Shown: positions 1 through 64,000 of the stretch, piece after piece | Layout of the letters: every line of letters begins with the position of its first letter | Numbering within the stretch: the stretch's first letter is position 1 | Sequence record: NC_019405.1 | Strand: one strand, 5' to 3' | DNA: 64,000 nucleotides | Made by a program: the position numbers and the translations under genes | Notes under the pieces: model-generated | What the model was told of the DNA's origin: nothing | Database searches by the model: none | What the model saw: the letters and a program-made list of their open reading frames with translations, nothing else

Positions 1-694
1 CAGGCCGCACATAGCGCAGGCGCGGCTCGGAGTCGGGCAGATAATGAGCCACTTCAGCGCACCTATGCGCCATCTCGTGGACATGGCGCTCGTAGCGGCG
101 CAGGGCGTCGTTGTAGCGCCCGCCGGAATAGGGCTCGATCATGTTGATGGTCTTCTCGTAATACTGGCCGGACAGCCAATCCATGGCGTACTTCTGATAG
201 GGGTAGGGCGCGAAGGCCTTGGCCATGTTCTGGGTGATGACGGCCTCGGACTTGTGCATCTGGGCGACGATCTGCTGGAGCCGCGACTTGCCGGCTTTCC
301 GAGGCGCGACGAGCAGATCGCCCAGGCCCAGAGTCGTGTCCTCGATGATCTTGAGGTCCTTCCAAGTCGTCGCACTCACGCCCCCGGACGGCGAGGCAGG
401 GTCGACCGCCAGGATCATCTTGCCGATCTTGCCGTCGAGCGCCGCCACGGTCTGCGCCATCTTCGAGAGCGGCAGGCTGTTGTCGAGAGGAAACACTGCA
501 TCGAGCGTGTCCGTCGGAAACAGCGGCTTGGCGTAGGCGTCCCGCAGCTTCGTAAGCGCTTCCAGGGCCTTGCCGGTCGGGGCGATCATCTGGGCGATCG
601 CCGTTTCAGGCGGGCGCGCGGTCTTGCCTCCCAGGCCCAGATTGCTCAGAAAGTCCGGCTCAGGCGGAGCGGAGGCGGACGACAGGCTGATCAC
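1..694 (-). CDS. hypothetical protein, runs off the left edge (partial; start uncertain)
   Basis: Open minus frame with high-GC3 codons (EPDFLSNLGLGGK...YSGGRYNDALRRYERHVHEMAHRC...) and no stop before base 1, so it is missing from the ORF track; GTG at 694 is tentative. Confidence 0.65.
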   Translation of the reverse strand, partial: MISLSSASAPPEPDFLSNLGLGGKTARPPETAIAQMIAPTGKALEALTKLRDAYAKPLFPTDTLDAVFPLDNSLPLSKMAQTVAALDGKIGKMILAVDPASPSGGVSATTWKDLKIIEDTTLGLGDLLVAPRKAGKSRLQQIVAQMHKSEAVITQNMAKAFAPYPYQKYAMDWLSGQYYEKTINMIEPYSGGRYNDALRRYERHVHEMAHRCAEVAHYLPDSEPRLRYVRP

Positions 695-1298
695 CTCGGA
701 GATAGAGGGGATGGCGCGGGTGGCCGTCCTTGGACTTCCCGAGGCACTTGACCTCGACCCCGGTGATTTCCGCCTGTTGGACCGCGCCATAATCCTGATC
801 CTTGAACTCCCCATGCACGCCCCAGGCGGCGATCACGTCGGCGCCGGCGGTCATGGCATATTCGAACACGTGCTGGAGGACGCGGGCGTTCATCGGCCCG
901 ATCGGGTCCTCGGCCGCCTTCATCGCCGCCGGCGAGGGCGAGCGGAAGGCGAAGAGATTGGCGACGATGATCCCGCCATAGTCATCCCGGCGAGCAAAGC
1001 CCATGCAGCGCCGGATCGTCGGATCGTCCAGCCGCGCCGTCGCGGTCGACGGGTTCAGCATCAGGAAGATCAGCAGCGGCTTGCCAGGGTCCCAGACCCG
1101 CATGAGGAGATAGCGGAAGGTCTCGCACCGCGACAGCAGGGCGGCCTTGATCACGCCATCCTCCACCACCGCGTCGCCGTAGACATCGGTCAGGTCGGGA
1201 TCGAACACGGCCTCCAGCGAGGTTCCGTCCAGGACCTGGAGCAGGCCCTTCCAGGTGGCTTCCACCGCCTCGCCGGTGATCTGGGGTGCTGTCGTCAT
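660..1298 (-). CDS. DUF1643 family protein
   Basis: YRYLLMRVWD, FLMLNPSTA...DDPTIRRC, NLFAFRS, PRHPLY motifs; start moved to ATG 1298 (1307 possible). Confidence 0.85.
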   Translation of the reverse strand: MTTAPQITGEAVEATWKGLLQVLDGTSLEAVFDPDLTDVYGDAVVEDGVIKAALLSRCETFRYLLMRVWDPGKPLLIFLMLNPSTATARLDDPTIRRCMGFARRDDYGGIIVANLFAFRSPSPAAMKAAEDPIGPMNARVLQHVFEYAMTAGADVIAAWGVHGEFKDQDYGAVQQAEITGVEVKCLGKSKDGHPRHPLYLRGDQPVVRLRSA

Positions 1299-1334
1299 TC
1301 CTGACATTTGCCCTGAAACGCCGGGGCCTGTCAA
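1298..1334 (-). promoter_or_regulatory. possible sigma70-type promoter for the DUF1643 gene (possibly leaderless)
   Basis: TTGACA at 1334-1329 just after a terminator; weak -10; predicted start site falls near ATG 1298. Confidence 0.35.
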
Positions 1335-1340
1335 CGCTTG

Positions 1341-1376
1341 AAATCAAAAGGGCCGCCCCAGCGGGACGGCCCTTTC
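1341..1376 (-). terminator. intrinsic terminator
   Basis: AAAGGGCCG...CGGCCCTTT hairpin followed by TTTTGATTT on the minus strand. Confidence 0.85.
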
Positions 1377-1596
1377 TCGATCTTGTCGAACTTCGCCGAT
1401 CCGAAACCGGGGCTTCCCGGCGACCGCCTCGGAGTTCGACCTTGTAGCGCCTCTAACGCTTGCCCCGCGTCGCGGCTTGGGAGCACCGAGCCTTGACGCT
1501 GATCTAGTGGGCGGCAGGTGATCGCGGCGGTCATTGCCTCCTTCAAGGGCGAGGCCCTCTCATGCCCGCGCAGCTTAGGCGGCGGCGCGGATCACG

Positions 1597-1959
1597 TCAA
1601 TCCCCCGGATAGCTGGCGCAGACCTCGCGCAGGATAGAGCGCAGCGGCTCGCCCGGCACCGCCAGGGGCTTGAGCTTGCGGCTCTCGTCCCAGGCCATGG
1701 CGTTGGCGTGCAGAAGCCAGAGCACGAAGGCACGCAGGTCCTTGACCCCGTCGGGCAGCGGGATGCCGCGCGCGGTGGGGACGTGGAAGACCCGCCCATC
1801 ATCCGTGTACGCGAGAACCTCGTCGAGCACCGTGGCCCGCTTCTTAGCTTCGGCGAGGACAGCGACACCCTTCTGGAACTCACTGACCTGGATGAGCGCC
1901 CGGCGCTCCTTAGGGAAGTGGGTCTTGGTCCACCAGGAGGGCTTGCTGTTTGAGGACAC
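1597..1959 (-). CDS. hypothetical protein
   Basis: Operon-like minus ORF; GTG 1959 with GGAG SD; overlaps the upstream gene by 50 nt. Confidence 0.6.
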   Translation of the reverse strand: MSSNSKPSWWTKTHFPKERRALIQVSEFQKGVAVLAEAKKRATVLDEVLAYTDDGRVFHVPTARGIPLPDGVKDLRAFVLWLLHANAMAWDESRKLKPLAVPGEPLRSILREVCASYPGD

Positions 1960-2173
1960 GGTTACGCTCCAGGAGGGCACGCAGCGAGGGGATGTCGCCG
2001 TCCGCCATCTGGTAGAGGCGGACGAACTCGTCGTAGTCGTACTCGTTGATGAGGTCCCGCATCGCCTGCGGGAGCTTGTCGATGGTCTTGAAGAGCCGGC
2101 GCCTATAGCGCTGGGCCTCCATGCGCCGGCGGATGGCGGCGTGGCGCGTCTTGGCCGCCCGAACGCGCCGCAT
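1910..2173 (-). CDS. hypothetical protein (87 aa, basic N-terminus)
   Basis: ATG overlaps the stop of the protease gene (TGATG). Confidence 0.65.
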   Translation of the reverse strand: MRRVRAAKTRHAAIRRRMEAQRYRRRLFKTIDKLPQAMRDLINEYDYDEFVRLYQMADGDIPSLRALLERNRVLKQQALLVDQDPLP

Positions 2174-2682
2174 CAGGCCGCCGGGGCGATCCAGTCCTCG
2201 CGGTCGTCGGCGTAGAGCACCGCCGCCAGCTTCCCCGTGCCGATGTCGCACTTGGCCGCCGCCTCGACCGCCTGGGGCGCGGTGGCCCCCATGTGGAGCG
2301 CGCCCAAGGCCGACCACGTGCCCGAGCCGAAGGCGTAGAACGGCGCGCGCATGGTGTAGGCCGGCGCGCCGCTCTCGAACCGCAGGCAGAGACCGTCGGG
2401 CAGGATGATGTAGCCGTTGGTCTCCTTGTCCGGCTTCTCGGGGCGCCCCATGTCGCAGTAGGCGTCGCGCCCGCCGCTGGCCAGCCACTCGTCGAAGGCC
2501 GGCGAGCGCACCCAGTCGTTGAAGATTTGGACGTAGGCCGATTCGCCCGCCGCGCCGAACAGCAGCGTGCCGCCGGGACCCTTGCGCTTGCCGATCTTCT
2601 GGACATTCCCGCAGGGCGTCCAGAGGTCGAGAACCCGAGCATCAGCGGCCAGCACGCCGTCGCGATAGACGATACACGTCAT
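2173..2682 (-). CDS. HslV/proteasome beta-subunit-like Ntn (Thr) protease
   Basis: N-terminal MT-C-I-V-Y-R-D-G-V-L-A-A-D, QKI, AFGSG..ALGAL, AV..A...D..TG pattern; GAGGAG SD. Confidence 0.75.
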   Translation of the reverse strand: MTCIVYRDGVLAADARVLDLWTPCGNVQKIGKRKGPGGTLLFGAAGESAYVQIFNDWVRSPAFDEWLASGGRDAYCDMGRPEKPDKETNGYIILPDGLCLRFESGAPAYTMRAPFYAFGSGTWSALGALHMGATAPQAVEAAAKCDIGTGKLAAVLYADDREDWIAPAA

Positions 2683-2712
2683 ACGTCCAAACTCCTCAAA
2701 AGCAACTTCAGA

Positions 2713-3405
2713 TCAGCGCGGGGCTTGCGGCAGGCGCTTGGCCGCCGGGTTCCGGGCCGAGCCCGTGGTCGGACCCGCCAGACGCCCGACCTTCTCGGCC
2801 TTGAAGCCCTCGGGGCGCAGGGGCGTGCGCGACTTGCCCGACGCAGCGGACCGCTCCTTGACGAGGTCATCGCCGCCCTGGGTCTGGGGCGTGGCGCCCT
2901 TGATCACGCCGCCCTTGCGGTTGACGTTCGGGGCGTTGACCGACTGGACCTGCCCGTTGGCGCCAGCCGCGATCTGACGCGTCGTCAGATCGACCAGGGC
3001 GTCGGCGAAGGCCGACAGCAGGGCCAGGGCGGAGTCCTCGACCGGCTTGGCCGAGACGCCGGTGAAGCCGGTGTCCTCGTGCTTGGCCTTGCCGCTGATC
3101 CGCACCGAGATCAGCCGGGTCTTCTTGTTGCGGAACAGGCCCGAGACCTCCTCGCGGGTCGAGACGTCGACGCGGGCGCCGGGCGCGACCGTTTCCAGAA
3201 GGGCCAGGGTGGCGTAGTAGCTGTTGACGAAATTGAGGGCCGCGCCCTTGGGATGGCCGACGGCGGCGGCGATCTTGGCGAAGCCGTTGTCGATCACGGT
3301 GCAGGCGAGGCTGGTCGGATAGGACTCGGTCAGCAGGTTGTTGACCTGGGTCTTCAGGGTCTTCAGTTGGTTGATGTCCAGGGTGAGGGCGCGCTTGGCG
3401 ACCAT
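2713..3405 (-). CDS. hypothetical protein (230 aa, Lys/Ala-rich C-tail)
   Basis: AGGAG SD, strong codon bias. Confidence 0.75.
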   Translation of the reverse strand: MVAKRALTLDINQLKTLKTQVNNLLTESYPTSLACTVIDNGFAKIAAAVGHPKGAALNFVNSYYATLALLETVAPGARVDVSTREEVSGLFRNKKTRLISVRISGKAKHEDTGFTGVSAKPVEDSALALLSAFADALVDLTTRQIAAGANGQVQSVNAPNVNRKGGVIKGATPQTQGGDDLVKERSAASGKSRTPLRPEGFKAEKVGRLAGPTTGSARNPAAKRLPQAPR

Positions 3406-3415
3406 GGTCTTTCTC

Positions 3416-3952
3416 CTAGTCCTGCTCGTCGATCAGGCGAGCGCGTTGAGTGTTGCCGTGGCGATAATCGTTCCAGTGGTCCATCTTGACGAACTTCCCG
3501 CCCACCGTGCGTTGGACGAAAATCCCGTCCGGGGAGACCAGCCCGTATTTCTCGTCCGCCTCGTTGATCATGCGGAAGAACTCCGCCTGCCAGGGGATCG
3601 GCATCTCCTGGAGCGACACGCGCGGCAGGCAGAGCCAGGAGGCGTAGGAGAGCCCGAAGAAGTAGCTCGACGGGGTGTCGTGCAGTGGCACGTCGCCGGC
3701 GTAGTGCGTCACGTGCCCGGTCTCGGGATTGCGCGCCGAATGGCTCCAGGCGGCCCAGAGATCGCGGCGGCTGGCCTCGGCGTCGGCCTGACCCCGGATG
3801 ATCGCCTGGACGTCTGGCGTATAGCCCGAGAAGGCGGTGGTGTCGTTCTCGTCCAGGCAGTCGGCCAGGGCCGCGCGCAAGGCCGATCGCAGCTTGTCCT
3901 CGGTCAAGGTCGCGTCGGCGGCGATCTGGGCGATACGGTCGCGGAAGGTCAT
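3416..3952 (-). CDS. hypothetical phage protein (178 aa)
   Basis: ATG 3952 overlaps the upstream stop; C-terminal FGLSYASWLCLPR...MP..WQ block. Confidence 0.75.
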   Translation of the reverse strand: MTFRDRIAQIAADATLTEDKLRSALRAALADCLDENDTTAFSGYTPDVQAIIRGQADAEASRRDLWAAWSHSARNPETGHVTHYAGDVPLHDTPSSYFFGLSYASWLCLPRVSLQEMPIPWQAEFFRMINEADEKYGLVSPDGIFVQRTVGGKFVKMDHWNDYRHGNTQRARLIDEQD

Positions 3953-4377
3953 TGGCAGACGTCCTTGGCGTCGCGCGCGGTCACGGGCGACATGTAGGTG
4001 TCGGGGTCCCAGGCGCCGGGCGTGCTGCCGCCATAGACATAGTCGCCCGGCGCGGGCGGCGTCATCGACCCGCCGTTGCTGGCGACCTTGCCCGGATTGG
4101 CGTAGGCCGAGAGCCACAGGCGCCCGTCGCTGCCGCGCAGGACGAATTGGCCGTTCTGGCGGCAGACGCGAGCGATGGTCATGCGCCATGCGTAGTTGAG
4201 CTTGGCCTTCTTGGCGGCCTCGTCCCGCAACCACTGTTCATGTCCCAGGCGCGCCCAGCGCGCCTTCTTGGCCACGAGGTCCTTATGCTCCTGCGACCAG
4301 AGGGGGTGGTTGTACTCGTCGCACGCCGAGAGGCTGATCCCGGCGACGACGAGCAGGAGGAGAGCGCCGCGCCGCAT
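3949..4377 (-). CDS. putative lipoprotein (142 aa)
   Basis: MRRGALLLLVVAGISLSA-C signal with lipobox; start overlaps the NAMPT stop. Confidence 0.75.
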   Translation of the reverse strand: MRRGALLLLVVAGISLSACDEYNHPLWSQEHKDLVAKKARWARLGHEQWLRDEAAKKAKLNYAWRMTIARVCRQNGQFVLRGSDGRLWLSAYANPGKVASNGGSMTPPAPGDYVYGGSTPGAWDPDTYMSPVTARDAKDVCQ

Positions 4378-5807
4378 CAGGCGATCTCGTAGCCGGCCGC
4401 GACCCGCTCGCGGATTTGGTCCAGGGTCGCCGGCTCCAGCACCTTGCCGGTGTTGAAGACCTCGTCCAGCAGGTCGTGCTCGACGACGTCGCCCTCGTGG
4501 ACCGTGATGGTCTCGAAGCGGCCGTCCTCGGTCGTCACCAGGGCCAGCTTGCCCTTCTTGGAGACCTTGCCCGGATCGGTGATCGGGTCCTTGTAGATTT
4601 CGACCCACTCGCCGTTGATCTCCTGGGCCGAGGACTTCATCGCCCACTTGTTGGTGTCGCGGTCCAGGTCGCCCGTCGCCAGACCGCCGCCGGCGGCCGT
4701 GATGATGCTGTCGGGCGCGACGCCGATGTTGCGGGCCAGGATGAACGGGTCCATGTGGGTGTTCTCGTTCATGCCGTCGCCCTGGAGGGCCTTGGCGCCC
4801 AGGTTCAGCACGTCCAGGCCGTGGCTGTTCTTCTGGGTCCCGAAACCGGCGGCCAGGGTCTGGACGACCGGCGGGATGACCTTGAAGAGGTCGCCCGAAT
4901 CCGGGCGGCAGACCGGGGTCAGGTTCTTGTTGGCGATCAGTTCCTTGCGCTCGGTCAGCTTGCCGGCGAAGCGGAAGATGTCCCAGGTGTCGCCGACCAG
5001 CGAGAAGATCGAGCCGGGAGGCACCTTGTTCAGGCAGTGGTCGATATAGTCGTCGTCGTTGTCGCGCCCGAACGCGCACGAGATCGAGTGCTCCGAGGCC
5101 AGGACCGAATAGCCCGACATCTCGCTGAAGTAGTTGATATTCGCCGCCCGCACGCCGGGGACGTTGTCCGAGCCCTGGAAGTGGAAGAGGTGGGCGATGC
5201 CGGCCAGGACCGAGTGGTCATAGCCCATGGTCCCGCGCGAGGAGAAGTCGAGGAAGGCGAACGGCGACATCGGGGTGTCGCTGTTGGCTTCCCAGAAGCT
5301 CTTGATCCGCGTGGCGATGCCGTTGACGCGCGCGGCGATCGTCGAGGCCGTCCAGACGTCGCGCAGGATCATGGTCTCGAAGTAGGAGGTCAGCCAGGGC
5401 AGGCGCGGGTCGAGGTTCTCGACCGAGATCAGCGCGTTGCGGATCGGGATCATCACGCCCTCGGGCACGGCCTTGATCCGCAGCGGGAGATAGCCGCCGT
5501 ACTCGTTCAGGATGATCTCCCAGCCGTCGCGGTTGAACGGCAGGCCGTGGGCCGGCACGAACGCGGCCATCTCCTCGACGTCGGCGCGGGTGACCGGCTT
5601 GCCGAGCTTCTGGAAGAGCAGGCGCTGGAACGCCGCCAGCATCACCTTGGGATAGCGCCCGCCCCGGCTCTCGATGTAGCTGTAGACGGTGGTGCAGCCG
5701 TCGCGATAGAGCAGCCAGTGCCCCAGCTTGTAGCTGTCGGTGTCGGCGATCAGGTTATAGGTCTCGACGGGCGGCGTGCCGTCCCAGTTGGCGAGGTCAA
5801 AGGCCAT
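4377..5807 (-). CDS. nadV: nicotinamide phosphoribosyltransferase (NAMPT)
   Basis: DTDSYK, DF.SRG, ASEHS, SLVGDTWD, RPDSGD, LQGDG, GGGL, RDT...AMK, KDPITDPGKVSKKG motifs. Confidence 0.95.
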   Translation of the reverse strand: MAFDLANWDGTPPVETYNLIADTDSYKLGHWLLYRDGCTTVYSYIESRGGRYPKVMLAAFQRLLFQKLGKPVTRADVEEMAAFVPAHGLPFNRDGWEIILNEYGGYLPLRIKAVPEGVMIPIRNALISVENLDPRLPWLTSYFETMILRDVWTASTIAARVNGIATRIKSFWEANSDTPMSPFAFLDFSSRGTMGYDHSVLAGIAHLFHFQGSDNVPGVRAANINYFSEMSGYSVLASEHSISCAFGRDNDDDYIDHCLNKVPPGSIFSLVGDTWDIFRFAGKLTERKELIANKNLTPVCRPDSGDLFKVIPPVVQTLAAGFGTQKNSHGLDVLNLGAKALQGDGMNENTHMDPFILARNIGVAPDSIITAAGGGLATGDLDRDTNKWAMKSSAQEINGEWVEIYKDPITDPGKVSKKGKLALVTTEDGRFETITVHEGDVVEHDLLDEVFNTGKVLEPATLDQIRERVAAGYEIA

Positions 5808-5821
5808 GATGAGGTCCCCCT

Positions 5822-7063
5822 TTAAGCGTTGAGGCTGAGCATGCGGTCCACGATGAAGGCGTGGTCCTCGAAGGTGTCGCCGGGGTCGATCTCCGAGATC
5901 GGGTCCCAGTCGGCGGCGGCGGCGTCGTCATGGCCCTGCACGTGCGGCAGACCCAGGCCCAGAGGCGGGGGCGGCAGGACGAAGTGGTAGGCCGTGGAGA
6001 TGATGTGGGCGCGCCGCGAGCGGTGCGGGTCGTCGAACACCTGCGGATCGCCAATCTGATAGCGGCGCAGCAGGTGCATCGCCTTCAGCACGCAGTCGGG
6101 CGCCGGCGGAGCGGCGGACTTGGTTTTCTCGGCCGCCTTGCACGCCTCCAGCCACGCGCGGTATTCCGGCAGGCGGGCGGGCGGGATGAACAGCGCCGCC
6201 TCCTCGATCACCTCGCGCAGGCAGTTGTCCAGCAGCGAGCGACCGGCGTTGACGAAGCCGCCCGGCAGGGCCTTCATCCCGAAGCCCTCGGGGCCGCCGC
6301 GCCGGATGCGCAGGATGTGGCCGGCGCACTCGACGACCGCGTCCACCGCCAGGAAGGGACCAGCGCCCCAGCGCTCGCGATAGGCGTCCTCGGCCTTCTT
6401 CTGCGACATCAGATAGGCGTATTCCGGGCGGTCCCGGAACCGCTCCAGGAAGTCGATCGTGCTCGGGTAGAGGAGATCGGTCCAGGCGTAGCCGTTGTCG
6501 CTCCACGAGGTGTCACGGAAGTTGACGGCGCCGGCGAAATAGGCCTTGCGCAGGGCGGTGGCGTTGACCCCGTTGTCCTCGACCGGGGTGTAGGGCCATT
6601 GCGGGAACCACGTCAGATACTCGCTGGTGGCGTCGCGGATGTTGCCGATCAGGGTGACGCGCGGACGCAGGACCTTGGAGGCGTTCTTGACGTGCTGCTG
6701 GACCTGGGCGATCCACTCGTTCTTCCCGTAGGGGCCGGTGTCATTGAGCGCGATCACCTCGGTGCGGCTCAGGAGATCAAGCACGAGGGCGGCGTGATCG
6801 TCCACGCGGCTCTCGACGGTCTCGGCCTCGCGGCCGGCGTCGGCCTCTTCCTGGGCCAGATCGCTGAGCCCGTTCAGGATCATCTCCTGGCGCTCGCGGA
6901 AGGTGAAGGGGTTGCGGGTGTCGCGGGCGAGATTGGCCGAACCGACGAACCACAGGACCTTGCGAGCCTTGCGGCGCGCGGCCTGGAAGAGGCGGAAGTG
7001 ACCCATCTTGGTCACCAACTGCCCCCGCGTGATCAGCACCGCGATGTCGTATTCGAAGTCCAC
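5822..7063 (-). CDS. nadM: bifunctional NMN adenylyltransferase / Nudix hydrolase (NadM-Nudix type), divergent motifs
   Basis: N-terminal nucleotidyltransferase (GH, GSAN...RNPFTF.ER..MI, NATALR) plus Nudix (AVDAVV, ALPGGFV..REVIEE, PHRS.R, DDAAAA.W, FEDH); next to NAMPT. Confidence 0.9.
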   Translation of the reverse strand: MDFEYDIAVLITRGQLVTKMGHFRLFQAARRKARKVLWFVGSANLARDTRNPFTFRERQEMILNGLSDLAQEEADAGREAETVESRVDDHAALVLDLLSRTEVIALNDTGPYGKNEWIAQVQQHVKNASKVLRPRVTLIGNIRDATSEYLTWFPQWPYTPVEDNGVNATALRKAYFAGAVNFRDTSWSDNGYAWTDLLYPSTIDFLERFRDRPEYAYLMSQKKAEDAYRERWGAGPFLAVDAVVECAGHILRIRRGGPEGFGMKALPGGFVNAGRSLLDNCLREVIEEAALFIPPARLPEYRAWLEACKAAEKTKSAAPPAPDCVLKAMHLLRRYQIGDPQVFDDPHRSRRAHIISTAYHFVLPPPPLGLGLPHVQGHDDAAAADWDPISEIDPGDTFEDHAFIVDRMLSLNA

Positions 7064-7491
7064 TATCGCTTACCCCTCATTCTGAAGCCGGGTCGGATGC
7101 GCCGGATCGGCTTGTTCTCGTCCAAGGAGCGACCTCCATAGCCGCTCAACTCGCTAAAACCGTTCATACGCACCGCGAACTGACGCGTCTTGACGGTCAA
7201 CTGGTCGCGCACGAAATCGCGCTCGACCAGGGTCAGGTCGATGACGTCGCCGAACACCTCCCCGTGGAAGATGCGCCGCCGCGCCCAGGCGATCGCCGCC
7301 CCGAGGTGCGGAAATTCCCGGTGCCGCTCGGCGTCCCGGATCGAGACGCCGTCGGCATAGCTGGCGTCAACCCAGTCCAGCTTGACCTCGCGGCGTGGCG
7401 CGGTCACCTTCTTGAACTCGATCGGCGGCGACGGTTGGCCTAGACCCCCCGTCTCGATGTCAAAAACCGCGTAGGTGATTGTCTCCGTCAT
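7063..7491 (-). CDS. hypothetical protein (142 aa)
   Basis: ATG 7491 with GAGG SD, directly behind a promoter. Confidence 0.7.
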   Translation of the reverse strand: MTETITYAVFDIETGGLGQPSPPIEFKKVTAPRREVKLDWVDASYADGVSIRDAERHREFPHLGAAIAWARRRIFHGEVFGDVIDLTLVERDFVRDQLTVKTRQFAVRMNGFSELSGYGGRSLDENKPIRRIRPGFRMRGKR

Positions 7492-7499
7492 GCCTCGCG

Positions 7500-7532
7500 A
7501 CACTACGCTTTGGGTTCTTGTATTGTCAACAC
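7500..7532 (-). promoter_or_regulatory. phage sigma70-type promoter driving the NAD operon
   Basis: GTGTTGACA-18-TAGTGT in the intergenic gap; no ACGACAA leader. Confidence 0.7.
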
Positions 7533-7533
7533 A

Positions 7534-8007
7534 TCACTTCAGGAGCTTGAGGACGGGGGCGTGATATTTGAACCCCGCCTCGCTGATCGGCCCCACGCCC
7601 ACGAAGGTGATGGTCGGCTTGTCGAACACCGTGCGGCCCGCGTCGAGGACGAGGGTCGCGCCGGCATGGTCGCGGAACCGCTCATAGAGGGCTTCCAACT
7701 CGGCGCTGGTCCCGGTGTGGAGCGCGATCTTCACGGCCGACTGCGAGTAGCGGTACTGCCGCGCGATCCTGGGGAACCGCTCCATGGCGTCCCACCACGC
7801 ATGCAGGTAGGCGTGGCCGGCCTGAGCCGCGAGCTTGCCCAGGTTGAGGGATTTTTCGTCCGGCTTGCGGCGGTTCTTTGCCACGGTCATCGCGTCGAGC
7901 GCGTCCTGGCTCACGATGGCGTAGAGGCGCAGTTCGGCCTCGGGCTTGCCAGCGAAGACCGCCATCAGTGAGTCCCAGGCGTTGCGCCATGCGTCGATCA
8001 GGTTCAT
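7534..8007 (-). CDS. pth2: peptidyl-tRNA hydrolase type 2 (Pth2-like)
   Basis: GKLAAQAGHA, VKIAL, L..DAGRTVF..PT.T.VGVGP motifs. Confidence 0.85.
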   Translation of the reverse strand: MNLIDAWRNAWDSLMAVFAGKPEAELRLYAIVSQDALDAMTVAKNRRKPDEKSLNLGKLAAQAGHAYLHAWWDAMERFPRIARQYRYSQSAVKIALHTGTSAELEALYERFRDHAGATLVLDAGRTVFDKPTITFVGVGPISEAGFKYHAPVLKLLK

Positions 8008-8447
8008 GAAAAGCGGCTTTCGTAGGAGGCCTCCAGGGCGATTGCCGCGTCAAAGGCGACGTCGATGAGGTCCTCGTGTATGAGAACATCGAAGGAGCGA
8101 TCGACCCGTAGGGCGAACTGGGCTTCCATCGAACGGTTGAAGGCCAGGAGGTCCTTGTGGAGCCCCGCCATGCGGTCCAGGAGTTTGATCGCGTAGACGT
8201 CCGGCCCGAAGGTCCCTCGCGTCTGATGCAGACGCTTCTTGACGTCGTTGATCGTCTCCCAGGACTTGACCTTCAAGTCCTCCATGAGGTCGGCCTGCTG
8301 CTCGACCCGGATCAGGTGGCGCAGCAGGCGCCGGAGCCGGGCCTGGATTTGATCAGGCGGGGCCGACGGCGGAGGAGCGCGACACTCCTCCGCCTCGGTG
8401 GCGATCATCTGCCGCGCCCGGTTGACGCAGTCGAGGATCGAAGCCAT
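8004..8447 (-). CDS. hypothetical protein (147 aa)
   Basis: Coupled to neighbours, helical. Confidence 0.7.
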   Translation of the reverse strand: MASILDCVNRARQMIATEAEECRAPPPSAPPDQIQARLRRLLRHLIRVEQQADLMEDLKVKSWETINDVKKRLHQTRGTFGPDVYAIKLLDRMAGLHKDLLAFNRSMEAQFALRVDRSFDVLIHEDLIDVAFDAAIALEASYESRFS

Positions 8448-8872
8448 CAGCCCTCGGCGGCCGGCGCTTCCGGCTCAGCGGTGGTCTTGCCCTTGCCTTT
8501 GCTCGCCGGCGCGGCCTGGACTTCTTCCGCCACCGGCTCGGCGATGGGCGCGGGAGCTTCCATCACCGGTTCGGCGTCCGAAGCCGCCTCGACCGGCGTG
8601 TAGTCGGCCTCGAACGCGGCCGGCTTCAGGATGGCGATCTCGTAGGCGTCCTCGCCGCGCGGGATGCGGACGATATAGTCGTCCTGGGTCGCCGAGGCGA
8701 TCTGGCCGTTGATCGGGACCAGGAGCTTGCCGACGGCGTCCTTGCCGACGTGCATGGTCCCCATGGCGGTGTAGCCCGAGTGCTGGGTCAGCCACGCCGG
8801 CAGGTCTTCCAGGCGCTGGAAGCTGTACTGGACGGCGTCCACGGTCACCGGTTGGCGGATATACTGGGTCAT
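8447..8872 (-). CDS. hypothetical phage protein with acidic/Ala-Pro tail
   Basis: Y.RQPVTVDAVQY N-terminus, DDYIVR; GGAG SD. Confidence 0.75.
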   Translation of the reverse strand: MTQYIRQPVTVDAVQYSFQRLEDLPAWLTQHSGYTAMGTMHVGKDAVGKLLVPINGQIASATQDDYIVRIPRGEDAYEIAILKPAAFEADYTPVEAASDAEPVMEAPAPIAEPVAEEVQAAPASKGKGKTTAEPEAPAAEG

Positions 8873-9471
8873 GCGGTCTCCTGCTGGAGGTTAGCCGGCG
8901 CCGGGATGGCGTCGGAAAGGGCTTGCTCGACCAGGACCAGGATGTCCATGACGAGCTTGGGATTGAGGTCGGGCTCGGTGAGCGCGGCGGCCAGGGCGTT
9001 GATCCGGAACCACGTCGGGTCGGCGTGCGGGATCAGATTGAGATTGTGCAGGTGCAGCAGCGTCGAGCCGTGAGAGGCGGAGCGCTCCGAAAGCTCGCGC
9101 AGCACGCGGGCGCCAACGAGTTGGTCGGCCAGGACCTTGATCACGCTGCCCGAGGGGGCCAGGAGCAGACGCATCCAGTCGCCGTTCGGATCGTCGGCTT
9201 GGCGCAGGTCCGGATGGTCCAGCGTCTTGCCCCAGATCACCTCGTGCGCCTTGGCGGCCAGCGAGCGGCGGCGGCGGGCGAGGTCTTCGGCGTCCTTGGC
9301 GGCGCGCAGGCTGGACAGCGTCGTGGCGATCAACACCGAGGGAAAGAGCGCGACGACGAAGAACGCGGCGCGCTCAAGCGGCGAGGCGTGTGAAGCCACG
9401 ATATTCATGGCCGTGCCAATCAGCACCGTCGGATAGATCAAGCCGCCGTGGCGCTGGATGAACGAGATCAT
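8869..9471 (-). CDS. hypothetical membrane protein (200 aa)
   Basis: Two N-terminal hydrophobic segments; first gene after a promoter cassette. Confidence 0.75.
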   Translation of the reverse strand: MISFIQRHGGLIYPTVLIGTAMNIVASHASPLERAAFFVVALFPSVLIATTLSSLRAAKDAEDLARRRRSLAAKAHEVIWGKTLDHPDLRQADDPNGDWMRLLLAPSGSVIKVLADQLVGARVLRELSERSASHGSTLLHLHNLNLIPHADPTWFRINALAAALTEPDLNPKLVMDILVLVEQALSDAIPAPANLQQETA

Positions 9472-9509
9472 GAAAAGGGCCTCCGGCGTTGTCGTCGGAG
9501 GCCCTTCTA
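9469..9509 (-). repeat. 41-bp hairpin leader element, near-identical to 59504-59545 (inverted)
   Basis: TAGAAGGGCCTCCGACGACAACGCCGGAGGCCCTTTTCATG; the two copies differ by one T. Confidence 0.95.
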
Positions 9510-9545
9510 GCGAGTCGGTGTCAGGCTGTCAACACATGTCAGCCA
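9487..9545 (-). promoter_or_regulatory. phage promoter cassette (upstream-operator type)
   Basis: TGGCT-GACAT-GTGTTGACA-17-TAGAAG then GACGACAACG; GANTC in the spacer. Confidence 0.85.
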
Positions 9546-9548
9546 GGA

Positions 9549-10160
9549 TCAAGCGGCGTTCGTCACCAGGGTTTCCAGACGGTCAAAGCCCAGGTCGAGG
9601 CGGCCCCACATCGACGAGGGCGTATGCGGCTTGACCACCTCGGTGAACCGCGCGCGCTCCTTCAGATACATGCGGGCCATGGGGATGTTCGGCTGGCCGG
9701 TCGCCGGGTCCTTGATCGAGGCCTCGACATTGGCGATCCGGTCGGCGAGCTTGAGGATGCAGGCCTTGGGGTGCTCGCCCAGCTTGCGATAGATGTCCTC
9801 GTTGCGGGCCTTGCGGTTGGGGCCAATGCCTGAGACCGCCCAGACCAGCGCCGCGACGTCCTCGCCGAACTTTTCCTTGATCATCTCCAGCCGCTGCTCG
9901 GGCGTCATGTCGAGATGGGTGTCCTCGATCACGTCGTGCAGCTTGGCGGCGGCCGTCCAGGTAAAGCCCAGGAAGCCGTAGTCGTCGAGGATGCGCTCGA
10001 CCTTCTGGAGATGGTAGAGATAGGGCTGGCCGGCGTACTGCTGGTCCCCGTGGGCGGCGATGGCGAACTCCGTCGGGTCTTCCTGGCGCAGCGGCGCGCC
10101 CGGCGCCGTCGGGAGGCCGGTCAGGATGGAGGCGAGTTGGTCGAGCGAGGCGTCAGACAT
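9549..10160 (-). CDS. HD-domain small alarmone hydrolase (SpoT/Mesh1-like)
   Basis: AH..Q.Y...PY..H, LHDVIEDT, FG.DVA.LV, KLADR..N motifs; no synthetase domain. Confidence 0.85.
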   Translation of the reverse strand: MSDASLDQLASILTGLPTAPGAPLRQEDPTEFAIAAHGDQQYAGQPYLYHLQKVERILDDYGFLGFTWTAAAKLHDVIEDTHLDMTPEQRLEMIKEKFGEDVAALVWAVSGIGPNRKARNEDIYRKLGEHPKACILKLADRIANVEASIKDPATGQPNIPMARMYLKERARFTEVVKPHTPSSMWGRLDLGFDRLETLVTNAA

Positions 10161-10566
10161 GGGGCTTCTCGGAGATCGGGGTGAAGACTTCCAGGCCGTC
10201 GACGACCTGCATCAGATGCGTCGGCGGATGGGCGGGATTGTAGCGGATGTAGCCGGCGAGGCCGCCGTCGATCATCGCCCCGCCCCGCTCCTTGTAGTCG
10301 TGCCGGAAGCGCGAGACCAGGAACGAACCGTCAGGCATCTCGATCGCCGAGAACTGGGCCTGTCGGATCGAGGCCGCCGAGGTGATGTAGAGCCCGCCGT
10401 TCAGGGGATGGGTGAAGAGCCCGAAGTAGTTGTCGTGGCCCTTCTCGCGGTCCGGCGTCTCGGTGTAGAAGACGTGGAACGGCCCCTCGCGGTCGGGCAG
10501 GTCGTAATAGCCGACGTACTTGGCGTTGTAGTGCTTTTCGGCCCCGGCGATGTTGATGCTGCTCAT
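10153..10566 (-). CDS. hypothetical phage protein (137 aa)
   Basis: ATG 10566; SR.RHDY...IDGG motif. Confidence 0.75.
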   Translation of the reverse strand: MSSINIAGAEKHYNAKYVGYYDLPDREGPFHVFYTETPDREKGHDNYFGLFTHPLNGGLYITSAASIRQAQFSAIEMPDGSFLVSRFRHDYKERGGAMIDGGLAGYIRYNPAHPPTHLMQVVDGLEVFTPISEKPHV

Positions 10567-11066
10567 GCGACCCTCAGGAATTCTCCCCAGGCGGGGAGGG
10601 CGTGCTTCAGATAGGCGGCGTGCGCCTCGTCCGGCGTCGTGTAGCACCCGAGATAGCGGTACACCCCGTTGATCGTGACCTGGGCCTGGAACGGCTTCGT
10701 CTTGCTCCGGCTCTTGGTCACGCCCTTTGGAAGCGCGCCGACGTTCGGGCGGTTCACGAGGTTCTGGGACCGCGTCGCCTTTCGGAGGTTCTTGATCCGA
10801 TTGTTGCGCCGGTTCAAGTCCTTGTGGTCGACGTCGTGATCGGGCATCACCCCGTGATGGATCGCCCAGGCCACCTTGTGGGCGGCGATTTGAATTCGCC
10901 GGCCGCCATAGGAGACCTTCATCACTCGATAGCCGTCCTTGGTCACCGAGCCGCAGCGCTTGCGGGACTTGGAGCCCCGCACGGTGATGGCGCCGGTGGC
11001 GGGATCGTACTTGTAGCGCGCCCGGAGGAAGTCGACCGGGATCGAAAACTCTGCATCCCCCGACAT
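10563..11066 (-). CDS. HNH endonuclease with AP2-like C-terminus
   Basis: Y.YDP.TG, AHKVAWAIHHG..P..DVDHKD.NRRNNRI.NLR, YLG.Y.T..EA..AY. Confidence 0.9.
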   Translation of the reverse strand: MSGDAEFSIPVDFLRARYKYDPATGAITVRGSKSRKRCGSVTKDGYRVMKVSYGGRRIQIAAHKVAWAIHHGVMPDHDVDHKDLNRRNNRIKNLRKATRSQNLVNRPNVGALPKGVTKSRSKTKPFQAQVTINGVYRYLGCYTTPDEAHAAYLKHALPAWGEFLRVA

Positions 11067-11070
11067 AGGA

Positions 11071-11310
11071 TTAGTCCTTCTGGGCGTGCCGCTTGAAGAG
11101 GAGGTAGAAGCCGTAGGCGACGAGCACCGGAATCCAGAGCAGGATCAGGGCCACGGTCTGACCGAGGGTCATGAAGAAGAACGCGGCCTTCCAGTCGTTG
11201 TTGTACTGGTTGTCGCGCACCGCATGGACTTTCGGATAGTCGATCGCATAGCGGTAGCCGGCGCGCGCGAGGCCCAGAAGCAGGCCGATGATGAAGTAGA
11301 GATCGGTCAT
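11071..11310 (-). CDS. small membrane protein
   Basis: Two hydrophobic helices. Confidence 0.7.
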   Translation of the reverse strand: MTDLYFIIGLLLGLARAGYRYAIDYPKVHAVRDNQYNNDWKAAFFFMTLGQTVALILLWIPVLVAYGFYLLFKRHAQKD

Positions 11311-11313
11311 GGC

Positions 11314-11580
11314 TTACTTCTCCGAGGCCTCGATCATCTTCTGGGCGCCGGCGTTCAGCTTCTTGCGCAGGAGCCAGAAGACCGGAATCCAGAACAGGGC
11401 GAACAGGCTGGCGGGCCAGAGGGCGCCGAGGACCAGACCGGTGATGAAGACGAACCAGCCGTAGATGCCGAATTCGTCGAGGGTTCTGATCCCCACCTCG
11501 CGGACGAAGGTCGGGACGATGGTCGCGCCGGCGACCCACCATCCGATGGCCAGGAAAAGGCCGACGAGCCAGTAGAACAT
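11314..11580 (-). CDS. small membrane protein
   Basis: Hydrophobic throughout; GAAGGA SD. Confidence 0.75.
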   Translation of the reverse strand: MFYWLVGLFLAIGWWVAGATIVPTFVREVGIRTLDEFGIYGWFVFITGLVLGALWPASLFALFWIPVFWLLRKKLNAGAQKMIEASEK

Positions 11581-11882
11581 CAGGGTTGTTCCTTCTCAAG
11601 ACCCACGTCAGGGTCGTATTTCAGGATGACGCCGTCCTCGTTACGGTGCTCCATCAGCGGGAACCCCGAGACGAACTGCGGCACGAAGAGGTCGCGGCGC
11701 GGCTGCTGGAGCCAGATCAGGCCGGTCTCGGCGACCACCGCGCGCTCGGCCGGGGTAAGCTCCCAGCAGGAGATCACGCCCTCGGGGCCGGTGTAGGTGT
11801 GGAGCGGCGCGACCGTGTCCTCGTTCCCCGGAGCGGGGTTCCAGACCTTGTTGGCGCCGGCGAAGTTACGAGGGACGGCCAT
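11580..11882 (-). CDS. hypothetical phage protein (100 aa)
   Basis: Coupled ORF; ISCWELT..E motif. Confidence 0.75.
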   Translation of the reverse strand: MAVPRNFAGANKVWNPAPGNEDTVAPLHTYTGPEGVISCWELTPAERAVVAETGLIWLQQPRRDLFVPQFVSGFPLMEHRNEDGVILKYDPDVGLEKEQP

Positions 11883-12117
11883 CGGCGTTCTTGCCCTTGT
11901 TGACGAAATACCAGATCGCCAGGGCGATCAGGAAGCCGGGGACGCCCAGCGGCCATGCGATGGCCATGCCCAGCGCGGTGAAGAAGCCCAGCGCCACCGC
12001 GCCCGCCGCGTCGGCGAGCTTCAGGACCCCGGTGCGGCTTTCGTGCTTGATCGTCCAGATGGTCGCGACAAGGCCGCTGACCACGCCCAGGATGATCGAG
12101 AAGATGATGTAATTCAA
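11866..12117 (-). CDS. small membrane protein (83 aa)
   Basis: TTG 12117 overlaps the upstream TGA; hydrophobic helices. Confidence 0.7.
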   Translation of the reverse strand: MNYIIFSIILGVVSGLVATIWTIKHESRTGVLKLADAAGAVALGFFTALGMAIAWPLGVPGFLIALAIWYFVNKGKNADGRPS

Positions 12118-12497
12118 AGCAGACCCGCCGCCTGCTTGGCGGCCTCCTTGGCGCGGACCTTGTCGGGAGACAGGCTCTTCACGCGGTTGATCTCGTCGGC
12201 CTCGCAGCCGTCGGCGCTGATGCCGAGATTTTCGCAGAGGGTGTAGAGTGACAGCAACAGGCCGCCGACCTCTTCCTTGACCTCGCCGACCGGCCGGCTG
12301 TAGGTCCAGTGCGCCTGCCGGATCACGTCCTCCAGGCTCAGGCCCTGGGTCTGGACGAGTTCCATGCACTCCTCCAGGGTGCGGAAGGCCTGGATGCGCC
12401 GGTTGAAGACGCGGCCCGTCAGGACCTCCTCGACCCACTTCCAGCACCACGTCTGGCGCTTGGCCCGGTGCTCATGACAGGCGTCGACCTCGGTCAC
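12114..12497 (-). CDS. MazG-like all-alpha NTP pyrophosphohydrolase (127 aa)
   Basis: LEECMEL ... VKEEVGGLLLSLYTLC acidic helices; GTG 12497 with GGAG SD. Confidence 0.55.
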   Translation of the reverse strand: MTEVDACHEHRAKRQTWCWKWVEEVLTGRVFNRRIQAFRTLEECMELVQTQGLSLEDVIRQAHWTYSRPVGEVKEEVGGLLLSLYTLCENLGISADGCEADEINRVKSLSPDKVRAKEAAKQAAGLL

Positions 12498-12640
12498 GAT
12501 TTTCTCCAGTCGAACAGCGCCCAGAAGGCTTGGCGGGTGTCCCTGGTCCAGGACCAGGGACGGATCGCCAGGATGGAAAGGACGAGGGCGGCGGCGAGAT
12601 AGATCAGCGCCGCCCGCGCCACGATGTCGAGGAATCCCAT
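12494..12640 (-). CDS. small membrane protein (48 aa, not in ORF track)
   Basis: MGFLDIVARAALIYLAAALVLSILAIRPW...; fills the gap after rtcB. Confidence 0.65.
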   Translation of the reverse strand: MGFLDIVARAALIYLAAALVLSILAIRPWSWTRDTRQAFWALFDWRKS

Positions 12641-12643
12641 GGC

Positions 12644-13876
12644 CTAGCCCTTCACGCAGAGGACTTGCTTGAGGGTGTGGACGATGTCCACGAGGTCCTT
12701 CTGGGCCTCCATGACCGCGTCGATGTCCTTGTAGGCCATCGGGATTTCGTCGATCACGCCAGCGTCCTTGCGGCACTCCACGCCCTCGGTGGCCTTGATC
12801 TGGTCCTCCAGGGTGAAGGTCGCCTTGGCCTGGGTCCGCGACATCGTCCGGCCCGCGCCGTGCGAGCACGAGCAGAACGAGTCCGCATTGCCCTTGCCGC
12901 GCACGATGTAGGACTTGGCCCCCATCGAGCCGGGGATGATCCCGAACTGGTCCTTCTGCGCCGACACCGCGCCCTTGCGGGTCACGAAGACCCACTCGTC
13001 GAAGTGGAATTCCTTCTGGACGTAGTTGTGGTGGCAGTTCACCGCTTCCTTGTCCGTCTTGAACGGCGGCAGGCCCGACGCCCGCATGGCCTCCAGGACC
13101 CGGACCATCATCATCTCGCGGTTGATCCGCGCGAAGTCCTGGCCCCAGGCGACGGCTTCCACGTAGTCGTGGAACTCCGGCTCGCCTTCGCAGAGCCAAG
13201 CAAGGTCCTTGTCCAGCGGCTTGCGCCCGTCACGACGCAGCATCATCTCCTTGGCCTTCTCGATGAAGATGCGGCCGATGGTGTTGCCGACGCCGCGCGA
13301 GCCCGAGTGGAGCATCACCCAGACGCGCTGGTCCTCGTCGAGGCAGACCTCGATGAAGTGGTTGCCGCCGCCCAGGGTGCCCAGTTGGACCACGCTGTTG
13401 GCGTTCTTCAGCGCCGGGTACTTCTCGCAGAGCTTGTCGAACCGCGCCTCCAGGCCCGAATCGACCCACTTGCGCAGGATCGAGTTGGGGATGCCGCTGC
13501 GCCCGTTCCAGCCGCCCGACGGACCCGGCCCGCCGTGCGGGACGGCGTGCTCGATCAGCGAGCGAAGCTTGGACAGGCTGTCGGGAAGGTCCGACGCGGT
13601 CAGGCTGGTGCGGACCGCCATCATGCCGCAGCCGATGTCGACGCCGACGGCGGCCGGGATGATCGCGCCCTTGGTCGGGATCACCGAGCCCACGGTCGAG
13701 CCGATGCCCATGTGGACATCCGGCATCAGGGCGACATGCGAGTGAATGAAGGGCAGGGCCGCGAGGTTGTGGGCCTGGACCTGAGCCGGTTGCTCGAAGT
13801 TCACGCCGCGAACCCAGGCCTTGATCACCCCGCCATTCCAGCCGTTGATCTCTTCGTAATGGGTCTCGGCGGACAC
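12644..13876 (-). CDS. rtcB: RtcB RNA ligase
   Basis: MPDVH.G, GVDIGCG, GTLGGGNHF.E, HSGSRG, HHNY, RKGA, IPGSMG, SCSHGAGR, DE.P.AYK motifs. Confidence 0.97.
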   Translation of the reverse strand: MSAETHYEEINGWNGGVIKAWVRGVNFEQPAQVQAHNLAALPFIHSHVALMPDVHMGIGSTVGSVIPTKGAIIPAAVGVDIGCGMMAVRTSLTASDLPDSLSKLRSLIEHAVPHGGPGPSGGWNGRSGIPNSILRKWVDSGLEARFDKLCEKYPALKNANSVVQLGTLGGGNHFIEVCLDEDQRVWVMLHSGSRGVGNTIGRIFIEKAKEMMLRRDGRKPLDKDLAWLCEGEPEFHDYVEAVAWGQDFARINREMMMVRVLEAMRASGLPPFKTDKEAVNCHHNYVQKEFHFDEWVFVTRKGAVSAQKDQFGIIPGSMGAKSYIVRGKGNADSFCSCSHGAGRTMSRTQAKATFTLEDQIKATEGVECRKDAGVIDEIPMAYKDIDAVMEAQKDLVDIVHTLKQVLCVKG

Positions 13877-13893
13877 GGCGGGCTCCTTCTGTG

Positions 13894-13942
13894 GTGTCGT
13901 GATTTACGACTTTTGACCATGCTCCTCGGACGGTGTCAACAC
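13894..13942 (-). promoter_or_regulatory. degenerate promoter cassette for rtcB, inside the upstream ORF
   Basis: GTGTTGACA, weak -10, ACGACAC leader, AAGGAG SD. Confidence 0.5.
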
Positions 13943-14119
13943 TTCTTCAACGGCGGTGATCTGAATTTGCAGCAGACTGGCCGCCGGGTGGCTGGGCGGA
14001 AGAAGGGCCTCGGCCTGTTTCATGGCGTCCAGGGTGTCTTCCAGCGCAGCGCGGAAGGTGTTGCGCTGCTCGGTGGTGGCGCGGACGGCGGAGGGAAATT
14101 CGAAGATCATGGGGATCAC
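13904..14119 (-). CDS. hypothetical protein (71 aa; start may be 14110)
   Basis: Good codon bias, between terminator and rtcB. Confidence 0.65.
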   Translation of the reverse strand: MIPMIFEFPSAVRATTEQRNTFRAALEDTLDAMKQAEALLPPSHPAASLLQIQITAVEEVLTPSEEHGQKS

Positions 14120-14134
14120 CTTGAAGGGGTACGC

Positions 14135-14174
14135 TAAAACGAAAAACGCCGGCGAGGATGGCTCGCCGGCGTTT
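14135..14174 (-). terminator. intrinsic terminator
   Basis: 13-bp stem AAACGCCGGCGAG/CTCGCCGGCGTTT, 5-nt loop, T-rich tail. Confidence 0.9.
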
Positions 14175-14205
14175 CCTAGTCCAGGGCGGGGCTAGAGCCG
14201 CCGCC

Positions 14206-15036
14206 TTACTTCACGTTGATGAACGGGATCGCGCCGCCGGTGGTGTTCGGCAGGTGACCATCCCACTTCTCGATCGCCTTGAGTTCGACGATCTGCGGCG
14301 AGGCCGAGATCGACGCGGCCAGCAGACGGTTCGATTCGGCTTGACCACGGGCCTGCTCGATCGCGGCATTGGCTTCGGCCTTGGCGACCTCGACGCGGGC
14401 GGTGGCCGCCACGGTGTCGGCGTCGGCCTTGGTCTTGGCCTGGATCGAATCGAGGATCACCTGCGGGTAGCGGATGTTGCCGATCCAGTCGAGTTGACTG
14501 ATCGTCACCCCGTCCCTGGCCCACTTCTTCTGCACGCCGGCGAGCGCCCGCTGGATCACCTGCTGGCGTCCGCCCTTGTACAGGAACTCGACCGACACCA
14601 GTTCGGTCTCGCGGGCGATCGCCGAGCGGACGTCGTTGCGGATCGGACCTTCGAACAGTTGGTCGAACGACAGCCGGTACTTCTTGTAGAGCGCCGGCGC
14701 CGCCGCCGGGTCGACACGCATGACGAGTTGGACGTCGGCGGTCATCGGCAGGGCGTTGTTGTCCGAGAACGTGACTTCCTCGTTCTCGGCGCCGCGCTCG
14801 TCGGCGTCGCGGGTGTAGGTGTAGGTGCGCTGGATCGCCGGGTAGTCGACGATCTTCTCGCCCAGGCCGTTGAAGTGCATGCCCGAGGCCAGCGGCGTCG
14901 GATCGACGCCCGAGCCGCCCATGGTGCGAATCTTCACGCCGACATTGCCCGGCTCGACGGTATGGAAACCGCAGGCCGACATGGCCGCCGCCATGCCCAT
15001 CAGGGCGACGGCGGTCAGGAAGGACTTAATCTTCAA
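14206..15036 (-). CDS. SPFH/band-7 (prohibitin-like) lipoprotein
   Basis: Signal ending MSA-C; VEPGNVGV, coiled AEANAAIEQARGQAESN, IEKWDG.LP motif. Confidence 0.9.
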   Translation of the reverse strand: MKIKSFLTAVALMGMAAAMSACGFHTVEPGNVGVKIRTMGGSGVDPTPLASGMHFNGLGEKIVDYPAIQRTYTYTRDADERGAENEEVTFSDNNALPMTADVQLVMRVDPAAAPALYKKYRLSFDQLFEGPIRNDVRSAIARETELVSVEFLYKGGRQQVIQRALAGVQKKWARDGVTISQLDWIGNIRYPQVILDSIQAKTKADADTVAATARVEVAKAEANAAIEQARGQAESNRLLAASISASPQIVELKAIEKWDGHLPNTTGGAIPFINVK

Positions 15037-15376
15037 GGGGTTGCTCCTTGCTTTGTTTCGGGGATTTGTGGAACGCTTTTGCGATGTCGCCAGCCAGCTT
15101 CATCGCGAACATCACGACCGTCGGCAGGCCAACGAACAGGACCGCGAAGGCCGCGAACGAGGCGCCGAGGAAGTGGGCTTCGGTGAGGGTCCAGGCAAAG
15201 CCCATGATGACCAGCGCGCCGGCCATGATCACGAGCATCGGATAGACCGAGAGGCGGTAGAAGAGCCCCGGAAGGCGCTTGTCCTTGAGGGCCGCGCTGG
15301 GACCGCCCAAGGCGTTCACCAGGAAGAAGACCATCAGGATCAGATAGATCGGGAAGAGCGGAAGGAAGAGCCTCAT
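15026..15376 (-). CDS. membrane protein (116 aa)
   Basis: ATG 15376; three hydrophobic segments; precedes SPFH. Confidence 0.75.
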   Translation of the reverse strand: MRLFLPLFPIYLILMVFFLVNALGGPSAALKDKRLPGLFYRLSVYPMLVIMAGALVIMGFAWTLTEAHFLGASFAAFAVLFVGLPTVVMFAMKLAGDIAKAFHKSPKQSKEQPLED

Positions 15377-16110
15377 TGGGCGCGGCCTTTCAGGAGTTCG
15401 TTGACGCGATTGCGCAGGCTGTCGACCTTGTCCTGGCCCCCGAGGATGTCGGCGAGCAGGGTTTCGTCGACGCGGCTGAGCGCCCAGGCGAGATCGACCA
15501 TCAGCGTCGTCTTCTGCTCGGTCGCGATGGCGACCTGCTCCTCGATCGCCTCGACGATCGCGGTGACGAGGACTTCCTGGCGCACGCGCCAGCAGCCGTC
15601 GTCGCCGGCATAGAACCAAGTCGAGATGATGTTGTCGGCGCGGCTGTTGTCGGCGATCTTGCGGGCGGCGTGGTAGGGGCCGTCATCGCGGCCGAGCACC
15701 GTGCCCAGGGCCAGGGCCGCCTCGATGTCCCTGAACCGGTTGGCGACCATGGGGAACCACGACTCGCGGTCCTTGAAGTCGTCGCGGGCGTTCTGGATGA
15801 TCTGGAGGATCAGGGCCACGCGCTTGTCCGAGATCGGCCGGTCCTCGACCAGCCGGCGGGACGCCCACTTGACGCGTTCGAGCGGCGTGACCACCACCGG
15901 CGCGCCGGCGTTGAGCAGCAGCTTGGCGACCTCGTTCTCGTAGGACTCGTACTCGCGGCAGCGCGCTTCCAGGCGACGGATCGTGGCGCGGTCCTCGATC
16001 GCCTGCTTGGTCATGTCGTCCATGGCCTCGGTGGCTTCCCGAAGTTGCTCCTCCAGGGCCGCCACGCGCTGAACGACGCCGAGCGCCAGAGTTTCGGTCG
16101 CGTCGGGCAT
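15373..16110 (-). CDS. hypothetical coiled-coil protein (245 aa)
   Basis: ATG 16110 overlaps the upstream stop. Confidence 0.75.
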   Translation of the reverse strand: MPDATETLALGVVQRVAALEEQLREATEAMDDMTKQAIEDRATIRRLEARCREYESYENEVAKLLLNAGAPVVVTPLERVKWASRRLVEDRPISDKRVALILQIIQNARDDFKDRESWFPMVANRFRDIEAALALGTVLGRDDGPYHAARKIADNSRADNIISTWFYAGDDGCWRVRQEVLVTAIVEAIEEQVAIATEQKTTLMVDLAWALSRVDETLLADILGGQDKVDSLRNRVNELLKGRAQ

Positions 16111-16397
16111 CAGGCCGCGAGCCCGCGCTGCTTCAAGGCGACGATCTGCTCGATCTCCTTGAGGATGTGGTCCGACAGGCGGTCGGTCCGTTCCTTGATG
16201 CCGGCGGGGACGCCGATCTTGCACTGACCGATCTCGTGCAGGCGGTCGGAGACGGCCTTCAGGTCGATCAGGGTGTCGCTGATCAGCACCTCGGCGAGGC
16301 CGATGGCCTCGGTCTGGATGGCGGCGATCCGCTGGGCGGTGGTCTGCGCCGATTGGCCCGCGACGAGGGCCAGGGCGGCGGTGTTCTTCTGGGTCAT
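16110..16397 (-). CDS. hypothetical protein (95 aa)
   Basis: First gene after a promoter cassette; AAGGAG SD. Confidence 0.8.
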   Translation of the reverse strand: MTQKNTAALALVAGQSAQTTAQRIAAIQTEAIGLAEVLISDTLIDLKAVSDRLHEIGQCKIGVPAGIKERTDRLSDHILKEIEQIVALKQRGLAA

Positions 16398-16410
16398 GGA
16401 GGTCTCCTTC

Positions 16411-16459
16411 GTTGTCGTCGGGCGTGACTTCTAGTTGGGTTCCTGGAGGCTGTCAACAC
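16411..16459 (-). promoter_or_regulatory. phage promoter cassette, inside the 3' end of the upstream ORF
   Basis: GTGTTGACA-17-TAGAAG then CGACGACAACG. Confidence 0.85.
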
Positions 16460-16721
16460 TTTCGCTCACCGGCGCGGCGCCGTAGTGCGCGACCAGGACA
16501 AGCCGCGCGCCGCAGGCGACCAGCGCGCCGCGCGCGTCGTAGATCAGCCGTCCGGCCTCCTCGCCGTTCTTGTCCAGGATGATGGCCTCCCTGGCGTAGG
16601 TCGGCTTGCCGCTCTTGCCCCGCTGGATGCGGATCGGAGGATCATCCGTGCCGCGCTTGGTGTTGCGGTCGATGACCTGCCGGTTGATGTTGAGGACGCA
16701 GGTCTTGCGGGTGATCTTCAT
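16431..16721 (-). CDS. hypothetical phage protein (96 aa)
   Basis: INRQVIDRN.K.G...PPI..., CGAR motif; ATG 16721. Confidence 0.75.
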   Translation of the reverse strand: MKITRKTCVLNINRQVIDRNTKRGTDDPPIRIQRGKSGKPTYAREAIILDKNGEEAGRLIYDARGALVACGARLVLVAHYGAAPVSESVDSLQEPN

Positions 16722-17026
16722 TTGGCGGCGGCCTCCATCCTGAGGGTGATGATTTCCTGGCGCAGGCGCTCGTTCTCGCTCCGCAGCCGTTCGAGAGGGT
16801 CGGTGATCGCCCGGACGCGCGCGTCGATCAGGGCCTTCTCCTCGGGCGAGCGCCACTGGTAGCCGTGATAGAGGACGCTCAGCAGGTTGACCTTGCCGCT
16901 GCCGGCGACGATCTTGCCCCGCGTCTTGAGCCATTCCGCCGCCGCCGCCTCATGCAGGAGCCAGGGCGTGGGATGCAGGGGAAGCAGGCGCGCCGGGATC
17001 GGCGCGCCATGGTGGTCCAGGATCAA
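16718..17026 (-). CDS. hypothetical protein (102 aa)
   Basis: TTG overlaps the upstream TGA. Confidence 0.7.
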   Translation of the reverse strand: MILDHHGAPIPARLLPLHPTPWLLHEAAAAEWLKTRGKIVAGSGKVNLLSVLYHGYQWRSPEEKALIDARVRAITDPLERLRSENERLRQEIITLRMEAAAK

Positions 17027-18444
17027 ATCAGCGCTCCTTGGCTCGGATCGGCCGGCGCGTAGACGGCGCGGTTGATGGTGGTCTCCGGCTCGCCCGAGCG
17101 CTTGTTGGCGCCGTGACGCTTGATCGTGGCCCGGATGGCGTAGCGCTTGCCGGCCTCGGGACGGTACTTGCCGGTGTGGAAGTTCACCACCGCCGAGCCG
17201 TCGTCGCAGCGGATGGCCACGATGCAGGTCGTCTCGCCGAAGTCGTTGGTGTAGAGGTTGGTCCGCACGACCTCGCCCACGAAGTCCACGCGCTGGCCCT
17301 CGGCGGCGTCGAGGTGCTTGGCAGGCGGGCGCTGGGGAGCGTCGGCCTTCTTGCGGGCGTCCTCCTCGCGCTCCAGGACGCGGCCGACCGACAGACCGAC
17401 AGCGGCGACGATCACCCCGATGCGCTTGACCAGGACGAAATCTTCCTGGGCGAGCACCATCTTGATGTTCTCGTGGAACGGATTGCCCGGCTTCAGCGAG
17501 CGGATGTAGTCGGTGAAGCCCTCGCGGTCGAATTCCGGCTCGAAGCCCTTGTAGGAGTCGATGATCTCCTGGTTGCGCTTGCGCTCGTAGTCCGACAGGC
17601 CATAGCCCCGGTTGCCGAACATCAGCAGGCCGACATGCTTGCGCGAGTCTTCCTTGCTGTAGCCGCCGAGCCGGCGCGCCACGCGGTACGAGGTCCGCAG
17701 GAGTTCGCCCAGATCGACGTACTCCTCGCCCTTGCGCCAGCCGCCCGGATCACCCTTGAAGTTGTTCAGGTCATCCCAGAACGACAGCATGCGGACCGGA
17801 TCGGCCCCCATATAGGCTTTCAGGCACGAGGCCCCGATCATCTTGATCCCGTCGGCGGTCTCGCAGACGAAGGTGTGTTTGCGGCGCTGGTTGACGCCGC
17901 AGTGGGCGCACTCGCCAGCGTGTACACGCATCCCTTCCACGACGTCGTTGGCGGTCTTGTCGACCAGCTTGAGGTAGTGCCCCGTCTTCTCGGCGGCTTC
18001 GTAGATGCCCAGGACGCGGCCCTTCTCGCCGACCATCGGCGGAACCGACAGGGTGATCTCGATGCGGCGCACCACCATGGCCTCGTCGCTCAGATAGGGC
18101 GAGGGAATGTCGACCACCTTGCGCTCCAGGACCTCCAGGGTCTGGGCGCCGTGGGCGGCCCGCTTCTGGAGCTTGGCCAGCAGGCGCATGAAGCGTTCCT
18201 CGACGGCGAAGCCCATCATGAAGGTCAGGACGGCTTGGCCGTCGCGCACGCCTTCCTGGGCCTCCCACATGGCGGTTCGGTGAGCCTCGCGCTCCTGCTC
18301 GTCCTCGAAGATCGACACGCCCCTGGCGGTCACGACCTCGACGCCGTCGACCAGCACGCTGGCCTGATCGGCGACCGTCTCGGGACGCTCACCGTAGGTT
18401 TCCAGCATGTAGTCCTGGTAGCTGCCTTCGAATTCGCCAAACAT
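17023..18444 (-). CDS. 473-aa protein with Zn-ribbon-like motif and probable C-terminal OB fold
   Basis: CAHCGVNQRR...IGASCL; C-terminal beta-rich GQRVDFVGEVVR...YAIRATIKRH...ETTINRA. Confidence 0.8.
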   Translation of the reverse strand: MFGEFEGSYQDYMLETYGERPETVADQASVLVDGVEVVTARGVSIFEDEQEREAHRTAMWEAQEGVRDGQAVLTFMMGFAVEERFMRLLAKLQKRAAHGAQTLEVLERKVVDIPSPYLSDEAMVVRRIEITLSVPPMVGEKGRVLGIYEAAEKTGHYLKLVDKTANDVVEGMRVHAGECAHCGVNQRRKHTFVCETADGIKMIGASCLKAYMGADPVRMLSFWDDLNNFKGDPGGWRKGEEYVDLGELLRTSYRVARRLGGYSKEDSRKHVGLLMFGNRGYGLSDYERKRNQEIIDSYKGFEPEFDREGFTDYIRSLKPGNPFHENIKMVLAQEDFVLVKRIGVIVAAVGLSVGRVLEREEDARKKADAPQRPPAKHLDAAEGQRVDFVGEVVRTNLYTNDFGETTCIVAIRCDDGSAVVNFHTGKYRPEAGKRYAIRATIKRHGANKRSGEPETTINRAVYAPADPSQGALI

Positions 18445-18458
18445 GATCGGCTCCTCTC

Positions 18459-18518
18459 GCTGTCGTGAGGGAGCTTGTACGGACTCATGCCGATGCTGTC
18501 AACACTCTAACGCCAACA
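18459..18518 (-). promoter_or_regulatory. phage promoter cassette (upstream-operator type)
   Basis: TGTTGGCG-TTAGA-GTGTTGACA-17-TACAAG then ACGACAGCG; GANTC in the spacer. Confidence 0.85.
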
Positions 18519-18526
18519 AAGAATCG

Positions 18527-18847
18527 CTAGGCCGCGTCCTCGGGCGCCATTTCGAGCGTCAGGGTGTACATGTCGTCGACGCCGATCGCCGGCTCGATCC
18601 CGACGATCACGCAGGTCCTGATCTTGCCGCTCTGGGCCTCGTAGATCACCGTGTCGTCCAGGCGCGGACCTTGGCAGTGAACCATCACGCTGGCCCGGTC
18701 GATCAGCAGGGACTTCCTGAACCATCCGCGCTTGACCTTGCGCGGCGGCGCGATCTTGAACGTGCTGGCGTGGAGCGCGTGTCCCCAGCCCTGCTTGGCG
18801 GGCCGGAAGTCGAAGGTGCGCGGGGCTTTATCGAGGCGCAGGAGCAT
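18527..18847 (-). CDS. hypothetical protein (106 aa)
   Basis: AGGA SD, codon bias. Confidence 0.7.
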   Translation of the reverse strand: MLLRLDKAPRTFDFRPAKQGWGHALHASTFKIAPPRKVKRGWFRKSLLIDRASVMVHCQGPRLDDTVIYEAQSGKIRTCVIVGIEPAIGVDDMYTLTLEMAPEDAA

Positions 18848-19055
18848 GGTGGTCCTTTTCCAGAGTGCGGCGCTCCAGGCGCCTGTGGCCGATGAAGGTG
18901 ATCATGTCCTTGGCCTGGACACGCGTGGGCATATAGCCTCCGAACCGCCGCTGGAGCGGGATGCGCCGGTACTTGGCGTCGAACTTCCAGCGCCAGCGCC
19001 ACGCGTCGGGGTTCTGCCGCGCGAGGAGGGCGAAGACGAAGGACGGCGGGATCAT
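18828..19055 (-). CDS. hypothetical basic protein (75 aa)
   Basis: ATGA overlap with the upstream gene. Confidence 0.6.
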   Translation of the reverse strand: MIPPSFVFALLARQNPDAWRWRWKFDAKYRRIPLQRRFGGYMPTRVQAKDMITFIGHRRLERRTLEKDHHAPAPR

Positions 19056-19297
19056 GGATTGTCTCCCGAGAGGACCGAGAAGGTCGCCACCGGCGTCTTG
19101 CCATCCAGCGGATGACCCAGGATCAGTTCGGGGTCCTCGTCGCCCTCGCGGTCCTTCCAGACCACCTTGCCGTGATAGGTCATGACGCCGGCCGGGAGGT
19201 TCTGGCTGACCAGCCGCAGGGTCTCGGCATAGACATGGGTCCAGTCGAATGGGTTCACCTGGGCCGGATTGTTGGTCACGCTGACGATCAAGGGCAT
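19052..19297 (-). CDS. hypothetical protein (81 aa)
   Basis: ATG 19297 overlaps the upstream stop. Confidence 0.7.
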   Translation of the reverse strand: MPLIVSVTNNPAQVNPFDWTHVYAETLRLVSQNLPAGVMTYHGKVVWKDREGDEDPELILGHPLDGKTPVATFSVLSGDNP

Positions 19298-19818
19298 CAG
19301 GAGGTCGAGCCTTTCAGATGGGTGTGGCCGCGATGGAACATGGTGGCGGCCTGCTTTTCGGTCCGGCACGGCCCGAACCACAGGCTGTCGCCCTGGCGGC
19401 GGGCGGCGATCCCGTATTCCCGCCGGGGCTCTTCGAGATAGGGGAGCGTCGTCAGGGCGCTCAGGACCTCGTAGGGCGTCTCGTCCGCCTCGATCTGGTC
19501 GTCGGTCACGGCGATGTAGAAATAGAGGTCGCGATCGGCCAGACCTAGCGGCGACTTGGCCCGGAACGAGCGGAAGCTCGACCAGAACCAGCCTCGCCGC
19601 ATCTCCAGGCCCCGACGGACGCCGAGCAAGCCCTCCTGGGTCTCGCCCTCGGGCCAGCACCCGAGGATCGAGGCGCTATAGGTCGCGCCCTCGGGCTCGC
19701 CGAGGTCGGCGCGGACAGCCGTCATGGCGATCGCCTTGGCCTCTTCCTCGTCGGCCGCCGCGATCTCGATCTCGGTGACCAGGGACTGGGAGACCTTGAC
19801 CAGGAACCGCTCAGTCAC
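19297..19818 (-). CDS. hypothetical protein (173 aa)
   Basis: N-terminal EIAAADEEEAKAIA motif. Confidence 0.7.
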   Translation of the reverse strand: MTERFLVKVSQSLVTEIEIAAADEEEAKAIAMTAVRADLGEPEGATYSASILGCWPEGETQEGLLGVRRGLEMRRGWFWSSFRSFRAKSPLGLADRDLYFYIAVTDDQIEADETPYEVLSALTTLPYLEEPRREYGIAARRQGDSLWFGPCRTEKQAATMFHRGHTHLKGSTS

Positions 19819-20503
19819 GGAGACCTGCGAGTTGGAACGCCGTGGCGCCGACGGCCGCCGCCAGTTCTTGCTTGAGGTGCTCGACGTCCTCCTTCAATTC
19901 CTTGAAGTAGGGCGTGTCGGCGAGCAGGTCCTGCATTTTCCAGGCCAGGGTGTAGGCCCGGTGGACATAGCTCGTCGGATCGTCCTCGACCATCTTGACG
20001 ACGTCGATCGCCTTCAGTTCGATCAGGCCCTCGGGACCCTTGATGAACACCACGTCATGCGGCTCGATGATCCGAACGCCGCCCGAGGCGAGGTTCTTCA
20101 GGACACGCTCGCGGTGCTCGCAGTGGTCGACCACGCCGATCTCGCCGCGCAGGGCGTGCGGCGGGTTGTGGGTCACCATGACGACCCGATCGCCCGGCTG
20201 GAACGCCCAGCGCACTTCGGGGTCGTTGAGGTGGTCGTCGACCATCTGTCGGATCGTCGCCAGGGAAGTGTGGCCGTAGCAGTCGCCGTGGAGGACGTAG
20301 TGGATGATCTTCCACTCCTTCTCGGTCGGCATCGGGACTTCCTTCCCGTCGCCGTCGCGGCCGTGATAGTAGGCCGCCGTGCCCAGGCGATGGATGAGTT
20401 CGAAGGGCTCGCCCTCGTCGGTGACCTCCGGATGCTCGTCGAGCAACGCGATCATCTTGGCGAGGCTGTAGGTGAGCGGTCGGGTGGCGGGGCGCTGGGT
20501 CAC
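19811..20503 (-). CDS. hypothetical protein (230 aa) with KOW/SH3-like segment
   Basis: FQPGDRVVMV...RGEIGVVD. Confidence 0.75.
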   Translation of the reverse strand: MTQRPATRPLTYSLAKMIALLDEHPEVTDEGEPFELIHRLGTAAYYHGRDGDGKEVPMPTEKEWKIIHYVLHGDCYGHTSLATIRQMVDDHLNDPEVRWAFQPGDRVVMVTHNPPHALRGEIGVVDHCEHRERVLKNLASGGVRIIEPHDVVFIKGPEGLIELKAIDVVKMVEDDPTSYVHRAYTLAWKMQDLLADTPYFKELKEDVEHLKQELAAAVGATAFQLAGLRD

Positions 20504-20981
20504 AGGTGCTTCTCCAGGCCCAGGTCGTCGATCACCGCCTGGGCGATCGCTTCCAGATTGAAGTGGCCGTCGATGACCGTGTCCTGCGCATCGTCGGCGT
20601 CGACATAGTTGGACGGCGTCGGCGCCGGGGCTTCCAGGATCGCACGCTTCAGGGCGTCGGCCAGGATGACCGCCGGGGTCCGCTTGACCTTGGCCTTCTT
20701 GACCTTCCAGTTGAGGTCCTGGAGGCGCACGACGCGGCGATCGCCATCGACGATCTCCTTGAAGGCGCCGGCCTTGATCAGTCGCTCGACCGTGTCGTCG
20801 CTGAAATGCGGGTTGGCCTCATCGACCGGGGCAGATCGAGTTGGGCGTCGATCCACTGCTGCTCGCTCATATAGGGCTGGTGGCGCGCCGTGGCGCGGAT
20901 GCCGTATTGTAGACGCTTGTCGTAGAGGGTGAGGCGCAGGCCGGCATGGTCGCGCTCGATCCAGATGTCAGGCCGCTGCAT
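20500..20981 (-). pseudogene. gene split by an apparent 1-nt deletion at 20828-20831 (or sequencing error)
   Basis: Codon bias switches frame at CTGCCCCGG; adding one C fuses both track ORFs into 160 aa. Confidence 0.65.
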
Positions 20982-21999
20982 CGGCGACCTCCTCGGCCTC
21001 TTCCTCGCTCGGGGCGATCGTCGAGCCCGAGTATTCCTGAAGGTGATCGACCGCCTTCTGGGCCAGCGACGCGGCGGTGAAGATGAAGCGCTTGTCGCCC
21101 TTCAGGACCTTCAGCCAGGAGGCGACATAGGAGGCGTGATCCTCACGGACTTCCGGGGTCAACCCAAGAATGGCGCAGAGGAAGGCCGAGCCCAGTTCGG
21201 CGACCAGTTCCTCGGCGGCGTAGGCCTCGTCCCCGAAGCGCTTGCCGAACTCGCGGTTCAGGCGGTCCTCGCGACCGGTCCAGTGGACGAACTCGTGGCC
21301 GAGGGTGGCGTAGTAGCTCTCCTCGTCGCGGAAGGCGTCGAACTGGGGCATCTGGATGAAGTCCAGGTGCGGCGAGAAGAAGGCCCGATGGCCGCCGTGG
21401 CGCACCTCGGCGCCCGTGGCGGCGAAGAACTTCTCGACCGCCGCGTTGCGCTCCAGGACCCGCTTGGCTTCCTCGGCGGGCGTCGCCGGGGCCGGGGCGG
21501 GCTTCTGGTAGAAGCGCTCGGGCAGGCCGTCGATCTGCTCGACGTTGAACACCAGATAGGACTTCAGGAACGGGATCATCCGCTCGACGTCCTTGCCGTT
21601 GGCGTCCTTCTCGGTCTTCTTGAACTTCGAGGCGTAGACGATCAGTTCGGACTTCTCGCCCTTGCGGACCTGACCACCCAGGTCCCTGGCTTGGTTGTAG
21701 GTCATCCAGGTCGGGTTGGTGTAGCCGCGCTCCTGGGCGGCGGCCCACAGGAGGACCACGTTGATCCCGGTGTAGCGCTGGCCGGTCACCCGGCGGGGAT
21801 AGATCGCCATGCCGGCCGAGGCGCCGCCGGGAGCCGACCACGGCTTCAACCAGGGACGCACGCCAGCGTCGAGGGCGGTGATGATCTTGTCGGTGATCTT
21901 CTGATAGAGGTCGACCTTGACGGTTTCGGTCGAGGCCTTGCCGGTCTCCTTGGTGGAGCGCTTGGCCGGCTTCTTCTTGGCGGCGGTGGTCTTGGTCAT
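20968..21999 (-). CDS. ardC: ArdC antirestriction protein (ssDNA-binding plus zincin domain)
   Basis: ITDKII..L..GV.PW.KPW, Y.GINV..LW, W.TY.QA..LGG.VRKGEK, VFN.EQ, HEFVHWTG...RL.R, YA.EEL.AE. Confidence 0.95.
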   Translation of the reverse strand: MTKTTAAKKKPAKRSTKETGKASTETVKVDLYQKITDKIITALDAGVRPWLKPWSAPGGASAGMAIYPRRVTGQRYTGINVVLLWAAAQERGYTNPTWMTYNQARDLGGQVRKGEKSELIVYASKFKKTEKDANGKDVERMIPFLKSYLVFNVEQIDGLPERFYQKPAPAPATPAEEAKRVLERNAAVEKFFAATGAEVRHGGHRAFFSPHLDFIQMPQFDAFRDEESYYATLGHEFVHWTGREDRLNREFGKRFGDEAYAAEELVAELGSAFLCAILGLTPEVREDHASYVASWLKVLKGDKRFIFTAASLAQKAVDHLQEYSGSTIAPSEEEAEEVADAAA

Positions 22000-22010
22000 C
22001 AGGGCCTCCT

Positions 22011-22067
22011 CGTTGTCGTCGAGGGGTTCTAGCCGGCGACCGCGACCTTGTCAACACTCTCGCGCCA
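22011..22067 (-). promoter_or_regulatory. phage promoter cassette driving ardC
   Basis: TGGCG-CGAGA-GTGTTGACA-17-TAGAAC then CGACGACAACG and GAGGAGG SD. Confidence 0.9.
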
Positions 22068-22265
22068 GTTCTTAATCGCTTGGCGTTCCGCGAAGGTGGG
22101 CTGGCGCTCCCAGCAGGCATACTGCTCCGAGCCTCGGGTACAGTTCTCACGGATGATCTCGCCATCCGCGTTGTGCAGCGGCGTGTAGGGCTTCTTCATG
22201 CAGTGCCCGAGATACTGCCCCACCCAGGGGTGCCAGAGGCGGCAGTTGCCGCAGACCTGCCTCAT
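22029..22265 (-). CDS. small Cys-rich protein (78 aa)
   Basis: CGNC..W...HC...C...YAC; its stop TAG is the promoter -10. Confidence 0.7.
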   Translation of the reverse strand: MRQVCGNCRLWHPWVGQYLGHCMKKPYTPLHNADGEIIRENCTRGSEQYACWERQPTFAERQAIKNWRESVDKVAVAG

Positions 22266-22503
22266 CAGGCGCTCATTATCGCCGCGCAGAGGATCATCAC
22301 CACCAGCCCGCCGACGATCGGGCAGACGATCAGCGACATGCAGAACGTCAAGGTCGGGTGGTCGATGAAATAGAACAGGTAGGGAGGCGGTTGGGGCTGG
22401 TTATAGAGAACGGCCGCGCCCAGCGCCAGCGCGATGGCGCCGATGATCCAGCCAGTCCATACCAGAAGGCGCCCTGGAGAAGCGTTTCGACTTTCGGGTT
22501 CAT
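22265..22503 (-). pseudogene. small membrane protein gene with an apparent 1-nt deletion at 22452-22453 (or sequencing error)
   Basis: MNPKVETLLQGAFWYGL then -1 frame WIIGAIALALG...MSA*; adding one G gives 79 aa coupled to both neighbours; absent from track. Confidence 0.65.
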
Positions 22504-22820
22504 CGGCGGTTGTTCTCCAGGTCCCAGATGCGGTTGCGCAGTTGGCGGATGGTCTCTTCCAGGTCGCGGACCTTGCGATAATGCTGGTCCTCGGTCTCCT
22601 GGGTGTTGCGCTTGTAGCGCCGCTCCCGCTCGTCCATCTCCGTCTGGAGCGGATTGGGGATCACGTCATGACCGTGGGCCATGCCGTAGTTCTCGAACGA
22701 GCCCTCGATCCCCTCGGCGATCCCCTGGCGCTTTTCCAGTGGGATGCCGTTCCAGAGGTCAAAGAGGCCTTCGGCGTCAAACGAGGCGTCCAGGCTTTCG
22801 AGCCAGTAATCAGTCGCCAT
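22500..22820 (-). CDS. hypothetical protein (106 aa, coiled C-terminus)
   Basis: Coupled ORF. Confidence 0.75.
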   Translation of the reverse strand: MATDYWLESLDASFDAEGLFDLWNGIPLEKRQGIAEGIEGSFENYGMAHGHDVIPNPLQTEMDERERRYKRNTQETEDQHYRKVRDLEETIRQLRNRIWDLENNRR

Positions 22821-23193
22821 GATGCACGCCCTCCCCGGCCCGGACGCATTGGATCGGGCCTCCGTCGCCCTCTTCGGTGTAGCGCACGAGACTGCCGGCC
22901 TTGATCAGCATCTGGACCGTCTCGTCGCTGACCGTAACGTCGCGCCCCGGCGGGCTCCAGGAGCGGCCGTCATCCATCAGGATCAGACCTTCGCGCCGGA
23001 TCGCCAGGGACATCGCCTGGGCCGCGCGCTGGGCGGCGCTGGTCGCGCCCTCGACCAGGACCTTGAGGTCCTCGATCGGGAAGCACTCCAGGAACCGAGT
23101 GCGGACCTCCAGGCGCTCGGCCGGCGGCAGGCGCATGATGTCGCCCACCAGGATGTCGGCGTACTCCTCGGCGGTCTTGGGGGCGTCGGTCAT
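22810..23193 (-). CDS. hypothetical protein (127 aa), possible winged-helix C-terminus
   Basis: VSDETVQMLIKAGSL motif. Confidence 0.7.
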   Translation of the reverse strand: MTDAPKTAEEYADILVGDIMRLPPAERLEVRTRFLECFPIEDLKVLVEGATSAAQRAAQAMSLAIRREGLILMDDGRSWSPPGRDVTVSDETVQMLIKAGSLVRYTEEGDGGPIQCVRAGEGVHHGD

Positions 23194-23447
23194 GACTTGA
23201 GGCTCTGGCAGGCGAACGTGATCACGTCGCCGAGGGTGTTGAAATCCTCGGGGAACTGGACCGGCTCAGGGACGGCGAAGTCCTCCTCCAGGCACAGCAT
23301 CAACTCGATGATGTCCAGGCTGTCGAGGCCCAGATCATCTTCCAGCCGTAGCCCCTCGTCCATATCGTCGAGGGTGTACGACCGGTCGGTGATCGCATGG
23401 GCGTAGTCGAAGGTCGCCGCCTTGATCTCGTCGCGCGTGAAGGTCAC
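23190..23447 (-). CDS. acpP: acyl carrier protein
   Basis: EDDLGLDSLDIIELMLCLEEDF phosphopantetheine-attachment motif; acidic 85 aa. Confidence 0.9.
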   Translation of the reverse strand: MTFTRDEIKAATFDYAHAITDRSYTLDDMDEGLRLEDDLGLDSLDIIELMLCLEEDFAVPEPVQFPEDFNTLGDVITFACQSLKS

Positions 23448-24178
23448 GGCTCTCCCCCTGGTGTCGTTTCGGCGCTTCTAGCCCTCCCAAGCAGAGCCGT
23501 CAACACATCAGCGCCACGCCAGACCCAGGATAGGCTCAGAACGAGGTCGCGGTCCTCATAGGCGGCGCTGCGCCCGGTGATCACCTTGATCGCCGAGAGC
23601 GGGCCGAACCGCCAGAAGACGACCGTGCGCGAGTCGTTGCGGCCGGGCAGGTGCTCCAGCAGCACGCGACGCTTGATCGCCAAATGTCGCTGCTCCCTGT
23701 GAAGGACGAGCGCGACCTTGCGCGTCGGGTCAGACCCGAACCACCGGCGCCAGTAGCCCGGATTGTCGATGTTCTCGAACAGCCGGCCGATCCGCTTGCT
23801 GACGGGGCGAAGCCCAGGCTCGCGCCGGCGCACGCTCAGCGGTGGGAAGGTGCAAGGCGGCCACTCCGGAAGCAGGCGCAGGCGCAGCCTCCGGAATTCC
23901 CACGCCGGCATGGCGTTGTCCTTGGTGTTGTTGCACGCCACGCAGGCCGCCGCCAGATTGCTCTCGTGGTTCGATCCGCCCTCGGCCCTAGCCTCCAGGT
24001 GCTCGATCGTCACCTCGTCGGGCTCCAGCTTGCCACCGCCCCGGCCGATCCGCCGGCGATAGGCCATCTGCCCCGTGCAATAGGTGCAGAGGCCACCCGC
24101 CTCCAGGAAGAGGCGGTGGCGGCGGTTCGGAGCGGCGGGCGGTAGCGGGTCCTGGACCAGCACCTCAGATGAGGACAT
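23444..24178 (-). CDS. HNH endonuclease domain protein
   Basis: CTYC, TIEHL..R..GG.N..SNL..AC..CN..K. Confidence 0.85.
   Translation of the reverse strand: MSSSEVLVQDPLPPAAPNRRHRLFLEAGGLCTYCTGQMAYRRRIGRGGGKLEPDEVTIEHLEARAEGGSNHESNLAAACVACNNTKDNAMPAWEFRRLRLRLLPEWPPCTFPPLSVRRREPGLRPVSKRIGRLFENIDNPGYWRRWFGSDPTRKVALVLHREQRHLAIKRRVLLEHLPGRNDSRTVVFWRFGPLSAIKVITGRSAAYEDRDLVLSLSWVWRGADVLTALLGRARSAETTPGGEP
23461..23516 (-). promoter_or_regulatory. phage promoter cassette for the ACP gene, inside the HNH gene
   Basis: TGGCG-CTGAT-GTGTTGACG-17-TAGAAG then ACGACAC. Confidence 0.8.
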
Positions 24179-24611
24179 AGCCGTCCTTGCCGTTGTCGAA
24201 GATCAGATCGGAGAAGCGCAGCGTCTCCAGGGCGGTGTTGAAGGCCGCCTCGGAGCCACCCACCCGCGCCCAGACCGTGCGTCCGCCCATGACGACATGG
24301 AAGAGGTCCGGCGCCGTCTGGGAGCGCACCACCGAGGCGGCGTTGTCGACCAGCACCCGATAGGCCGCGCCGGCGACCGTCAGGCGGTCGCGCGTGTCGA
24401 GCAGGCCCAGACCCCGCAGGTCGGCGAGATAGTCGCTCAGCCCCTGCACCGTGACGCCGGCCGCCAGGGCAAGCGTGGTCGGGTTGTTGTTGGCGCCCAA
24501 GGCCTTAAGGACCTCGACCCGGCGCAGGATCGCCTCCTCGCGGGTCTCGACCTCGATCTGGTCGTCGGTCTTCTGGGCGCCCTGAATGGTCTTGCGCAGC
24601 GGTTGCAGCAT
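24165..24611 (-). CDS. putative winged-helix protein (148 aa)
   Basis: PTTLALAAGVTVQGLSDYLADLRGLGLL...LTVAG. Confidence 0.7.
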   Translation of the reverse strand: MLQPLRKTIQGAQKTDDQIEVETREEAILRRVEVLKALGANNNPTTLALAAGVTVQGLSDYLADLRGLGLLDTRDRLTVAGAAYRVLVDNAASVVRSQTAPDLFHVVMGGRTVWARVGGSEAAFNTALETLRFSDLIFDNGKDGYVLI

Positions 24612-24620
24612 GGTCGATCC

Positions 24621-25004
24621 TTAACGAATGAGGCTCCAGGCCTCTTGGGTTTTGCCGTAGGGTTCGGGGAAGATATAGCCCCGGTGGTGGAGGTCGGCCA
24701 AGATCGCCTCGGTGTGCGGAAGGTAGGCCTCTTCGCTCCCGGTATAGGGCGTCTCCTGGTTCCTGGCTCGCCAGAAGAGGCGGTGGTTCAGCCGCAGAGC
24801 CGTGCGCTCGAACGCTCGGCGCGGATTGATCTCGCAGGCCAGGATGTGGCAAATCCAGCCCGCCTCGGTGTGGCGCACCCGCCCGCCCTGCAAGGCGAAG
24901 AAGCCCTCGTCCTTAAGCGCCATGAACTCCGCCTGGAGTTCCGGCAGGAAACGCACGAGGCGCCCGAACGCGTCATGGAAGACGACGACGCGGCGATCAT
25001 ACAT
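24621..25004 (-). CDS. hypothetical protein (127 aa)
   Basis: Coupled ORF. Confidence 0.7.
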   Translation of the reverse strand: MYDRRVVVFHDAFGRLVRFLPELQAEFMALKDEGFFALQGGRVRHTEAGWICHILACEINPRRAFERTALRLNHRLFWRARNQETPYTGSEEAYLPHTEAILADLHHRGYIFPEPYGKTQEAWSLIR

Positions 25005-25356
25005 CGGTTTGATAGCCCAGGAACGGGCGCAGAAAGCCCATCAGGTCCTTGTCGATGCGGATCGCCTTGAGTTCCGAGCAGCGGGCGTTCTCGGCGACGG
25101 TGCGCAGCCACTTCGCCCGCTCGTAATAGGTCGGGGCATGATCCCACCAGCGATAGCTGCTCTGGCGGATAGCCTCGGCTTCCTTCTCGGTCGGCGGGCG
25201 TCGCTTGAAATGCCACCACGGCCCGTCCTGGACAGTGTCCATCGTTATGATCTTGGCCAGGGTCTCGTTGCGGGTCGCATTGCCCAAGGCCTGCGCTTCC
25301 TCGGCCGCCTTGAGAGCGGCTTCGAGCAGGACGAGGCGATCGACTTCGGCGGACAT
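24997..25356 (-). CDS. hypothetical protein (119 aa)
   Basis: ATG 25356 chosen over the track start. Confidence 0.7.
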   Translation of the reverse strand: MSAEVDRLVLLEAALKAAEEAQALGNATRNETLAKIITMDTVQDGPWWHFKRRPPTEKEAEAIRQSSYRWWDHAPTYYERAKWLRTVAENARCSELKAIRIDKDLMGFLRPFLGYQTDV

Positions 25357-25358
25357 GC

Positions 25359-25628
25359 TCACTTCAGCTTCTCCCCAATATAGACGTCCAGGAACCGCGC
25401 TTGCGCATCCTGGTCCTGGAACATCCAGATCGCGTACTTGGTGCGCGGGAACGGCTGGCGGAAGAACTCCACCGGGCCAAGGAGGTCCTTGGCGCCGTGC
25501 GGCGTCGGCGCGACCAGCGGCGTCTTGACCACGAACGGGAAGCGTTCGAGGCGCTTGATCACCGCCATCGAACAGTCGCGCTCGCGCGTCGTCTTTTCGG
25601 GCAGGTCGCGGGTCCAGGTCGTGGTCAT
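25359..25628 (-). CDS. hypothetical protein (89 aa)
   Basis: TGATG coupling. Confidence 0.7.
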   Translation of the reverse strand: MTTTWTRDLPEKTTRERDCSMAVIKRLERFPFVVKTPLVAPTPHGAKDLLGPVEFFRQPFPRTKYAIWMFQDQDAQARFLDVYIGEKLK

Positions 25629-25927
25629 CAGGCTTGCACCTCGAAGGCGTTGATCTTGTGGGCGTCATACCACCAGCGCCGGCCCTGGCAGGCCTTGCAG
25701 GTGACGTCGTCCCAGCCCTCGGCGAAGGCGAGGGGCTTGAGGGTATGGGCCGGCACCGTCTTGATCGTCGAACGCACCCCGCCGTTCTTCAGGTAGGCGG
25801 TGCGGCCATGGACCGTCTCGGGCACGGCGATCGTCTTGTCCGGCGACCAGCGATTGCAGACCGTGTAGCGCCCTTCGCCGCTGTTGCGGAACGGGCGCGG
25901 GGCATGGGCGGTGGCGGGCTTAGACAC
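25628..25927 (-). CDS. hypothetical protein (99 aa), Cys pair VTCKAC
   Basis: GTG start, GGAG SD. Confidence 0.7.
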   Translation of the reverse strand: MSKPATAHAPRPFRNSGEGRYTVCNRWSPDKTIAVPETVHGRTAYLKNGGVRSTIKTVPAHTLKPLAFAEGWDDVTCKACQGRRWWYDAHKINAFEVQA

Positions 25928-26078
25928 GGGCCTTCTCCGAGGTCCGGATGATCAGGGCGACCAGCAGGATCGCGATGATCACCGCCGTCGTCATCGGAGG
26001 CTGGCGATTGTAGCCGTCGATGAAGCCAAGCACGGTCCCCGCCAGCATCGCCGCCCCATAGGCGCTCCAGAACTTCAA
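25920..26078 (-). CDS. small membrane protein (52 aa)
   Basis: TTG 26078 overlaps the upstream TGA; two hydrophobic segments. Confidence 0.65.
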   Translation of the reverse strand: MKFWSAYGAAMLAGTVLGFIDGYNRQPPMTTAVIIAILLVALIIRTSEKARV

Positions 26079-26662
26079 GCCTCGATCTCCTCGAACCGCC
26101 CATCCATGAATTCGGCCTCGCGCCGACCCCACATCTGGCCCTCGGCGTCGAGGTAGGTCAGCAGGGTCTCGTCATCGAGCACCGGGGTCTCGCACTGGAT
26201 GCGGATCGTCCCGACCAGGGCGTATTCGCCGCCGCGCTTCCTGTGGCGGAAGCGCCGCATGCCGCGCGGAAGCTCCGCCAGGAAGGCCTTCAGGGCGTCC
26301 GCCACCTTGGCGACGCCGTGCGGGAAGTGCGAGCCCGGCCCGCGCACCCATTGATAGATCGTCGCCAGGGCGAAGCGCCCGGCGGCGATCTCGCCCGTGG
26401 GGTCCTTGCGGATCATGTCCGGCGCGTAGTCTTCGAGATAGTTCGTCCCGAGGATCGCCATGCAGCGGGCCTCCTCCACCGAAGTCGGCAGACGCAGGTG
26501 ATCGCGATCCAGGCGGTCGGCCTCGGCGAGCGACTTGATCACCCCGACCAGGATCGCCGCCTTCTCGGCGTGCCACTGCCGGCCACCGGGCTCTGCGGCG
26601 CGCTCGGCGTGGTAGAGGTGGTAGTCCAGTATCTCGTGGACGTCTTCGCTCTGTCGGGACAT
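26075..26662 (-). CDS. hypothetical protein with C-terminal DUF1653-like motif
   Basis: FRHRKRGGEY..VG...Y...G.MWGR...EFMDGRFE. Confidence 0.75.
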   Translation of the reverse strand: MSRQSEDVHEILDYHLYHAERAAEPGGRQWHAEKAAILVGVIKSLAEADRLDRDHLRLPTSVEEARCMAILGTNYLEDYAPDMIRKDPTGEIAAGRFALATIYQWVRGPGSHFPHGVAKVADALKAFLAELPRGMRRFRHRKRGGEYALVGTIRIQCETPVLDDETLLTYLDAEGQMWGRREAEFMDGRFEEIEA

Positions 26663-26673
26663 AGGGTTCCTTC

Positions 26674-26723
26674 CGTTGTCGTCACCCGCGACACTAGATG
26701 GTCGGAGGTGTGACTGTCAACAC
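26674..26723 (-). promoter_or_regulatory. phage promoter cassette
   Basis: GTGTTGACA-18-TAGTGT then GACGACAACG. Confidence 0.8.
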
Positions 26724-26724
26724 T

Positions 26725-27246
26725 TCACGTCAGAGCTAGACGGTGACGATAGAACAGGCGCCGGCCGTTGAAGAACAGACGGATGCGGAATTCCTCGTCG
26801 AGGGTCCCGATGTCGAGGCTAAGGCCCAGGAGGCCCAGGCTGACATAGGCATGGCGCCCGAAGCTCCCCGGAATGGCGTCCATGCCGCCGGCGACGAACC
26901 GGATGAGCCAGAGCCAGCCCAGGTCGAATCGCTTGAAGCCCTGCCATTCGATCGAGCGCCAGGAGAAGCCGCCGCCCAGCAGGGTGATGTCGATGTCCAG
27001 GTTCCAGCCGTCGGCCAGCGGATCGCGGCGGCGGTGGTAGCGCAGGCGAAAGAAGCCGCCGTCGAGGTCGAAGTTCGGGATCGCGCCAAAGGCCAGACGG
27101 CGCAGACGCGCCAGGACATAGCCGACCGGGAAGATCACCAGGGCGTAGAGACTCAGGAGGAAGACCAGGGCCACGGCGCACCACAGGCCATGCCAGAAGA
27201 ACCCGAGCATCATCCCAAGCTTTGGCGAATGGTCGGGCATGGTCAT
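26725..27246 (-). CDS. membrane protein (173 aa)
   Basis: N-terminal TM segment, Trp/Phe-rich. Confidence 0.7.
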   Translation of the reverse strand: MTMPDHSPKLGMMLGFFWHGLWCAVALVFLLSLYALVIFPVGYVLARLRRLAFGAIPNFDLDGGFFRLRYHRRRDPLADGWNLDIDITLLGGGFSWRSIEWQGFKRFDLGWLWLIRFVAGGMDAIPGSFGRHAYVSLGLLGLSLDIGTLDEEFRIRLFFNGRRLFYRHRLALT

Positions 27247-27881
27247 GTCCCCTTGGCGAAGTCACCGGCCCGGCCGATGACATGGAAATAGGCGTAGGCC
27301 TCGCCGGGCGTATGCCGGTCGCGATTATCGACGACCGGGAGGTCCTCGGCGTAGCGGGCGAACCACGCGGCCTTGCGCGCCGCCCAGGCGGCGGGGTCCT
27401 CGTCGTGATCCCAGCCGAACAGTCCGCGCCCGTTTTCCCGACCCTTGCGCAGGTGGGCCACTGGCTGGTTGGTCCCAATGTAGCGGGTGTAGGCCTCGGG
27501 CGCTTCGCCGTGCTGGGTCGGGCGGCCGTCGCCATGGTGGTCGACGAAGGCCAGATCGTTTTTGGAGAGGTCCTGGGCGATCCAGCCGCGACGGTCCTTG
27601 ACGAAGGGATCGACCAGGATGGTGATCTCGCGATAGATGTTCGCGCCGACGATCATGGCCCAGGCCTCGTTATCGGCGCGTTCCTTGCCGCCATCGCGCA
27701 GGGAGATCAGGTAAGCGCAGCCGTCCTGGATGGACTTGCCCTCCAGGAGGGCCGCCCAGTTCATGCAGATGTCGCCCCACTTCTTGGCGGCCAGGACATC
27801 CCAGGCGGTGCGTTGCTTGGCGTCGCGCTCGTAATAGACCCTGGCGGCGTCGCGCAGATGATCGGAGAAGGTCTGGATCAT
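27243..27881 (-). CDS. hypothetical protein (212 aa)
   Basis: Coupled ORF. Confidence 0.75.
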   Translation of the reverse strand: MIQTFSDHLRDAARVYYERDAKQRTAWDVLAAKKWGDICMNWAALLEGKSIQDGCAYLISLRDGGKERADNEAWAMIVGANIYREITILVDPFVKDRRGWIAQDLSKNDLAFVDHHGDGRPTQHGEAPEAYTRYIGTNQPVAHLRKGRENGRGLFGWDHDEDPAAWAARKAAWFARYAEDLPVVDNRDRHTPGEAYAYFHVIGRAGDFAKGT

Positions 27882-28174
27882 CAGTCGACCTTCGGTTCGC
27901 GCTTGAAGCGGCCGTTCTCGTCATAGCGGTCCGGGTTGGCGCCGGGGGCGTGGAAGCCCGCCATCGAGCCGATCTCCATGGCCGCGCGCTGCGCCGGCGT
28001 AACGCCCATGCGCTGGTTCATGGCGGTGACGGCGGCCTCGCCCTGGACCCCGTAGTCGGTGGGGTAGTAGCCGGTCTCGTCCTTCTTCAGGATGACCGTC
28101 TCGCCCGTCTCGATGTTGATCGAGTAGCAGAGGTCGGGCAGGGCCGCGAGATTGATCTGGCGTTGGGTCAGCAT
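27881..28174 (-). CDS. hypothetical phage protein (97 aa)
   Basis: LP..CY...GYY...N..MGVT.AQ..AM..GSM.G...PGA.P motif; first gene after a promoter. Confidence 0.8.
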   Translation of the reverse strand: MLTQRQINLAALPDLCYSINIETGETVILKKDETGYYPTDYGVQGEAAVTAMNQRMGVTPAQRAAMEIGSMAGFHAPGANPDRYDENGRFKREPKVD

Positions 28175-28185
28175 GGAGGCCTCCT

Positions 28186-28245
28186 TGTTGTCGTCGAGGA
28201 TGGCTTCTAGCCGGCCCAGGTCAGGTTGTCAACACTCGACAGCCA
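28186..28245 (-). promoter_or_regulatory. phage promoter cassette (upstream-operator type)
   Basis: TGGCT-GTCGA-GTGTTGACA-17-TAGAAG then CGACGACAAC. Confidence 0.9.
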
Positions 28246-28549
28246 AGTAGACGTTTCGGCGCGGCTCATAGGGGAGATCGTTGGCGATCGCCATCAGCCA
28301 GCCGGCGTGGCAGCGCTTGGGAGCGCAGTGGCAGACGAGATGGAAGCCCTTGAAGTTGGCCTTGACCCAGGCGACGAACGCCTCGTCCTTGGACTTCAGG
28401 GCGATGTACTTGTCGATCACCGTGTCGCGATCGCCATCCTGACCGATGCGGAATTCGTTGCCCGCCGGGGTCCCCCGGCCGACGTACTTGGACATCGGCG
28501 GGAGATGGCCTGGGAACTCGCTTCGGCTGAGAACGCGCAGTTCGATCAT
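28229..28549 (-). CDS. DUF4326 family protein
   Basis: YVGRG...GN.F.IG.DG.R..VI.KY, L.C.CAP..CH. Confidence 0.85.
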   Translation of the reverse strand: MIELRVLSRSEFPGHLPPMSKYVGRGTPAGNEFRIGQDGDRDTVIDKYIALKSKDEAFVAWVKANFKGFHLVCHCAPKRCHAGWLMAIANDLPYEPRRNVYLAVEC

Positions 28550-29190
28550 GCCGCCCGGCTCTCCACGTAGTCGGCGAGGATCGCCAGGGTGTCCTCGGCC
28601 GAGGTGTGGAGGATCGAGAAGCCCCCAGCCCGGTTCCAGGCCACGCAGTTGGCGACGCGATCGTCGATCAGGATTTGGTGGTCGGAGTGCTTGCGGTGCA
28701 TGAACTCCTGCTTCTTGGCCGAGGTCGTGCAGATGAAGCGGTGGTCCTCGATCCGGATGCGATCGGGCACCATGCCGGCCACGGCCTCGTCCCCGGAGAA
28801 CATCTCGGCGAACGCCTGGGGCAGAAGCGTCTCCTCGATCCAGCGCCGCTTGCCATAGGCCGCGCCCAGCCAGTAGGGGTGGATCAGGAAGTCCTCGTCC
28901 GTCGCCCCGAACTTGGGCGAGGCGGTCAGGATGATCGGATCGGCCTCGAACACCGCCGTGTAGAGGTCGACGGCGCCGGGCATGAACGGCAGGGTCTCGA
29001 AGAAGTTCGTGCCCTCGATCTTGCGGTACATCCCCTGCTTCCAGAGGTTGGCTTCGTCGTCCATCGCGTGGCTCGACTTGTTGTACTCGGAATCGGGCTC
29101 GAACCCGAGCCGGCGGATGCCCGCGTCGAAATCGGCCAGGACGCCGTCCATGTCGAGATAGATGGCGAAGTTCTTCAGGTTCATGGTCAC
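28546..29190 (-). CDS. HAD-superfamily 5'(3')-nucleotidase
   Basis: YLDMDGVLADF (motif I), ILTAS (II), K, ILIDDR (IV). Confidence 0.85.
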   Translation of the reverse strand: MTMNLKNFAIYLDMDGVLADFDAGIRRLGFEPDSEYNKSSHAMDDEANLWKQGMYRKIEGTNFFETLPFMPGAVDLYTAVFEADPIILTASPKFGATDEDFLIHPYWLGAAYGKRRWIEETLLPQAFAEMFSGDEAVAGMVPDRIRIEDHRFICTTSAKKQEFMHRKHSDHQILIDDRVANCVAWNRAGGFSILHTSAEDTLAILADYVESRAA

Positions 29191-29387
29191 TCCGGAAATT
29201 GCGCGTGCAGCCCCATGGCGATGCGCGCCAGTTCGTAGGCGGTCTTGGTCTCCAACTCGCGGGTCGGCGTGCGCTCGATCTTGAGTTGGTCGCTCATCAT
29301 GTGGATGGCGTGGATGATGTCGCTCTTGCGCCTCTTCTCGTAGTAGCGGTGCGACGCGGTGGCGCGGATTTCGACGATCGCCATCAC
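29187..29387 (-). CDS. hypothetical protein (66 aa)
   Basis: Coupled ORF. Confidence 0.65.
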   Translation of the reverse strand: MMAIVEIRATASHRYYEKRRKSDIIHAIHMMSDQLKIERTPTRELETKTAYELARIAMGLHAQFPE

Positions 29388-29746
29388 AGGGCTCCCGCGC
29401 AGGCCAGAGCCATCGCCCAGCCGCGCTCGGTCGGCTCGAAGCGGGCGATCGGCCCCTTGACGTTCGGATCGTCGGAGAAATGCGGGTCGAGCCAGCCCTT
29501 GTTGGCGTGGATCACCTCGTCGAGCGAGCGCGCCTCATAGACCAGGATTTTGCGGCCCTCGTAGTTGAGGGCGTCGGGGTACATGATCTCGACCACCGTG
29601 CAGCGGCCGACCTCCTGGCCCCGGATGAGCCTCCAGCGCGCCGGGTCGGGATCGCCCGGCGTCAGCGTCACGGGAGACTGCCCGCCGGAGAAAAGCCGCA
29701 TCTTGCTGGGCTCACGCGCCGAGCGTCCGGTCGAGAACAATCGCAT
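29384..29746 (-). CDS. hypothetical phage protein (120 aa)
   Basis: ATG 29746 after the upstream TAG; YP...NYEG.KILVY...LDPHF...PIARF.PT..GW motif. Confidence 0.7.
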   Translation of the reverse strand: MRLFSTGRSAREPSKMRLFSGGQSPVTLTPGDPDPARWRLIRGQEVGRCTVVEIMYPDALNYEGRKILVYEARSLDEVIHANKGWLDPHFSDDPNVKGPIARFEPTERGWAMALACAGAL

Positions 29747-29753
29747 CCCCACC

Positions 29754-30140
29754 CTAGTCTCCCAGGCCCTGCATGGCGTTGTCGCGACTGTCCTCGGCGT
29801 CGGGCCGAGACGCCAGGGCCGCCAGAAGGTCAACCGAGAGGTGGCGGTTGTAGATCGCCACGCCCTTATACTTGAAAAGCTCGCTGGCCTCGTGGATCAG
29901 CGCCCGCTCAACCGCCGCCCAGGCCGTCTGGACGATCTCGGTGTCGGTGGTGTAGTAGGAGAGCTTCCACTTGCGCCCCTTCCACATCTCCGGCTCGCCG
30001 GTGACGGTGTTGACCCCGTCCTTGCAGACGATCTGGAGCCAGACCTCGGTGCGGCTGGTCCCGAGTCGGAACTCGAAGCCAGGATAGCTCAGGCGGTCGA
30101 CGATGGTGCGGATCGATTGGGCGCTGCGACGATTCGCCAT
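29754..30140 (-). CDS. hypothetical phage protein (128 aa)
   Basis: GRKW.LS...T..EIVQTA...HE..E.F.Y.G motif. Confidence 0.8.
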   Translation of the reverse strand: MANRRSAQSIRTIVDRLSYPGFEFRLGTSRTEVWLQIVCKDGVNTVTGEPEMWKGRKWKLSYYTTDTEIVQTAWAAVERALIHEASELFKYKGVAIYNRHLSVDLLAALASRPDAEDSRDNAMQGLGD

Positions 30141-30142
30141 GC

Positions 30143-30604
30143 TCAGGGCCTCGACTTGATCAGCTTCTTCTTGCGTCGGGGCGGGCGCGGCGCGAGCGGG
30201 AAGCCGTGATCCGCGTACACGGGTTCGGGCGGCGGGGCGGGGAGGTCCGCCGGGCGTTCCAGGCTAAAGGCGTCCGCGTCGAGGTCGTAGATCGACACCC
30301 GATCGCTGTAGCCGTAGCGGTTGTCATGGTAGGTGATCCCGACGTCTCCCAGGCTGGAGACCATGATCACCCGGCAGGCCTTGCCCTTGTAGCGGCCGTA
30401 GAGCTTCGGCATGAAGCCGGCCTCCTCGATCGCCAGGGTCTCGGTGGCGTTGCCGGCGTTCAGCGCCAGAAAGCCCCGCACGATGGCCGGCAGCTTGTAG
30501 TCGCAGATCGCGCGGCTGTTGCTGACCTCGTAGGGCATGCCGATCTTGCCCTCCATCAGGGCGCCCAGGACCTCGGCGTCGCTCAGGGTTTCAGTCTCGG
30601 CCAT
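30143..30604 (-). CDS. hypothetical protein (153 aa)
   Basis: ATG 30604; basic C-tail. Confidence 0.7.
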   Translation of the reverse strand: MAETETLSDAEVLGALMEGKIGMPYEVSNSRAICDYKLPAIVRGFLALNAGNATETLAIEEAGFMPKLYGRYKGKACRVIMVSSLGDVGITYHDNRYGYSDRVSIYDLDADAFSLERPADLPAPPPEPVYADHGFPLAPRPPRRKKKLIKSRP

Positions 30605-30860
30605 AGGTGATCCTGTACGGGAGCCCGCCGACGCAGATTTTCCCGCGTCGGCCGTCGGCGGTGGTGAAACGGAAGCCCTGGCGGCTCTTGGTGCCGGCGC
30701 AGGACCACCATGCGCGGTGGAAGCTGACGACCTCGACGCCGGTGTCGCGCTCGACCAGATGTCGAGCATGACGTCCCTCCCAGGTGTAGGCCCAGACCCC
30801 GATGGCGAAGAAGACCAGAGTCAGGGAGCCATAGACGGCCCCTTTGACATAGTCCTCCAT
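30591..30860 (-). CDS. small membrane-anchored protein (89 aa)
   Basis: N-terminal TM helix, two Cys. Confidence 0.7.
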   Translation of the reverse strand: MEDYVKGAVYGSLTLVFFAIGVWAYTWEGRHARHLVERDTGVEVVSFHRAWWSCAGTKSRQGFRFTTADGRRGKICVGGLPYRITYGRD

Positions 30861-31237
30861 CAGGCCGCCACGAGCCCGGTGATCACGTCGGTGACGATGC
30901 GACGCTTCTCGGCCGGCATGCCCGCCAGCGCCAGGATCGTCTTGGCGCCGATCTCGGCGACGGCGGTCTCGACGTCGGCCCGGCCGTCGGTCAGGAACGC
31001 CGGATCGTCGACCGGCGGATAGAAATGCCCGATGTCCTTCTTCAGGAACTGGGCCGCCTCATAGAGCTTCGAGGACGAGATGCGGTTATGCCCGCGCTCG
31101 TATTTCTGGACCTGCTGGAAGGTCACGCCGATCGCCTCGGCGAGTTGGCCTTGCGAGAAGCCGGCCGTCTTGCGGGTGTCGCGCAGCTTGCGCCCCACAT
31201 AGACGTCGACGGGGTGCGGGGTCTTGTCGTCAGCCAT
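30860..31237 (-). CDS. XRE-family HTH transcriptional regulator
   Basis: HPVDVYVGRKLR..R...G.SQ..LA...GVTFQQVQKYERG.NRIS.S.L. Confidence 0.92.
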   Translation of the reverse strand: MADDKTPHPVDVYVGRKLRDTRKTAGFSQGQLAEAIGVTFQQVQKYERGHNRISSSKLYEAAQFLKKDIGHFYPPVDDPAFLTDGRADVETAVAEIGAKTILALAGMPAEKRRIVTDVITGLVAA

Positions 31238-32216
31238 GAGCGGCTTCCTCCTTCTGCTTCTTGGACCGCAGGTCGCGGCGGTGTTTAAAGGCCGCGCGCA
31301 GGGCCTGGGTGGTGTCGTCGTGCATGCCCAGGTCCGCCCCATCGGGCGCGACCACGCTGTTCTGGAGACCGAACCGATAGCCCTCGGCCGTCAGTTCATA
31401 GACCGCCTGCTCCTCGTGCATCTGGGCGAGGTGGCGATAATATTCGGCCAGCGCCAGTTCGTAGTCGCCCAGGAAGAGGCGCGCGTTGCGCTCGACGCCG
31501 GCGACCTCGGCGCGGAAGGTCAGCAGGAACCGCCCAGGCCCGACATGCGTCAGCTTGTAGCCGTGTTCGGCCAGCACCTCGTCGACGGTCTTGGTGACCG
31601 TGTAGATGTGGAAGGTGTAGACGGCTTCGATGTGGGTGTCGTCGTAGAGATACTCGGACCGGTTTTGATGCTCGCCGATGTAGGGACCCCACTTGTGGTA
31701 GCGCCAGCCGCCGGACGCGGGCTGGTGCTCACGCCGGACTTCCACCATCGAGATGAAGTAGGGCGTGTCCGGATCGTCGATCAGGTCGGGGATGCAGGCG
31801 AGAAGCTGCTCGGGGCTGTCGCAGACGCCGTAGCTTTCGACCAGATAGGGGATGCGCCTATAGCCCTCGGGGACCGGCGGGACCTCGTCCAGGTACTCGG
31901 TGTCGAGCACCTCGATCTTGTACTTGTCGTGGAGCAGGTTGATCCGCGCCTCGCGGCGGTCTCCGTCGGCCTTGATCCAGGCCCGGACCGCAGCGCTGCG
32001 CTCCTCCTCGGTCTGGCCGCGTTCGTGGGGCGGACCCCACTTGCTGTCGCGGTCCTCGATCTTTTCGACGATCTCGTACTCGGGATTCCAGGAGCCCATC
32101 GAGTAGACGCCCTGGTGGAGGCGAATGGGCTTGCGGGCGCGGTTGTTCATTTCCGCGATCATCTTGGCGATCGGGTCGACTTCCGAGGCGGGGCGCAGGG
32201 TGATGTCGTAGAGCAT
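31230..32216 (-). CDS. hypothetical phage protein (328 aa)
   Basis: YGVCDS.EQ, GGWRYHKWGPYIG...EYLYD motifs; ATG 32216. Confidence 0.8.
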   Translation of the reverse strand: MLYDITLRPASEVDPIAKMIAEMNNRARKPIRLHQGVYSMGSWNPEYEIVEKIEDRDSKWGPPHERGQTEEERSAAVRAWIKADGDRREARINLLHDKYKIEVLDTEYLDEVPPVPEGYRRIPYLVESYGVCDSPEQLLACIPDLIDDPDTPYFISMVEVRREHQPASGGWRYHKWGPYIGEHQNRSEYLYDDTHIEAVYTFHIYTVTKTVDEVLAEHGYKLTHVGPGRFLLTFRAEVAGVERNARLFLGDYELALAEYYRHLAQMHEEQAVYELTAEGYRFGLQNSVVAPDGADLGMHDDTTQALRAAFKHRRDLRSKKQKEEAAHG

Positions 32217-32497
32217 CAGGCGGCGCCCTGGGCGATTTCGTAGGTGATCTTCGAGACGCCGATATCGACCACGAACCGGTCGGGCGAGCCGTCGAACACG
32301 TAGTTGGCCTGACACCCAATCGGCATCATCTTGCCGTTGTCCATCCAGATCGCGTCCGGCGTGGCCTCGACCACGCCGCGCACCTGCGCCTGGGCCGGAG
32401 AAGGTTGCATCTCCACGCCGCCCACGGTGATCGCCACGGCCGCGAGACGCGCGCCCGGCTGGTTCAACTTGGCGATCAGGTCCTGGATCGAGTTCAC
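32216..32497 (-). CDS. hypothetical protein (93 aa)
   Basis: GTG 32497 with AAGGAGG SD after a promoter. Confidence 0.75.
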   Translation of the reverse strand: MNSIQDLIAKLNQPGARLAAVAITVGGVEMQPSPAQAQVRGVVEATPDAIWMDNGKMMPIGCQANYVFDGSPDRFVVDIGVSKITYEIAQGAA

Positions 32498-32510
32498 GCG
32501 GCCTCCTTCT

Positions 32511-32570
32511 GTCGTTGTGTCGACATAAGCTCTAGCCGTGGTTTTCCGGCCTGTCAACACACAACCGCCA
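32511..32570 (-). promoter_or_regulatory. phage promoter cassette (upstream-operator type)
   Basis: TGGCG-GTTGT-GTGTTGACA-17-TAGAGC then CGACACAACGACAG. Confidence 0.85.
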
Positions 32571-32576
32571 AGGGTC

Positions 32577-32608
32577 AAAAGAAAACCGCCGCCCCGAAGG
32601 ACGGCGGT
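32577..32608 (-). terminator. intrinsic terminator
   Basis: ACCGCCGTCC-TTCG-GGGCGGCGGT then TTTCTTTT. Confidence 0.9.
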
Positions 32609-32634
32609 CATGACAGAGCATGTCAGGAGGGACG

Positions 32635-34758
32635 TCAGACGTCCAGAGCGAAGGCCGGCGGGGAGACGTCCGGCTTCTGAATGATGAATCCCCGATCCAA
32701 GAGGGGCGGGAAGACCTGCTTGAGCACGCCGGCCGCGACCCCGGCTTCCTCGGCGATTTCGGCGAACGTGAAGGCCTCGCGCTGGCCGGCGCTGGCGACA
32801 AACAGATCGTTGAGCGCCAGGATCACCGCGCCCGCCGGACTGATCTCGTAGGCCATGTCGAAATTCGGGTCTTCCGACAGCCGCAGCAGGCCTTCCGCCT
32901 CCAGGTTCGCGATGAGCGCCTTGAGTTGGTCGACCTTGACCGCGCCAAGATGGGTTTGGATTTCCCAGGGCGCCGCCGGCTCCTCGGCGCGCACGGCTTG
33001 CAGCGTCGCGATCAAGGCGATCGCCGGCATGGCCCGCACGATCATCTCGTCGCCAACCGTCAGGTCCGGGGCGTTGACCAGCAGGTCATTGATCACCGCG
33101 TCGCCGTGGGTCTCGACATAGGTCCGCAGCCGCTTGAGGGCGACCAGGAAATCGTCCTTGGTGATCGGCTCGATGCGGAAGGTCAGGAGCGGGTCGGTCG
33201 GAATCTCCGAGAAGTAGGCCCGACCCCGGTGGCTCCAGCCCTCGACCACATGCAGGAAGAGATCGATCGGCATGGCGACGGCGCCAAAGCCCAGTCGCGC
33301 ATCGTCCGTCGCCTCCTCGACCTGCGCCAAGGCGTTGTCGATCGCTTCGAGCGTGAAGCCCCCGACAAGGCCGTTTTCCGCCGCGTCCAGCACGTTGGCC
33401 GCTTCTTCGGTGCCGAGCCCTTCGACGACCATTTCCGAGGCCTCCTGAGCCGTTTCCTGCGGCAGGGCGTCGGCGAGCTTGCTCATCGCCTCGGCGACGC
33501 CGCTCGTGTCGAGTTCCAGCTTCAGGGCCAGCTTCTCGGGACGCGCCGAGTAGGGCACGCCCTGGATCACCACGGCGCCCAGGTCGCCGACGACGCGCTT
33601 GGTCACTTCCAGATAGGCGTAGCGCGAGGCGGCGTTGAGCAGCGACAGCCGTTCGAAGACGATCTGCTGCTCCTGCTCGCGCGACAGGATGCCCGTCTCC
33701 AGGATGAACAGCGGCTCGGAGCCGTCCAACGGAGGCTTGGCCTCGCCGTCGTCTTCCGGAAGGTCCTCGTCGAAATCGGCGCCGCTGATCGGCTCGCTCT
33801 CCGGCGGGGTGAAGCGGATGCCCGGCTCGCGGGGCGGTTCGGCGGGAGTGGCGTCGTCGAGAGGCATGTCGGTCCTTTGAGGCTTGGAGGTGATGAAGAG
33901 CGTGGTGAGATCGACGTCCCAGACCCCGCGCCCGTCGGTGAAGAGCGCCATGAAGGTCCCCAGGCGCGCATCCCAGCGGATGGTCTGGATCACGCCGTTG
34001 ACTTCGCCATAGACGCCGGTCGCCCCCACGAGTTCATCGCGCAGGACCTCCGCATGGTCGTGGCACTCACCAAGCGTCGCCGGACGCACGGCGTGGAACG
34101 GGTATTGCTGATAGGCGCCCGGCGGCGAGACGAGGCGGACATTGACGTAGAGCGGCCCCAGATAGGTGTGGGCGTCGCGCAGGAAGCCGACCACGGTCTC
34201 CCCGTCGTTCTGGGTCGCCACCACGGGCATGCCGGCGCAGTTAGCCGTCAGGACCGCCGGATAGTCCTGGGGATAGGCCACGGCGTACAGGTGGAGATGA
34301 TCACCCCGGCGCTGGGCCTTCCAGTCGGCGACACACCAAGCCGCCACCCGCGTGGCCCCGAACTCCGGCGTCTCCTCGATCAAGACGCCGCCGTCCGGAA
34401 GGTCCGCCTGCCCGACGTAAGGAACGACCTCGCTATGGCTGACGCTCCAGGCGGGCTTGGGAAATTGCGGGGTGATCATGAGCTTCTCGGTGAAGGTGAG
34501 ATTGATGGCGTCGGCGTAGTGAACATACGGGCCGACCGGGGTAGTCCAGGGCGGATCACCCTTGCGGATGTCCGACAGCGGCACTGCGACGTGCCTGCCG
34601 TTGGGCTGGACGATGTCGGCCAGGATGCGCGGCGGCTGGTGCATCAGGGTCACGACGTGCCCCTCGCCCGCCTCGAAGGTGCGGCTCTTGGGCCACCAGA
34701 CCTTGGACCCGGTCCAGTGGATCGACTGGATGACGAGGTCTTGTTCGGTCCCGATCAT
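32635..34758 (-). CDS. 707-aa multidomain protein (SH3-like beta segments, acidic linker, C-terminal winged helices)
   Basis: Long ORF with strong bias; C-terminal L.NLEAEGLL...Y.ISPAG and FTFAEIAEEAG...LLDRGFI. Confidence 0.8.
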   Translation of the reverse strand: MIGTEQDLVIQSIHWTGSKVWWPKSRTFEAGEGHVVTLMHQPPRILADIVQPNGRHVAVPLSDIRKGDPPWTTPVGPYVHYADAINLTFTEKLMITPQFPKPAWSVSHSEVVPYVGQADLPDGGVLIEETPEFGATRVAAWCVADWKAQRRGDHLHLYAVAYPQDYPAVLTANCAGMPVVATQNDGETVVGFLRDAHTYLGPLYVNVRLVSPPGAYQQYPFHAVRPATLGECHDHAEVLRDELVGATGVYGEVNGVIQTIRWDARLGTFMALFTDGRGVWDVDLTTLFITSKPQRTDMPLDDATPAEPPREPGIRFTPPESEPISGADFDEDLPEDDGEAKPPLDGSEPLFILETGILSREQEQQIVFERLSLLNAASRYAYLEVTKRVVGDLGAVVIQGVPYSARPEKLALKLELDTSGVAEAMSKLADALPQETAQEASEMVVEGLGTEEAANVLDAAENGLVGGFTLEAIDNALAQVEEATDDARLGFGAVAMPIDLFLHVVEGWSHRGRAYFSEIPTDPLLTFRIEPITKDDFLVALKRLRTYVETHGDAVINDLLVNAPDLTVGDEMIVRAMPAIALIATLQAVRAEEPAAPWEIQTHLGAVKVDQLKALIANLEAEGLLRLSEDPNFDMAYEISPAGAVILALNDLFVASAGQREAFTFAEIAEEAGVAAGVLKQVFPPLLDRGFIIQKPDVSPPAFALDV

Positions 34759-35180
34759 GCGGACGCCGCCGCGCCGGCCGGCGTCAAGCCGTAGATGGTG
34801 GGGCCGCGCGGCGACTTTCCGAGCGCGACCACTTCCAGATAGCCCATATTATTCAAAGCCTTGGCTGTTTCATGATCGGGGTGATCGTTGAAGACGTTGA
34901 GGCGCCCGCCCTCGCCCATCGCCTGGGCGGCGCGCAGAAGACTCGCCTCGGCTTCGGTCAGGGTGACCAAGGCGACGTCCTCCAGCGCCACGTCGATCAC
35001 GCAGGTCTGACCCTGGTGAACAAACTCGATAATCGCCAGCCGGCGATAGGTCCCCGGCAGGACCGCGAGGCAGACGCCTCGGACCTCGACCTTCTGGCGG
35101 GCGGTGATCGGGAGATAGAGGCTCGTCTTGACGGCCTTGCCCTTGAGGGACAGATGCTCGTGCGTCGCCAGCGGGATCAT
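34755..35180 (-). CDS. hypothetical protein (beta-barrel plus winged-helix-like C-terminus)
   Basis: AKALNNMGYL...IYGLTPAG. Confidence 0.75.
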   Translation of the reverse strand: MIPLATHEHLSLKGKAVKTSLYLPITARQKVEVRGVCLAVLPGTYRRLAIIEFVHQGQTCVIDVALEDVALVTLTEAEASLLRAAQAMGEGGRLNVFNDHPDHETAKALNNMGYLEVVALGKSPRGPTIYGLTPAGAAASA

Positions 35181-35422
35181 GGCTCGACCTTCCGGACAGT
35201 GTAGGAGAATTCGTCGTGGACGCGACCGTCGAAACTAGCCTCGTAGCCGGGGCCGAGTTCGGCCAGGATGCGCGCCTCGATCTCGGCGAAGTCGATTTTC
35301 GCCATCGCCTGTTCGGCCGCCCGCATCTGCTGGAGGAAGCCGTCCTTGATCTGGCGCCCCGCCTCGGTGCGGATCGGGATGTTCTGGATCGGCGGCTCGG
35401 ATTTCGACAGACGCTCGCCCAT
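35177..35422 (-). CDS. 81-aa mini-protein made of family A DNA polymerase palm motifs
   Basis: RLSKSEPPIQNIPIRTEAGRQIKDGF, DFAEIEARILA, VHDEF in Pol I order; coupled to gcrA (TGATG) and the downstream gene (ATGA). Confidence 0.8.
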   Translation of the reverse strand: MGERLSKSEPPIQNIPIRTEAGRQIKDGFLQQMRAAEQAMAKIDFAEIEARILAELGPGYEASFDGRVHDEFSYTVRKVEP

Positions 35423-35970
35423 CAGGCCCTCCGGCGATAGACCCGCACCGGGCGGGTGGGGAGGCGTTTCTCGGGCGGCTTGTAGGCGACCAGGGCATGG
35501 CTGATGCAGTAGACGCCTGCCTTGGCGCGGCACCCGCAATGGCCAAAGTCCGGCGAGTTCGGGTCGCCATAGGGCCAGCGGCACATTCCGCGCTTGAGTT
35601 CGGCCGTCGCGAACAGCCGCGCCGGGCGCGGCGGGATGACCGCCGTTCCTTCGGGGACCAGGGCGAGCTTGGGCTTGGCCGGCGGAGCGGGCTTTTCGAC
35701 CTTCTTGGGCTTGCGCGCCGTGGCCTTCTTGACCTTGCGGACCTGGATGCCCAGGCCGCGCGTCTTCTTGCGGCGGGCGGTCGGAGGCGGAACCTTCTCG
35801 CCCAGTTCGCCGGCGGCCTTCAGTCGGTCGGCCTTGCCGCAGACGGCGCTCTTGGTGCGCGGCACGCTCAGGCGCTGACCGATCTCCTTGGTCCCGACCG
35901 GCTCCGCCCAGAGCTTCTTGAGCAGGGCGATGTCCTCGTCCGGCCAGTCGGAATTCCGCTTCTTCACCAC
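35422..35970 (-). CDS. gcrA: GcrA cell-cycle regulator homologue
   Basis: W.DE.IALLKKLW...EIG..L...TKSAVCGKA.RL N-terminal HTH; CRWP.GDP...F..CG...YC..H...AY C-terminal domain. Confidence 0.93.
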   Translation of the reverse strand: MVKKRNSDWPDEDIALLKKLWAEPVGTKEIGQRLSVPRTKSAVCGKADRLKAAGELGEKVPPPTARRKKTRGLGIQVRKVKKATARKPKKVEKPAPPAKPKLALVPEGTAVIPPRPARLFATAELKRGMCRWPYGDPNSPDFGHCGCRAKAGVYCISHALVAYKPPEKRLPTRPVRVYRRRA

Positions 35971-35977
35971 GCTTGCA

Positions 35978-36157
35978 CTACTCCTTGATCTCGACGCTCT
36001 TGGGCGGATTGGGATGAGGAACGAAGACCAGGGCCACGTCCTGACCGCCGGTATAGCGCGTGCGCCGGCTGTAGAGCCAGCCGCCTTCCACCGCCAACCG
36101 CTCGGTCACCTGACCATCGGCTTCGTCGATCTTTTCCCACTTGGACTTCTTAGCCAT
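35978..36157 (-). CDS. hypothetical protein (59 aa, not in ORF track), paralogue of 43635-43931
   Basis: MAKKSKWEKIDEADGQVTERLAVEGGWLYSRR...VALVFVP; GAGGGG SD. Confidence 0.8.
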   Translation of the reverse strand: MAKKSKWEKIDEADGQVTERLAVEGGWLYSRRTRYTGGQDVALVFVPHPNPPKSVEIKE

Positions 36158-36178
36158 CTTCCCCTCGAATTTGGCGGC

Positions 36179-36207
36179 ACCCTAGAGGAGCGTTCGAGTG
36201 TTGACAA
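36179..36207 (-). promoter_or_regulatory. leftward promoter of the divergent switch (spacer-operator type)
   Basis: TTGTCA-ACACTCGAACGCTCCTC(17)-TAGGGT. Confidence 0.65.
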
Positions 36208-36220
36208 GCACCAATGTCGC

Positions 36221-36279
36221 TGGCTTTCGAGTGTTGACAAGTCCGGTGCTCGTCTATAGGGGAGACCGGGACGACAACG
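36221..36279 (+). promoter_or_regulatory. rightward promoter cassette of the divergent switch
   Basis: TGGCT-TTCGA-GTGTTGACA-17-TAGGGG then GACGACAACG. Confidence 0.85.
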
Positions 36280-36292
36280 AAAGGAGCCTGCC

Positions 36293-36601
36293 ATGCGCTA
36301 TGTGCTCGACTATGCCGACGACCGGGACAAGCCGGTCTACACCAATTTCCAGGCCGGCGACCGCAAGGCGGCCATCGCCAAGGCCAAGCGCCTGCTCGCC
36401 AAGGCGATCAAGACCGTCGATTTCTCGCTCCACAGGGCCTACATCTTCGTCGATCCGACGGGCGTCGCCCGCGACGTCGACGACATGATCCCGTTCGGCA
36501 TGCTGAGCACGATGGCCTACGCCAGCATCGTCACCCCGTCGATGATCTCGTTCGACGACCGCGACGCCAAGGCCGCGATCGCCGCGAGGCTCGCCCAATG
36601 A
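36293..36601 (+). CDS. hypothetical protein (102 aa)
   Basis: First right-arm gene; AAGGAG SD. Confidence 0.8.
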   Translation: MRYVLDYADDRDKPVYTNFQAGDRKAAIAKAKRLLAKAIKTVDFSLHRAYIFVDPTGVARDVDDMIPFGMLSTMAYASIVTPSMISFDDRDAKAAIAARLAQ

Positions 36602-36810
36602 TGGATCGTCAGGACATCCAGCCCGGCTTCATCTATCGCGGCGGCAAGAACGGAACCCTGCGTCAGATCGTGAGCTATGGGGCGACCGAGGATTTCGTCT
36701 GCTGGGCCAATCCCCACGACCGCCTGCCCTACGGCGGCTTCATCTCCACCATCTGCACGTCCAGGACGTCGTTCGCCCGCTGGGCCGACAAGATCGAGGA
36801 AGAGGTCTGA
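36598..36810 (+). CDS. hypothetical protein (70 aa)
   Basis: Coupled ORF. Confidence 0.7.
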   Translation: MMDRQDIQPGFIYRGGKNGTLRQIVSYGATEDFVCWANPHDRLPYGGFISTICTSRTSFARWADKIEEEV

Positions 36811-37091
36811 TGCTGTACAGCATGATCACGGGCGACTCTCCCGAAGACGAATTCGCCGACTATGAGTTCGCCAACGGGACCCAGGTCCACAATTCTCAAG
36901 CCGAGGACGATGGAACCTTCCGTCGCATGATCACCACGCCCAAGGGGATCAACGTCACCTTCTGGAACGTGATGCCCGTCGAGATCGTGGGCGAGGTCGC
37001 GGCCGAACTCGATCGGGTCGCGGCGGTCAACTTCGAGCAGGGCAAGCGTGCGAAGGCAGGTGAAATCATTCGCGTGTTGGGGCTCGGATGA
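36810..37091 (+). CDS. hypothetical protein (93 aa)
   Basis: Coupled ORF. Confidence 0.7.
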   Translation: MLYSMITGDSPEDEFADYEFANGTQVHNSQAEDDGTFRRMITTPKGINVTFWNVMPVEIVGEVAAELDRVAAVNFEQGKRAKAGEIIRVLGLG

Positions 37092-37360
37092 ACACCTTCT
37101 TCCTTCGGCAGACCAAACGGGACGAGCAGGGTCGACGCTACTTTGAGTTCGTCGATCCTGACCTGACCCAGCGCCTCTATGTCCGCAAGCCGCCGGACGA
37201 CTGGTCCGAGGGCTTCCCGATCGTCCTGGAGGACTTCGTCGATGGCAAGCCCGCCGGCTCCATCATCTGCCCGGCCGGGAAGAAGCGGGGGCATGGCTTC
37301 GCGGCCTTCTTCAAGGCCAACCCTAAGGATTTCCGCAAGCTCAAGAAAGGTCGCCTATGA
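37088..37360 (+). CDS. hypothetical protein (90 aa)
   Basis: Coupled ORF. Confidence 0.7.
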   Translation: MNTFFLRQTKRDEQGRRYFEFVDPDLTQRLYVRKPPDDWSEGFPIVLEDFVDGKPAGSIICPAGKKRGHGFAAFFKANPKDFRKLKKGRL

Positions 37361-37614
37361 GGATTCCCCAGCCCGTCGAGTTCACCGTGGCCGACCTCAT
37401 CGCCCACCTTGCGACCCTGCCCCAGGACGCCAAGGTCGGCGTGCGCGGCGGGTTCGGGGGCTTCCGGCCGCTCGACGAGATCGCCCCGATCGAACTCGTC
37501 ACCTTCTACGGCGAGACCGACGTCGACCGCATGACGCTGGCGACCGCCGACCCCATCGCCATCAACTGGAAGGGCAAGCGCGGCGAGCCCTTCACGGCCA
37601 TCATTCTCGACTAG
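37357..37614 (+). CDS. hypothetical protein (85 aa)
   Basis: TVADLIAHL..LP.DA.V motif. Confidence 0.7.
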   Translation: MRIPQPVEFTVADLIAHLATLPQDAKVGVRGGFGGFRPLDEIAPIELVTFYGETDVDRMTLATADPIAINWKGKRGEPFTAIILD

Positions 37615-37622
37615 GAGGACCC

Positions 37623-37862
37623 ATGACCAACCGTGTCTGGATTGAACTCGAACCGTCCGCGTCCGAGGGCCACGCCCGCGCCGCCGCCGCGTCGGCCATG
37701 CTGAAGCGCCTGGGTGTCGACGTCGGCGTCCACAAGCCGGTGTTCTGGCACGAGCGCAATGAGCGCTACTGCTTCACGCTCGACGCCTCGGGCGTCTACG
37801 TCGAGGCCGAGGACCACGGCCACTGGTACAACCTCGATTTCCTGGCGGGCGCCGATGTCTGA
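37623..37862 (+). CDS. hypothetical protein (79 aa)
   Basis: GGAGG SD; ATG 37623. Confidence 0.7.
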   Translation: MTNRVWIELEPSASEGHARAAAASAMLKRLGVDVGVHKPVFWHERNERYCFTLDASGVYVEAEDHGHWYNLDFLAGADV

Positions 37863-38250
37863 GGTCTTCCCGCCGATCCGCCCCCGCGAGGCCAGGGACG
37901 AGGAAATCCACGGCTTCGTCGTCCGCTACGGCTGGTTCTGGAACGTGACCCTGCTGAACGGCACGATCCTGGCCTTCGATCCCGACGATGTCGACCCCTG
38001 CCGCTACGGCGTGACGGGCAAGGACGACTTCCGCAACCTCGCCGGCGCGCCCGAGACGATCGCGGCCTACGAGTGCGTCCAGGGCTGGCACGCCAAGGCC
38101 AAGCACCTCTCGGGCTGGACCGAACGTCACGACGACCGGCTCGAAGCCCTGCGGACGGCTTATCGCCGCCTGGAGGAGCAGCGCGAGCGCAATAGCCGCG
38201 CCCTGGAGGAGCACGGCGGCATCTTCAAGTTTCTGGAAGGTCAGGACTGA
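37855..38250 (+). CDS. hypothetical protein (131 aa)
   Basis: ATG 37855. Confidence 0.7.
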   Translation: MSEVFPPIRPREARDEEIHGFVVRYGWFWNVTLLNGTILAFDPDDVDPCRYGVTGKDDFRNLAGAPETIAAYECVQGWHAKAKHLSGWTERHDDRLEALRTAYRRLEEQRERNSRALEEHGGIFKFLEGQD

Positions 38251-38492
38251 TGCAGAGGACCCTCCATTCGACTGGCCAGGAACTCTCGGTCAAGTTCAAG
38301 TTCCCCAGTGAAAACCTGACCTTGACCGTGCATGCCGAACAGGACAGCCCGATGGCGTTCCTCTGGGTCGAAGGCCGCTCGGTCGACTATTTCGAGAAGC
38401 TCCTGAGCTTCGAGCCGGCCGATCTCGATCTCTTGATCGCCACCCTGTCCGAGGCGCGCAAGATGATCCGCGAGCGCGAGCCGCAGGTCTGA
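38250..38492 (+). CDS. hypothetical protein (80 aa)
   Basis: TGATG coupling. Confidence 0.7.
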   Translation: MQRTLHSTGQELSVKFKFPSENLTLTVHAEQDSPMAFLWVEGRSVDYFEKLLSFEPADLDLLIATLSEARKMIREREPQV

Positions 38493-38493
38493 C

Positions 38494-38748
38494 ATGCTGA
38501 CCAAGGACGAGATCACCTTCGCGGGCCTGATCAAGGCCATGGAGGACGCCCGCCGCACCGCCAAGGCGGCGGGCGATCTCGTCAGCACGGCCGAGATCGA
38601 CCGCTGGTTCAAGGAACACGCGCCGATCATCCGGGAGGTCCGCGACAAGGCCGAGGCCGACGAATTCGACGCTGGCGTGAGAGTGTTGACAGCCTCTGAG
38701 GAAGGGGCTAAAGACACCCTCGACGACAGCGAAAGGAGCCTGCCTTGA
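38494..38748 (+). CDS. hypothetical protein (84 aa) whose C-terminus is encoded by a promoter cassette
   Basis: Good bias until GVRVLTASEEGAKDTLDD. Confidence 0.7.
   Translation: MLTKDEITFAGLIKAMEDARRTAKAAGDLVSTAEIDRWFKEHAPIIREVRDKAEADEFDAGVRVLTASEEGAKDTLDDSERSLP
38673..38731 (+). promoter_or_regulatory. phage promoter cassette (upstream-operator type)
   Basis: TGGCG-TGAGA-GTGTTGACA-17-TAAAGA then CGACGACAGCG. Confidence 0.85.
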
Positions 38749-39764
38749 CCGACTTCCCGATCATCCGCGCCGCCATCTCGCCCCGCCGGGCCGCCCAATT
38801 CGACGCCGCCCTGGCGAACGTGAAGGCCTTCACCGAGGAAGGCGTCCTGATCAAGGCCGAGTGGAACGACATCAAGGACACGTTCAGCCGCGCGATCGCC
38901 GAGACCTGGGACGCGTTCAAGGACAAGGAATACTATCCCCGCGCCCGCCAGGGCGAGCACGAGAACGTCGGCAAGCTCTACTGGGAGCTTCTGAGCCCCT
39001 ACCCCCATGTCCTGGCCGGCTATCTGAAGAAGGTCCAGAACGCCAAGAACATCGAGCCGGCGATCCTGCGCGATTTCCCGATCGCCTTCTTCACCGAGGC
39101 TCTGCCGCTCAACGACATGCTGGTCGCCCTGAAGCCGCTGATCGGCAAGCGCGCGCCGAAGAAGACCAAGGTCCAGATCGAGCGCGAGGGCAAGGAGCGG
39201 ACCTGTCAGGTCTGCGGTCGCGGCATCCTGGCCGAGAACGGCCGGATCGCCCACCACGGCTATCAGCGCCCCGGCATGGGCTATCAGACCCCCTCGTGCA
39301 GCGGCGCCCTGGAACTGCCCTTCGAGATCAGCCGCGACGCCCTGGGCGCCGACATCGAGAACTTGAAGGCCTACCGCGCCCGTCGCCAGACCTATCGCTC
39401 CGACGTCAACCTGGAACTGGTCAGCCTGCCGGTCAAGTATCAGGTCTCCGAGCAGGACCCGCGCCGCGCGCCGGGTTTCAAGCACGTGGTCGACAAGATG
39501 ATCCACGTCACCCGCGCCGACTGGGACGCCCAGAAAGCTGAAACCCCCGAGGCCTTCGCCGGCAAGTACGGGCCGCGCAAGCCCAACTACACCTACGAGC
39601 CCTTCACCTTCGACGCCCTGAAGACCCAGGTCCTGGGCATGGTCGACGGCGAGATCGAGTTCATCACCGGCACGATCCGGGCGCAGCAGAAGCGCTATGA
39701 CGACTGGAAGCAGACGATGGAGTTCGTCGACGGCCAGTATCGGATGCTGGAGGTCGCGGCTTGA
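38745..39764 (+). CDS. 339-aa protein with probable Zn site
   Basis: TCQVCGR...IAHHGYQRPG.G..T.SC.G; TTG start with AAGGAG SD. Confidence 0.8.
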   Translation: MTDFPIIRAAISPRRAAQFDAALANVKAFTEEGVLIKAEWNDIKDTFSRAIAETWDAFKDKEYYPRARQGEHENVGKLYWELLSPYPHVLAGYLKKVQNAKNIEPAILRDFPIAFFTEALPLNDMLVALKPLIGKRAPKKTKVQIEREGKERTCQVCGRGILAENGRIAHHGYQRPGMGYQTPSCSGALELPFEISRDALGADIENLKAYRARRQTYRSDVNLELVSLPVKYQVSEQDPRRAPGFKHVVDKMIHVTRADWDAQKAETPEAFAGKYGPRKPNYTYEPFTFDALKTQVLGMVDGEIEFITGTIRAQQKRYDDWKQTMEFVDGQYRMLEVAA

Positions 39765-39949
39765 CTATCACCGCCCACGCAGAATCCGTCCTGGCGCTCC
39801 AGGCGCAGGCCGCCGACACCCTCAATCGGGTGATCGGAGAGCGCAACGCCGCCACGGGCGCGAAGAAAACGCGCCTGCGCCGCCTGACCCTGATCCTTGA
39901 AGACGTGATGGGTGCCTGCAACGACGCCGTGGAGGAGATGCGCCGGTGA
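39761..39949 (+). CDS. hypothetical protein (62 aa)
   Basis: Coupled ORF. Confidence 0.65.
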   Translation: MTITAHAESVLALQAQAADTLNRVIGERNAATGAKKTRLRRLTLILEDVMGACNDAVEEMRR

Positions 39950-40341
39950 TCTTCAGTTCCAAAACCCAGCCCCACTGCCGCTGCTGCGCCAAGCCGATCA
40001 AGAAGCACACCCGCCGCCACTATTTCGGCTCCAGGGAAGCCAAGGACAACGGCTGGTCGCTCGACCGGATCGAGACCCCGATGTCGGAGGACGAACTGCG
40101 CCGGCTGGTGAACGGTCATATCGTCTCGTTCGCCTGGAGCCACGACGTCACCTACGACGCCAACTACAAGGCCGTGCGGAAGAAGACCCACATCGCCTGG
40201 GCCAACGTCTGGGACGGCGAGACCTACGAGGACGGTTATTTCTGCACCCTGCGGTGCGCCGCCGCGTTCGGGAGCATGGTCGCCGAGCACTATCCCGATA
40301 TCCACACCCAGGCCTACGCCGACTTCAAGGACAAGCGATGA
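39946..40341 (+). CDS. hypothetical Cys-containing protein (131 aa)
   Basis: CRCCAK and FCTLRCA. Confidence 0.7.
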   Translation: MIFSSKTQPHCRCCAKPIKKHTRRHYFGSREAKDNGWSLDRIETPMSEDELRRLVNGHIVSFAWSHDVTYDANYKAVRKKTHIAWANVWDGETYEDGYFCTLRCAAAFGSMVAEHYPDIHTQAYADFKDKR

Positions 40342-41060
40342 ACGACGAGATCAAGAGAACCCACGAGGCCTACGGGATCATCGGCTATAGCCACACCCAG
40401 GGCGACACCGATCTGGTCGGCGTCGACTACGCCCAGGGCCACTATGTGACCCTGACGATCAAGACGGCCGTCGCCTATGAGGGCGAGACCCATGACCGCT
40501 TCCACGGCGACAAGTACATCTGCAAGGTGGCGATGAGCGAGGTCCAGTGGGCCGCCTTCATCGCCAATCCGAACCGGGGCGACGGCGTGCCTTGCACCTT
40601 GCAGTTCTATCGCGATCCGCTGACCGGCGAGACCAAGCACCCAAAGTATCATCGCGAGCAAATGACCCGCGTCGAGCGCACCCGCGAGGCCGTCACCGCC
40701 CGCGCCAAGGCCCTGTCGACCAAGGTCAAGGAGGCCCAGGCCGAGCTTCAGAGGTTGATGGACGGCGGCCCGATCAAGAAGGGCGATCTGAAGACGCTCA
40801 AGGACCTGCTCTACTTCGCCAACCAGGACATGGAGTCGAACCTCGGCTACTTCGTCGAGCGGGTGGAGGAGACCATCGACAAGGCGGTGGTCGACGCCAA
40901 GGCCCAGGTCGACGCCCACGTCGACTTCGTGGTTCGCGAACTGGGGGTGCGGGCTCTGGGCGCGCGGCTCCAGGAGGCCATCGACGCGGGGCATGATCCT
41001 GGCGCCGTGGGGCAGGCCCTGATCGGGCTCGTGGCACCGCCGGAGGCAGACCCGACGTGA
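40338..41060 (+). CDS. hypothetical phage protein (240 aa)
   Basis: HEAYG.I, MSE.QWA.F...N.G.GVPCTL motif, coiled C-terminus. Confidence 0.8.
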   Translation: MNDEIKRTHEAYGIIGYSHTQGDTDLVGVDYAQGHYVTLTIKTAVAYEGETHDRFHGDKYICKVAMSEVQWAAFIANPNRGDGVPCTLQFYRDPLTGETKHPKYHREQMTRVERTREAVTARAKALSTKVKEAQAELQRLMDGGPIKKGDLKTLKDLLYFANQDMESNLGYFVERVEETIDKAVVDAKAQVDAHVDFVVRELGVRALGARLQEAIDAGHDPGAVGQALIGLVAPPEADPT

Positions 41061-41302
41061 GCCGCCGGTTCCTCAACCGCTGGGCCGAGGCGGTCGACGG
41101 CTCGCCCCAGTCCAAGCCCTTCCGGACCAAGGGCCTGTCGTTCGCCCATGCCCGCAGGACGGCGCGGGAGACCCAAGGGGTCGTCGCCGTCGAACACCAA
41201 GAACCCGTCAGCGACGCCTCGCCCAACTGGGCGGTGATCGAGCGCTGGGAATTCTATCCCGACGGCCGTGAGCGCCGCACCCTCAAGCTGGAGACCGTCT
41301 GA
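41057..41302 (+). CDS. hypothetical protein (81 aa)
   Basis: Coupled ORF. Confidence 0.65.
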   Translation: MSRRFLNRWAEAVDGSPQSKPFRTKGLSFAHARRTARETQGVVAVEHQEPVSDASPNWAVIERWEFYPDGRERRTLKLETV

Positions 41303-41303
41303 C

Positions 41304-41798
41304 ATGACCCGCAGCACCGCCGACATCATCGCCCGCATCAAGGCCCTGGAGGAAGACCCCAGCGACTTCTTCGGCTTCCAGACCAATGATCTGGTCTGCT
41401 ACCTCCCGTTCGAGGCCGCCAAGCCCTGGCTGAATGAAAACGCCACGCCCGAGGTCTGGACGCCCAACGTCAACACCCCCGAGGCGATCAAGCAGGTCAT
41501 CCTCGACTACATGGAGTTCGCCTGGGACAAGGCCAACAACCGGCGCGGCCTGTCCGCCGGCCGCTCGCTCGATCACATGAAGGCGTGGCTCTGGATGCTG
41601 GAGGAGGACGCGGCCTGGGTCGCGGCCCTGAAGCTCTCCGACTATACCCACTACGGCAAGCCGCAGCTTCGCGCGATCTGCAAGCGCTTCGGCTGGGACT
41701 GGACGCAGTGGGACGACGGGCGGTGGTCCAGCCGCGAGTTCGGCGATGATCACGCGCCCGAGGACGTCGAGGAAGTCGGGATCATCGAGCCCGCCTGA
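41304..41798 (+). CDS. hypothetical phage protein (164 aa)
   Basis: FAWDKANN.RGLSA.RS..H..AWLW, Y..YGKP.L..IC. Confidence 0.8.
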   Translation: MTRSTADIIARIKALEEDPSDFFGFQTNDLVCYLPFEAAKPWLNENATPEVWTPNVNTPEAIKQVILDYMEFAWDKANNRRGLSAGRSLDHMKAWLWMLEEDAAWVAALKLSDYTHYGKPQLRAICKRFGWDWTQWDDGRWSSREFGDDHAPEDVEEVGIIEPA

Positions 41799-41806
41799 GT
41801 CTTTCC

Positions 41807-41865
41807 TGGCGCGAAAGTGTTGACAGCCTGAAGGGACTCCTCTACACCCACGCTCGACGACAACG
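41807..41865 (+). promoter_or_regulatory. phage promoter cassette (upstream-operator type)
   Basis: TGGCG-CGAAA-GTGTTGACA-17-TACACC then CGACGACAACG; GANTC in the spacer. Confidence 0.85.
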
Positions 41866-41877
41866 AGAGGAGTTCCC

Positions 41878-43638
41878 ATGGCCGAGACCATGTCCCTGAG
41901 TTTCCGGATCGAAGGCGCCGCTCTGGTGGAGCGGGCGCGCGATCGCGTCATCGAAGGTAACTGGGAGCACGGCCTGCGCATCCTGGTCGAGGGCCTGCAC
42001 GGCATGTCCTACGAACTCGCGATCGACATCCTGCTTGGCAAGCACACCCTGGGCGGCTGGTCCTCGGACCCCGAGGGCGTCTATCTCACCGACCAGGACC
42101 CGGAGGACGAGACTTTCAAGCGCTACAAGGAAACCCTCGACTACCAGTTTGCCGGCGTCTTCAAGCTGGACGACGGCCGGATCATGCGCCCCTACGCGGT
42201 GGTCGACAGCTTCTCCAAGATCGACTTCGACTCTAGGGTCCGCTTCCTGCGGCTGGCCCAGGGCTCGGACCCGGTGTTCTCGCGCCCCAAGCGCTATCAC
42301 GACCCCCGCGCCGAGATCAACGGCGAGGAGATCGACTGGGCCTATCGCGCCCTGCACTATGCCGACGAGCCGACCCAGGACATCGTCCGGCTGGTCCGCA
42401 TGGAGGGCTTCCATCCCTCGATCCGGGCGGCGGTCCTATTCAAGGAAGTCCGCGACTATCCCAAGCTCCTGCTCCCGAAGGTCGAGACCGACGCCCAGAA
42501 GGCCGTCGACGTGGCGATCAAGGCCCAACGCGGCCTCTCCAAGCGTGGGCACGTCTACGAGTACGGCGCCGGTCAGGACTTCGACAAGGAGCACTACAAG
42601 ACCACCATGGGGATCGATCAGGTCCCCACCGCGTGGTCCGTGCGCAATCCGAAGTACGTCGATCCCGACGCCAAGTTCGTGAAGGACACCCTGGCCGAGA
42701 TCGACGGCGACAAGCGCCCGGCGCCGGCCGGTGATTACGCCGGCGCCATGAACCGGATGATCAAGGATGAGATGGACGGCGGCATGGACATCAGCGCGGC
42801 CGTCGCCATGACCCAGGCCAAGATGGCGCTGCTGGGCGGCATGGCCGAGGACCCCGAGCAGCGCCTGCGGGCGATCAACGACGCCTACGCCGCCAAGTAC
42901 GAGAAGGCCGAGGGCCGCAGCGTCGAGGAGTACCGCAAGGCCATCATCGCCCAGGCCGGCGATGATTTCTTTGATCTCGCGTACACGGATGTGAACGGCA
43001 AGGACGTCGTCCTGAAGGTCCCGACCGCGCCGTTCGAGCAGTGGGCGCTCTGGCGCACGGCCGGCTCCCACCTCGCCAAGCCCTGGAAGCGGGTGACCTA
43101 CACCGGCTTCAAGACGTTCGGCGATGACCCCTATCACACCGACTGGGTGCTGGGCGCCGGGCTCAATCCCGAGGATTGGCCGATCATCGAGGCCGACAAC
43201 CCGCCGCTCCACAAGGCCGCCTGGGACAAGCGCTTCCGGCTGGCCGAGGAGAAGCTGGGCGGCAACATGCGCGTCCTGCTCGGCAAGGGCTTCGTGACCG
43301 GCAAGATCGTGATGCTCAAGCCGGGCGAGGCCCTGTCACCGGGCGAGATCGGTGTGATCCGCAACGCCGGCCCCGACTACGTTCAGGCCGCCCAGAGCGC
43401 GATCGAGCACAACACCGCCTTGATCTGCGAGAACGGCGGCAGCGTCGCCCACCTCGTGGTCGAGTACCTGGACAAGCCCCTGCGCCTGACCCGGATCGAG
43501 AACGCGCGCAAGATTTTCAAGGACGGCATGACCGTCTACCTCGACTTTGACAAGTCGACGCGAGAGATCGCCAAGGGCGGCCTGGGGCCGAGCCCTGCCG
43601 ATCTTGGCCTCGACACGGAATGGGAGATTTTCGAATGA
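41878..43638 (+). CDS. 586-aa protein with C-terminal PEP-utiliser mobile (phosphohistidine swivel) domain
   Basis: G.VTGKI...PGEIGVI...GP......ALICENGGSVAHL...IENA...FKDGMTVYLD. Confidence 0.75.
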   Translation: MAETMSLSFRIEGAALVERARDRVIEGNWEHGLRILVEGLHGMSYELAIDILLGKHTLGGWSSDPEGVYLTDQDPEDETFKRYKETLDYQFAGVFKLDDGRIMRPYAVVDSFSKIDFDSRVRFLRLAQGSDPVFSRPKRYHDPRAEINGEEIDWAYRALHYADEPTQDIVRLVRMEGFHPSIRAAVLFKEVRDYPKLLLPKVETDAQKAVDVAIKAQRGLSKRGHVYEYGAGQDFDKEHYKTTMGIDQVPTAWSVRNPKYVDPDAKFVKDTLAEIDGDKRPAPAGDYAGAMNRMIKDEMDGGMDISAAVAMTQAKMALLGGMAEDPEQRLRAINDAYAAKYEKAEGRSVEEYRKAIIAQAGDDFFDLAYTDVNGKDVVLKVPTAPFEQWALWRTAGSHLAKPWKRVTYTGFKTFGDDPYHTDWVLGAGLNPEDWPIIEADNPPLHKAAWDKRFRLAEEKLGGNMRVLLGKGFVTGKIVMLKPGEALSPGEIGVIRNAGPDYVQAAQSAIEHNTALICENGGSVAHLVVEYLDKPLRLTRIENARKIFKDGMTVYLDFDKSTREIAKGGLGPSPADLGLDTEWEIFE

Positions 43639-43931
43639 GCGAGAAGTGGCAACCGGTGGAGGAAGCCGCCAATAACCTCTCCGGCTGGAACGTGCGCTCG
43701 GCCCAGATGGCGGTCGCCGGCGGGACCCTCTATCGGACGATCGTCTCGCGCGACAGCCAGGGCGCCGCGCCGGCGGTGAGCACCACCTTCGTCCCGGACG
43801 CCGCGCCGCAGTTCACCGTCCAGGTGACCGACGAGGACCTCCGGAGCCTTGCCGAGTGCAAGGACGTCGCCAGGGCGCGCAGCCTGTTCCGGGGCATCCT
43901 GAAGGCCCACGGCCTGGAGATCATCGCCTAG
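43635..43931 (+). CDS. hypothetical protein (98 aa), paralogue of 35978-36157
   Basis: KWQPV...MAVAGGTLYR...TTFVP. Confidence 0.75.
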   Translation: MSEKWQPVEEAANNLSGWNVRSAQMAVAGGTLYRTIVSRDSQGAAPAVSTTFVPDAAPQFTVQVTDEDLRSLAECKDVARARSLFRGILKAHGLEIIA

Positions 43932-44126
43932 ATGCCGCTGTTCGAGCTTTCCGTCACCGCGATCCATCGCGACACCGTCACGGTGGAGGCCGACAGCGAG
44001 GCGCAGGCACGCGCCCGCATCCTTGAGGGAGGCTATTCCGACGGGGGCGACGTCAAGTCGGTCGTCCACGACATCGAGCCCGAGATCGAGATCGTCGATG
44101 TCACCCTGATCGAAGAGGAGGACTGA
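43932..44126 (+). CDS. small acidic protein (64 aa)
   Basis: VTVEADSEAQARA motif. Confidence 0.7.
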   Translation: MPLFELSVTAIHRDTVTVEADSEAQARARILEGGYSDGGDVKSVVHDIEPEIEIVDVTLIEEED

Positions 44127-44129
44127 CCT

Positions 44130-44288
44130 TTGGCAACAGACGACGCCCAGGCTAAGCGTGCCGCCGAGATTATGGATGCCCGCTACGGTGAGGCATGGCG
44201 ACATCGGCCCATGCTGAGAAGCCCCGAATGGGCGCAGGCTTGGGAAGAAGCCGGCCGTGCGCCTCCAGAAGACCTGAAGGAAGACTGA
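44130..44288 (+). CDS. hypothetical protein (52 aa, not in ORF track)
   Basis: TTG start with GGAGG SD; MATDDAQAKRAAEIMDARYGEAW...; fills the gap exactly. Confidence 0.6.
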   Translation: MATDDAQAKRAAEIMDARYGEAWRHRPMLRSPEWAQAWEEAGRAPPEDLKED

Positions 44289-44289
44289 C

Positions 44290-44796
44290 ATGGCCGACTT
44301 CAGCCGCGCCCGCCGGTCCATGGAGACCGCCGACCTGATCGAGCGCCTCAAGGCTCTCTATGACCTGGAGGACGCCCGCGACATCCCGGACGAGGAGACC
44401 AAGAGCGCCTTGAAAGAGGCGGTGGTCCAGTTGGGCATGCTGACCGAGCAGGTCGAACTCGGGGAGACCCTCCAGAAGTCCTACCAGAACCTGATCAACT
44501 ACTACAAGACCGACGCCCTGGCCTCGTCCCAGGAGCCGGACTTCAAGCGCGCGGCCCGCGAGCTTCACCTGATCGAGTCCTACCCGCCCAGGCTGCGCCT
44601 CGCGGTCGGCGGCTTCCGCAAGGCCATGGACGAGCAAGGCTTCCTGACCGGCGAGACCGGACGGGCGATCAGCCGGCTGATCAGCAAGCATCTCGACCAC
44701 GATCTGGCGGGGCTGCTGGGGTCCGAGATCAATTATTACACGCGTAAGGCTATCGCCGCCTTGCGGGGGTTGGCCCCCGAGGAGCCCAAAGCATGA
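44290..44796 (+). CDS. hypothetical protein (168 aa)
   Basis: Codon bias, helical. Confidence 0.75.
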   Translation: MADFSRARRSMETADLIERLKALYDLEDARDIPDEETKSALKEAVVQLGMLTEQVELGETLQKSYQNLINYYKTDALASSQEPDFKRAARELHLIESYPPRLRLAVGGFRKAMDEQGFLTGETGRAISRLISKHLDHDLAGLLGSEINYYTRKAIAALRGLAPEEPKA

Positions 44797-45365
44797 TCGA
44801 TCCGAAAGCCAAACTCGCCGACCAAGTCGCCGGCCTCGGCCGTGATGGCGCCCGCCTCTGCGCCGAGGTGCAGGAGCGCTGCACCAGCAACATCGCCGAC
44901 GCCGTGCTGGAATTCGTCGCCGACGCCGAGACGATCATCGAGCGCCAGCAAAAGCGCGTCGATGAACTCCAGGTCTCGACGGCGCGGCGGATGCACGTCG
45001 AGCGGGCCTATCTGCGGGTGATCCAGGAGTTCATCGCCGCCAAGCGCCTGCCGAGCCTGACGGCGTTCCATGATGCGGTCGGCATGCTCCAGGCCCAGAC
45101 CGAGCAGATGAACGGCGACATCGAGCGGCTCGCGACCTATCTGCGCGGACTGGACCGGCGCGCCATGGACCCTAAGCTGAAGGACCTCGTGGAGCACCTG
45201 GACTTCTACATCTTCCACGAGTTGATGCGAAAGATACACTACATCGAGCATTTCGTCCTGCGAGACGCCCGCCTCGCCCTGGTCAGCCTGACCGAGGCCG
45301 ACTTCGGGCGGATGGGGCTGGGCGAGCGGCCCGAGCCCCCGGTCAGCCAGGACATGCCGTCGTGA
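44793..45365 (+). CDS. hypothetical coiled-coil protein (190 aa)
   Basis: Coupled ORF. Confidence 0.75.
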   Translation: MIDPKAKLADQVAGLGRDGARLCAEVQERCTSNIADAVLEFVADAETIIERQQKRVDELQVSTARRMHVERAYLRVIQEFIAAKRLPSLTAFHDAVGMLQAQTEQMNGDIERLATYLRGLDRRAMDPKLKDLVEHLDFYIFHELMRKIHYIEHFVLRDARLALVSLTEADFGRMGLGERPEPPVSQDMPS

Positions 45366-45595
45366 TCGAGCATGTCTATCGTCGCGATCCGCGCGGGCGC
45401 GATTACGGGCTCCAATGCCTGGACCTCGACGAGGCGCTGAAGATCGTCGCGGCCGAGAAGCAGGACTTCCTTCTGCGCTTGGTCGCGGTCCTGCACGAGA
45501 ACAACCTTCTGCGCGACGCCGACGTCATGGAACTGCTCGGCAGGGGCTGGGCGCTTGAACCCTATGATCTCCACTACAGCGACGCCGACGATTAG
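45362..45595 (+). CDS. hypothetical protein (77 aa)
   Basis: Coupled ORF. Confidence 0.7.
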   Translation: MIEHVYRRDPRGRDYGLQCLDLDEALKIVAAEKQDFLLRLVAVLHENNLLRDADVMELLGRGWALEPYDLHYSDADD

Positions 45596-45598
45596 GCG

Positions 45599-45643
45599 TT
45601 GACAACACTCTCGCGCCAACATAGAACCGCCCTCGACGACAAC
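45599..45643 (+). promoter_or_regulatory. phage promoter cassette (spacer-operator type)
   Basis: TTGACA-ACACTCTCGCGCCAACA-TAGAAC then CGACGACAACG; 28-mer identical to 59481 and 61967. Confidence 0.92.
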
Positions 45644-45655
45644 GAGGAGGCTTCG

Positions 45656-46039
45656 ATGAAGCTCGCGACCCAAGACCGCACCGACCCGCGCCTGAACGCG
45701 CGCTACCGTCTCGCCAAGGCGGTGTTCTACTATGGCGGCCCGCACGAGTACCCGATCCACCTGAACGACTGGTGGAACGAGGTGACGCCGGCCGACGTCG
45801 AGGACCGCATCTCCGAACTCTGCCGCGAACTGTCCAAGCTGTCGGGCCAGACCCTGGCGCCGGCGACCTTCTACGAACGGATGAAGCTGGGCTTCGTCGA
45901 CCTCCCGGAAGTGAAGGACGAGGACTTCGCCGCCCTGTCGGAGACGACCCGCAACAACCTGCTCGCCATGCAGGACCGCTTCTCGGTCCACGGGAGCGGC
46001 TTCATGCTCTACTGGAACATCGTCAAAGAGGAGGCCTGA
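45656..46039 (+). CDS. hypothetical protein (127 aa)
   Basis: ATG 45656 with GAGGAGG SD (the track start at 45599 is the promoter TTG). Confidence 0.8.
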   Translation: MKLATQDRTDPRLNARYRLAKAVFYYGGPHEYPIHLNDWWNEVTPADVEDRISELCRELSKLSGQTLAPATFYERMKLGFVDLPEVKDEDFAALSETTRNNLLAMQDRFSVHGSGFMLYWNIVKEEA

Positions 46040-46042
46040 GCC

Positions 46043-46402
46043 TTGGATCGCAACGACCCCGCCAAGCCCATGTGCAAGATCGCCGTCCTGGCCGGCCCCC
46101 TGTGGGAGGTCGACACCGACAATTGCGAGACCCTGCTGGTCCCGGTCAAGGATGTTCCCCACCCCTGCGCCGAGAACTTCCAGGACGAGATCGACATGGC
46201 CTTGAACATGAGCGGCGAGGCCATGGACTGGCGCCGCGTCGAGGGCTTCGCCGCCGTCCTGCGCGACCCGCGCGGCTCGGACATGTCGCCCGTCGAGGGT
46301 CCGTTCGCCAGCGCCCAGGAGGCCTTCAACTACGTCAAGGACCAGTGGAGCGACCGCATCCCCGGATCGATGGGGCTGGCTCCCTACGAGGCCCCACAAT
46401 GA
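46043..46402 (+). CDS. hypothetical protein (119 aa)
   Basis: TTG with GGAGG SD. Confidence 0.7.
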   Translation: MDRNDPAKPMCKIAVLAGPLWEVDTDNCETLLVPVKDVPHPCAENFQDEIDMALNMSGEAMDWRRVEGFAAVLRDPRGSDMSPVEGPFASAQEAFNYVKDQWSDRIPGSMGLAPYEAPQ

Positions 46403-46668
46403 TCAAGATCACGCGCCGCATGACCTGGGCTGACGCCGGCCGCTGCTCCAAGACCGACTGGACCGCGTGGCTCATCCCCGCCGGCCCACTGATCGCGGCG
46501 CTGCCGTTCGCCGCCCTGACCGGCGCGTGCCTGTCGATCAAGGACCCGACCCACACCAATCTGGCCATCGCCTTGCTGCCCGGCGCGGCGATGCTCTTCA
46601 ACGGCTGGATGGCGACGTTCGCCTTCGACCAGTTCCTGCGCGGGCGGGCCGGCGAGGAGGTCCGCTGA
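46399..46668 (+). CDS. small membrane protein (89 aa)
   Basis: Two hydrophobic segments. Confidence 0.7.
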   Translation: MIKITRRMTWADAGRCSKTDWTAWLIPAGPLIAALPFAALTGACLSIKDPTHTNLAIALLPGAAMLFNGWMATFAFDQFLRGRAGEEVR

Positions 46669-46669
46669 C

Positions 46670-47098
46670 ATGAAGCTCTTCATCATCATCCTGGCGGCGA
46701 TCCTGTGGCTGGGTGACACCGCCCGCGCCCAGTCCCTGCCGTTCCGCCTGACCCAGCCGCTGAACTACGGCAGTGATCTCCACTACACCGAGACGCGCGA
46801 CGCGTCCGCCTCGCGCGAGCCGCTCAAGCGGGTGATCGTCGACCTGTCGCGCTCGTCCACGGTGGTCATCGAGCGGGCCTGGACCTACGCCGAACTCGCT
46901 GGCGCCCAGACGACCTGCGGCGAGATCGTCCTCAACGGCCGCCATCAGAGATTCGTCCTCCAGGAAGGCCCCAAGACCGCCGTGATCGGCCCGGCGGTGC
47001 CCGCCTACTTCTGGTCGCTCGACGTGCCGGACTACCAGTTCCGCAACGCCGGGTGCCTGCGCGACCGCGCCGCCCTGATCATCCCGCCGAGGTTCTGA
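46670..47098 (+). CDS. putative secreted protein (142 aa)
   Basis: Sec signal MKLFIIILAAILWLGDTARA-Q. Confidence 0.75.
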   Translation: MKLFIIILAAILWLGDTARAQSLPFRLTQPLNYGSDLHYTETRDASASREPLKRVIVDLSRSSTVVIERAWTYAELAGAQTTCGEIVLNGRHQRFVLQEGPKTAVIGPAVPAYFWSLDVPDYQFRNAGCLRDRAALIIPPRF

Positions 47099-47101
47099 TC
47101 C

Positions 47102-47158
47102 TGGCGTTCTTGTGTTGACAAGGCCGGAGCCGCTGGCCTAGAACGTCGTGGACGACAA
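47102..47158 (+). promoter_or_regulatory. phage promoter cassette (upstream-operator type)
   Basis: TGGCG-TTCTT-GTGTTGACA-18-TAGAAC then GACGACAAC. Confidence 0.85.
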
Positions 47159-47169
47159 CAGGAGGGACC

Positions 47170-47526
47170 ATGCCGCTCTACGACTTTCCGACCGGACCGA
47201 CCACGATGGAGGACATCGAGGCGTTCGTCGCCGGCGCCCAGGCGGTGGTGACCGCCCAACTGGCCAAGGCCTTTCCCGGCGTGTCCGCGCCGGTCCTGGA
47301 GATCGCGCCGGTTCACCCGAGCAGCCAGTTCGCCAAGATCGTCGCGGTCGACGCCAGCCAGCGCTCGGCCTGGGCGTTCGTCCGACTGGAGAACGGCCTG
47401 ATCTATAAGCCCTCGTCGTGGAAGGTGCCAGCCAAGCATGCGCGCGGCACGATCCATACCGCCGCGCACGGCGCCGAGTACGTCGACTGGACCGGCCCCC
47501 GCTATGTGAAGGACCTGCGTCGATGA
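47170..47526 (+). CDS. hypothetical phage protein (118 aa)
   Basis: FAKIV...FV....G.IYKP.SWK.PAK.ARG.I motif. Confidence 0.8.
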   Translation: MPLYDFPTGPTTMEDIEAFVAGAQAVVTAQLAKAFPGVSAPVLEIAPVHPSSQFAKIVAVDASQRSAWAFVRLENGLIYKPSSWKVPAKHARGTIHTAAHGAEYVDWTGPRYVKDLRR

Positions 47527-47789
47527 GGAACTTCTCCGTTCTCCTGTCGCTTCATGACGAGCGCCGGCTCTACGTGGTCGAGGCGTCGGACCCCGGCAAG
47601 GCGGTGGCCTTCGCCAAGCGCGTGGCGGCGGCGCACGACACCGTCGGCTCCAACTGGGAGATGGAAGTCGTCTTCCACGGCGCTTCCTACCTCGCCATGA
47701 AGGGCGCTTCCGTCAAGGTCATCGATCTGCGCTCCAGCGCGCAGGAACAGGAACCGGTGCCGCACGCTCAGCGTGGGGGTGGCTGCTGA
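47523..47789 (+). CDS. hypothetical protein (88 aa)
   Basis: ATG 47523. Confidence 0.7.
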   Translation: MRNFSVLLSLHDERRLYVVEASDPGKAVAFAKRVAAAHDTVGSNWEMEVVFHGASYLAMKGASVKVIDLRSSAQEQEPVPHAQRGGGC

Positions 47790-48202
47790 TGCGCGTCGAG
47801 GACGGAAAGGCCATCGTCGATGACGTCTGGGCGGTGGTCAAGGGCCACCTGCCCGGCGCCATCCATTTTGTGCGCCTCAACTGGGTCGGCCGGCTGCTGC
47901 ACGGCGGCGACATGCTCCACTACTGGGGCATCCAACAGCCGACTCAGATTCCCGGCGTCGCCTATGTCTGGGACGACGAGACGAACGGCGGGCCGCTCGG
48001 CGGCTGGATGGGTCCGGAGACCAAGATCATCGCCCGCTTCGCCGACCAGCGCCAGGGCCTGGACGTCCTGCGCGCGGCGATGGAGACCAAGGCGCGCTTC
48101 GACGCCCTGGTCCGCCAGGGCGAGGACTTGCTGCTCGCCCTCAAGGCCCAGCGTGACCAAGCCCTGTTCGCGGCCTTGACCCAGGGGGTTCCCGAGGCAT
48201 GA
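47789..48202 (+). CDS. hypothetical protein (137 aa)
   Basis: Coupled ORF. Confidence 0.75.
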   Translation: MRVEDGKAIVDDVWAVVKGHLPGAIHFVRLNWVGRLLHGGDMLHYWGIQQPTQIPGVAYVWDDETNGGPLGGWMGPETKIIARFADQRQGLDVLRAAMETKARFDALVRQGEDLLLALKAQRDQALFAALTQGVPEA

Positions 48203-48609
48203 GCTTTGCGATCCGCTACTTCCCCGGCCCGCGCCTGGGCTATGGCAAGGTCGTTTCCCGGCACGGGATGCACGTCCTCTTTCAGGCCTATGCCGGGAAT
48301 GAACCCCAGCCGGGGACCCTGCCCGAGGTCGTTCACTGGGACGACATCATCGAAGGTCGCTTTGCCTCGGTCGCCAAGGTCATCCTGGCGATCGACGAAT
48401 CCATGCGCTGGTTCAAGGCCCTGGAAGCCGAGCGCGGCACCGAGCAGTCCGCCGAGGTCCTCATGACGCATCTGCGGCGCTATGAGCGCGACGACTGCGA
48501 GGTTTGCCACGGCGCGCGCGGCGGGGTGCGGGGCAACGAGAACATCGTCGATGGCAAGGTGGTCTGCGACTACTGCACCATGGACATCCTCGACGCGAGG
48601 AAAAGCTGA
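48199..48609 (+). CDS. hypothetical protein with C-terminal Zn motif
   Basis: CEVC.G..GG..GNEN..DG.V.CDYC. Confidence 0.75.
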   Translation: MSFAIRYFPGPRLGYGKVVSRHGMHVLFQAYAGNEPQPGTLPEVVHWDDIIEGRFASVAKVILAIDESMRWFKALEAERGTEQSAEVLMTHLRRYERDDCEVCHGARGGVRGNENIVDGKVVCDYCTMDILDARKS

Positions 48610-48824
48610 TGGGGGCCTACGCCTACTGCCAGAATCCCGACTGCGACGCGCCGCAGGATCGTCCGACGGCCCGCGAGGTCGTGGAGCGCGAGCGCCGCTG
48701 CTACGCCTGCGGTAAGGCCGTTCCGGTCTATGACGACTTGGCCGACGTCCTCGAACGGATGGAGAGCCGGATTGACGATCTGGAAGCCGAGGTCAAGGCC
48801 CTGAAGGAAGGCGGAACCGAATGA
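48609..48824 (+). CDS. small Zn-ribbon plus coiled-coil protein (71 aa)
   Basis: CQNPDC...CYACG, then LERMESRIDDLEAEVKAL. Confidence 0.75.
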   Translation: MGAYAYCQNPDCDAPQDRPTAREVVERERRCYACGKAVPVYDDLADVLERMESRIDDLEAEVKALKEGGTE

Positions 48825-49219
48825 CCGCGACCCGCCAGGAAATCAAGGACGTCCTCGACCGCGTGGCGAACCTGCGCGAGCCTGACCGTGATGTCGAGCT
48901 TGCCGTCTGGAACATCGTCAGCACCCAGGGCCGCTGGGCGTGGCACGCCCGCCACGAGACGATCCACCAGATCGCCAGCGATGGGCGGTATGGCTTCGGC
49001 ATCTGCTCGCTAGAGCGCCTGACCTCGTCGATCAACGACGTGCTGTCGTTCGCCCACTATGCCGATCTCCATCCCCTCGAACTCCTGGAGAAGGGTCTGG
49101 CGCGGGTCAAGCTGCTCCCACGCCACCTCTACGACCAGGACTACGAGGTCCAATTCTTCCTCTGCCGCGACATGCTCAGGGTGATCCTGGAGCATTGTCT
49201 TGAGAAGGCCCGCACATGA
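48821..49219 (+). CDS. hypothetical protein (132 aa)
   Basis: Coupled ORF. Confidence 0.7.
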   Translation: MTATRQEIKDVLDRVANLREPDRDVELAVWNIVSTQGRWAWHARHETIHQIASDGRYGFGICSLERLTSSINDVLSFAHYADLHPLELLEKGLARVKLLPRHLYDQDYEVQFFLCRDMLRVILEHCLEKART

Positions 49220-49605
49220 GCTTCGTCTATCTTGCGATCCCCTATACCTCCCAACTGGAGGACGAGGCCGAAGCCAAGGCCGAGCGCGACGCCCGAATGG
49301 TTGAATTCTGGAAGGCCGCCGCCTTTCTGATCGACCGGGGCGATCACGTCGTCTCGCCCATGACCCTGGAGCCGGCCCTGGTCGCCGTGCCCGACATGCC
49401 CTACCGCTGGGAGCACTGGAAGGAATACTCGATCAAGATGATCGGGATTTCATCGAAGCTGGTGGTCCTGCAACTGCCCGGCTGGTCGACGAGCCGGGGT
49501 GTCATCGGCGAGATGCACGCGGCGGGCGAAGCCGGCATCGAGATCGAGTTCCTGACCCTTCAGACGGTCGCGACGTGGCTGAGCACCAGGGAGATTGAAG
49601 CGTGA
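49216..49605 (+). CDS. DUF1937 family protein (nucleoside deoxyribosyltransferase-like fold)
   Basis: YLAIPYT, VVSP, W...W, VL.LPGW..SRGV..E...A. Confidence 0.8.
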   Translation: MSFVYLAIPYTSQLEDEAEAKAERDARMVEFWKAAAFLIDRGDHVVSPMTLEPALVAVPDMPYRWEHWKEYSIKMIGISSKLVVLQLPGWSTSRGVIGEMHAAGEAGIEIEFLTLQTVATWLSTREIEA

Positions 49606-50057
49606 TCCAGTTCCTCAAGGACATCACGGGCGTCACCGCGCGCGAGGACGCCCTGGAGCGCGCAAAAGCCAAGGCCCTGCATGCCAATCAGTTGGCTCAG
49701 GCGCGCAAGGTCGGGGAATTTCAGGTGGTGCAGGAAGACCGCAAACTCTTCCACTATCAACTGTTTCTCACCCCCTCCACGCTCGACGGGTCTTGGTTTT
49801 ACCTGGGGAGCTACGGCCACATCTGTAGCCGGGTCAACGCCCACTCCTTCTCGTCTCTGGAAGAGGCCAAGGTGGCGGGTGCGGCGGCGGGCGCTCAATG
49901 CCGCGAGCGCATCGCCGGCGAGATGGAGCGCCAGCAGCAGTTCCGCAATATCTACGCCCCGCCGGAGTTCCTGGCCAAATCCGTCAACGCCTTCAAGTCG
50001 AGTGAGGACCTGCTGATCGAGGTCGCGCGGACGGTGTCCCAGAGGTACCAGCGATGA
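49602..50057 (+). CDS. hypothetical protein (151 aa)
   Basis: Coupled ORF. Confidence 0.7.
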   Translation: MIQFLKDITGVTAREDALERAKAKALHANQLAQARKVGEFQVVQEDRKLFHYQLFLTPSTLDGSWFYLGSYGHICSRVNAHSFSSLEEAKVAGAAAGAQCRERIAGEMERQQQFRNIYAPPEFLAKSVNAFKSSEDLLIEVARTVSQRYQR

Positions 50058-50320
50058 GCGCGGTCGCTCTGAAGTTCGACACGCTCGCCGACGCCGAGAT
50101 GGCGGTCGCCCAGGCGCTCTACGAGCACTGGGTGCGGAGCGAGCGCGCGCGTCATGTCACCTGGAACCTCCCCGGCTGGGTCGAGCCGCCCGCCTGGGCG
50201 GACATGAACTGGACCGAGCGCACCCACTGGCTGGTCGAGGCCGGCCTCGTCGTCGACTGCCTGCTCGAATTCGTCAAGAACAACCCCGGCGCCTATGGAG
50301 AGAGCCATGAACCGTCGTGA
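50054..50320 (+). CDS. hypothetical protein (88 aa)
   Basis: Coupled ORF. Confidence 0.7.
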   Translation: MSAVALKFDTLADAEMAVAQALYEHWVRSERARHVTWNLPGWVEPPAWADMNWTERTHWLVEAGLVVDCLLEFVKNNPGAYGESHEPS

Positions 50321-50927
50321 ACTGATCCTGGGCGCCGGCGCGGTCGTCGCGGCCTCGGCCCTGCCGACCGTGGTCGAGGCCGCGCGCGTCAAGCCCATTC
50401 GACGCCTGCTCCTGGAGAGCGGCTTCGTCCAGCACGAGACCTTCGCCACCTCCTGGATGGCGACCTGGACGGAAGACTCCCACGCCTCGCGGCATGCCGA
50501 GGTCGTGCGCGCCTGGATCGACGAAACGGTCCAGAGCGGCTATCTCAAGTGCGGCGGCGAGACCTACATCCTCGATAAGCACGTGCGGCTTCCGCAGGTG
50601 GACTTCACGATCTCGCCGACCGACAAGGTCTGGTCGCACTGGTCGGGCTGGGTCGAGGAGGCGGGGCTGAAGGTCGTCGTGCGCGTGCTCGCGTCCGATC
50701 CCCAGGTCGATGCGACCTTCGATCCGGTCTATCTGATGAAGACCCGTTGGCAGGCCGACGGGACCCAGGCTCCGGAGGAGACGCGCTACCTCGTCCGCCG
50801 GCCGCTCCTGCGTTACCACGAGGAGCGCGAGCTTCGCTACGCCCTCGGAGACACCGCCGGCTACTCGCCGAACTCGTTGATCGAGTTCGACAATAGCTGG
50901 CTTCTCGATATGGCGAAAAGCGCATGA
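50307..50927 (+). CDS. protein with twin-arginine-like signal peptide (206 aa)
   Basis: MNRRELILGAGAVVAASALPTVVEA; GGAG SD. Confidence 0.7.
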   Translation: MNRRELILGAGAVVAASALPTVVEAARVKPIRRLLLESGFVQHETFATSWMATWTEDSHASRHAEVVRAWIDETVQSGYLKCGGETYILDKHVRLPQVDFTISPTDKVWSHWSGWVEEAGLKVVVRVLASDPQVDATFDPVYLMKTRWQADGTQAPEETRYLVRRPLLRYHEERELRYALGDTAGYSPNSLIEFDNSWLLDMAKSA

Positions 50928-51424
50928 TCCGCTCGCGTAACGAGCCGCCCGAGGTCACCGCCAGCAAGATGGCCGAGCGGTGGTCGGCCCAAAAGAACCT
51001 CATCAGCGGTTTCCTGGCGGGGCCGGCGGAGGCGCTGAACGCCAATTGGCAGTATGTGAGCGCGCTCCTCTGGGCGCACTGTGATCTGCGGGTCGTGGGG
51101 GATTGGCAGGACCGCCCGGTGCGAGGCTGGACGGCCGAGTCCATCAACGCGCCGTTCGACATCTGCATGATCGAGGACCGTGCCTCGGCGACGATCCAGA
51201 ACGGCGATCTCGCCGTGACCATGCTCACCACGCTCCTGCCGCATGCGGAGATCACGATCACCAAGGCGTCCGGACGCAACTGGGATTGGGAAGTCCTGGT
51301 CGACACCCGTTTCGCCGCCCACGCCAAGTTCGAGGGCATGGTCTGGGGCTTTGGCCCCAGCATCGCCCTGGCGGCTTGGCGCGCCTATTTCAGCTACGTC
51401 AACAAGGAGCCCACCGATGTCTGA
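50924..51424 (+). CDS. hypothetical protein (166 aa)
   Basis: Coupled ORF. Confidence 0.7.
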   Translation: MIRSRNEPPEVTASKMAERWSAQKNLISGFLAGPAEALNANWQYVSALLWAHCDLRVVGDWQDRPVRGWTAESINAPFDICMIEDRASATIQNGDLAVTMLTTLLPHAEITITKASGRNWDWEVLVDTRFAAHAKFEGMVWGFGPSIALAAWRAYFSYVNKEPTDV

Positions 51425-51635
51425 CGTCTTCGACGAGGTCGAGCGCCGCCTGAACCGCCGGCGTCCTGGCTTCTGGATTCACAAGGTCGCTATCGCGATC
51501 ATCGTGGTGATCGGCCTGTTGGTCGTCGCCGGCGCCGCCGTCCAGGTCTTCAACCCGACCCTGGCGGTCCAGTGGCAGGCCAAGCAGGACGCGGCCTATG
51601 ACCGCGCCTACGAAGAAGCCCGGCGGGCCGAGTGA
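51417..51635 (+). CDS. small membrane protein (72 aa)
   Basis: Single TM helix; AAGGAG SD. Confidence 0.7.
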   Translation: MSDVFDEVERRLNRRRPGFWIHKVAIAIIVVIGLLVVAGAAVQVFNPTLAVQWQAKQDAAYDRAYEEARRAE

Positions 51636-52126
51636 TGGCGATCTTCGCGCCTGAATACACCTGGGAGGCGATCGGCACCGATGTCGCCGTTGGCCTGACC
51701 GAGGCGGTGATCCGGGGCGAGGCCGCGCCGGTCTGCGTCGGCTCCTCGCTGCACGCCATGGAATTCCATGTCATCTGGCGCGGCGATCTCTACCGGGCCT
51801 TCACCGGCATGGGGAGCGATCCCGACTGGACCTGCGCCGAGAAGGGCGTGCGGGTTCCGCATCCGCTGGACGGCAAGAAGATCGACGAGATCGAGAAGGT
51901 CCAGTATCGCGACGAGGAACGCTACCGCCGCGAGATCGAGACCATGCCCGGCCGGCACCTCTACATCTGCCGCAAGACCGACGACCTCCAGGACATCCTC
52001 GCCCGCATCCCGATGGACCTGCGGATGCGCCACGAGATGTCGAACATGATCACCCTCCTGGCCCGGATGATGCTGGTCCAGAACTCCACCCGCACGCTTT
52101 CCCGCTCCAAACTCGACCGGTTCTGA
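51632..52126 (+). CDS. hypothetical protein (164 aa)
   Basis: Coupled ORF (start 51632 or 51635). Confidence 0.7.
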   Translation: MMAIFAPEYTWEAIGTDVAVGLTEAVIRGEAAPVCVGSSLHAMEFHVIWRGDLYRAFTGMGSDPDWTCAEKGVRVPHPLDGKKIDEIEKVQYRDEERYRREIETMPGRHLYICRKTDDLQDILARIPMDLRMRHEMSNMITLLARMMLVQNSTRTLSRSKLDRF

Positions 52127-52127
52127 C

Positions 52128-52649
52128 ATGACCACCCAACGCCTCGATTTCTCCAGCGACGTCAACTGGCCCCCGAAGGTCGACTTCGATCTCAAGAAGC
52201 TGCGCTACGACGTGGCGGTCGAAATCCTGGAGACCCTGTGGCCCAAGCATCGCCACGACAAGCGCCACGACCTGTCGCTGCTGGGCTCGCTCTGCAAGGT
52301 CAAGTTCGGCGCGGCGGGCTTCAAGGCCGACGACATCAAGGAGCAGACCCTGGCGGTCATGCGCACGCTCGAAGCGGCCAACTTCGTGCGCAACGACGGC
52401 GGCGACTGGCACCTGACGGCGACCGGGGCGATCTGGGTCCTGGTGGCCCGGACTGCGCCCTCGGGCTGGGCGACCGAGAGCGCCCTGCTTCACCACATCG
52501 AACTGGCGACCTTCCCCGCCGCCGAGATCATCTGGGCGGTCGAGTCCTGCCCCTATTTCCACATCCGCAAGGGAAGCCTGTTCGACGACAAGGTCTTCGA
52601 TCTCCAGGCCTACCAGCAGCCGCTCGACGGGTGGAACGGATGGCGCTGA
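52128..52649 (+). CDS. hypothetical protein with winged-helix-like motif (173 aa)
   Basis: VMRTLEAANFV....W.LTATG. Confidence 0.7.
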   Translation: MTTQRLDFSSDVNWPPKVDFDLKKLRYDVAVEILETLWPKHRHDKRHDLSLLGSLCKVKFGAAGFKADDIKEQTLAVMRTLEAANFVRNDGGDWHLTATGAIWVLVARTAPSGWATESALLHHIELATFPAAEIIWAVESCPYFHIRKGSLFDDKVFDLQAYQQPLDGWNGWR

Positions 52650-53176
52650 TCCCCAAGACCTGGGACAGCCTGATTCTCGACCTGCGGACCGCCGCCGAGG
52701 ACAAGGACCGCGAGGCCTGGGACGACGCGATCCAGGCCCTGGAAAGCGCCTTCGACGAGCATGTCGAGGGACCGCTGGAGAGCCATCCCAACACCCTGGC
52801 CTGGAAGAAGAGCCTCGACGAGAAGACGCGGTTCCTGGCCGGCTGGCGCCACTGGGGCGGCGGGGCGCGTGACGTCCCCGACGCCTACCGGGGCGACCCG
52901 CACTTCAACCGGGGCCGGTCCGGCGCGGCGATCGCCCAGGACATGAGCGCGGTGAAGGACCTTGACGCGTGTCACCATCCGGTCAAGCATCGGATCGCCG
53001 GCGGGGATAATCAGGTCCTGCCGCGCCACCCGGCCGTCTATGGCTCCTACGCGGTCGAAATCTGCCGCCTCTGCCGGGGGTGGTCCCTGGTCCAGCACGG
53101 GACGCCCCGGTGGCGTCCTGGTCCGTACTATGACGCCTACGAGAAGGCGACGCGCGAGGAAGAGGAGCGCTGCTGA
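52640..53176 (+). CDS. hypothetical protein (178 aa)
   Basis: ATG 52640. Confidence 0.7.
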   Translation: MALIPKTWDSLILDLRTAAEDKDREAWDDAIQALESAFDEHVEGPLESHPNTLAWKKSLDEKTRFLAGWRHWGGGARDVPDAYRGDPHFNRGRSGAAIAQDMSAVKDLDACHHPVKHRIAGGDNQVLPRHPAVYGSYAVEICRLCRGWSLVQHGTPRWRPGPYYDAYEKATREEEERC

Positions 53177-53871
53177 TGCTCTATGTGTTCGGGGATATCC
53201 ACGGCCGCCTCGACCTCCTGGAGAAGGCGCGACACGAAATCCGTGTACGCGGCGACTGCACGCAGATGATCTTCCTCGGGGACTATGTCGATCGCGGCCC
53301 TGACAGCAGGGGCGTGGTCGAGGCCGTGATGGCGCTCCAGGCCCAGGGCGAGATCGCCCTGATGGGCAACCATGAGGAAATGATGCTGACCGCCTGTCAG
53401 ATCAAGTCCTACAACGCCATGTCCAAGCTCTGGGTGTCGAACGGCGGCAAGCAGACCCTGAAGTCCTACGGCGCCGGCGACAATGCCTGGAACGCCAAGT
53501 GGGACCTGATCCCCCAGGAGCACGTCGACTGGCTGGCGCGGCTCAAGCCGATCCACGAGACGCCGGGGCGGGTGTTCGTTCACGCCGGCCTCGCGCCGGG
53601 CGTGGCGGTCAAGATGCAGGAGGAGGAACACCTTCTCTGGATCAGGGACAAGTTCCTCAACGCCTCGGCCGACCAGTTCGAAAAGCACGTCGTCCACGGC
53701 CACACCCACACCCATGCGCGCAAGAAGATCGAAGAGCCCGAGCTTCTCGCCCACCGGACCAACCTCGACACCGGGGCCTTCTATACCGGCGTCCTGGCCG
53801 TCGGGGTGTTCGATCCGGACGGCTATGGCGGACCCGAGGAGGTGCTGTTGATCCGCGAGGACGACGCATGA
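53176..53871 (+). CDS. PPP-family calcineurin-like metallophosphoesterase (lambda phosphatase/ApaH-like)
   Basis: GDIHG, GDYVDRG, GNHE, VHAG, VHGHT, DTG motifs. Confidence 0.92.
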   Translation: MLYVFGDIHGRLDLLEKARHEIRVRGDCTQMIFLGDYVDRGPDSRGVVEAVMALQAQGEIALMGNHEEMMLTACQIKSYNAMSKLWVSNGGKQTLKSYGAGDNAWNAKWDLIPQEHVDWLARLKPIHETPGRVFVHAGLAPGVAVKMQEEEHLLWIRDKFLNASADQFEKHVVHGHTHTHARKKIEEPELLAHRTNLDTGAFYTGVLAVGVFDPDGYGGPEEVLLIREDDA

Positions 53872-54443
53872 TCCCAGACTTCGTCCAGAAGGCGCGCAAG
53901 CTCCTGCGCCTCTATGGCGACAAGCCCAAGGTCAAGCCGGCCGATCCCGCCGCGCCGCTCGGGGGAAGCGTGTCTTCGCCGCCCCTCCCGGCGGCGCCGT
54001 CTCTATCCTCCACCCACGGGTTCTGGGGCGGCCCTGGCGGCGGCTCGATCCACGTGGGCTCCGGCCATGCGACCGCCATGGGCTCGGGCGGGGGCGGTAG
54101 CACCCAAATCCTGGTCTACAACGGCGGGACGGTGGGCTGGGCGACCATGCCCCAGGCCGTGGTCACGGATGTCAAGACGGTCAGCAAGACGCGGCCCGGC
54201 CTGACGGCGGGAGAGGACGAGGTCATCACGACCATGGTTCGCTATGGCGATGTCGAACTGGTCCTGGAGCGCGACCGCAGGTTCGCCTTCGTCCGTTTCG
54301 GCCTGGAGCTTGCCTATCCCCGTGTCTCGGGCCGTATGCTCAAGTCCTTGATCAAGAAGGGCTATCTGAAGGCTATCGAGCATGACGAGATGGGCGGGCC
54401 GCAGGTGGTGGTGGTCGTGGCGGGCAAGGTCGCGGTCTGCTGA
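53868..54443 (+). CDS. hypothetical protein (191 aa; Gly/Ser-rich linker, winged-helix-like end)
   Basis: VSGRMLKSLIKKGYL. Confidence 0.7.
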   Translation: MIPDFVQKARKLLRLYGDKPKVKPADPAAPLGGSVSSPPLPAAPSLSSTHGFWGGPGGGSIHVGSGHATAMGSGGGGSTQILVYNGGTVGWATMPQAVVTDVKTVSKTRPGLTAGEDEVITTMVRYGDVELVLERDRRFAFVRFGLELAYPRVSGRMLKSLIKKGYLKAIEHDEMGGPQVVVVVAGKVAVC

Positions 54444-54447
54444 ATTT

Positions 54448-54507
54448 TGTTGGCGTTAGAACGTTGACAGCCTCGGCGTGATGTCATAAAAGCCTCCTCG
54501 ACGACAA
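54448..54507 (+). promoter_or_regulatory. phage promoter cassette with SD-masking hairpin
   Basis: TGTTGGCG-TTAGA-ACGTTGACA-17-TAAAAG; GCCTCCTCG-ACGACAA-CGAGGAGGC. Confidence 0.88.
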
Positions 54508-54520
54508 CGAGGAGGCCCAC

Positions 54521-54940
54521 ATGGCTTACGCAATTCCGGACCTGAGCACGTTCACGTTCCACGATCCCAAGGTCGAACGTTTCGCCAAGGCGATGATCTC
54601 GACGATCGAGACCGCCCAGACCATCCTCACGGCCTTCGCCAACGATCTCGCCGACAATCCTCTTCAGGCGTTCGAGCATAGCTACGGCGCCAAGATGGCC
54701 GCCGCCCACAGGGACGTCGCCAAGGGGCTGCTCAACGAAGTCCTCGACGCGCTGCTGCACGGTCAGGACAAGACCTGGGCCTACATCGGCCAGGACCTGC
54801 GCGAGCGGCTGATGTATCGCGTGATCTACGCGGCCTCGAACCCGCCGCGCTCGACCAACGTCGAGGGCAACGACATGGCCCGCTTCGTCCTGCGCGCCGA
54901 GGCCGACATGCTCGACCGCATGACCAAGAGCCGCTTCTGA
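54521..54940 (+). CDS. hypothetical helical protein (139 aa)
   Basis: First gene after a promoter. Confidence 0.8.
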   Translation: MAYAIPDLSTFTFHDPKVERFAKAMISTIETAQTILTAFANDLADNPLQAFEHSYGAKMAAAHRDVAKGLLNEVLDALLHGQDKTWAYIGQDLRERLMYRVIYAASNPPRSTNVEGNDMARFVLRAEADMLDRMTKSRF

Positions 54941-55254
54941 TGCGGATCGTCGACTTCGCGACGTTCGTGACGCTTCCGGCTGGGACCCTCTACCAGGAGA
55001 TCGATCAGTACGGGAGCCCCATCAGCGCCCTGGCGATCCGCCACGACGTGCTGTTCGACGGCGATCGCCCGTTCGACTTCATCTACGAGGAAATCCTCTA
55101 CCAGACGGCCGACGGCTTCCTGGGCGACCCGCCGAAGCTGGCCGAGTTGGGGACCAAGCGCTGGGGGCTCTTCGATGACGAGACCCTGTTCATCGTCTAC
55201 GAGACGCAGGACCGCGCCCGGCTGGCCAAGATCATCCTGGGAGACGCCGCATGA
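54940..55254 (+). CDS. hypothetical protein (104 aa)
   Basis: F..LP.GTLY motif. Confidence 0.75.
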   Translation: MRIVDFATFVTLPAGTLYQEIDQYGSPISALAIRHDVLFDGDRPFDFIYEEILYQTADGFLGDPPKLAELGTKRWGLFDDETLFIVYETQDRARLAKIILGDAA

Positions 55255-55634
55255 AGCCGCTCGACGAACGCATCCGCGACGCGATCGACACCCCGCGCCC
55301 GGCCTGGATCGAGCGCGTCGGGAGCCGCTATCAGGTGATCACCAAGGGCGTGCTGTTCCCGAACACGCGCAATCCGGTCGGCAAGACCTGGAGCCTGAAG
55401 AGCGGCGCCCTGACCTACGTTCGCCAGCAATACCTCACCCTGCTGGAGGGCGACTGCCCGCTGCCCGCCCCGACCCAGGAAGAGCGCGACGCCTATCAGA
55501 ACGAAGGGCGCGAGCGCCGCGCCGCCGTCGAGCAACTGTCGATGGAACTGGACCGGCCCTATGCCGAGGTCTGGCGCGCGGTCCGCAACCTGGAGGCCAA
55601 GGGCCTGATCCGTTTCGAGGAGGCTCGCCCATGA
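55251..55634 (+). CDS. hypothetical protein with C-terminal winged helix (127 aa)
   Basis: QLSMELDRPYAEVWRAVRNLEAKGLI. Confidence 0.75.
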   Translation: MKPLDERIRDAIDTPRPAWIERVGSRYQVITKGVLFPNTRNPVGKTWSLKSGALTYVRQQYLTLLEGDCPLPAPTQEERDAYQNEGRERRAAVEQLSMELDRPYAEVWRAVRNLEAKGLIRFEEARP

Positions 55635-55852
55635 CGTCGCAGACCCAGAGAACCCTCATCCTGTCCGGCGTGGGCTTCTTCATCGGCTTCATGCTGGTGT
55701 TTGGCTTTATGAGCGTCTCGCAGGCCTCCTACAACCGAGGCTATCGAGACGCCAAGGCCGACACGCGCCGGGACGAGCCCGCATGCTTTACCTCCCAGCG
55801 CTGCTACCTGGGCCAGGACGCCGACGGGCGGTGGTTCATCGAGCCGAAATAG
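55631..55852 (+). CDS. small membrane protein (73 aa)
   Basis: N-terminal TM helix; Y..GY motif. Confidence 0.7.
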   Translation: MTSQTQRTLILSGVGFFIGFMLVFGFMSVSQASYNRGYRDAKADTRRDEPACFTSQRCYLGQDADGRWFIEPK

Positions 55853-55853
55853 T

Positions 55854-55912
55854 TGGCGTTCAAGTGTTGCCAAAGCTGATCTGATCAGCTAGAACCCTCG
55901 CCGACGACAACG
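55854..55912 (+). promoter_or_regulatory. phage promoter cassette with palindromic spacer
   Basis: TGGCG-TTCAA-GTGTTGCCA-17-TAGAAC then CGACGACAACG. Confidence 0.8.
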
Positions 55913-55931
55913 CAAGAGGAGCCCCCGAGCC

Positions 55932-56312
55932 GTGGAACACCTGAACCGCGCCATCGACCCCCGCATCGGCTACCTGAACTCGGGCGTCTACTACGCCTTC
56001 GTCGACGGCTACGACAAGCCCGAGACGCGGGGCACGCTAGAAGAGGTCGAGATCGCCCTGGGCCTGCGCGCTGCGAAGCCGGCTCCGACCAAGCGCATCG
56101 TCGCCGCCCAGCCGGCCGTCAAGACCTACTCGGTCCACATGCGGTTCGAATATCCGGGCTGGAGCTACGTCGACGGCATCACCTACGACGGTATGCTCGG
56201 CCGCACGAAGGCCGAAGCGATCCGCAACGCCCGCGCCGAGGCCTTTGCCGACGGTCACCTCGGCGTCGGCCAGGGCCGGGTGTGGTTCAAGGCCACGGAA
56301 GAGGACGCCTAG
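55932..56312 (+). CDS. hypothetical protein (126 aa)
   Basis: GTG with GAGGAG SD. Confidence 0.75.
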   Translation: MEHLNRAIDPRIGYLNSGVYYAFVDGYDKPETRGTLEEVEIALGLRAAKPAPTKRIVAAQPAVKTYSVHMRFEYPGWSYVDGITYDGMLGRTKAEAIRNARAEAFADGHLGVGQGRVWFKATEEDA

Positions 56313-56546
56313 ATGAGCCGCATCCGCGTCATCGACCGCGACGGGTTCATGCAGGGCTGGGTCGACGCCCGCGTCGGCCTTCCCACCTATTCCGGTCCCG
56401 TCACCCGCTGGACCGAGAAAGGCTCGTTCTGGACCACCGGCTCGGACGGCGAGGAGCGCCTGTGGAAGGCCGGCAACCACCAGCCCTGCGTCTACAGGAG
56501 CAAGCTCCGCAAGAGCGATATCATCCACGAGCGACGGGAGGGCTGA
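56313..56546 (+). CDS. hypothetical protein (77 aa)
   Basis: Adjacent ORF. Confidence 0.7.
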   Translation: MSRIRVIDRDGFMQGWVDARVGLPTYSGPVTRWTEKGSFWTTGSDGEERLWKAGNHQPCVYRSKLRKSDIIHERREG

Positions 56547-56547
56547 C

Positions 56548-56865
56548 ATGGGCCTGCTGAGCATCTACCTGACCGGCGCGGCGCTCACCGGCGCGGCGAC
56601 GGCCGTCTATCTCTTCAAGGTCCGGGCTCCGGCGACCAAGGAGACCTACACCACCACCTGGGGCTATGTCGAAACCGACGACGTCAATGAGACCGGCAAC
56701 CACCTGGGGGCGATCCTCCTGATGGCGGTCCTCTGGTTCCTCACCGTCCCGCTCGCGATCGTCATGGGCCTCTGGCATCTCCTGGTCCGCGCCATCGACA
56801 AGGCTTGGCGCCGCTGCACGCCGCGCCGCGAGAAGACGCACGTTGGCACCCATCGCTATCTGTGA
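56548..56865 (+). CDS. membrane protein (105 aa)
   Basis: Two hydrophobic segments. Confidence 0.75.
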   Translation: MGLLSIYLTGAALTGAATAVYLFKVRAPATKETYTTTWGYVETDDVNETGNHLGAILLMAVLWFLTVPLAIVMGLWHLLVRAIDKAWRRCTPRREKTHVGTHRYL

Positions 56866-56881
56866 TCGCCGCCAGCCCGGC

Positions 56882-56923
56882 TGGCTTCAGTGTGTTGACG
56901 GCGCGTCGATCGCCCGCTAAGAA
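56882..56923 (+). promoter_or_regulatory. phage promoter (upstream-operator type, no ACGACAA leader)
   Basis: TGGCT-TCAGT-GTGTTGACG-17-TAAGAA. Confidence 0.75.
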
Positions 56924-56981
56924 GGGCTGACGGTCACGCTCTGGCTGCATGAATTTTCAAGAGACAAAGGGCCTTAAGTCC

Positions 56982-59012
56982 ATGGATTTCCACGTCTTTA
57001 AGACGGCCGTCGCCAAGCAGTGGGCCGCGATGACCAAGGATGACGCGACCCTGTTCCGCGTCGACGTCGACAAGGACCTCCTGTGGTCGACCTACCTGAA
57101 GGCGTTCCCGGCTGGGACCGATCCGATCTTCCGCGAGCGCTCCGAGCACGACTGCTCGTGCTGCCGCAACTTCATCCGCAACGCCGGCGACGCCGTGGCG
57201 GTGGTCAACGGCCAGATCGTGACGATCTGGGATGGCAAGATCGAGGGCGAGCCGGCCTATCAGCAGGTCTCCCAGACCCTGGCGGCGCTGGTCCGCTCGC
57301 GCCCGGTGCGCGACATCTTCCTGCACGACCAGAAGACCATCGGGACCGACAAGAACGTCGAGACCATGCTGGGCGGCGACGTCACCTGGAACCACTTCTT
57401 CGTCAATGTCCCCTCGCGCTTCGTCAAGAAGGGCAAGGACATCCCGACCGCGCTCCACCTCCCGCGCACGGCGCAGGAAACGCTCCTGCGCGCCGTCAAT
57501 GAGATCACCGACGAGGCGATCGACACGGTGCTGGACCTGATCGCCCAGAACGCGCTCTATCGCGGCGCCGAGCACAAGGCGGCGGTGGTGGCGTTCCAGA
57601 AGGCCAAGAAGACCTTCGAGGGCCTGTCGGCCGCCGACAAGGCGCTGAAGGCTTGGGTCAACGTCGCCAGCGGCGAACTCTGGGGCTCGGTCTCGGGCAT
57701 CCGGAGCACGGTGATCGGCTCGCTGCTGGTCGACCTGTCGGCCGATGTCGACCTGGAGGAGGCGGTCAAGAAGTTCGAGGCCAAGGTCGCGCCGTACAAT
57801 TACAAGCGCACGACCGCCCTGGTGACCAAGAAGCAGATCGAGAACGCCAAGAAGACGATCTCCGACCTGGGCCTGACCTCGGCCCTGGAGCGGCGCTACG
57901 CCGTCCTCAAGGACGTGTCGATCAACGACGTGCTGTTCGCCGACCGCGACGCCAAGTCGGTGATGAACGACGTCTTCGACGATCTGGCGGCCGACGTCGC
58001 CGAGAAGACCAAGTCCTATGATAAGGTCGAGGAGGTGTCGATCGACAAGTTCCTGGCCGACATCCTCCCGAGGGTGACGAGCGTCGAGGCCCTGGTCGAG
58101 AACCGCCTGACGAGCAATTTCGTCAGCCTGATCGCGCCGGTCGATCCGACCGCCGGCTCCCTCTTCAAGTGGGGGAATAACTTCTCCTGGTCCTATGCCG
58201 GGGAGGTGGCGGACTCGATCAAGGCCCGCGTCAAGGCGGCCGGCGGCAACGTCACCGGCGATCTCTGCTGCCGTCTGGCGTGGTTCAACTATGACGACCT
58301 CGACTTCCACATGAAGGAGCCGGGCGGCAACCTGATCTACTTCCGCCAGAAGTCCTCGCCCTACACGGGCGGGCGCCTCGACGTCGACATGAACGCCGGC
58401 GGGGGCCATACCCGCGAGCCGGTCGAGAACATCTTCTACGGCGACCGCCGGACGATGAAGGAAGGCGTCTACGAACTGATGGTCCATCAGTACAGCAAGC
58501 GCGAGTCCAGCAACGTCGGCTTCGAGGTGGAGATCGACTACCTGGGCTCGGTCACCCGCTACGCCTACACCACGGCCCTGCGCCAGGAGCAGGTCGTCAA
58601 GGTGGCGCAGTTCAAGTACAGCCACGCGCGCGGCATCGAGTTCATCTCCTCGCTCCCGGCCTCGTCGGCGAGCAAGGACGTCTGGGGCGTGAAGACCGAG
58701 ACCTTCCGCAGGGTCAACGTCATCATGCTCTCGCCCAACCACTGGGAAGGCGAGCCGGGCGTGGGGAACAAGCACTGGTTCTTCATGCTGGACGGAGGCG
58801 TCAACGAGGACGGCGCCCGTGGCTTCTACAACGAGTTCCTGAAGGATAGCCTCACGCCCCACCGTCGCGTCTTCGAGATGCTGGGGTCCAAGCTGAAGCC
58901 CGCGCCGGCGACTGAACAACTCTCCGGCCTGGGCTTCTCCTCGACCAAGCGCGACGAACTCGTCGTGCGCGTCAAGGGGGCCTTCACGCGTACCCTCAAG
59001 ATCAAATTCTAA
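56982..59012 (+). CDS. large phage protein (676 aa; start 56949 possible) with Cys cluster and YfaP/DUF2135-like segment
   Basis: HDCSCCRNF; W.NYDDLDFHM.EP.G...GG.LDVDMNAG...PVENI. Confidence 0.85.
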   Translation: MDFHVFKTAVAKQWAAMTKDDATLFRVDVDKDLLWSTYLKAFPAGTDPIFRERSEHDCSCCRNFIRNAGDAVAVVNGQIVTIWDGKIEGEPAYQQVSQTLAALVRSRPVRDIFLHDQKTIGTDKNVETMLGGDVTWNHFFVNVPSRFVKKGKDIPTALHLPRTAQETLLRAVNEITDEAIDTVLDLIAQNALYRGAEHKAAVVAFQKAKKTFEGLSAADKALKAWVNVASGELWGSVSGIRSTVIGSLLVDLSADVDLEEAVKKFEAKVAPYNYKRTTALVTKKQIENAKKTISDLGLTSALERRYAVLKDVSINDVLFADRDAKSVMNDVFDDLAADVAEKTKSYDKVEEVSIDKFLADILPRVTSVEALVENRLTSNFVSLIAPVDPTAGSLFKWGNNFSWSYAGEVADSIKARVKAAGGNVTGDLCCRLAWFNYDDLDFHMKEPGGNLIYFRQKSSPYTGGRLDVDMNAGGGHTREPVENIFYGDRRTMKEGVYELMVHQYSKRESSNVGFEVEIDYLGSVTRYAYTTALRQEQVVKVAQFKYSHARGIEFISSLPASSASKDVWGVKTETFRRVNVIMLSPNHWEGEPGVGNKHWFFMLDGGVNEDGARGFYNEFLKDSLTPHRRVFEMLGSKLKPAPATEQLSGLGFSSTKRDELVVRVKGAFTRTLKIKF

Positions 59013-59031
59013 CGGAAGGACCTGAAAGACC

Positions 59032-59454
59032 ATGAGCACCGACCTCTTCGAGATCGCCGCGCGCGAGAAGTTCCGCTTCGAAAGCCCCAAGGGCCTCCTG
59101 GGCGTGGAAGAACTGTTCGACCTGCCACTGACCAGCACCGTCGCCGGCAAGGCCAACCTGAACGATATCGCCGTCGACCTGTTCAAGCAGATCAAGGACC
59201 TCGACAACATCTCGTTCGTCACGCCCAAGAAGGTCGACCCCTCGATCGGCCAGCGCCTGGACATCGTCAAGCGGGTGATCGAGATCAAGCAGGCCGAGAA
59301 CGCGGCCAAGCTGAAGACCGCCCAGGACAAGGAGACCCTGCGCATCCTCGACGAGGCGATCGCCGCCAAGAAGTCCGAGAAGATCGCCGGCACCTCGCTG
59401 GAAGACCTCGAAGCCCAGCGCGCGGCCCTGCTCTCGGGCGGCGCCTCCGCCTAA
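59032..59454 (+). CDS. hypothetical protein (140 aa), partner of the preceding gene
   Basis: FE.A.R.K.RF.S.KG....E.L.DLPL motif; coiled C-terminus. Confidence 0.85.
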   Translation: MSTDLFEIAAREKFRFESPKGLLGVEELFDLPLTSTVAGKANLNDIAVDLFKQIKDLDNISFVTPKKVDPSIGQRLDIVKRVIEIKQAENAAKLKTAQDKETLRILDEAIAAKKSEKIAGTSLEDLEAQRAALLSGGASA

Positions 59455-59480
59455 GCCTTCGGGCGGGCTGACATAGGCGC

Positions 59481-59527
59481 TTGACAACACTCTCGCGCCA
59501 ACATAGAAGGGCCTCCGACGACAACGC
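59481..59527 (+). promoter_or_regulatory. phage promoter cassette (spacer-operator type)
   Basis: TTGACA-ACACTCTCGCGCCAACA-TAGAAG then CGACGACAACG. Confidence 0.92.
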
Positions 59528-59541
59528 CGGAGGCCCTTTTT
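59507..59541 (+). terminator. terminator-like hairpin overlapping the start site and SD of the cassette
   Basis: 11-bp perfect stem AAGGGCCTCCG/CGGAGGCCCTT, loop ACGACAACGC, T-tract. Confidence 0.6.
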
Positions 59542-59542
59542 C

Positions 59543-59995
59543 ATGCCTTATCCGATCCAGATCGATCCCATCATCCTCGCCCTCGGCAGCGCCTGGAAGG
59601 CGGCCGACGCCTTGGCGCTCGACCTGCGCCACAAGTGGTCCTGTGTCACCAATGACCGCAGCGCCTACGAGGCCTGGAAGATCGCCGACGACGTCCGCAA
59701 CGCCGCCTTCAAGGCCATGACCTACGCCCTGCCCGATCCGGGCAGGCCGGTGTTCATCAGCCCGACCGACTGGCTGGCCGACAAGGACAACTGGCGCACC
59801 GAGTACGCGCCCGTCCGGGTCTGGAATGGCGCGGACCACTACAAGGACTGGTACCCGTGCCTGGGCCACTACGAGTTCAACGTTCGCACCGGCGAGCGCT
59901 TCTACCGTGGGGCCGAGATGTTCGACCGCTGCGTCGAGGAGGCCGCCCGGCGCAATGCCGAGTACGCGGCATACTACGCCAAGCAGGCCGCATGA
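59543..59995 (+). CDS. hypothetical protein (150 aa)
   Basis: GGAGG SD inside the hairpin. Confidence 0.8.
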   Translation: MPYPIQIDPIILALGSAWKAADALALDLRHKWSCVTNDRSAYEAWKIADDVRNAAFKAMTYALPDPGRPVFISPTDWLADKDNWRTEYAPVRVWNGADHYKDWYPCLGHYEFNVRTGERFYRGAEMFDRCVEEAARRNAEYAAYYAKQAA

Positions 59996-60198
59996 CCGTC
60001 TCGCCCGAACTCGCCGCGCTCCTGGATGAGCAGCCCAAGGACAGCCCTCAAGCGGTCACGGCCTGGATGGCGCGGAAACTGGCCGATCGCCTGATCGTGG
60101 CCGTCCGGACGATGGACCGCCAGTCGGCCGATTACGAAGTCCAAGACGTCGCCGATGACCTGATCAAGCTCGCCAACATCGAAGAGTTCGGCGAATGA
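59992..60198 (+). CDS. hypothetical protein (68 aa)
   Basis: ATGA coupling. Confidence 0.7.
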   Translation: MTVSPELAALLDEQPKDSPQAVTAWMARKLADRLIVAVRTMDRQSADYEVQDVADDLIKLANIEEFGE

Positions 60199-60440
60199 AA
60201 TCCGTCCAGGTCCAGCGCGGCAAGACCACCTACCACGTCACCTTCGACGAGGCTGGGCAGGTCTCGTCGATCATCGGCGTCGCGGTGGTCGGCAAGGTCC
60301 CGCGCTACAAGGGCGGCACGCGCCGCGTCACCTATTCCGGCGCCGGCAACGGCTGGCACGCCAGCGCCGGCCGTCCCATCCCCATGCAGCTTCGCCCGAT
60401 CGCGGACGAGGCGTTCCAGATCAAGGAGGCCCAGACTTGA
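60195..60440 (+). CDS. hypothetical protein (81 aa)
   Basis: Coupled ORF. Confidence 0.7.
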   Translation: MKSVQVQRGKTTYHVTFDEAGQVSSIIGVAVVGKVPRYKGGTRRVTYSGAGNGWHASAGRPIPMQLRPIADEAFQIKEAQT

Positions 60441-61234
60441 GCGAGCTTTCCGCCCCGCACCAGCGGATCGTCAACAACGTGATCGACACGCTGGACCAAC
60501 TCGTCTTTCGCAACGGCAAGCCGCCGATGAGCGGCGAGATGCCCGGCAACATCGCCGACCTCGACAGCATCGCCGACAACATTTCGGCCGTCCTGGCGGC
60601 GCTTCCGAGCAACGCCGATCTGCTGACGAAGTATCTCTTCATCGCGCAAGGGATGTTCCGTTCGCTGGTCAATTACGAGACGGTCTCGCCGGACGAACTG
60701 CGCCGGCTGGCGCATGGCCTGCGCCCGTTCCACGCGATCTCCTCGCGCCGAGGGCTCTCGCAGGGCGCCCAGCAGACCCTCGACTTCATGGTTGAGGGCC
60801 TGCGCTTCCTGGCGGAGAACGACTGCGAGCCCCCGTCAGGCGGCGAGCAGATGTACAACCGCATCTCGCTCCTGAGCCGCACCGGCTCGGACGCCAAGCG
60901 CCTGCGCCAGGAGGCCCCCAGCCTCGCCGTGGTGATCACCCAGGTCGAGGCCCTGTTCATCGACCTGTGGCACTATCGCCCCATCGCCCTGAAGGACGTC
61001 AAGGACGCCTTGGAGGCCCTGGCGCCGTTCCGCACCCCGGTCATCCCGATCGTCGCGACGCCCGCGCCGGCGCCAAAGCCCGCCAGCCGCCCGGTCTCAA
61101 AGGCCGAGGCCCTGGAACTGCTCGACCACATCGCGGTCACGGCCTCCACTCTGCGGATGCAGATGGGGCCGGCCAACGCCGACATCACGCTGGAGCGGAT
61201 CAAGACGCTCGAAGCCTTCGTCAATCAGCAATAG
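60437..61234 (+). CDS. hypothetical helical protein (265 aa)
   Basis: TTG with AAGGAGG SD. Confidence 0.75.
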   Translation: MSELSAPHQRIVNNVIDTLDQLVFRNGKPPMSGEMPGNIADLDSIADNISAVLAALPSNADLLTKYLFIAQGMFRSLVNYETVSPDELRRLAHGLRPFHAISSRRGLSQGAQQTLDFMVEGLRFLAENDCEPPSGGEQMYNRISLLSRTGSDAKRLRQEAPSLAVVITQVEALFIDLWHYRPIALKDVKDALEALAPFRTPVIPIVATPAPAPKPASRPVSKAEALELLDHIAVTASTLRMQMGPANADITLERIKTLEAFVNQQ

Positions 61235-61243
61235 GGGACCAGC

Positions 61244-61693
61244 ATGACCACTCCGCTCTGTCTGAACCCGGACGGCGCCGACTTCCAGGCCCAGGCCGTC
61301 CTCGCCCTGGTCCGCTTCATCATCGGCGACGACTTCGAGCCGTCCTGGAACGCCCAGAAGCAGGTCTTCGAGGGCGAGCCCCAGGTCGCCCGCTTCGATA
61401 GCCCTCGCTGCCACGGCTACGTGATCTGGCTGGTCGATCACCGCGCGGCGGCGTTCGGCGGCGAGGCCCGGCAGATCAACATCACCATCTACCAGCACGG
61501 GGTCAGCGACGAGATCGTGATCAACGCGTGGCTGGGCGAGACCAACCGCTGGATGGTTCCGACCTATCACGACATGCCCGGCCTGGACCTGATGTACAAA
61601 CACGTCACCTTCCGCTGCCTGGACGTCAAGTCGGCCGCCTACTTCGTCACCGACCTGATGCAGGAGTTCTGGGTCCAGGGGACCGGCGCGTGA
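61244..61693 (+). CDS. hypothetical protein (149 aa)
   Basis: Codon bias; GA.FQAQAVLA.VR motif. Confidence 0.75.
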   Translation: MTTPLCLNPDGADFQAQAVLALVRFIIGDDFEPSWNAQKQVFEGEPQVARFDSPRCHGYVIWLVDHRAAAFGGEARQINITIYQHGVSDEIVINAWLGETNRWMVPTYHDMPGLDLMYKHVTFRCLDVKSAAYFVTDLMQEFWVQGTGA

Positions 61694-61992
61694 GCGACCA
61701 CGACGCCTGCCTGACCAACTGGGTCCTCTGTGATGCGCCCGGCGGCGGATTGGTGGTGATCGGCGAGATCATGGCCGACAAGCGCGGGCGATGGCCGGAC
61801 GGGCGGCTCATCCACACCTCGCTCCTCCAGGACAAGGCCGAGGCGGTGGCGCCGGGCGCGGTGATCGCCACGCTCAACTCCCGCTACATCCTGGGTCGCA
61901 AGGCCAAGGAGATCACCGTCCGACACTTCGTCGGGGCGATGCTCGCCCGCGTCGCGATCAGGCCGCTTGACAACACTCTCGCGCCAACATAG
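61690..61992 (+). CDS. hypothetical protein (100 aa)
   Basis: G.I..D.RGRWPDG..IHTS motif; its stop TAG is the promoter -10. Confidence 0.75.
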   Translation: MSDHDACLTNWVLCDAPGGGLVVIGEIMADKRGRWPDGRLIHTSLLQDKAEAVAPGAVIATLNSRYILGRKAKEITVRHFVGAMLARVAIRPLDNTLAPT

Positions 61993-62011
61993 AAGGGTCC
62001 TCGACGACAAC
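61967..62011 (+). promoter_or_regulatory. phage promoter cassette (spacer-operator type)
   Basis: TTGACA-ACACTCTCGCGCCAACA-TAGAAG then CGACGACAACG. Confidence 0.92.
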
Positions 62012-62059
62012 GGCTGTCCGAAATTTGTAGACAGATTTCGGACATAGAGGAGCACCCCG

Positions 62060-62443
62060 ATGGCCCAGCGCCTGAAGATCAAGGAAGTCGTGGTGGCGCA
62101 GCAGGACGCTGTCTACCACTGGCGTGGCGAGGAAGGCGACGAGTATCGGGTCATGAGCCTCGTTCACGTCCAGACCGTGGACGGCCGCTGGTTCCTGATG
62201 CCGGCCATGCGCCCCTTCACGCGCGCCGAGGAGGCCGCGTTCGACGAGGCTTGCGGGGAAATCCTGTTCGGGATGAAGACCCGCTACTCGGACCCGCAGG
62301 CGTTCGCCGACATCGTCCGCGCCGCCGGCTCGATCGATCCTGATCTGTGGGTCGAGTACCAGCCCGACACCCGCACCATCGAAGAGCGCTTCCACGACGA
62401 TTGGGTCGAGGAGCAGTTCGATCGCCAACGCTACGCCGCCTGA
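62060..62443 (+). CDS. hypothetical protein (127 aa)
   Basis: GAGGAG SD. Confidence 0.8.
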   Translation: MAQRLKIKEVVVAQQDAVYHWRGEEGDEYRVMSLVHVQTVDGRWFLMPAMRPFTRAEEAAFDEACGEILFGMKTRYSDPQAFADIVRAAGSIDPDLWVEYQPDTRTIEERFHDDWVEEQFDRQRYAA

Positions 62444-62453
62444 GGAGGACCCG

Positions 62454-62921
62454 ATGAGCTACCAACAAGCCATGATGGACGCCCAGGCGGAGTTCCACGC
62501 CCGCGAGATGGACGTCAGCGACCGCGCCTGGGAGCGCTTCGTCAAGAAGCTGGAGGACGTCCTGGGCTTCGACATCGACGCCGACAACTCCGAGGAGGCC
62601 AAGGCCTTCTACTGCGACATGGGCTACTCGCTCGACGAGACCTTCGAGATGTTCGACAAGGGCATGAGCGTCGAGCAGGCCCGCGTCGCCATCCTGCGCG
62701 GCGCCTATGAGGCCGCCGCCCGCGCCGCCGGCGTGGGCCTGGACGCCCTGGTCGAGGCCGAGAAGCGCGCGATCGCCTGCCGTGACGCCCTGCCCGAAAA
62801 GCGCAAGGTGGACCGCGAGCAATACGCCCACTACGCCGACCTGCTGGGCAAGATGATCGCCCGCATCCGCGAGGTCGGCGACGACTCGGGCGCGGCGCTT
62901 GAGAAGGCGTTCGGCCAATGA
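62454..62921 (+). CDS. hypothetical protein (155 aa)
   Basis: GAGGAGG SD. Confidence 0.8.
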   Translation: MSYQQAMMDAQAEFHAREMDVSDRAWERFVKKLEDVLGFDIDADNSEEAKAFYCDMGYSLDETFEMFDKGMSVEQARVAILRGAYEAAARAAGVGLDALVEAEKRAIACRDALPEKRKVDREQYAHYADLLGKMIARIREVGDDSGAALEKAFGQ

Positions 62922-63145
62922 GCGGCGGTCTCCACATGCGCCGGATCGATCACCCGCCGGGCCACGAGCTTCATGGCGTCACCGAGCGCGAGTTCGAGTG
63001 GTTCGGCAAGTCCTACCACGTGCGCAAGGAGTCTGGCGCCGTGCGGGTCTGGGTCCGCAAGAAGCGCGGGAGCCACTACCGCTTCCTGTCGCGCGACAGC
63101 GTGATCGCCGCCTGTGTGCGCCAAGCCTCGGGGCTCTTCCAATGA
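62918..63145 (+). CDS. hypothetical basic protein (75 aa)
   Basis: Coupled ORF. Confidence 0.65.
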   Translation: MSGGLHMRRIDHPPGHELHGVTEREFEWFGKSYHVRKESGAVRVWVRKKRGSHYRFLSRDSVIAACVRQASGLFQ

Positions 63146-63534
63146 GCCGCCCGTCGATCGCGGTGGTCGCCGCCACGCCCGCCCTGGCGCCCATGCACTG
63201 GGAGATCGTCGACCTCAAGGTCTGCGACGACAGCCGGGTCAAGCTGAACGGCGACGGGACGATGTACGCCCGCGCCGCCGATCCGACGGCGACGGGCTGG
63301 ATCGGGTTCAAGATCGTCCTGGGATGCTTCGCCACCTTCGCCGACGCCTACGAGGCGCGCAACAAGGCCCGGTCCCTCTGGTTCAAGATGGGCGAGATGG
63401 TCGACATCGCCGCCGACACCGTGGCCGCCGCCGAACGCGCCCTGGCAGGCGCCCGCGCCGCCCACGCCCTGGCTGAAACCGCCCAGCGCGCCGCCACCCG
63501 CGAGCCGTTCCTCGGCACGCCCACCGACTACTAG
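63142..63534 (+). CDS. hypothetical protein (130 aa)
   Basis: ATG 63142. Confidence 0.7.
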   Translation: MSRPSIAVVAATPALAPMHWEIVDLKVCDDSRVKLNGDGTMYARAADPTATGWIGFKIVLGCFATFADAYEARNKARSLWFKMGEMVDIAADTVAAAERALAGARAAHALAETAQRAATREPFLGTPTDY

Positions 63535-63542
63535 GAGGTCCC

Positions 63543-63920
63543 ATGCGTCAGCCCAAGAAGACCGAGCAGGCCTATATCGTGTCGGGGACGTGGCCGTTCC
63601 CGTCCGACATGCTACGCTATGACGACGCCCGCCCGGCGACCGAGGGCGACGCCAACCTGATCAAGGCCCTGGAGAGCGAGGACCCCTCGCTTTCGGACCT
63701 GCGCAACCGCGTCCAGATCAAGCTCATCCGCCCGGCCAACGGCCTGCCCGCCGTCAAGCGCTGGGAGTCCTTCCTCTGGAAGGTCGTGGGCGGCGACGAG
63801 GAGGTCGCGGCGGACGTGGCGTGGCGCGACGCCCTGGATAACCGCGACGCCCTGCGCAAGTCCGGCCTCGCCAAGCTGACCCCCGCCGAGCGCGCCGCGC
63901 TCAATCTCGACATCCGCTAG
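63543..63920 (+). CDS. hypothetical phage protein (125 aa)
   Basis: G.WPFP.DMLRYD...P...RW.SF.W motif; LAKLTP.ER.AL tail. Confidence 0.8.
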   Translation: MRQPKKTEQAYIVSGTWPFPSDMLRYDDARPATEGDANLIKALESEDPSLSDLRNRVQIKLIRPANGLPAVKRWESFLWKVVGGDEEVAADVAWRDALDNRDALRKSGLAKLTPAERAALNLDIR

Positions 63921-63934
63921 GACAAGGAGGTCCC

Positions 63935-64000
63935 ATGCCCTGCAATTCCGAATATCAACAGCCCAACCAGCGCGAAGCCGAGTCCAAGAAGGTCGCCGGC
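63935..64000 (+). CDS. hypothetical protein, runs off the right edge (partial)
   Basis: AAGGAGG SD then MPCNSEYQQPNQREAES. Confidence 0.7.
   Translation, partial: MPCNSEYQQPNQREAESKKVAG

Follow-up and report, generated by a model that had tools for sequence, protein, structure and literature searches.

Why should so many early operons of one phage begin with almost the same few nucleotides? The question is raised by a window of 64,000 nucleotides that is identical (100%) to positions 124001-188000 of NC_019405.1, the genome of phiCbK, a virulent Caulobacter phage. An earlier note on this window had described a promoter-leader cassette recurring every 1-8 kb, and had offered three explanations for the leader: an A/C-rich translation enhancer, a nut/boxA-like antitermination site, or a target of a phage RNA-binding protein. 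We favour, at a probability of about 0.55, another reading, in which the cassettes are early promoters read by sigma-73 and the leader would serve as a pairing tag for a trans-acting small RNA of the phage.

The cassette and its copies

The recurring cassette is real, and its counts lie far above chance. About 20 co-oriented copies of TGGCG-N5-GTGTTGACA-N17/18-TAGAAG are present in the window, in which GTGTTGACR occurs 17 times (0.51 expected; 0 of 100 shuffles reach 17), exact GACGACAAC 13 times (0.69 expected) and the composite TTGACA-N17/18-TA-N10-14-ACGACA 14 times (0.00 expected). In 13 window copies, exact GACGACAAC lies 7-9 nt past the promoter boxes and is followed by a Shine-Dalgarno (SD) sequence. 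A -35-like box was found at all 21 positions listed earlier, which denote the low coordinate of GTGTTGACA on the minus strand and the first T of TTGACA on the plus strand; all copies point the same way as the genes, at a spacing of 1.0-7.3 kb. The distance given for ACGACA, 12-15 nt after the first T of the -10, corresponds to 6-9 nt (mode 8) past the last base of the hexamer, and the SD follows the leader within 0-3 nt in most copies. When the promoter boxes alone were used for scanning, approximately 24 copies were obtained in the phiCbK genome and 22 in CcrRogue, with the leader 7-9 nt after the -10 in approximately 36 of 45.

Copies on the minus strand:
7489..7546, minus: early-type promoter without the leader; -35 7529-7524, -10 TAGTGT 7505-7500, ATG 7491
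9469..9549, minus: cassette with a TGGC element; -35 9532-9527, -10 TAGAAG 9509-9504, leader GACGACAAC 9496-9488, SD, ATG 9471
13874..13956, minus: weak copy; GTGTTGACA 13942-13934, poor -10, leader ACGACAC 13900-13894, GTG 13876 (start of an RtcB-like ligase gene)
16395..16473, minus: cassette; -35 16456-16451, -10 16433-16428, leader 16419-16411, ATG 16397
18442..18519, minus: cassette with a TTGGCGTTAGA element; -35 18502-18497, -10 TACAAG 18479-18474, leader CACGACAGC 18467-18459, ATG 18444
21997..22071, minus: cassette; -35 22054-22049, -10 TAGAAC 22031-22026, leader 22020-22012, ATG 21999 (start of an anti-restriction gene)
23445..23520, minus: cassette variant with GTGTTGACG, within the 3' end of the upstream HNH gene; -10 23480-23475, leader AACGACACC 23468-23460, GTG 23447
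26660..26737, minus: cassette; -35 26720-26715, spacer 18, -10 TAGTGT 26696-26691, leader 26683-26675, ATG 26662
28172..28249, minus: cassette; -35 28232-28227, -10 28209-28204, leader 28195-28187, ATG 28174
32495..32574, minus: cassette with a displaced leader variant; -35 32557-32552, -10 TAGAGC 32534-32529, ACGACAG 32515-32509, GTG 32497
36155..36208, minus: leftward promoter of the divergent region, without the leader; TTGTCA 36208-36203, N17, TAGGGT 36185-36180, ATG 36157

Copies on the plus strand:
36198..36295, plus: rightward promoter of the divergent region; -35 36234-36239, -10 TAGGGG 36257-36262, leader 36270-36278, ATG 36293
38669..38747, plus: cassette; -35 38686-38691, -10 38709-38714, leader GACGACAGC 38722-38730, TTG 38745
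41803..41880, plus: cassette; -35 41820-41825, -10 TACACC 41843-41848, leader 41856-41864, ATG 41878
45596..45658, plus: inverted-subtype cassette, its spacer ACACTCTCGCGCCAACA being the reverse complement of the usual upstream element; -35 45599-45604, -10 45622-45627, leader 45635-45643, ATG 45656
47098..47172, plus: cassette; -35 47115-47120, spacer 18, -10 47139-47144, leader 47151-47159, ATG 47170
54447..54523, plus: cassette with a TTGGCGTTAGA element; -35 54464-54469, -10 TAAAAG 54487-54492, leader 54500-54508, ATG 54521
55850..55934, plus: cassette; -35 TTGCCA 55867-55872, -10 55890-55895, leader 55903-55911, GTG 55932
56878..56984, plus: early-type promoter with GTGTTGACG, an unrelated 58-nt leader replacing the usual one; -10 TAAGAA 56918-56923, ATG 56982
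59478..59545, plus: inverted-subtype cassette; -35 59481-59486, -10 59504-59509, leader 59517-59525, ATG 59543
61964..62062, plus: inverted-subtype cassette with a long leader; -35 61967-61972, -10 61990-61995, leader 62003-62011, extra hairpin, SD, ATG 62060

Not every copy is complete. The leader is absent at 7524(-), 36202(-) and 56892(+), and reads ACGACAC or ACGACAG at 13934, 18497, 23498, 32552 and 38683. At 7489..7546 the ATG stands only 8 nt past the -10, possibly giving a leaderless mRNA. The copy at 13934(-) has an exact GTGTTGACA but a poor -10 (TCAAAA), and the boxes at 45596, 54461, 55864, 59478 and 61964 are -35-like but carry 1-3 mismatches in the 9-mer. The box placed at minus 36202 is not an exact copy on that strand: the exact box, 36198-36206, is on the plus strand, where it is a partial duplicate without a -10, ahead of the -35 at 36234-36239. 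What the minus strand offers is TTGTCA 36208-36203, the opposite strand of the palindromic box within GTGTTGACAAC, followed by N17-TAGGGT.

Promoter class and the predicted 5' end of the transcript

From upstream to downstream, the cassette comprises a T-rich/TGGCG element, the near-perfect -35 box GTGTTGACA with a spacer of 17-18 bp, a Caulobacter-type -10 (gCTAGAAG) and a GC-rich discriminator of 8 nt. Caulobacter sigma-73 recognises the consensus TTGACGS ... GCTANAWC. The boxes fit this pattern in their TTGACA, 17-bp spacer and GC dinucleotide before the TAnAAC/G -10, which bears out the view of the repeats as promoters; a Caulobacter consensus with S/W/N letters and a conserved GC at -16/-15 is available (PMC1175088). 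The phage copies are nearer the ideal than typical host housekeeping promoters, to which they add GTG before the -35, the TGGCG/T-rich element and the fixed leader. It is consistent with an early class that cassette 32552 heads the operon of tgrL (30860-31237), a gene reported in the literature as early.

Promoter geometry places the predicted start of transcription at the G or A of cGACGACAAC, and the predicted 5' UTR is approximately 20 nt long, free of U, and reads GACGACAAC-(0-3 nt)-GGAGG. Relative to this predicted start, the earlier placing of ACGACAA at +1 to +3 holds. The leader is confined to the position behind these promoters, with no occurrence at internal ribosome-binding sites; it therefore behaves as a 5'-end-linked signal, as had been suggested. 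The same observation weighs on the first of the explanations offered for it, namely, that an unstructured A/C-rich 5' end keeps the SD open or recruits S1/30S. The leader is indeed directly 5' of a consensus SD, without U and with almost no self-pairing potential. However, a generic enhancer would also be expected at the numerous ribosome-binding sites within these operons, where the leader is never used, avoidance of structure needs no strictly conserved 9-mer, and the leader is lineage-specific within one host, as the difference between phiCbK and Colossus described below illustrates. We consider this explanation quite unlikely.

An antitermination signal of the nut/put type, or a site for an RNA-binding protein at operon 5' ends, might explain why the leader marks the start of every long early operon. 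At 54447..54523 the discriminator CCTCCTCG perfectly complements CGAGGAGG, and RNA reading through is predicted to form an 8-bp hairpin (dG -17.5) that displays the motif as a heptaloop, ACGACAA; this contains GACAA, the loop sequence of P22 boxB. Yet the 5' arm of this hairpin is the discriminator, upstream of the predicted start, and a transcript initiated at the cassette itself would not form the hairpin. Furthermore, nothing resembling boxA is present, the arms contain almost no predicted terminators, and a non-systematic look recognised no N- or Q-like gene. Such a signal therefore appears very improbable. Hairpins also occur at other cassettes: at 9469..9549 discriminator and SD pair in a GC hairpin of 9 bp with a T-run after it (approximately 9505-9472, dG -22.6), so that read-through RNA would meet a terminator-like structure, and at 59478..59545 promoter and terminator overlap, since the hairpin 59509-59536 carries a RefSeq annotation as a rho-independent terminator.

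Conservation of the leader

Across the phiCbK genome GACGACAAC is found 18 times, of which 16 are sense copies behind early promoters, one is intragenic and one is antisense. Between most paralogues, and between phiCbK and CcrRogue orthologues, spacers and flanks differ completely, whereas both promoter boxes (-35 and -10) and the 9-mer leader stay constant, which points to selection instead of recent copying. This makes it highly improbable that the uniformity reflects a mobile promoter module recently spread by copying or gene conversion, in which ACGACAA as such would have no role. It is true that many copies lie in a region of small accessory genes, that three (45596, 59478 and 61964) have an identical spacer, and that terminator hairpins adjoin some copies, including one directly upstream of 32495..32574.

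The core GACGA occupies the same position in four lineages, but leaders differ by phage: GACGACAAC in phiCbK and Rogue, TGACGATCA in Colossus and GACGACG in Brevundimonas phages. As phiCbK and Colossus both infect C. crescentus and their leaders differ downstream of GACGA, a host-imposed constraint cannot explain the difference.

A candidate small-RNA gene

The antisense copy, which forms the seed of the candidate RNA, lies outside the window, after the tRNA cluster, where, within genome positions 52,918-53,047, an early-type promoter and an annotated terminator bracket a putative non-coding RNA:
NC_019405.1 52,957-53,047, plus: candidate small RNA of approximately 90 nt

Its promoter has an exact GTGTTGACA with the TGGCG element, N17 and TAAAAC. 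No CDS is annotated at the locus in any of 26 records, the locus has no credible ORF, and the RNA has no Rfam family. The predicted architecture is a 5' hairpin, a single-stranded seed and an intrinsic terminator (dG -53.5, z -5.7), with GUUGUCGUCA unpaired; the predicted unpaired probability is 0.74-0.91 in the seed against 0.22-0.31 in the rest of the RNA. In an alternative RNAalifold structure, part of the seed pairs with the 5' GCGGCG. BL57, CcrBL10 and Rogue also have the gene; its seed does not vary among them, and a hairpin changes with compensation from GGACC/GGUCC to GGGCC/GGCCC.

The linker GCUUCUGCGUUGUCGUCAGG is antisense to the leader and, via CUUCU, to the SD, and so matches a whole early 5' UTR. 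Complementarity of at least 10 nt to the linker is found at 16 genome sites, and 14 of these are cassette leaders; the longest perfect match, 12 nt, is at 55850..55934. In the leader variant CACGACAGC (18467-18459), A8 is replaced by G, which keeps a G-U pair with the small RNA. It should be noted that the phiCbK seed was located by searching for the leader complement and that finding a 9-mer once in 431 kb (both strands) has no significance by itself; the weight therefore falls on context and on covariation in other lineages.

Covariation with the leader

In Colossus, an RNA at the syntenic spot was predicted beforehand to contain the complement of leader TGACGATCA, and this complement is present as CUGAUCGUCAAG, preceded by the anti-SD CCUCC. 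The leader/linker pairs are GACGACAAC/GUUGUCGUC in phiCbK and Rogue, TGACGATCA/UGAUCGUCA in Colossus and GACGACG/CGUCGUC in the Brevundimonas phages, of which Bajun and Kabachok combine CCGUCGUCA linkers with GACGACG-type leaders. Every linker reads as the antisense of a full early 5' UTR of its own lineage, own-lineage duplexes reach -19.7 to -27.4 kcal/mol (z -5.8 to -7.7), and none of 500 shuffled linkers does as well. Colossus leaders pair best with Colossus RNA (-22.9 vs -15.6 to -19.8 for the others). The seed part UCGUC, which pairs with GACGA, is common to all lineages, and only 2-4 positions truly co-vary. The leaders of Brevundimonas phages are heterogeneous, discrimination between own and cross pairs is weak in them, and for Bajun leaders the phiCbK linker is a slightly better partner. 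In the Bertelyvirus CcrSC the leader is different (TCAAC...), and no RNA matching it was found.

Covariation also bears on a signal at the level of DNA and RNA polymerase, whereby the discriminator and initial transcribed sequence tune start choice, open-complex lifetime and promoter escape with no RNA partner. Precedents are the rRNA P1 promoters, in which an 8-nt GC-rich discriminator and a purine start tune open-complex lifetime, and the early promoters of phage T5, with their conserved downstream regions. The motif keeps a fixed distance of 7-9 nt from the -10 and is confined to promoters, the GACGA core keeps its position in four lineages, and the initial transcribed region is U-free. However, phiCbK and Colossus share a host polymerase but differ past GACGA in a manner mirrored in each small RNA, and several promoters of the same early class lack the leader. 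As a full account this is unlikely, although it may well be additionally true for the shared GACGA core.

An operator over +1, at which a phage or host DNA-binding repressor would shut early promoters, is very unlikely. In its favour, a site with the partial dyad CTCG-N7-CGAG spans the start point, many copies have flanks CCTCG and CGAGG that complement each other, genes for several HTH proteins lie in the early arms, and early transcripts fall after 15 min. Nonetheless, the conserved core is asymmetric, the symmetric flanks are least conserved, the 3' flank is simply the SD, and the perfect antisense copy in a promoter-terminator unit, with its covariation, would be left unexplained.

The proposed pairing with a small RNA

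The reading of the leader as a tag for a small RNA draws together motif statistics, promoter geometry, conservation, complementarity, predicted accessibility and cross-lineage covariation, all of which are observed. From these we infer that the small RNA is expressed, where exactly transcription begins, which way the effect goes and which cofactors (such as Hfq, RNase E or Rho) may take part. On this comparison of sequences, the partner that has tracked the leader through evolution is a phage-encoded RNA, antisense to leader and SD, and not a protein. The promoters, the leader at +1 to +3 and the 5'-end signal of the earlier note stand, whereas its three mechanisms are not the best fit.

In the proposed mechanism, a stable small RNA would build up during infection and pair with the 5' UTR of the first gene in some 20 early operons; pairing would block 30S binding, and uncoupled translation or triggered decay would lead to joint shut-off. 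The small RNA probably represses early translation, the choice of repression over 5'-end protection being suggested by a single feature, the anti-SD stretch. Because one small-RNA promoter faces approximately 24 target promoters, repression would require a stable or catalytic RNA. It also speaks against the model that several promoters of the early type do without the leader. If this is true, a single RNA may silence every early operon jointly, serving as an RNA-based early-to-middle timer.

Comparison with known systems

The P1/P7 c4 RNA acts on icd-ant mRNA and the P4 CI RNA on seqA/seqC; both act in trans through short complementarity to repeated sites at or near the ribosome-binding site, block translation and end downstream transcription, and sequence differences in RNA and target set the specificity groups of P1 and P7. 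The c4 antisense RNA is summarised in PMC12197685. The phiCbK candidate is likewise phage-encoded, with proposed trans action by short complementarity at repeats near ribosome-binding sites. However, c4 and CI RNAs belong to temperate elements, are processed from the very transcript that they regulate, concern one operon and serve immunity, whereas phiCbK is virulent, its candidate RNA has its own promoter and terminator approximately 60-135 kb from the targets, and these lie at the start of some 20 distinct early operons, at their 5' ends.

In T4, RegA is a translational repressor and RegB an endoribonuclease that cuts GGAG in early mRNAs. As proposed here for phiCbK, an early product recognises the ribosome-binding regions of many early mRNAs in post-transcriptional shut-off, but RegA and RegB are proteins, while the predicted phiCbK effector is an RNA whose specificity would come from a dedicated tag beside the SD. 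Hfq-type small RNAs such as RyhB and GcvB share the predicted 5' hairpin, single-stranded seed and intrinsic terminator, and the predicted 9-12 nt pairing at the 5' UTR/SD of multiple mRNAs; in contrast to theirs, the targets in phiCbK have in common a near-identical, purpose-built site right at the 5' terminus, and a single viral genome encodes both RNA and targets.

The start-associated sequences (SAS) of cluster K mycobacteriophages are conserved, asymmetric, SD-containing and located upstream of many start codons; to our knowledge, they have no assigned function and no known antisense partner. The phiCbK motif, taken with its SD, is similarly conserved, asymmetric and repeated directly upstream of many phage start codons, but SAS are not promoter-linked and their sequence is unrelated to the phiCbK leader. 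Finally, T5, with its downstream region, and T4, with its promoter-stem-loop cassettes, have strong early promoters for host polymerase that are conserved beyond the hexamers and repeated in accessory-gene regions. The phiCbK promoters show the same extended conservation and repetition; the conserved transcribed or flanking parts in T5 and T4, however, have been assigned to promoter clearance or recombination and not to pairing with a phage RNA.

Probable Early Promoter Cassettes

In sequence, the window matches Caulobacter phage phiCbK at 100% identity (NC_019405.1, 124001-188000; subtracting 124000 from a genome coordinate gives the window coordinate). Small and mostly unnamed genes form two divergent arms in the window (GC content 66%) that meet near 36.2 kb. 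An earlier note had described about 21 copies of a promoter-leader cassette pointing in the direction of these genes; this orientation holds for all copies, which are spaced 1.0-7.3 kb apart, and the list of positions stands with minor corrections, except for the minus-strand entry at 36202, where TTGTCA is a palindromic box read on its opposite strand and no leader follows. When all copies are aligned, the 5' half of the cassette consists of a T-rich/TGGCG element, N5, GTGTTGACA, 17 bp (sometimes 18) and gCTAGAAG, and the 3' half of a GC-rich discriminator of 6-9 nt (mode 8), the leader GACGACAAC, 0-3 nt, GGAGG, 5-8 nt and the start codon. In the window, GTGTTGACR occurs 17 times (0.51 expected), GACGACAAC 13 times (0.69 expected) and the composite TTGACA-N17/18-TA-N10-14-ACGACA 14 times (0.00 expected).

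The promoter appears to be of a housekeeping type. The -35 box is exactly TTGACA or TTGACG in 19 of the 21 window copies, the spacer measures 17 bp in 16 copies and 18 bp in three, and the -10 box, TA(G)AA(G/C) with GC in front, is of the host type. The -35 box, spacer and GC-TAnAA(C/G) -10 box fit the Caulobacter sigma-73 consensus; that there is such a consensus, with conserved GC at -16/-15, is confirmed by PMC1175088. A scanner tuned to the E. coli TATAAT box detects none of these promoters, as their -10 boxes do not end in T. A sigma-54 reading of TGGCG-N5-GTGTTG was rejected by inspection, the GG-to-GC spacing being unsuitable.

When only the promoter boxes are used to scan whole genomes, phiCbK yields approx. 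24 copies, which lie at 113-197 kb with outliers at 10.5 kb and 52.9 kb, and CcrRogue (Rogue) approx. 22. One gene, tgrL, is highly expressed early according to the published RNA-seq study (PMC10688885); its published cloning primer maps it to window positions 30860-31237 (-) and thus within the operon headed by the cassette whose -35 box lies at 32552, an indirect sign of early expression. The searchable literature, including the genome and RNA-seq papers, holds no relevant description of the cassette repeats, phiCbK promoters, operon structure or the small RNA discussed below; the genome paper uses the word "promoter" once, and searches with the motif strings return primers only.

Several copies carry additional or divergent features.

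Promoter variants and associated elements in the window
18505-18520, 22057-22072, 38669-38685, 54447-54463 and others: upstream element (T-tract and TGGCG)
45599-45627, 59481-59509, 61967-61995 (+) and 36180-36208 (-): inverted promoter subtype
7489-7532 and 1295-1337 (-): promoter-like copies, possibly leaderless
62012-62059 (+): extra hairpin in the leader of cassette 61964

The upstream element, a T-tract followed by TGGCG(Y)(K)AGA at about -60 to -40, is kept from phiCbK to a Brevundimonas phage (Bajun, stretch L072) and recurs in front of the putative small-RNA gene; it looks like an UP-element, or it may be a regulator site. A 21-bp element, TTGGCGCGAGAGTGTTG(A/T)CAA, flanks the palindromic -35 box in either orientation, so that in the inverted subtype it takes up the spacer and not the upstream position; some factor may bind this element, or it may be a trace of inversion events. 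In the copy at 7489-7532, the start codon (7491) lies only about 8 nt past the -10 box, and the annotated GTG start (7503) lies inside that box; in the copy at 1295-1337, ACGACAG forms codons 2-3 (ATGACGACAGC at 1298). Both may give rise to leaderless mRNAs. Cassette 61964 has an unusually long leader, in which a 10-bp AT-rich hairpin (TGTCCGAAAT...ATTTCGGACA) stands between the tag and the SD.

A second, equally sharp promoter family, GTCGTGAATCTTGACA-N17-TAnnnT/TTAAC, is absent from the window but serves the modules for structure, lysis, tRNAs and replication elsewhere in phiCbK, with approx. 24 copies (genome positions 19.4-115.7 kb and 198-200 kb, stretches L003, L004, L005 and L006). This is probably the middle/late class, in which an activator box lies upstream. 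The GAATC within GTCGTGAATCTTGACA is a CcrM site at about -40, reading AGATTCA/TGAATCT, which is the lowest-ranked GcrA methylation context (PMC4647560). Control by GcrA/CcrM was rejected, as it needs the high-ranked context YGAKTCK near -20 or at +2 to +30, which the family does not provide.

The Fixed Leader

The leader belongs to the promoter class and is not a general feature of ribosome-binding sites. ACGACAAC has 20 copies in the phiCbK genome, 16 of them in cassettes, and occurs at no promoterless ribosome-binding site anywhere in that genome. When promoters of phiCbK and Rogue were called without reference to the leader (n=45), approx. 36 were followed by it, 28 of them by exact GACGACAAC. 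In orthologous cassettes of Rogue and CcrBL10, spacers and flanks are unrelated and the 9-mer is identical.

Transcription usually starts approx. 7-8 nt past the -10 box at a pyrimidine-purine step; by this geometry, the start should be the G or A of cGACGAC, and the GACGA core common to the lineages may help to select the start as well. GACGACA is also complementary to a universal 16S rRNA stretch, UGUCGUC of helix 34; pairing there is an unlikely constraint because Colossus, a phage of the same host, alters those very positions. The leader does not qualify as a lambda-type nut site: no boxA-like sequence is visible in the aligned leaders, and the hairpin that could form there has its 5' arm upstream of the predicted start.

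That hairpin arises because in many copies the SD side can pair with the discriminator (CCTCG, CCTCCTCG or GGGCCTCCG), so RNA reading through from upstream could fold with ACGACAA in the loop; a transcript that begins at the cassette itself would not include the 5' arm. Folding with native flanks gives -9.0 kcal/mol vs. -7.9 kcal/mol with chimeric flanks (p about 0.002), a difference driven by the terminator-like copies. With so slight a gain and a 5' arm before the predicted start, the hairpin was rejected as the main signal; it may be a secondary feature of read-through RNA that insulates transcription units. An intrinsic terminator (9-bp GC stem, dG -22.6 kcal/mol, then TTTT(T)) is found in cassettes 9527 and 59478 only.

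Terminators at cassettes in the window
59504-59540 (+): promoter-terminator overlap, cassette 59478
59509-59536 (+): annotated terminator hairpin of the same copy
9472-9509 (-): promoter-terminator overlap, cassette 9527

A simple terminator scanner misses the hairpin at 59509-59536 because its loop is 10 nt. In both overlaps, the promoter discriminator is the 5' arm of the terminator and the SD forms part of the 3' arm; RNA arriving from upstream would terminate there or bury its SD, and RNA starting within the hairpin would not.

A Putative Small RNA Antisense to the Leader

A deliberate search for the complement of the leader located a single antisense copy of GACGACAAC in the phiCbK genome, at 53,000-53,008 (+), within an unannotated putative gene between the tRNA cluster and a PhoH-like gene. 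An unannotated putative small-RNA gene follows the tRNA cluster and precedes the PhoH-like gene in four Dolichocephalovirinae lineages.

Small-RNA loci (L-numbers are genome stretches)
phiCbK, L004:2918-3047 = NC_019405.1 52,918-53,047 (+): putative small-RNA gene
phiCbK, 52,921-52,949 (+): its promoter
phiCbK, 53,010-53,047 (+): its annotated terminator
Colossus, L069:19436-19583: corresponding unit
Bajun, L071:2393-2545: corresponding unit
Kabachok, L073:1570-1700 (-): corresponding unit

The promoter is of the early type (TGGCG element, exact GTGTTGACA at 52,918, TAAAAC). None of 26 records annotates a CDS at the locus, and no credible ORF is present there, the sole spanning one beginning inside the -35 box; no Rfam family matches. 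With its own promoter, no ORF and an intrinsic terminator, the locus would form an independent non-coding unit. The predicted fold of the approx. 90-nt RNA (dG -53.5, z -5.7) comprises a 5' hairpin, the unpaired linker GUUGUCGUCA and a terminator hairpin, with the seed open in the minimum-energy structure; across four phiCbK-type phages, the seed is unpaired with a modelled probability of 0.74-0.91. BL57, CcrBL10 and Rogue share the locus (76-82% identity), with CGTTGTCGTCAG invariant and a compensated change in the first hairpin; RNAalifold on the four close sequences finds little covariation and a competing consensus fold.

Allowing for one mismatch, one wobble pair and one bulge, the 22-nt linker is antisense to a stretch of a typical early 5' UTR that takes in the leader, the SD and the bases after it. 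Duplex prediction with a 30-nt probe that included hairpin-stem bases was swamped by the GC-rich background, and an unbiased scan for exact complements was used instead. Of the 16 genomic sites with at least 10 contiguous bases complementary to the linker, 14 are cassette leaders, and for these predicted targets complementarity at the ribosome-binding region exceeds chance. The other two are an intragenic site and the start region of tgrL (window 31222-31237 (-); first codons ATGGCTGACGACAAG, a 10-nt perfect complement); chance alone should produce a few matches of this kind, and the latter may be a coincidence.

Covariation of Leader and Seed Across Phages

Colossus has its own early-promoter family, with the leader TGACGATCA or close variants. 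It was predicted beforehand that its syntenic RNA would carry the complement of this leader, and it does: between the last tRNA and PhoH lies a unit of promoter, 5' domain, linker CCUCCUGAUCGUCAAG and terminator, in which the two leader changes relative to phiCbK (C to U, A to C) are matched by facing seed changes (G to A, U to G). phiCbK and Colossus share a host, so the part of the leader that differs between the lineages cannot be due to constraints from the host's polymerase or ribosome.

The Brevundimonas phages Bajun and Kabachok have units of the same promoter-5' domain-linker-terminator order, with linkers ...CCGUCGUCAG/AAG, and early leaders enriched in GACGACG; read as antisense, the linker of Kabachok gives TTGACGACG-GAGGACC, the actual leaders of that phage being TTGACGACGAAGGAGGAC. 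Leader and seed thus covary as CAAC:GUUG in phiCbK/Rogue, UCA:UGA in Colossus and, more weakly, CG:CG in the Brevundimonas phages, the truly co-varying positions numbering 2-4 only. Duplexes between each RNA and the 5' UTRs of its own lineage reach -19.7 to -27.4 kcal/mol (z -5.8 to -7.7), and none of 500 linker shuffles was as good. Colossus and phiCbK-type leaders each pair best with their own RNA; discrimination is weak in the case of Bajun.

Early arms of distant phages escaped a tblastn search with the GcrA-like protein of the phage and were located by synteny guesses. The early leaders of CcrSC (Bertelyvirus) are TCAAC(A/C) without GACGA, and no antisense partner RNA was seen at the syntenic spot; Mesorhizobium phage Cp1R7A-A1 has no tRNA/PhoH synteny. 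Bertelyvirus early promoters also show a conserved GCGAGAAA-N-CTG ahead of TTGACA (CcrSC stretch L075, NC_048048.2 225001-275000).

Proposed Mechanism and Significance

The leader is best read as an address tag by which a single phage small RNA would recognise each early operon at its first ribosome-binding site. Pairing would block 30S binding, for which the anti-SD stretch beside the seed in all lineages argues, and the effect could spread along the operon through lost translation-transcription coupling or RNase attack. With its own early-type promoter and strong structure, the small RNA could accumulate and then act as a delayed shut-off of the early operons. This would match the fall of early transcripts after 15 min in the published RNA-seq study (PMC10688885). 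The converse is also conceivable, i.e., the small RNA may protect the 5' end. Besides timing, leader/small-RNA pairs could define phage-specific immunity groups, in which a resident or first phage silences superinfecting relatives with the same tag, and tag diversification (GACGACAAC, TGACGATCA, GACGACG) would reflect an arms race of jumbo phages competing for one host; we consider this extension improbable.

In the Caulobacter model of the cell cycle, phiCbK serves as the standard phage, and the cassette list supplies approx. 24 early transcription units with predicted starts. If the proposed mechanism is true, a virulent jumbo phage times its entire early programme by one antisense RNA reading a common 5' tag. 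There would then be reason to seek such tags in other large phages and to reconsider what small stable RNAs in phage tRNA clusters do, and naturally orthogonal small-RNA/leader pairs would be available as tools for GC-rich alphaproteobacteria.

Comparison with Known Systems

The agents to which such a role has been assigned so far are proteins (T4 RegA/RegB, for example) and immunity RNAs of single operons (P1 c4 and P4 CI, for example). The location of the phiCbK gene recalls the T4 tRNA region, which encodes small stable RNAs without an assigned function. In architecture, the phiCbK RNA is like an Hfq-type bacterial small RNA; in logic, it comes closest to the P1/P7 c4 and P4 CI antisense RNAs and to the T4 RegA/RegB proteins. 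However, c4 and CI are processed from the transcript that they control, have targets in the same operon and belong to temperate elements, whereas the phiCbK RNA is bracketed by a promoter and a terminator of its own, its predicted targets lie 60-135 kb away in approx. 20 operons, and the phage is virulent. As a separate transcription unit of a virulent phage with distant targets in many operons, it is not of the c4/CI type.

Follow-up and report, generated by a model that had tools for sequence, protein, structure and literature searches.

Two near-identical copies of a candidate terminator, promoter and leader cassette in the genome of Caulobacter phage phiCbK

The window, by which we mean the whole 64,000-nt stretch of DNA analyzed here, belongs to Caulobacter phage phiCbK (record NC_019405.1; 100% identity). 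It contains exactly two occurrences of a 32-mer, AAGGGCCTCCGACGACAACGCCGGAGGCCCTT, located at 9475-9506 on the minus strand (copy A) and at 59507-59538 on the plus strand (copy B). The genes flanking copy A bear no relation to those flanking copy B. The features of the two loci are as follows, the start sites being predicted from spacing and family alignment.

59032..59454, plus strand: CbK_gp274, function unknown, gene upstream of copy B; stop codon TAA about 50 nt before the hairpin
59481..59545, plus strand: copy B, whole cassette, from the -35 to the ATG of CbK_gp275
59481-59486, plus strand: copy B, -35, TTGACA
59504-59509, plus strand: copy B, -10, TAGAAG
59507-59517, plus strand: copy B, 5' arm
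G59517 or A59518, plus strand: copy B, predicted +1
59518-59527, plus strand: copy B, loop, identical to the leader motif ACGACAACGC
59528-59538, plus strand: copy B, 3' arm
59529-59533, plus strand: copy B, SD (GGAGG), within the 3' arm
59537-59541, plus strand: copy B, T-tract (T5)
59543-59545, plus strand: copy B, ATG, start of CbK_gp275
9549..10160, minus strand: CbK_gp169, HD-domain phosphohydrolase, gene upstream of copy A; stop codon TGA about 40 nt before the hairpin
9469..9532, minus strand: copy A, whole cassette, from the -35 to the ATG of CbK_gp168
9532-9527, minus strand: copy A, -35
9509-9504, minus strand: copy A, -10
9506-9496, minus strand: copy A, 5' arm
G9496 or A9495, minus strand: copy A, predicted +1
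9495-9486, minus strand: copy A, loop
9485-9475, minus strand: copy A, 3' arm
9484-9480, minus strand: copy A, SD, within the 3' arm
9476-9473, minus strand: copy A, T-tract (T4)
9471-9469, minus strand: copy A, ATG, start of CbK_gp168

No such pair of 32-mers was expected by chance (100 shuffles, up to 3 mismatches tolerated). A preliminary description of this DNA had reported a repeated element of 41/42 nt at 9469-9509 (minus) and 59504-59545 (plus), and the two copies are indeed the same from TAGAAG to ATG except for T4 in one and T5 in the other. Since the spacers between the -35 and -10 hexamers differ between copies A and B, the duplicated unit extends from the -10 to the ATG only.

The promoter of copy A reads TTGACAG-N14-GCTAGAAG and that of copy B TTGACAA-N14-CATAGAAG. 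Both conform to the pattern of the Caulobacter RpoD factor (sigma-73), with 17 bp between the hexamers, the published consensus being TTGaCgS for the -35 and GCtANAWC for the -10 (PMC8144410, PMC13004042). At the 17-bp spacing, TAGAAG is the only -10 candidate starting with TA, and the stem begins within it. The combination TTGACA-N17-TAGAAG was found 14 times versus 0.89 expected (16-fold), with 13 of the 14 matches oriented as the genes. In nearly all modules of the family described below, a leader motif, GACGACAAC, starts 7-9 nt past the -10, and for this reason +1 was placed at the first G or A of the motif. The position proposed earlier, 59516-59518, agrees with this prediction from both the 17-bp spacing and the family alignment. 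Judging from the sequence, a host-type promoter should initiate where the 5' arm gives way to the loop, on the final base of the one or the opening base of the other. From the -10 to +1 the sequence, GGGCCTCC, is very G+C-rich, which might weaken the local promoter. The RNA-seq study of phiCbK comprises per-gene time courses only, and no description of phiCbK regulatory sequences was found in the literature searched.

In both copies, RNAfold predicted a hairpin of -25.8 kcal/mol with a 13-bp stem that counts the first Ts among its paired bases, through A-U and G-U pairs (z = -7.4 and -7.7; none of 200 shuffles folded equally well). The 10-nt loop carries an inner 2-bp stem, leaving ACAA unpaired. 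As had been proposed, the SD is part of the 3' arm, GGAGG at 59529-59533 and 9484-9480 being paired in the predicted fold. The companion claim, that a locally started RNA would be open, was supported by folding from the predicted +1, which gave values at the level of shuffled sequences (z = +0.6 for copy B and -1.2 for copy A).

The hairpins sit 40-50 nt past the upstream stop codons and are co-oriented with the genes; with the stop codon of CbK_gp274 about 50 nt ahead of the hairpin, a terminating ribosome would leave the stem uncovered. The stem is followed by 4 U in copy A or 5 U in copy B and then by CAUG. Between 2 and 4 of these Us can pair with the A-tract, and the U-tracts of the accepted terminators of phiCbK are equally short. 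The T-rich spacer between the SD and the ATG could serve translation instead of termination. The terminator shape attributed to the element was recovered by comparison with the clean intergenic terminators of phiCbK (32585-32611, about 14146, and about 1349), which have an A-tract, a GGSCC stem of 10-13 bp, and CCTTTT on the 3' side, fold at about -22 to -26 kcal/mol, and are co-oriented with the genes, as are A and B. In contrast, these ordinary terminators have 4-5-nt loops, lack an SD, and are located either away from the next promoter or upstream of it, whereas in A and B the family leader motif forms a 10-nt loop, the 3' arm carries an SD, and the -10 overlaps the 5' arm. Only five such gene-co-oriented, terminator-shaped hairpins are present in the 64-kb window, two of which are A and B. 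Copy B is already annotated as a rho-independent terminator in GenBank JX100813, and copy A is so annotated in phages Karma and Swift (TransTermHP). Searching the window against Rfam gave no match at the gathering thresholds; below threshold, only terminator hairpins of small RNAs were matched.

The element does not stand by itself: it belongs, as a variant, to a family of about 20 promoter-leader modules (16 in the window) with the layout TTGACA-N17-TAGAAG-N7-9-GACGACAAC-(A)GGAGG-N5-8-ATG. Nor is the loop specific to the hairpin, since it is the leader motif common to the whole family. In family terms, the 3' arm corresponds to the SD and the 5' arm to the segment that leads from the -10 to the predicted +1. 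Wherever checked (13 of 16 in the window), a module ends where an annotated gene starts or at a start codon of the open reading frame list. The sister modules of copies A and B in the window are listed below.

54464..54523, plus strand: next strongest hairpin, GCCTCCTCG / CGAGGAGGC, 9 bp, -17.5 to -18 kcal/mol, z = -5.8
18442..18502, minus strand: bulged anti-SD/SD stem, CTCCCTC / GAGAGGAG, -13.3 kcal/mol
45599..45658, plus strand: CCTCG / CGAGG stem, -10.9 kcal/mol, leader unlike that of copy B
61967..62062, plus strand: 29-mer promoter identical to that of copy B, long leader
21997..22054, minus strand: CCTCG / CGAGG stem
28172..28232, minus strand: TCCT / AGGA stem, ends at the start of CbK_gp208
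55867..55934, plus strand: offset CCTC, two-part stem
38686..38747, plus strand: weak stem
41820..41880, plus strand: weak stem
32495..32557, minus strand: no anti-SD, drives the operon with tgrL (gp216)
36234..36295, plus strand: no anti-SD, at the divergent point, where the rightward gene array has its first promoter
16395..16456, minus strand: no anti-SD
23445..23503, minus strand: no anti-SD
47115..47172, plus strand: no anti-SD

A long G+C stem followed by a T-tract was found in copies A and B only, which on sequence grounds are the extreme form of the family. The module at 54464..54523 would mask the SD only, because a T-tract is absent. The 29-mer promoter of copy B recurs in two modules, exactly at 61967..62062 and with 28 of 29 bases at 45599..45658, where the -10 is TAGAAC instead of TAGAAG. 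Copy B is a mosaic, sharing its promoter half with these two modules and its hairpin half with copy A. The leader of the module at 61967..62062 contains a second conserved hairpin at 62015-62044. The gene tgrL, which sits behind the module at 32495..32557, has been measured as early and highly expressed (PMC10688885).

An anti-SD (CCTC) is located between the -10 and the predicted +1 in 13 of the 20 modules. It is present in none of the 3 modules shielded from read-in and in 13 of the 17 exposed modules (p about 0.03); just upstream of the module at 32495..32557 lies a separate canonical terminator, at about 32585-32611. For 41 modules from 5 phages, cognate arms were found to pair better than swapped arms (-10.2 versus -8.5 kcal/mol; 0 of 20000 permutations), although this p-value is inflated by the inclusion of related sequences. 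The same test in phiCbK without A and B was not significant (p = 0.11). Conservation of the anti-SD may also reflect promoter ancestry in part, since the module at 61967..62062 keeps CCTCG without an adjacent SD partner. We tentatively propose, with rather less than even confidence, that early promoters open to read-in in phiCbK-like phages (Dolichocephalovirinae) carry an anti-SD between the -10 and +1, which would mask or, in the two strongest cases, terminate RNA arriving from upstream, so that the first gene would be translated only from RNA of its own promoter; promoters shielded by a terminator or a divergent start would lack it. If this design rule is true, expression of each cassette would be independent of its genomic position, as fits mobile cassettes.

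Exactly two copies of the cassette, at both sites, are kept in phages Rogue, Karma, and BL10. Between phiCbK and Rogue, which belong to different genera, the module is 98% identical and the flanking genes 75-79%. The single substitution in the stem replaces C by U in the 5' arm, and pairing (G-U) is kept on the sense RNA alone. The two copies of Rogue differ from each other by one base, as do those of Karma, indicating that the copies evolve separately but slowly. Phage Colossus has the same layout with different complementary arms, CCTCCATG / CATGGAGG, and one of its copies carries a terminator annotation that stops 6 nt ahead of the ATG of gp320. The gene following copy B varies among phiCbK, Karma, Rogue, and BL10, and the insertion past copy B in Karma lacks a second flanking cassette. 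Exact-pattern scans of IMG/VR retrieved the cassette from phiCbK relatives only.

We favor, with modest confidence, the view that A and B are composite cassettes combining a terminator, an early promoter, and a 5' untranslated region. The mechanism first suggested for them, in which upstream RNA is terminated or masked and local RNA is open, is plausible. In A and B, the -10-to-+1 stretch and the flank of the SD would have grown into a G+C-rich hairpin of 13 bp with 4-5 U behind it. A polymerase arriving from the upstream genes would copy both arms, the hairpin would form about 40-50 nt past the stop codon, and read-in transcription would end in the U-tract, 2-6 nt ahead of the ATG. In any RNA reading through, the SD would be locked inside the stem. 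A polymerase recruited locally would start on the G or A found where the 5' arm ends, and its RNA, devoid of the anti-SD arm, would form no terminator and would present an open 25-nt leader, GACGACAACGCCGGAGGCCCUUUU(U)CAUG, for translation. The efficiency of termination at A and B could be low because the U-tract is short and two or three of its Us are paired with the A-tract.

The hairpin might instead be a translational mask only, which, as the weaker anti-SD/SD stems of the sister modules would do, prevents translation of the first gene of the cassette from read-through RNA; the T-tract would then just separate SD from ATG, and termination would be slight or absent. We regard this explanation as unlikely. 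In its favor, anti-SD stems lacking a T-tract are common in the family (e.g. 54464-54523, -17.5 kcal/mol), A and B have only a short U-tract, and T-rich spacers between SD and ATG occur elsewhere in the genome (e.g. GGAGATTTTCATG at JX163858 87966). Against it, the longest stem, an A-tract, and a T-tract occur together only in A and B, which is the pattern of the clean terminators; TransTermHP called A and B as terminators; and long gene arrays with many promoters need stops, A and B being 2 of 5 candidates in 64 kb. Stem-loops that protect mRNA at the 5' end are common in bacteria, and the +1 of A and B is a predicted position; transcription might accordingly start upstream of the stem, the hairpin of the local mRNA acting as a stabilizing 5' stem-loop, a self-attenuator, or a translational brake opened by a factor or by the ribosome. 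This is improbable, as the polymerase would have to initiate within the -10 TAGAAG, and the conserved block of the family begins sharply at GACGA, 7-9 nt past the -10. A promoter that terminated its own transcript after 25 nt and hid the SD in a -25.8 kcal/mol stem would also be nearly silent, yet it is 98% conserved.

We attach an equally low probability to a role at the DNA level, in which the 11-bp inverted repeat would be the operator of a dimeric phage or host protein, or a recombination site moving cassettes, with an incidental RNA fold. The mosaic structure of copy B and the different genes that follow it in the four phages are in keeping with such a role, and PeSLs (promoter-early stem-loops) of T4-type phages mediate cassette shuffling of this type (PMC2839356). 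However, the center, ACGACAAC, is conserved whereas the arms vary and co-vary, the reverse of what is seen for an operator, and the stem substitution, which on the sense RNA leaves a G-U pair, would give a C-A mismatch in DNA or antisense RNA. Only one cassette borders the Karma insertion after copy B, and a recombination role would in any case add to regulation rather than replace it. The identity of the two copies within phiCbK could finally point to a recent functionless duplication of hitch-hiking sequence. This is very improbable and is contradicted by the way in which the copies have been conserved: three further phages, with another genus represented among them, have retained both copies at both sites; identity is 98% for the copies and 75-79% for the flanking genes; and the two copies differ at one base within Rogue and within Karma.

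If A and B are composite cassettes, 42 bases would do three jobs, namely ending upstream transcription, starting new transcription, and setting translation. The model host Caulobacter would gain an insulator that is both compact and portable, and synthetic biology in high-G+C alphaproteobacteria a natural example of context-independent expression to draw on. For phiCbK, a model phage in wide use, the analysis would also offer the first map of the promoters and terminators in its early region.

The preliminary description had likened the element to the hairpins of T4 genes e, soc, and 49, but with an added terminator. In e, soc, 49, and I-TevI, hairpins masking the SD each contain a promoter (Uzan and Miller, 2010; PMC3014915); RNA started upstream has the SD sequestered in the helix, and RNA from the internal promoter, which lacks the 5' strand of the helix, is translated, as predicted for the phiCbK cassettes. 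The T4 cases are proven by experiment, whereas the phiCbK cassettes are predicted from sequence. In addition, the internal promoter of T4 is late and gp55-dependent and acts as a temporal switch, whereas that of phiCbK is of the host RpoD type and probably early. The two temporal promoter classes of T4 e, soc, and 49 were not found in phiCbK, in which the promoters closest upstream belong to the class of the internal one. Unlike A and B, the T4 hairpins have no U-tract and are not terminators.

The design has a further precedent in the PeSLs, which already combine these functions: in T4-type phages, a terminator stem-loop overlaps an early promoter, and an SD and an ATG close the unit on its 3' side (Arbiol et al., 2010, PMC2839356; Comeau et al., 2014, PMC4122927). 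Copies A and B fit this layout, with a sigma-70-type promoter, an overlapping stem-loop, an SD and ATG, and a unit of less than 100 bp. PeSLs and phiCbK cassettes are both short, conserved, intergenic, and present in many copies with an SD and start codon at the 3' end, and the phiCbK cassettes, like PeSLs, appear to go with small genes of unknown function and with differences in gene content between close relatives. They differ in that the stem-loop of a PeSL is usually found in the -35/-10 spacer or on top of the -10, whereas the phiCbK stem follows the -10, spans the predicted +1, and includes the SD, and can therefore also mask translation according to the predicted fold. The terminator form is limited to 2 of about 20 modules in phiCbK, there is no sequence homology with PeSLs, and the phages are unrelated, a siphovirus of the Dolichocephalovirinae infecting an alphaproteobacterium versus T4-type myoviruses. 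Recombination between copies, including mini-circles, belongs to the description of PeSLs, and for the phiCbK cassettes it would be hypothetical. The cassette embodies no new principle; each of its ingredients has a proven precedent in T4-type phages; if our reading of A and B is true, the idea of a composite promoter-terminator would extend past that group.

The 32-mer AAGGGCCTCCGACGACAACGCCGGAGGCCCTT occurs exactly twice in the window, at 9475-9506 (minus strand) and 59507-59538 (plus strand), whereas shuffled sequences are expected to contain no occurrence, even with three mismatches allowed. The two occurrences belong to the following cassettes of Caulobacter phage phiCbK.

Copy A: 9469-9532, minus strand, cassette ending at the ATG of CbK_gp168.
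Copy B: 59481-59545, plus strand, cassette ending at the ATG of CbK_gp275.

Direct reading showed that the copies are identical from TAGAAG to the ATG, the sole difference being the length of a T-tract (T4 in A versus T5 in B). The -35/-10 spacers are unlike and the flanking genes are unrelated; searches of Pfam and PHROGs returned no function for the downstream genes. The RNA of the copies was predicted to fold into a stem of 13 bp that encloses another of 2 bp (-25.8 kcal/mol; z = -7.4 and -7.7), a stability equalled by no shuffled sequence. These results confirm, as written, the duplicated terminator-shaped hairpin reported in the preliminary description. The upstream sequence GGCTGACAT, shared by the copies, was rejected as a part of the element (19 matches versus 14.5 expected in the window; distance to the -35 hexamer differing between A and B). 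A built-in terminator and promoter scan missed both copies because it limited loops to 8 nt and expected TATAAT, and was thus uninformative.

Rogue, which belongs to another genus, Karma, and BL10 each harbor one copy at each of these two sites and none elsewhere. From the -35 hexamer to the ATG, phiCbK and Rogue are 98% identical, versus 75-79% for the adjacent coding sequence. Pattern scans of IMG/VR only retrieved Karma, Rogue, and BL10, in addition to chance matches in A+T-rich phages. The gene located directly after copy B (59543 onward) differs across phiCbK, Karma (L014 1952-2260), Rogue (L005/L012), and BL10 (L032 12217), indicating that the cassette marks a variable junction. In Karma, an extra 102-codon ORF is inserted exactly at the ATG following copy B, with no second flanking cassette. 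Three 29-mer promoters of phiCbK, TTGACAACACTCTCGCGCCAACATAGAA(G/C), are alike (45599-45627, 59481-59509, and 61967-61995, plus strand) and are followed by three unlike leaders. Copy B is therefore a mosaic, with a promoter half from this trio and a hairpin half from copy A, which suggests recombination between modules.

Window positions 50000-64000 are 100% identical over their full length to phiCbK JX163858.1. A window position w converts to 83816 - w of that record, the window being its reverse strand, and the joins with the genome pieces are consistent. The G+C content of the window is about 66%, and its GC-skew turns at about 36 kb, where two gene arrays diverge, one running on the minus strand down to position 1 and the other on the plus strand up to 64 kb.

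Copies A and B are members of a family of promoter-leader modules. The pattern TTGACA-N17-TAGAAG, with at most two mismatches, was found 14 times in the window (0.89 expected), in the orientation of the genes in 13 cases. Each match has the same layout: TTGACA, 17 bp, TAGAAG, 7-9 bp, GACGACAAC(G), 0-3 bp, (A)GGAGG, 5-8 bp, and ATG or GTG. Scanning the whole genome, rebuilt from pieces, revealed about 20 modules, all at 18-94 kb of JX163858, including 16 inside the window. For all 13 of these 16 modules that were checked, the 3' end is exactly an annotated gene start or a start codon of the ORF list. The hexamers and their extensions fit the Caulobacter RpoD consensus TTGaCgS / GCtANAWC (PMC8144410, PMC13004042). 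The tgrL gene (gp216), which is early and highly expressed by measurement (PMC10688885), is the third gene behind module 32495-32557, indicating that the family is probably the early promoter set of the phage. The repeated layout identifies ACGACAACGC, previously described as a loop, as the conserved leader motif of the family. As read from this layout, the 3' arm of the hairpin is the SD and its flank, and the 5' arm is the stretch from -10 to the predicted +1. Our literature search found no paper on phiCbK promoters or on this family; the genome paper mentions TransTermHP terminators only, with no promoter analysis (PMC3556154), and the RNA-seq paper provides per-gene time courses (PMC10688885).

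Additional features were observed in individual modules. About 15 of the 20 modules have a conserved element, (T)TGGCG-N5-(A/T)GTG, directly next to the -35 hexamer, as at 18503-18520 (minus), 54446-54463 (plus), and 28233-28250 (minus). A sigma-54 reading was rejected by hand, the spacing to TTG being 2 nt too long; its role may be that of an UP-like element or of a regulator binding site. It is missing from Colossus, which has GTTTCTT before the -10 hexamer instead. The leader of module 61967-62062 is long and contains a second hairpin, TGTCCGAAAT...ATTTCGGACA, at 62015-62044 (plus), past the leader motif and ahead of the SD; this hairpin is kept with small changes in Karma, Rogue, and BL10. 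Module 54464-54523 lacks the T-tract of A and B. On its antisense strand, its 9-bp hairpin (54485-54515, minus) is followed by TTTTAT, the complement of the -10 hexamer TAAAAG, so that the hairpin also looks terminator-like for antisense transcription.

The preliminary description had placed the transcription start inside the hairpin, at the end of the 5' arm. TAGAAG, which overlaps the first bases of the stem, is the only TA-initial -10 candidate at a 17-bp spacing. In nearly all members, a GACGA block begins 7-9 nt (mostly 8) past the -10 hexamer and is preceded by variable bases. This sharp onset of conservation at the usual +1 distance, with a pyrimidine before a purine, has the look of a shared start site. 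The spacing and the conserved block lead to a predicted +1 at G59517/A59518 and G9496/A9495, on the base that closes the 5' arm or on the one that opens the loop. In JX100813, these positions correspond to about 183517 and 133497, respectively. The earlier estimate is therefore reasonable, although it remains a prediction. RNA beginning at the predicted +1 is no more structured than shuffled sequences (z = +0.6 for B and -1.2 for A). The stretch between -10 and +1 is very G+C-rich and directly follows gene 9549-10160 (minus), which encodes an HD-domain phosphohydrolase, called RelA/SpoT-like in some records, and ends just before copy A. Such G+C-rich stretches have been linked to (p)ppGpp-sensitive promoters, and the proximity of this gene may be a coincidence.

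Our genome scan for hairpins followed by TTTT was noisy (172 hits), and only clean intergenic cases with perfect stems, judged by eye, were used. These consist of an A-tract, a 10-13 bp stem of the GGSCC type (-21 to -29 kcal/mol), CCTTTT, and then a few mixed bases. Copies A and B are of this form, with -23.8 kcal/mol by the same scan. Five gene-co-oriented hairpins of this quality are present in the window (~32585, ~14146, A, ~1349, and B), of which the 28-kb rightward array contains copy B alone. TransTermHP annotations of rho-independent terminators made by depositors cover copy B in JX100813 and copy A in Karma and Swift. At gathering thresholds, Rfam returned nothing for the window; matches below threshold were only to terminator hairpins of small RNAs. 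The upstream genes have their stop codons 40-50 nt short of the stem, a distance at which ribosomes would not hinder its folding.

The anti-SD sequence CCTC is present within 8 nt before the leader motif in 13 of the 20 modules, for a chance of about 3% per module by our rough estimate. Predicted stem stabilities are -24.8 kcal/mol for A and B, followed by -17.5, -14.6, and -13.3, down to about -5 kcal/mol. Since the stem differs by a single substitution among orthologues, no formal covariation test applies, and arms were swapped between paralogues instead. Within phiCbK, own arms paired better than swapped arms (p = 0.002), but not significantly so without A and B (p = 0.11), indicating that pairing mostly reflects the shared consensus CCTCG...CGAGGAGG. 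For 41 distinct modules of phiCbK, Karma, Rogue, BL10, and Colossus, the mean values were -10.2 kcal/mol for cognate and -8.5 kcal/mol for swapped arms (0 of 20000 permutations), a significance inflated by related sequences. The arms of the distant phage Colossus are more telling, albeit qualitatively. Its own family reads TTGACN, 17 bp ending in GTTTCTT, TACAAG, 8 bp, GACGATCA ... GGAGG ... ATG, with arms CCTCCATG / CATGGAGG (9 bp, twice) or CCTCCTCG / CGAGGAGG. Modules of this family, in which 9-bp anti-SD/SD stems occur, are the following (JX100810, L037).

20410-20475: Colossus module.
28275-28340: Colossus module.
21488-21545: Colossus module.

For one Colossus copy, the annotation gives a terminator whose end is 6 nt upstream of the gp320 ATG. 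Comparison of the Colossus and phiCbK arms shows that the three loop-adjacent bases vary (ATG/CAT, TCG/CGA, CCG/CGG) with complementarity kept; the distal GGG/CCC extension in A and B is likewise complementary. Three modules are shielded from read-in, i.e. transcription from upstream genes.

36234-36295: module at the divergent start.
32495-32557: module directly behind a separate terminator.
~13900: variant module behind the terminator at ~14146.

The anti-SD is present in none of these three modules versus 13 of the 17 exposed modules (hypergeometric 35/1140 = 0.03, small numbers), which is the direction that masking of read-through RNA would predict.

In the proposed mechanism, RNA polymerase arriving from upstream would transcribe both arms and terminate in the U-tract; RNA escaping termination would have its SD locked in the stem; and RNA from the local promoter, devoid of the 5' arm, would neither terminate nor hide its SD. 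We somewhat favor these three steps as a whole, which are plausible and supported by the family context, although unproven. The weak point of the terminator reading is the U-tract, which consists of 4-5 U followed by CAUG, some U pairing with the A-tract. Masking of the SD without real termination is accordingly one alternative; we consider it unlikely, both copies having the terminator form of this phage. Transcription could also start upstream of the stem, the hairpin then being a structure of the 5' UTR. The spacing of TAGAAG and the position of the GACGA block point to a start within the hairpin, making this alternative improbable.

The same low weight is given to an operator or recombination site acting at the DNA level. 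The mosaic structure of copy B speaks for such a site. Against it, the only substitution seen in the stem (C to T, located in the 5' arm of the Rogue and Karma copies A) leaves a G-U pair in the sense RNA, where DNA or antisense RNA would have a mismatch. Neutral duplication is hardly credible beside the identity retained between phiCbK and Rogue. We conclude that copies A and B are a real, conserved regulatory cassette, for which the three-step mechanism is a plausible mode of action.

A second promoter-like class, (T)GTCGTGAATCTTGACA, is present in about 20 copies outside the window, in replication, structural, and lysis regions (JX163858 7.6-188 kb). A GANTC (CcrM) site adjoins its -35 hexamer and GTTAACCA is often found downstream. 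The phage carries a GcrA-like regulator gene (window 35422-35970, minus), and promoters of this class may therefore depend on methylation and GcrA. Also outside the window, at JX163858 ~185350-185420 (minus), a terminator-shaped hairpin, AGCCCTCG-TTAACCA-CGAGGGCT, precedes TTTTCC and ATG; it has an SD-like GAGGG in its 3' arm and the geometry of A and B, with unrelated arms. It lies 23 nt after a TTGACA of the second class; as in A and B, a start from there would map to the end of the 5' arm.

Early RNA of T4 genes e, soc, and 49 and I-TevI sequesters the SD in a helix, whose 5' strand contains a late promoter (PMC3014915). This precedent, cited in the preliminary description, is real, but the element is less unprecedented than was claimed there, since the uncited PeSL cassettes of T4-type phages are closer. 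Each of them is a conserved intergenic unit that combines a strong early promoter of sigma-70-like type, a stem-loop between -35 and -10 or over -10 that terminates upstream transcription in reporter assays, and a 3' end carrying an SD and ATG (PMC2839356, PMC4122927). By analogy, the phiCbK element would work like both PeSL and the T4 hairpins, but it belongs to neither group: homology to them is lacking, phiCbK is a siphovirus unrelated to those phages, and, in contrast to PeSL, the stem sits after the -10 hexamer, across +1 and the SD. Unlike T4 e/soc/49, no early-to-late switch is expected, as the internal promoter is early and of the host type. What would be new in phiCbK is a single hairpin that combines a terminator, an internal start, and masking of the SD, from ingredients of known kind.
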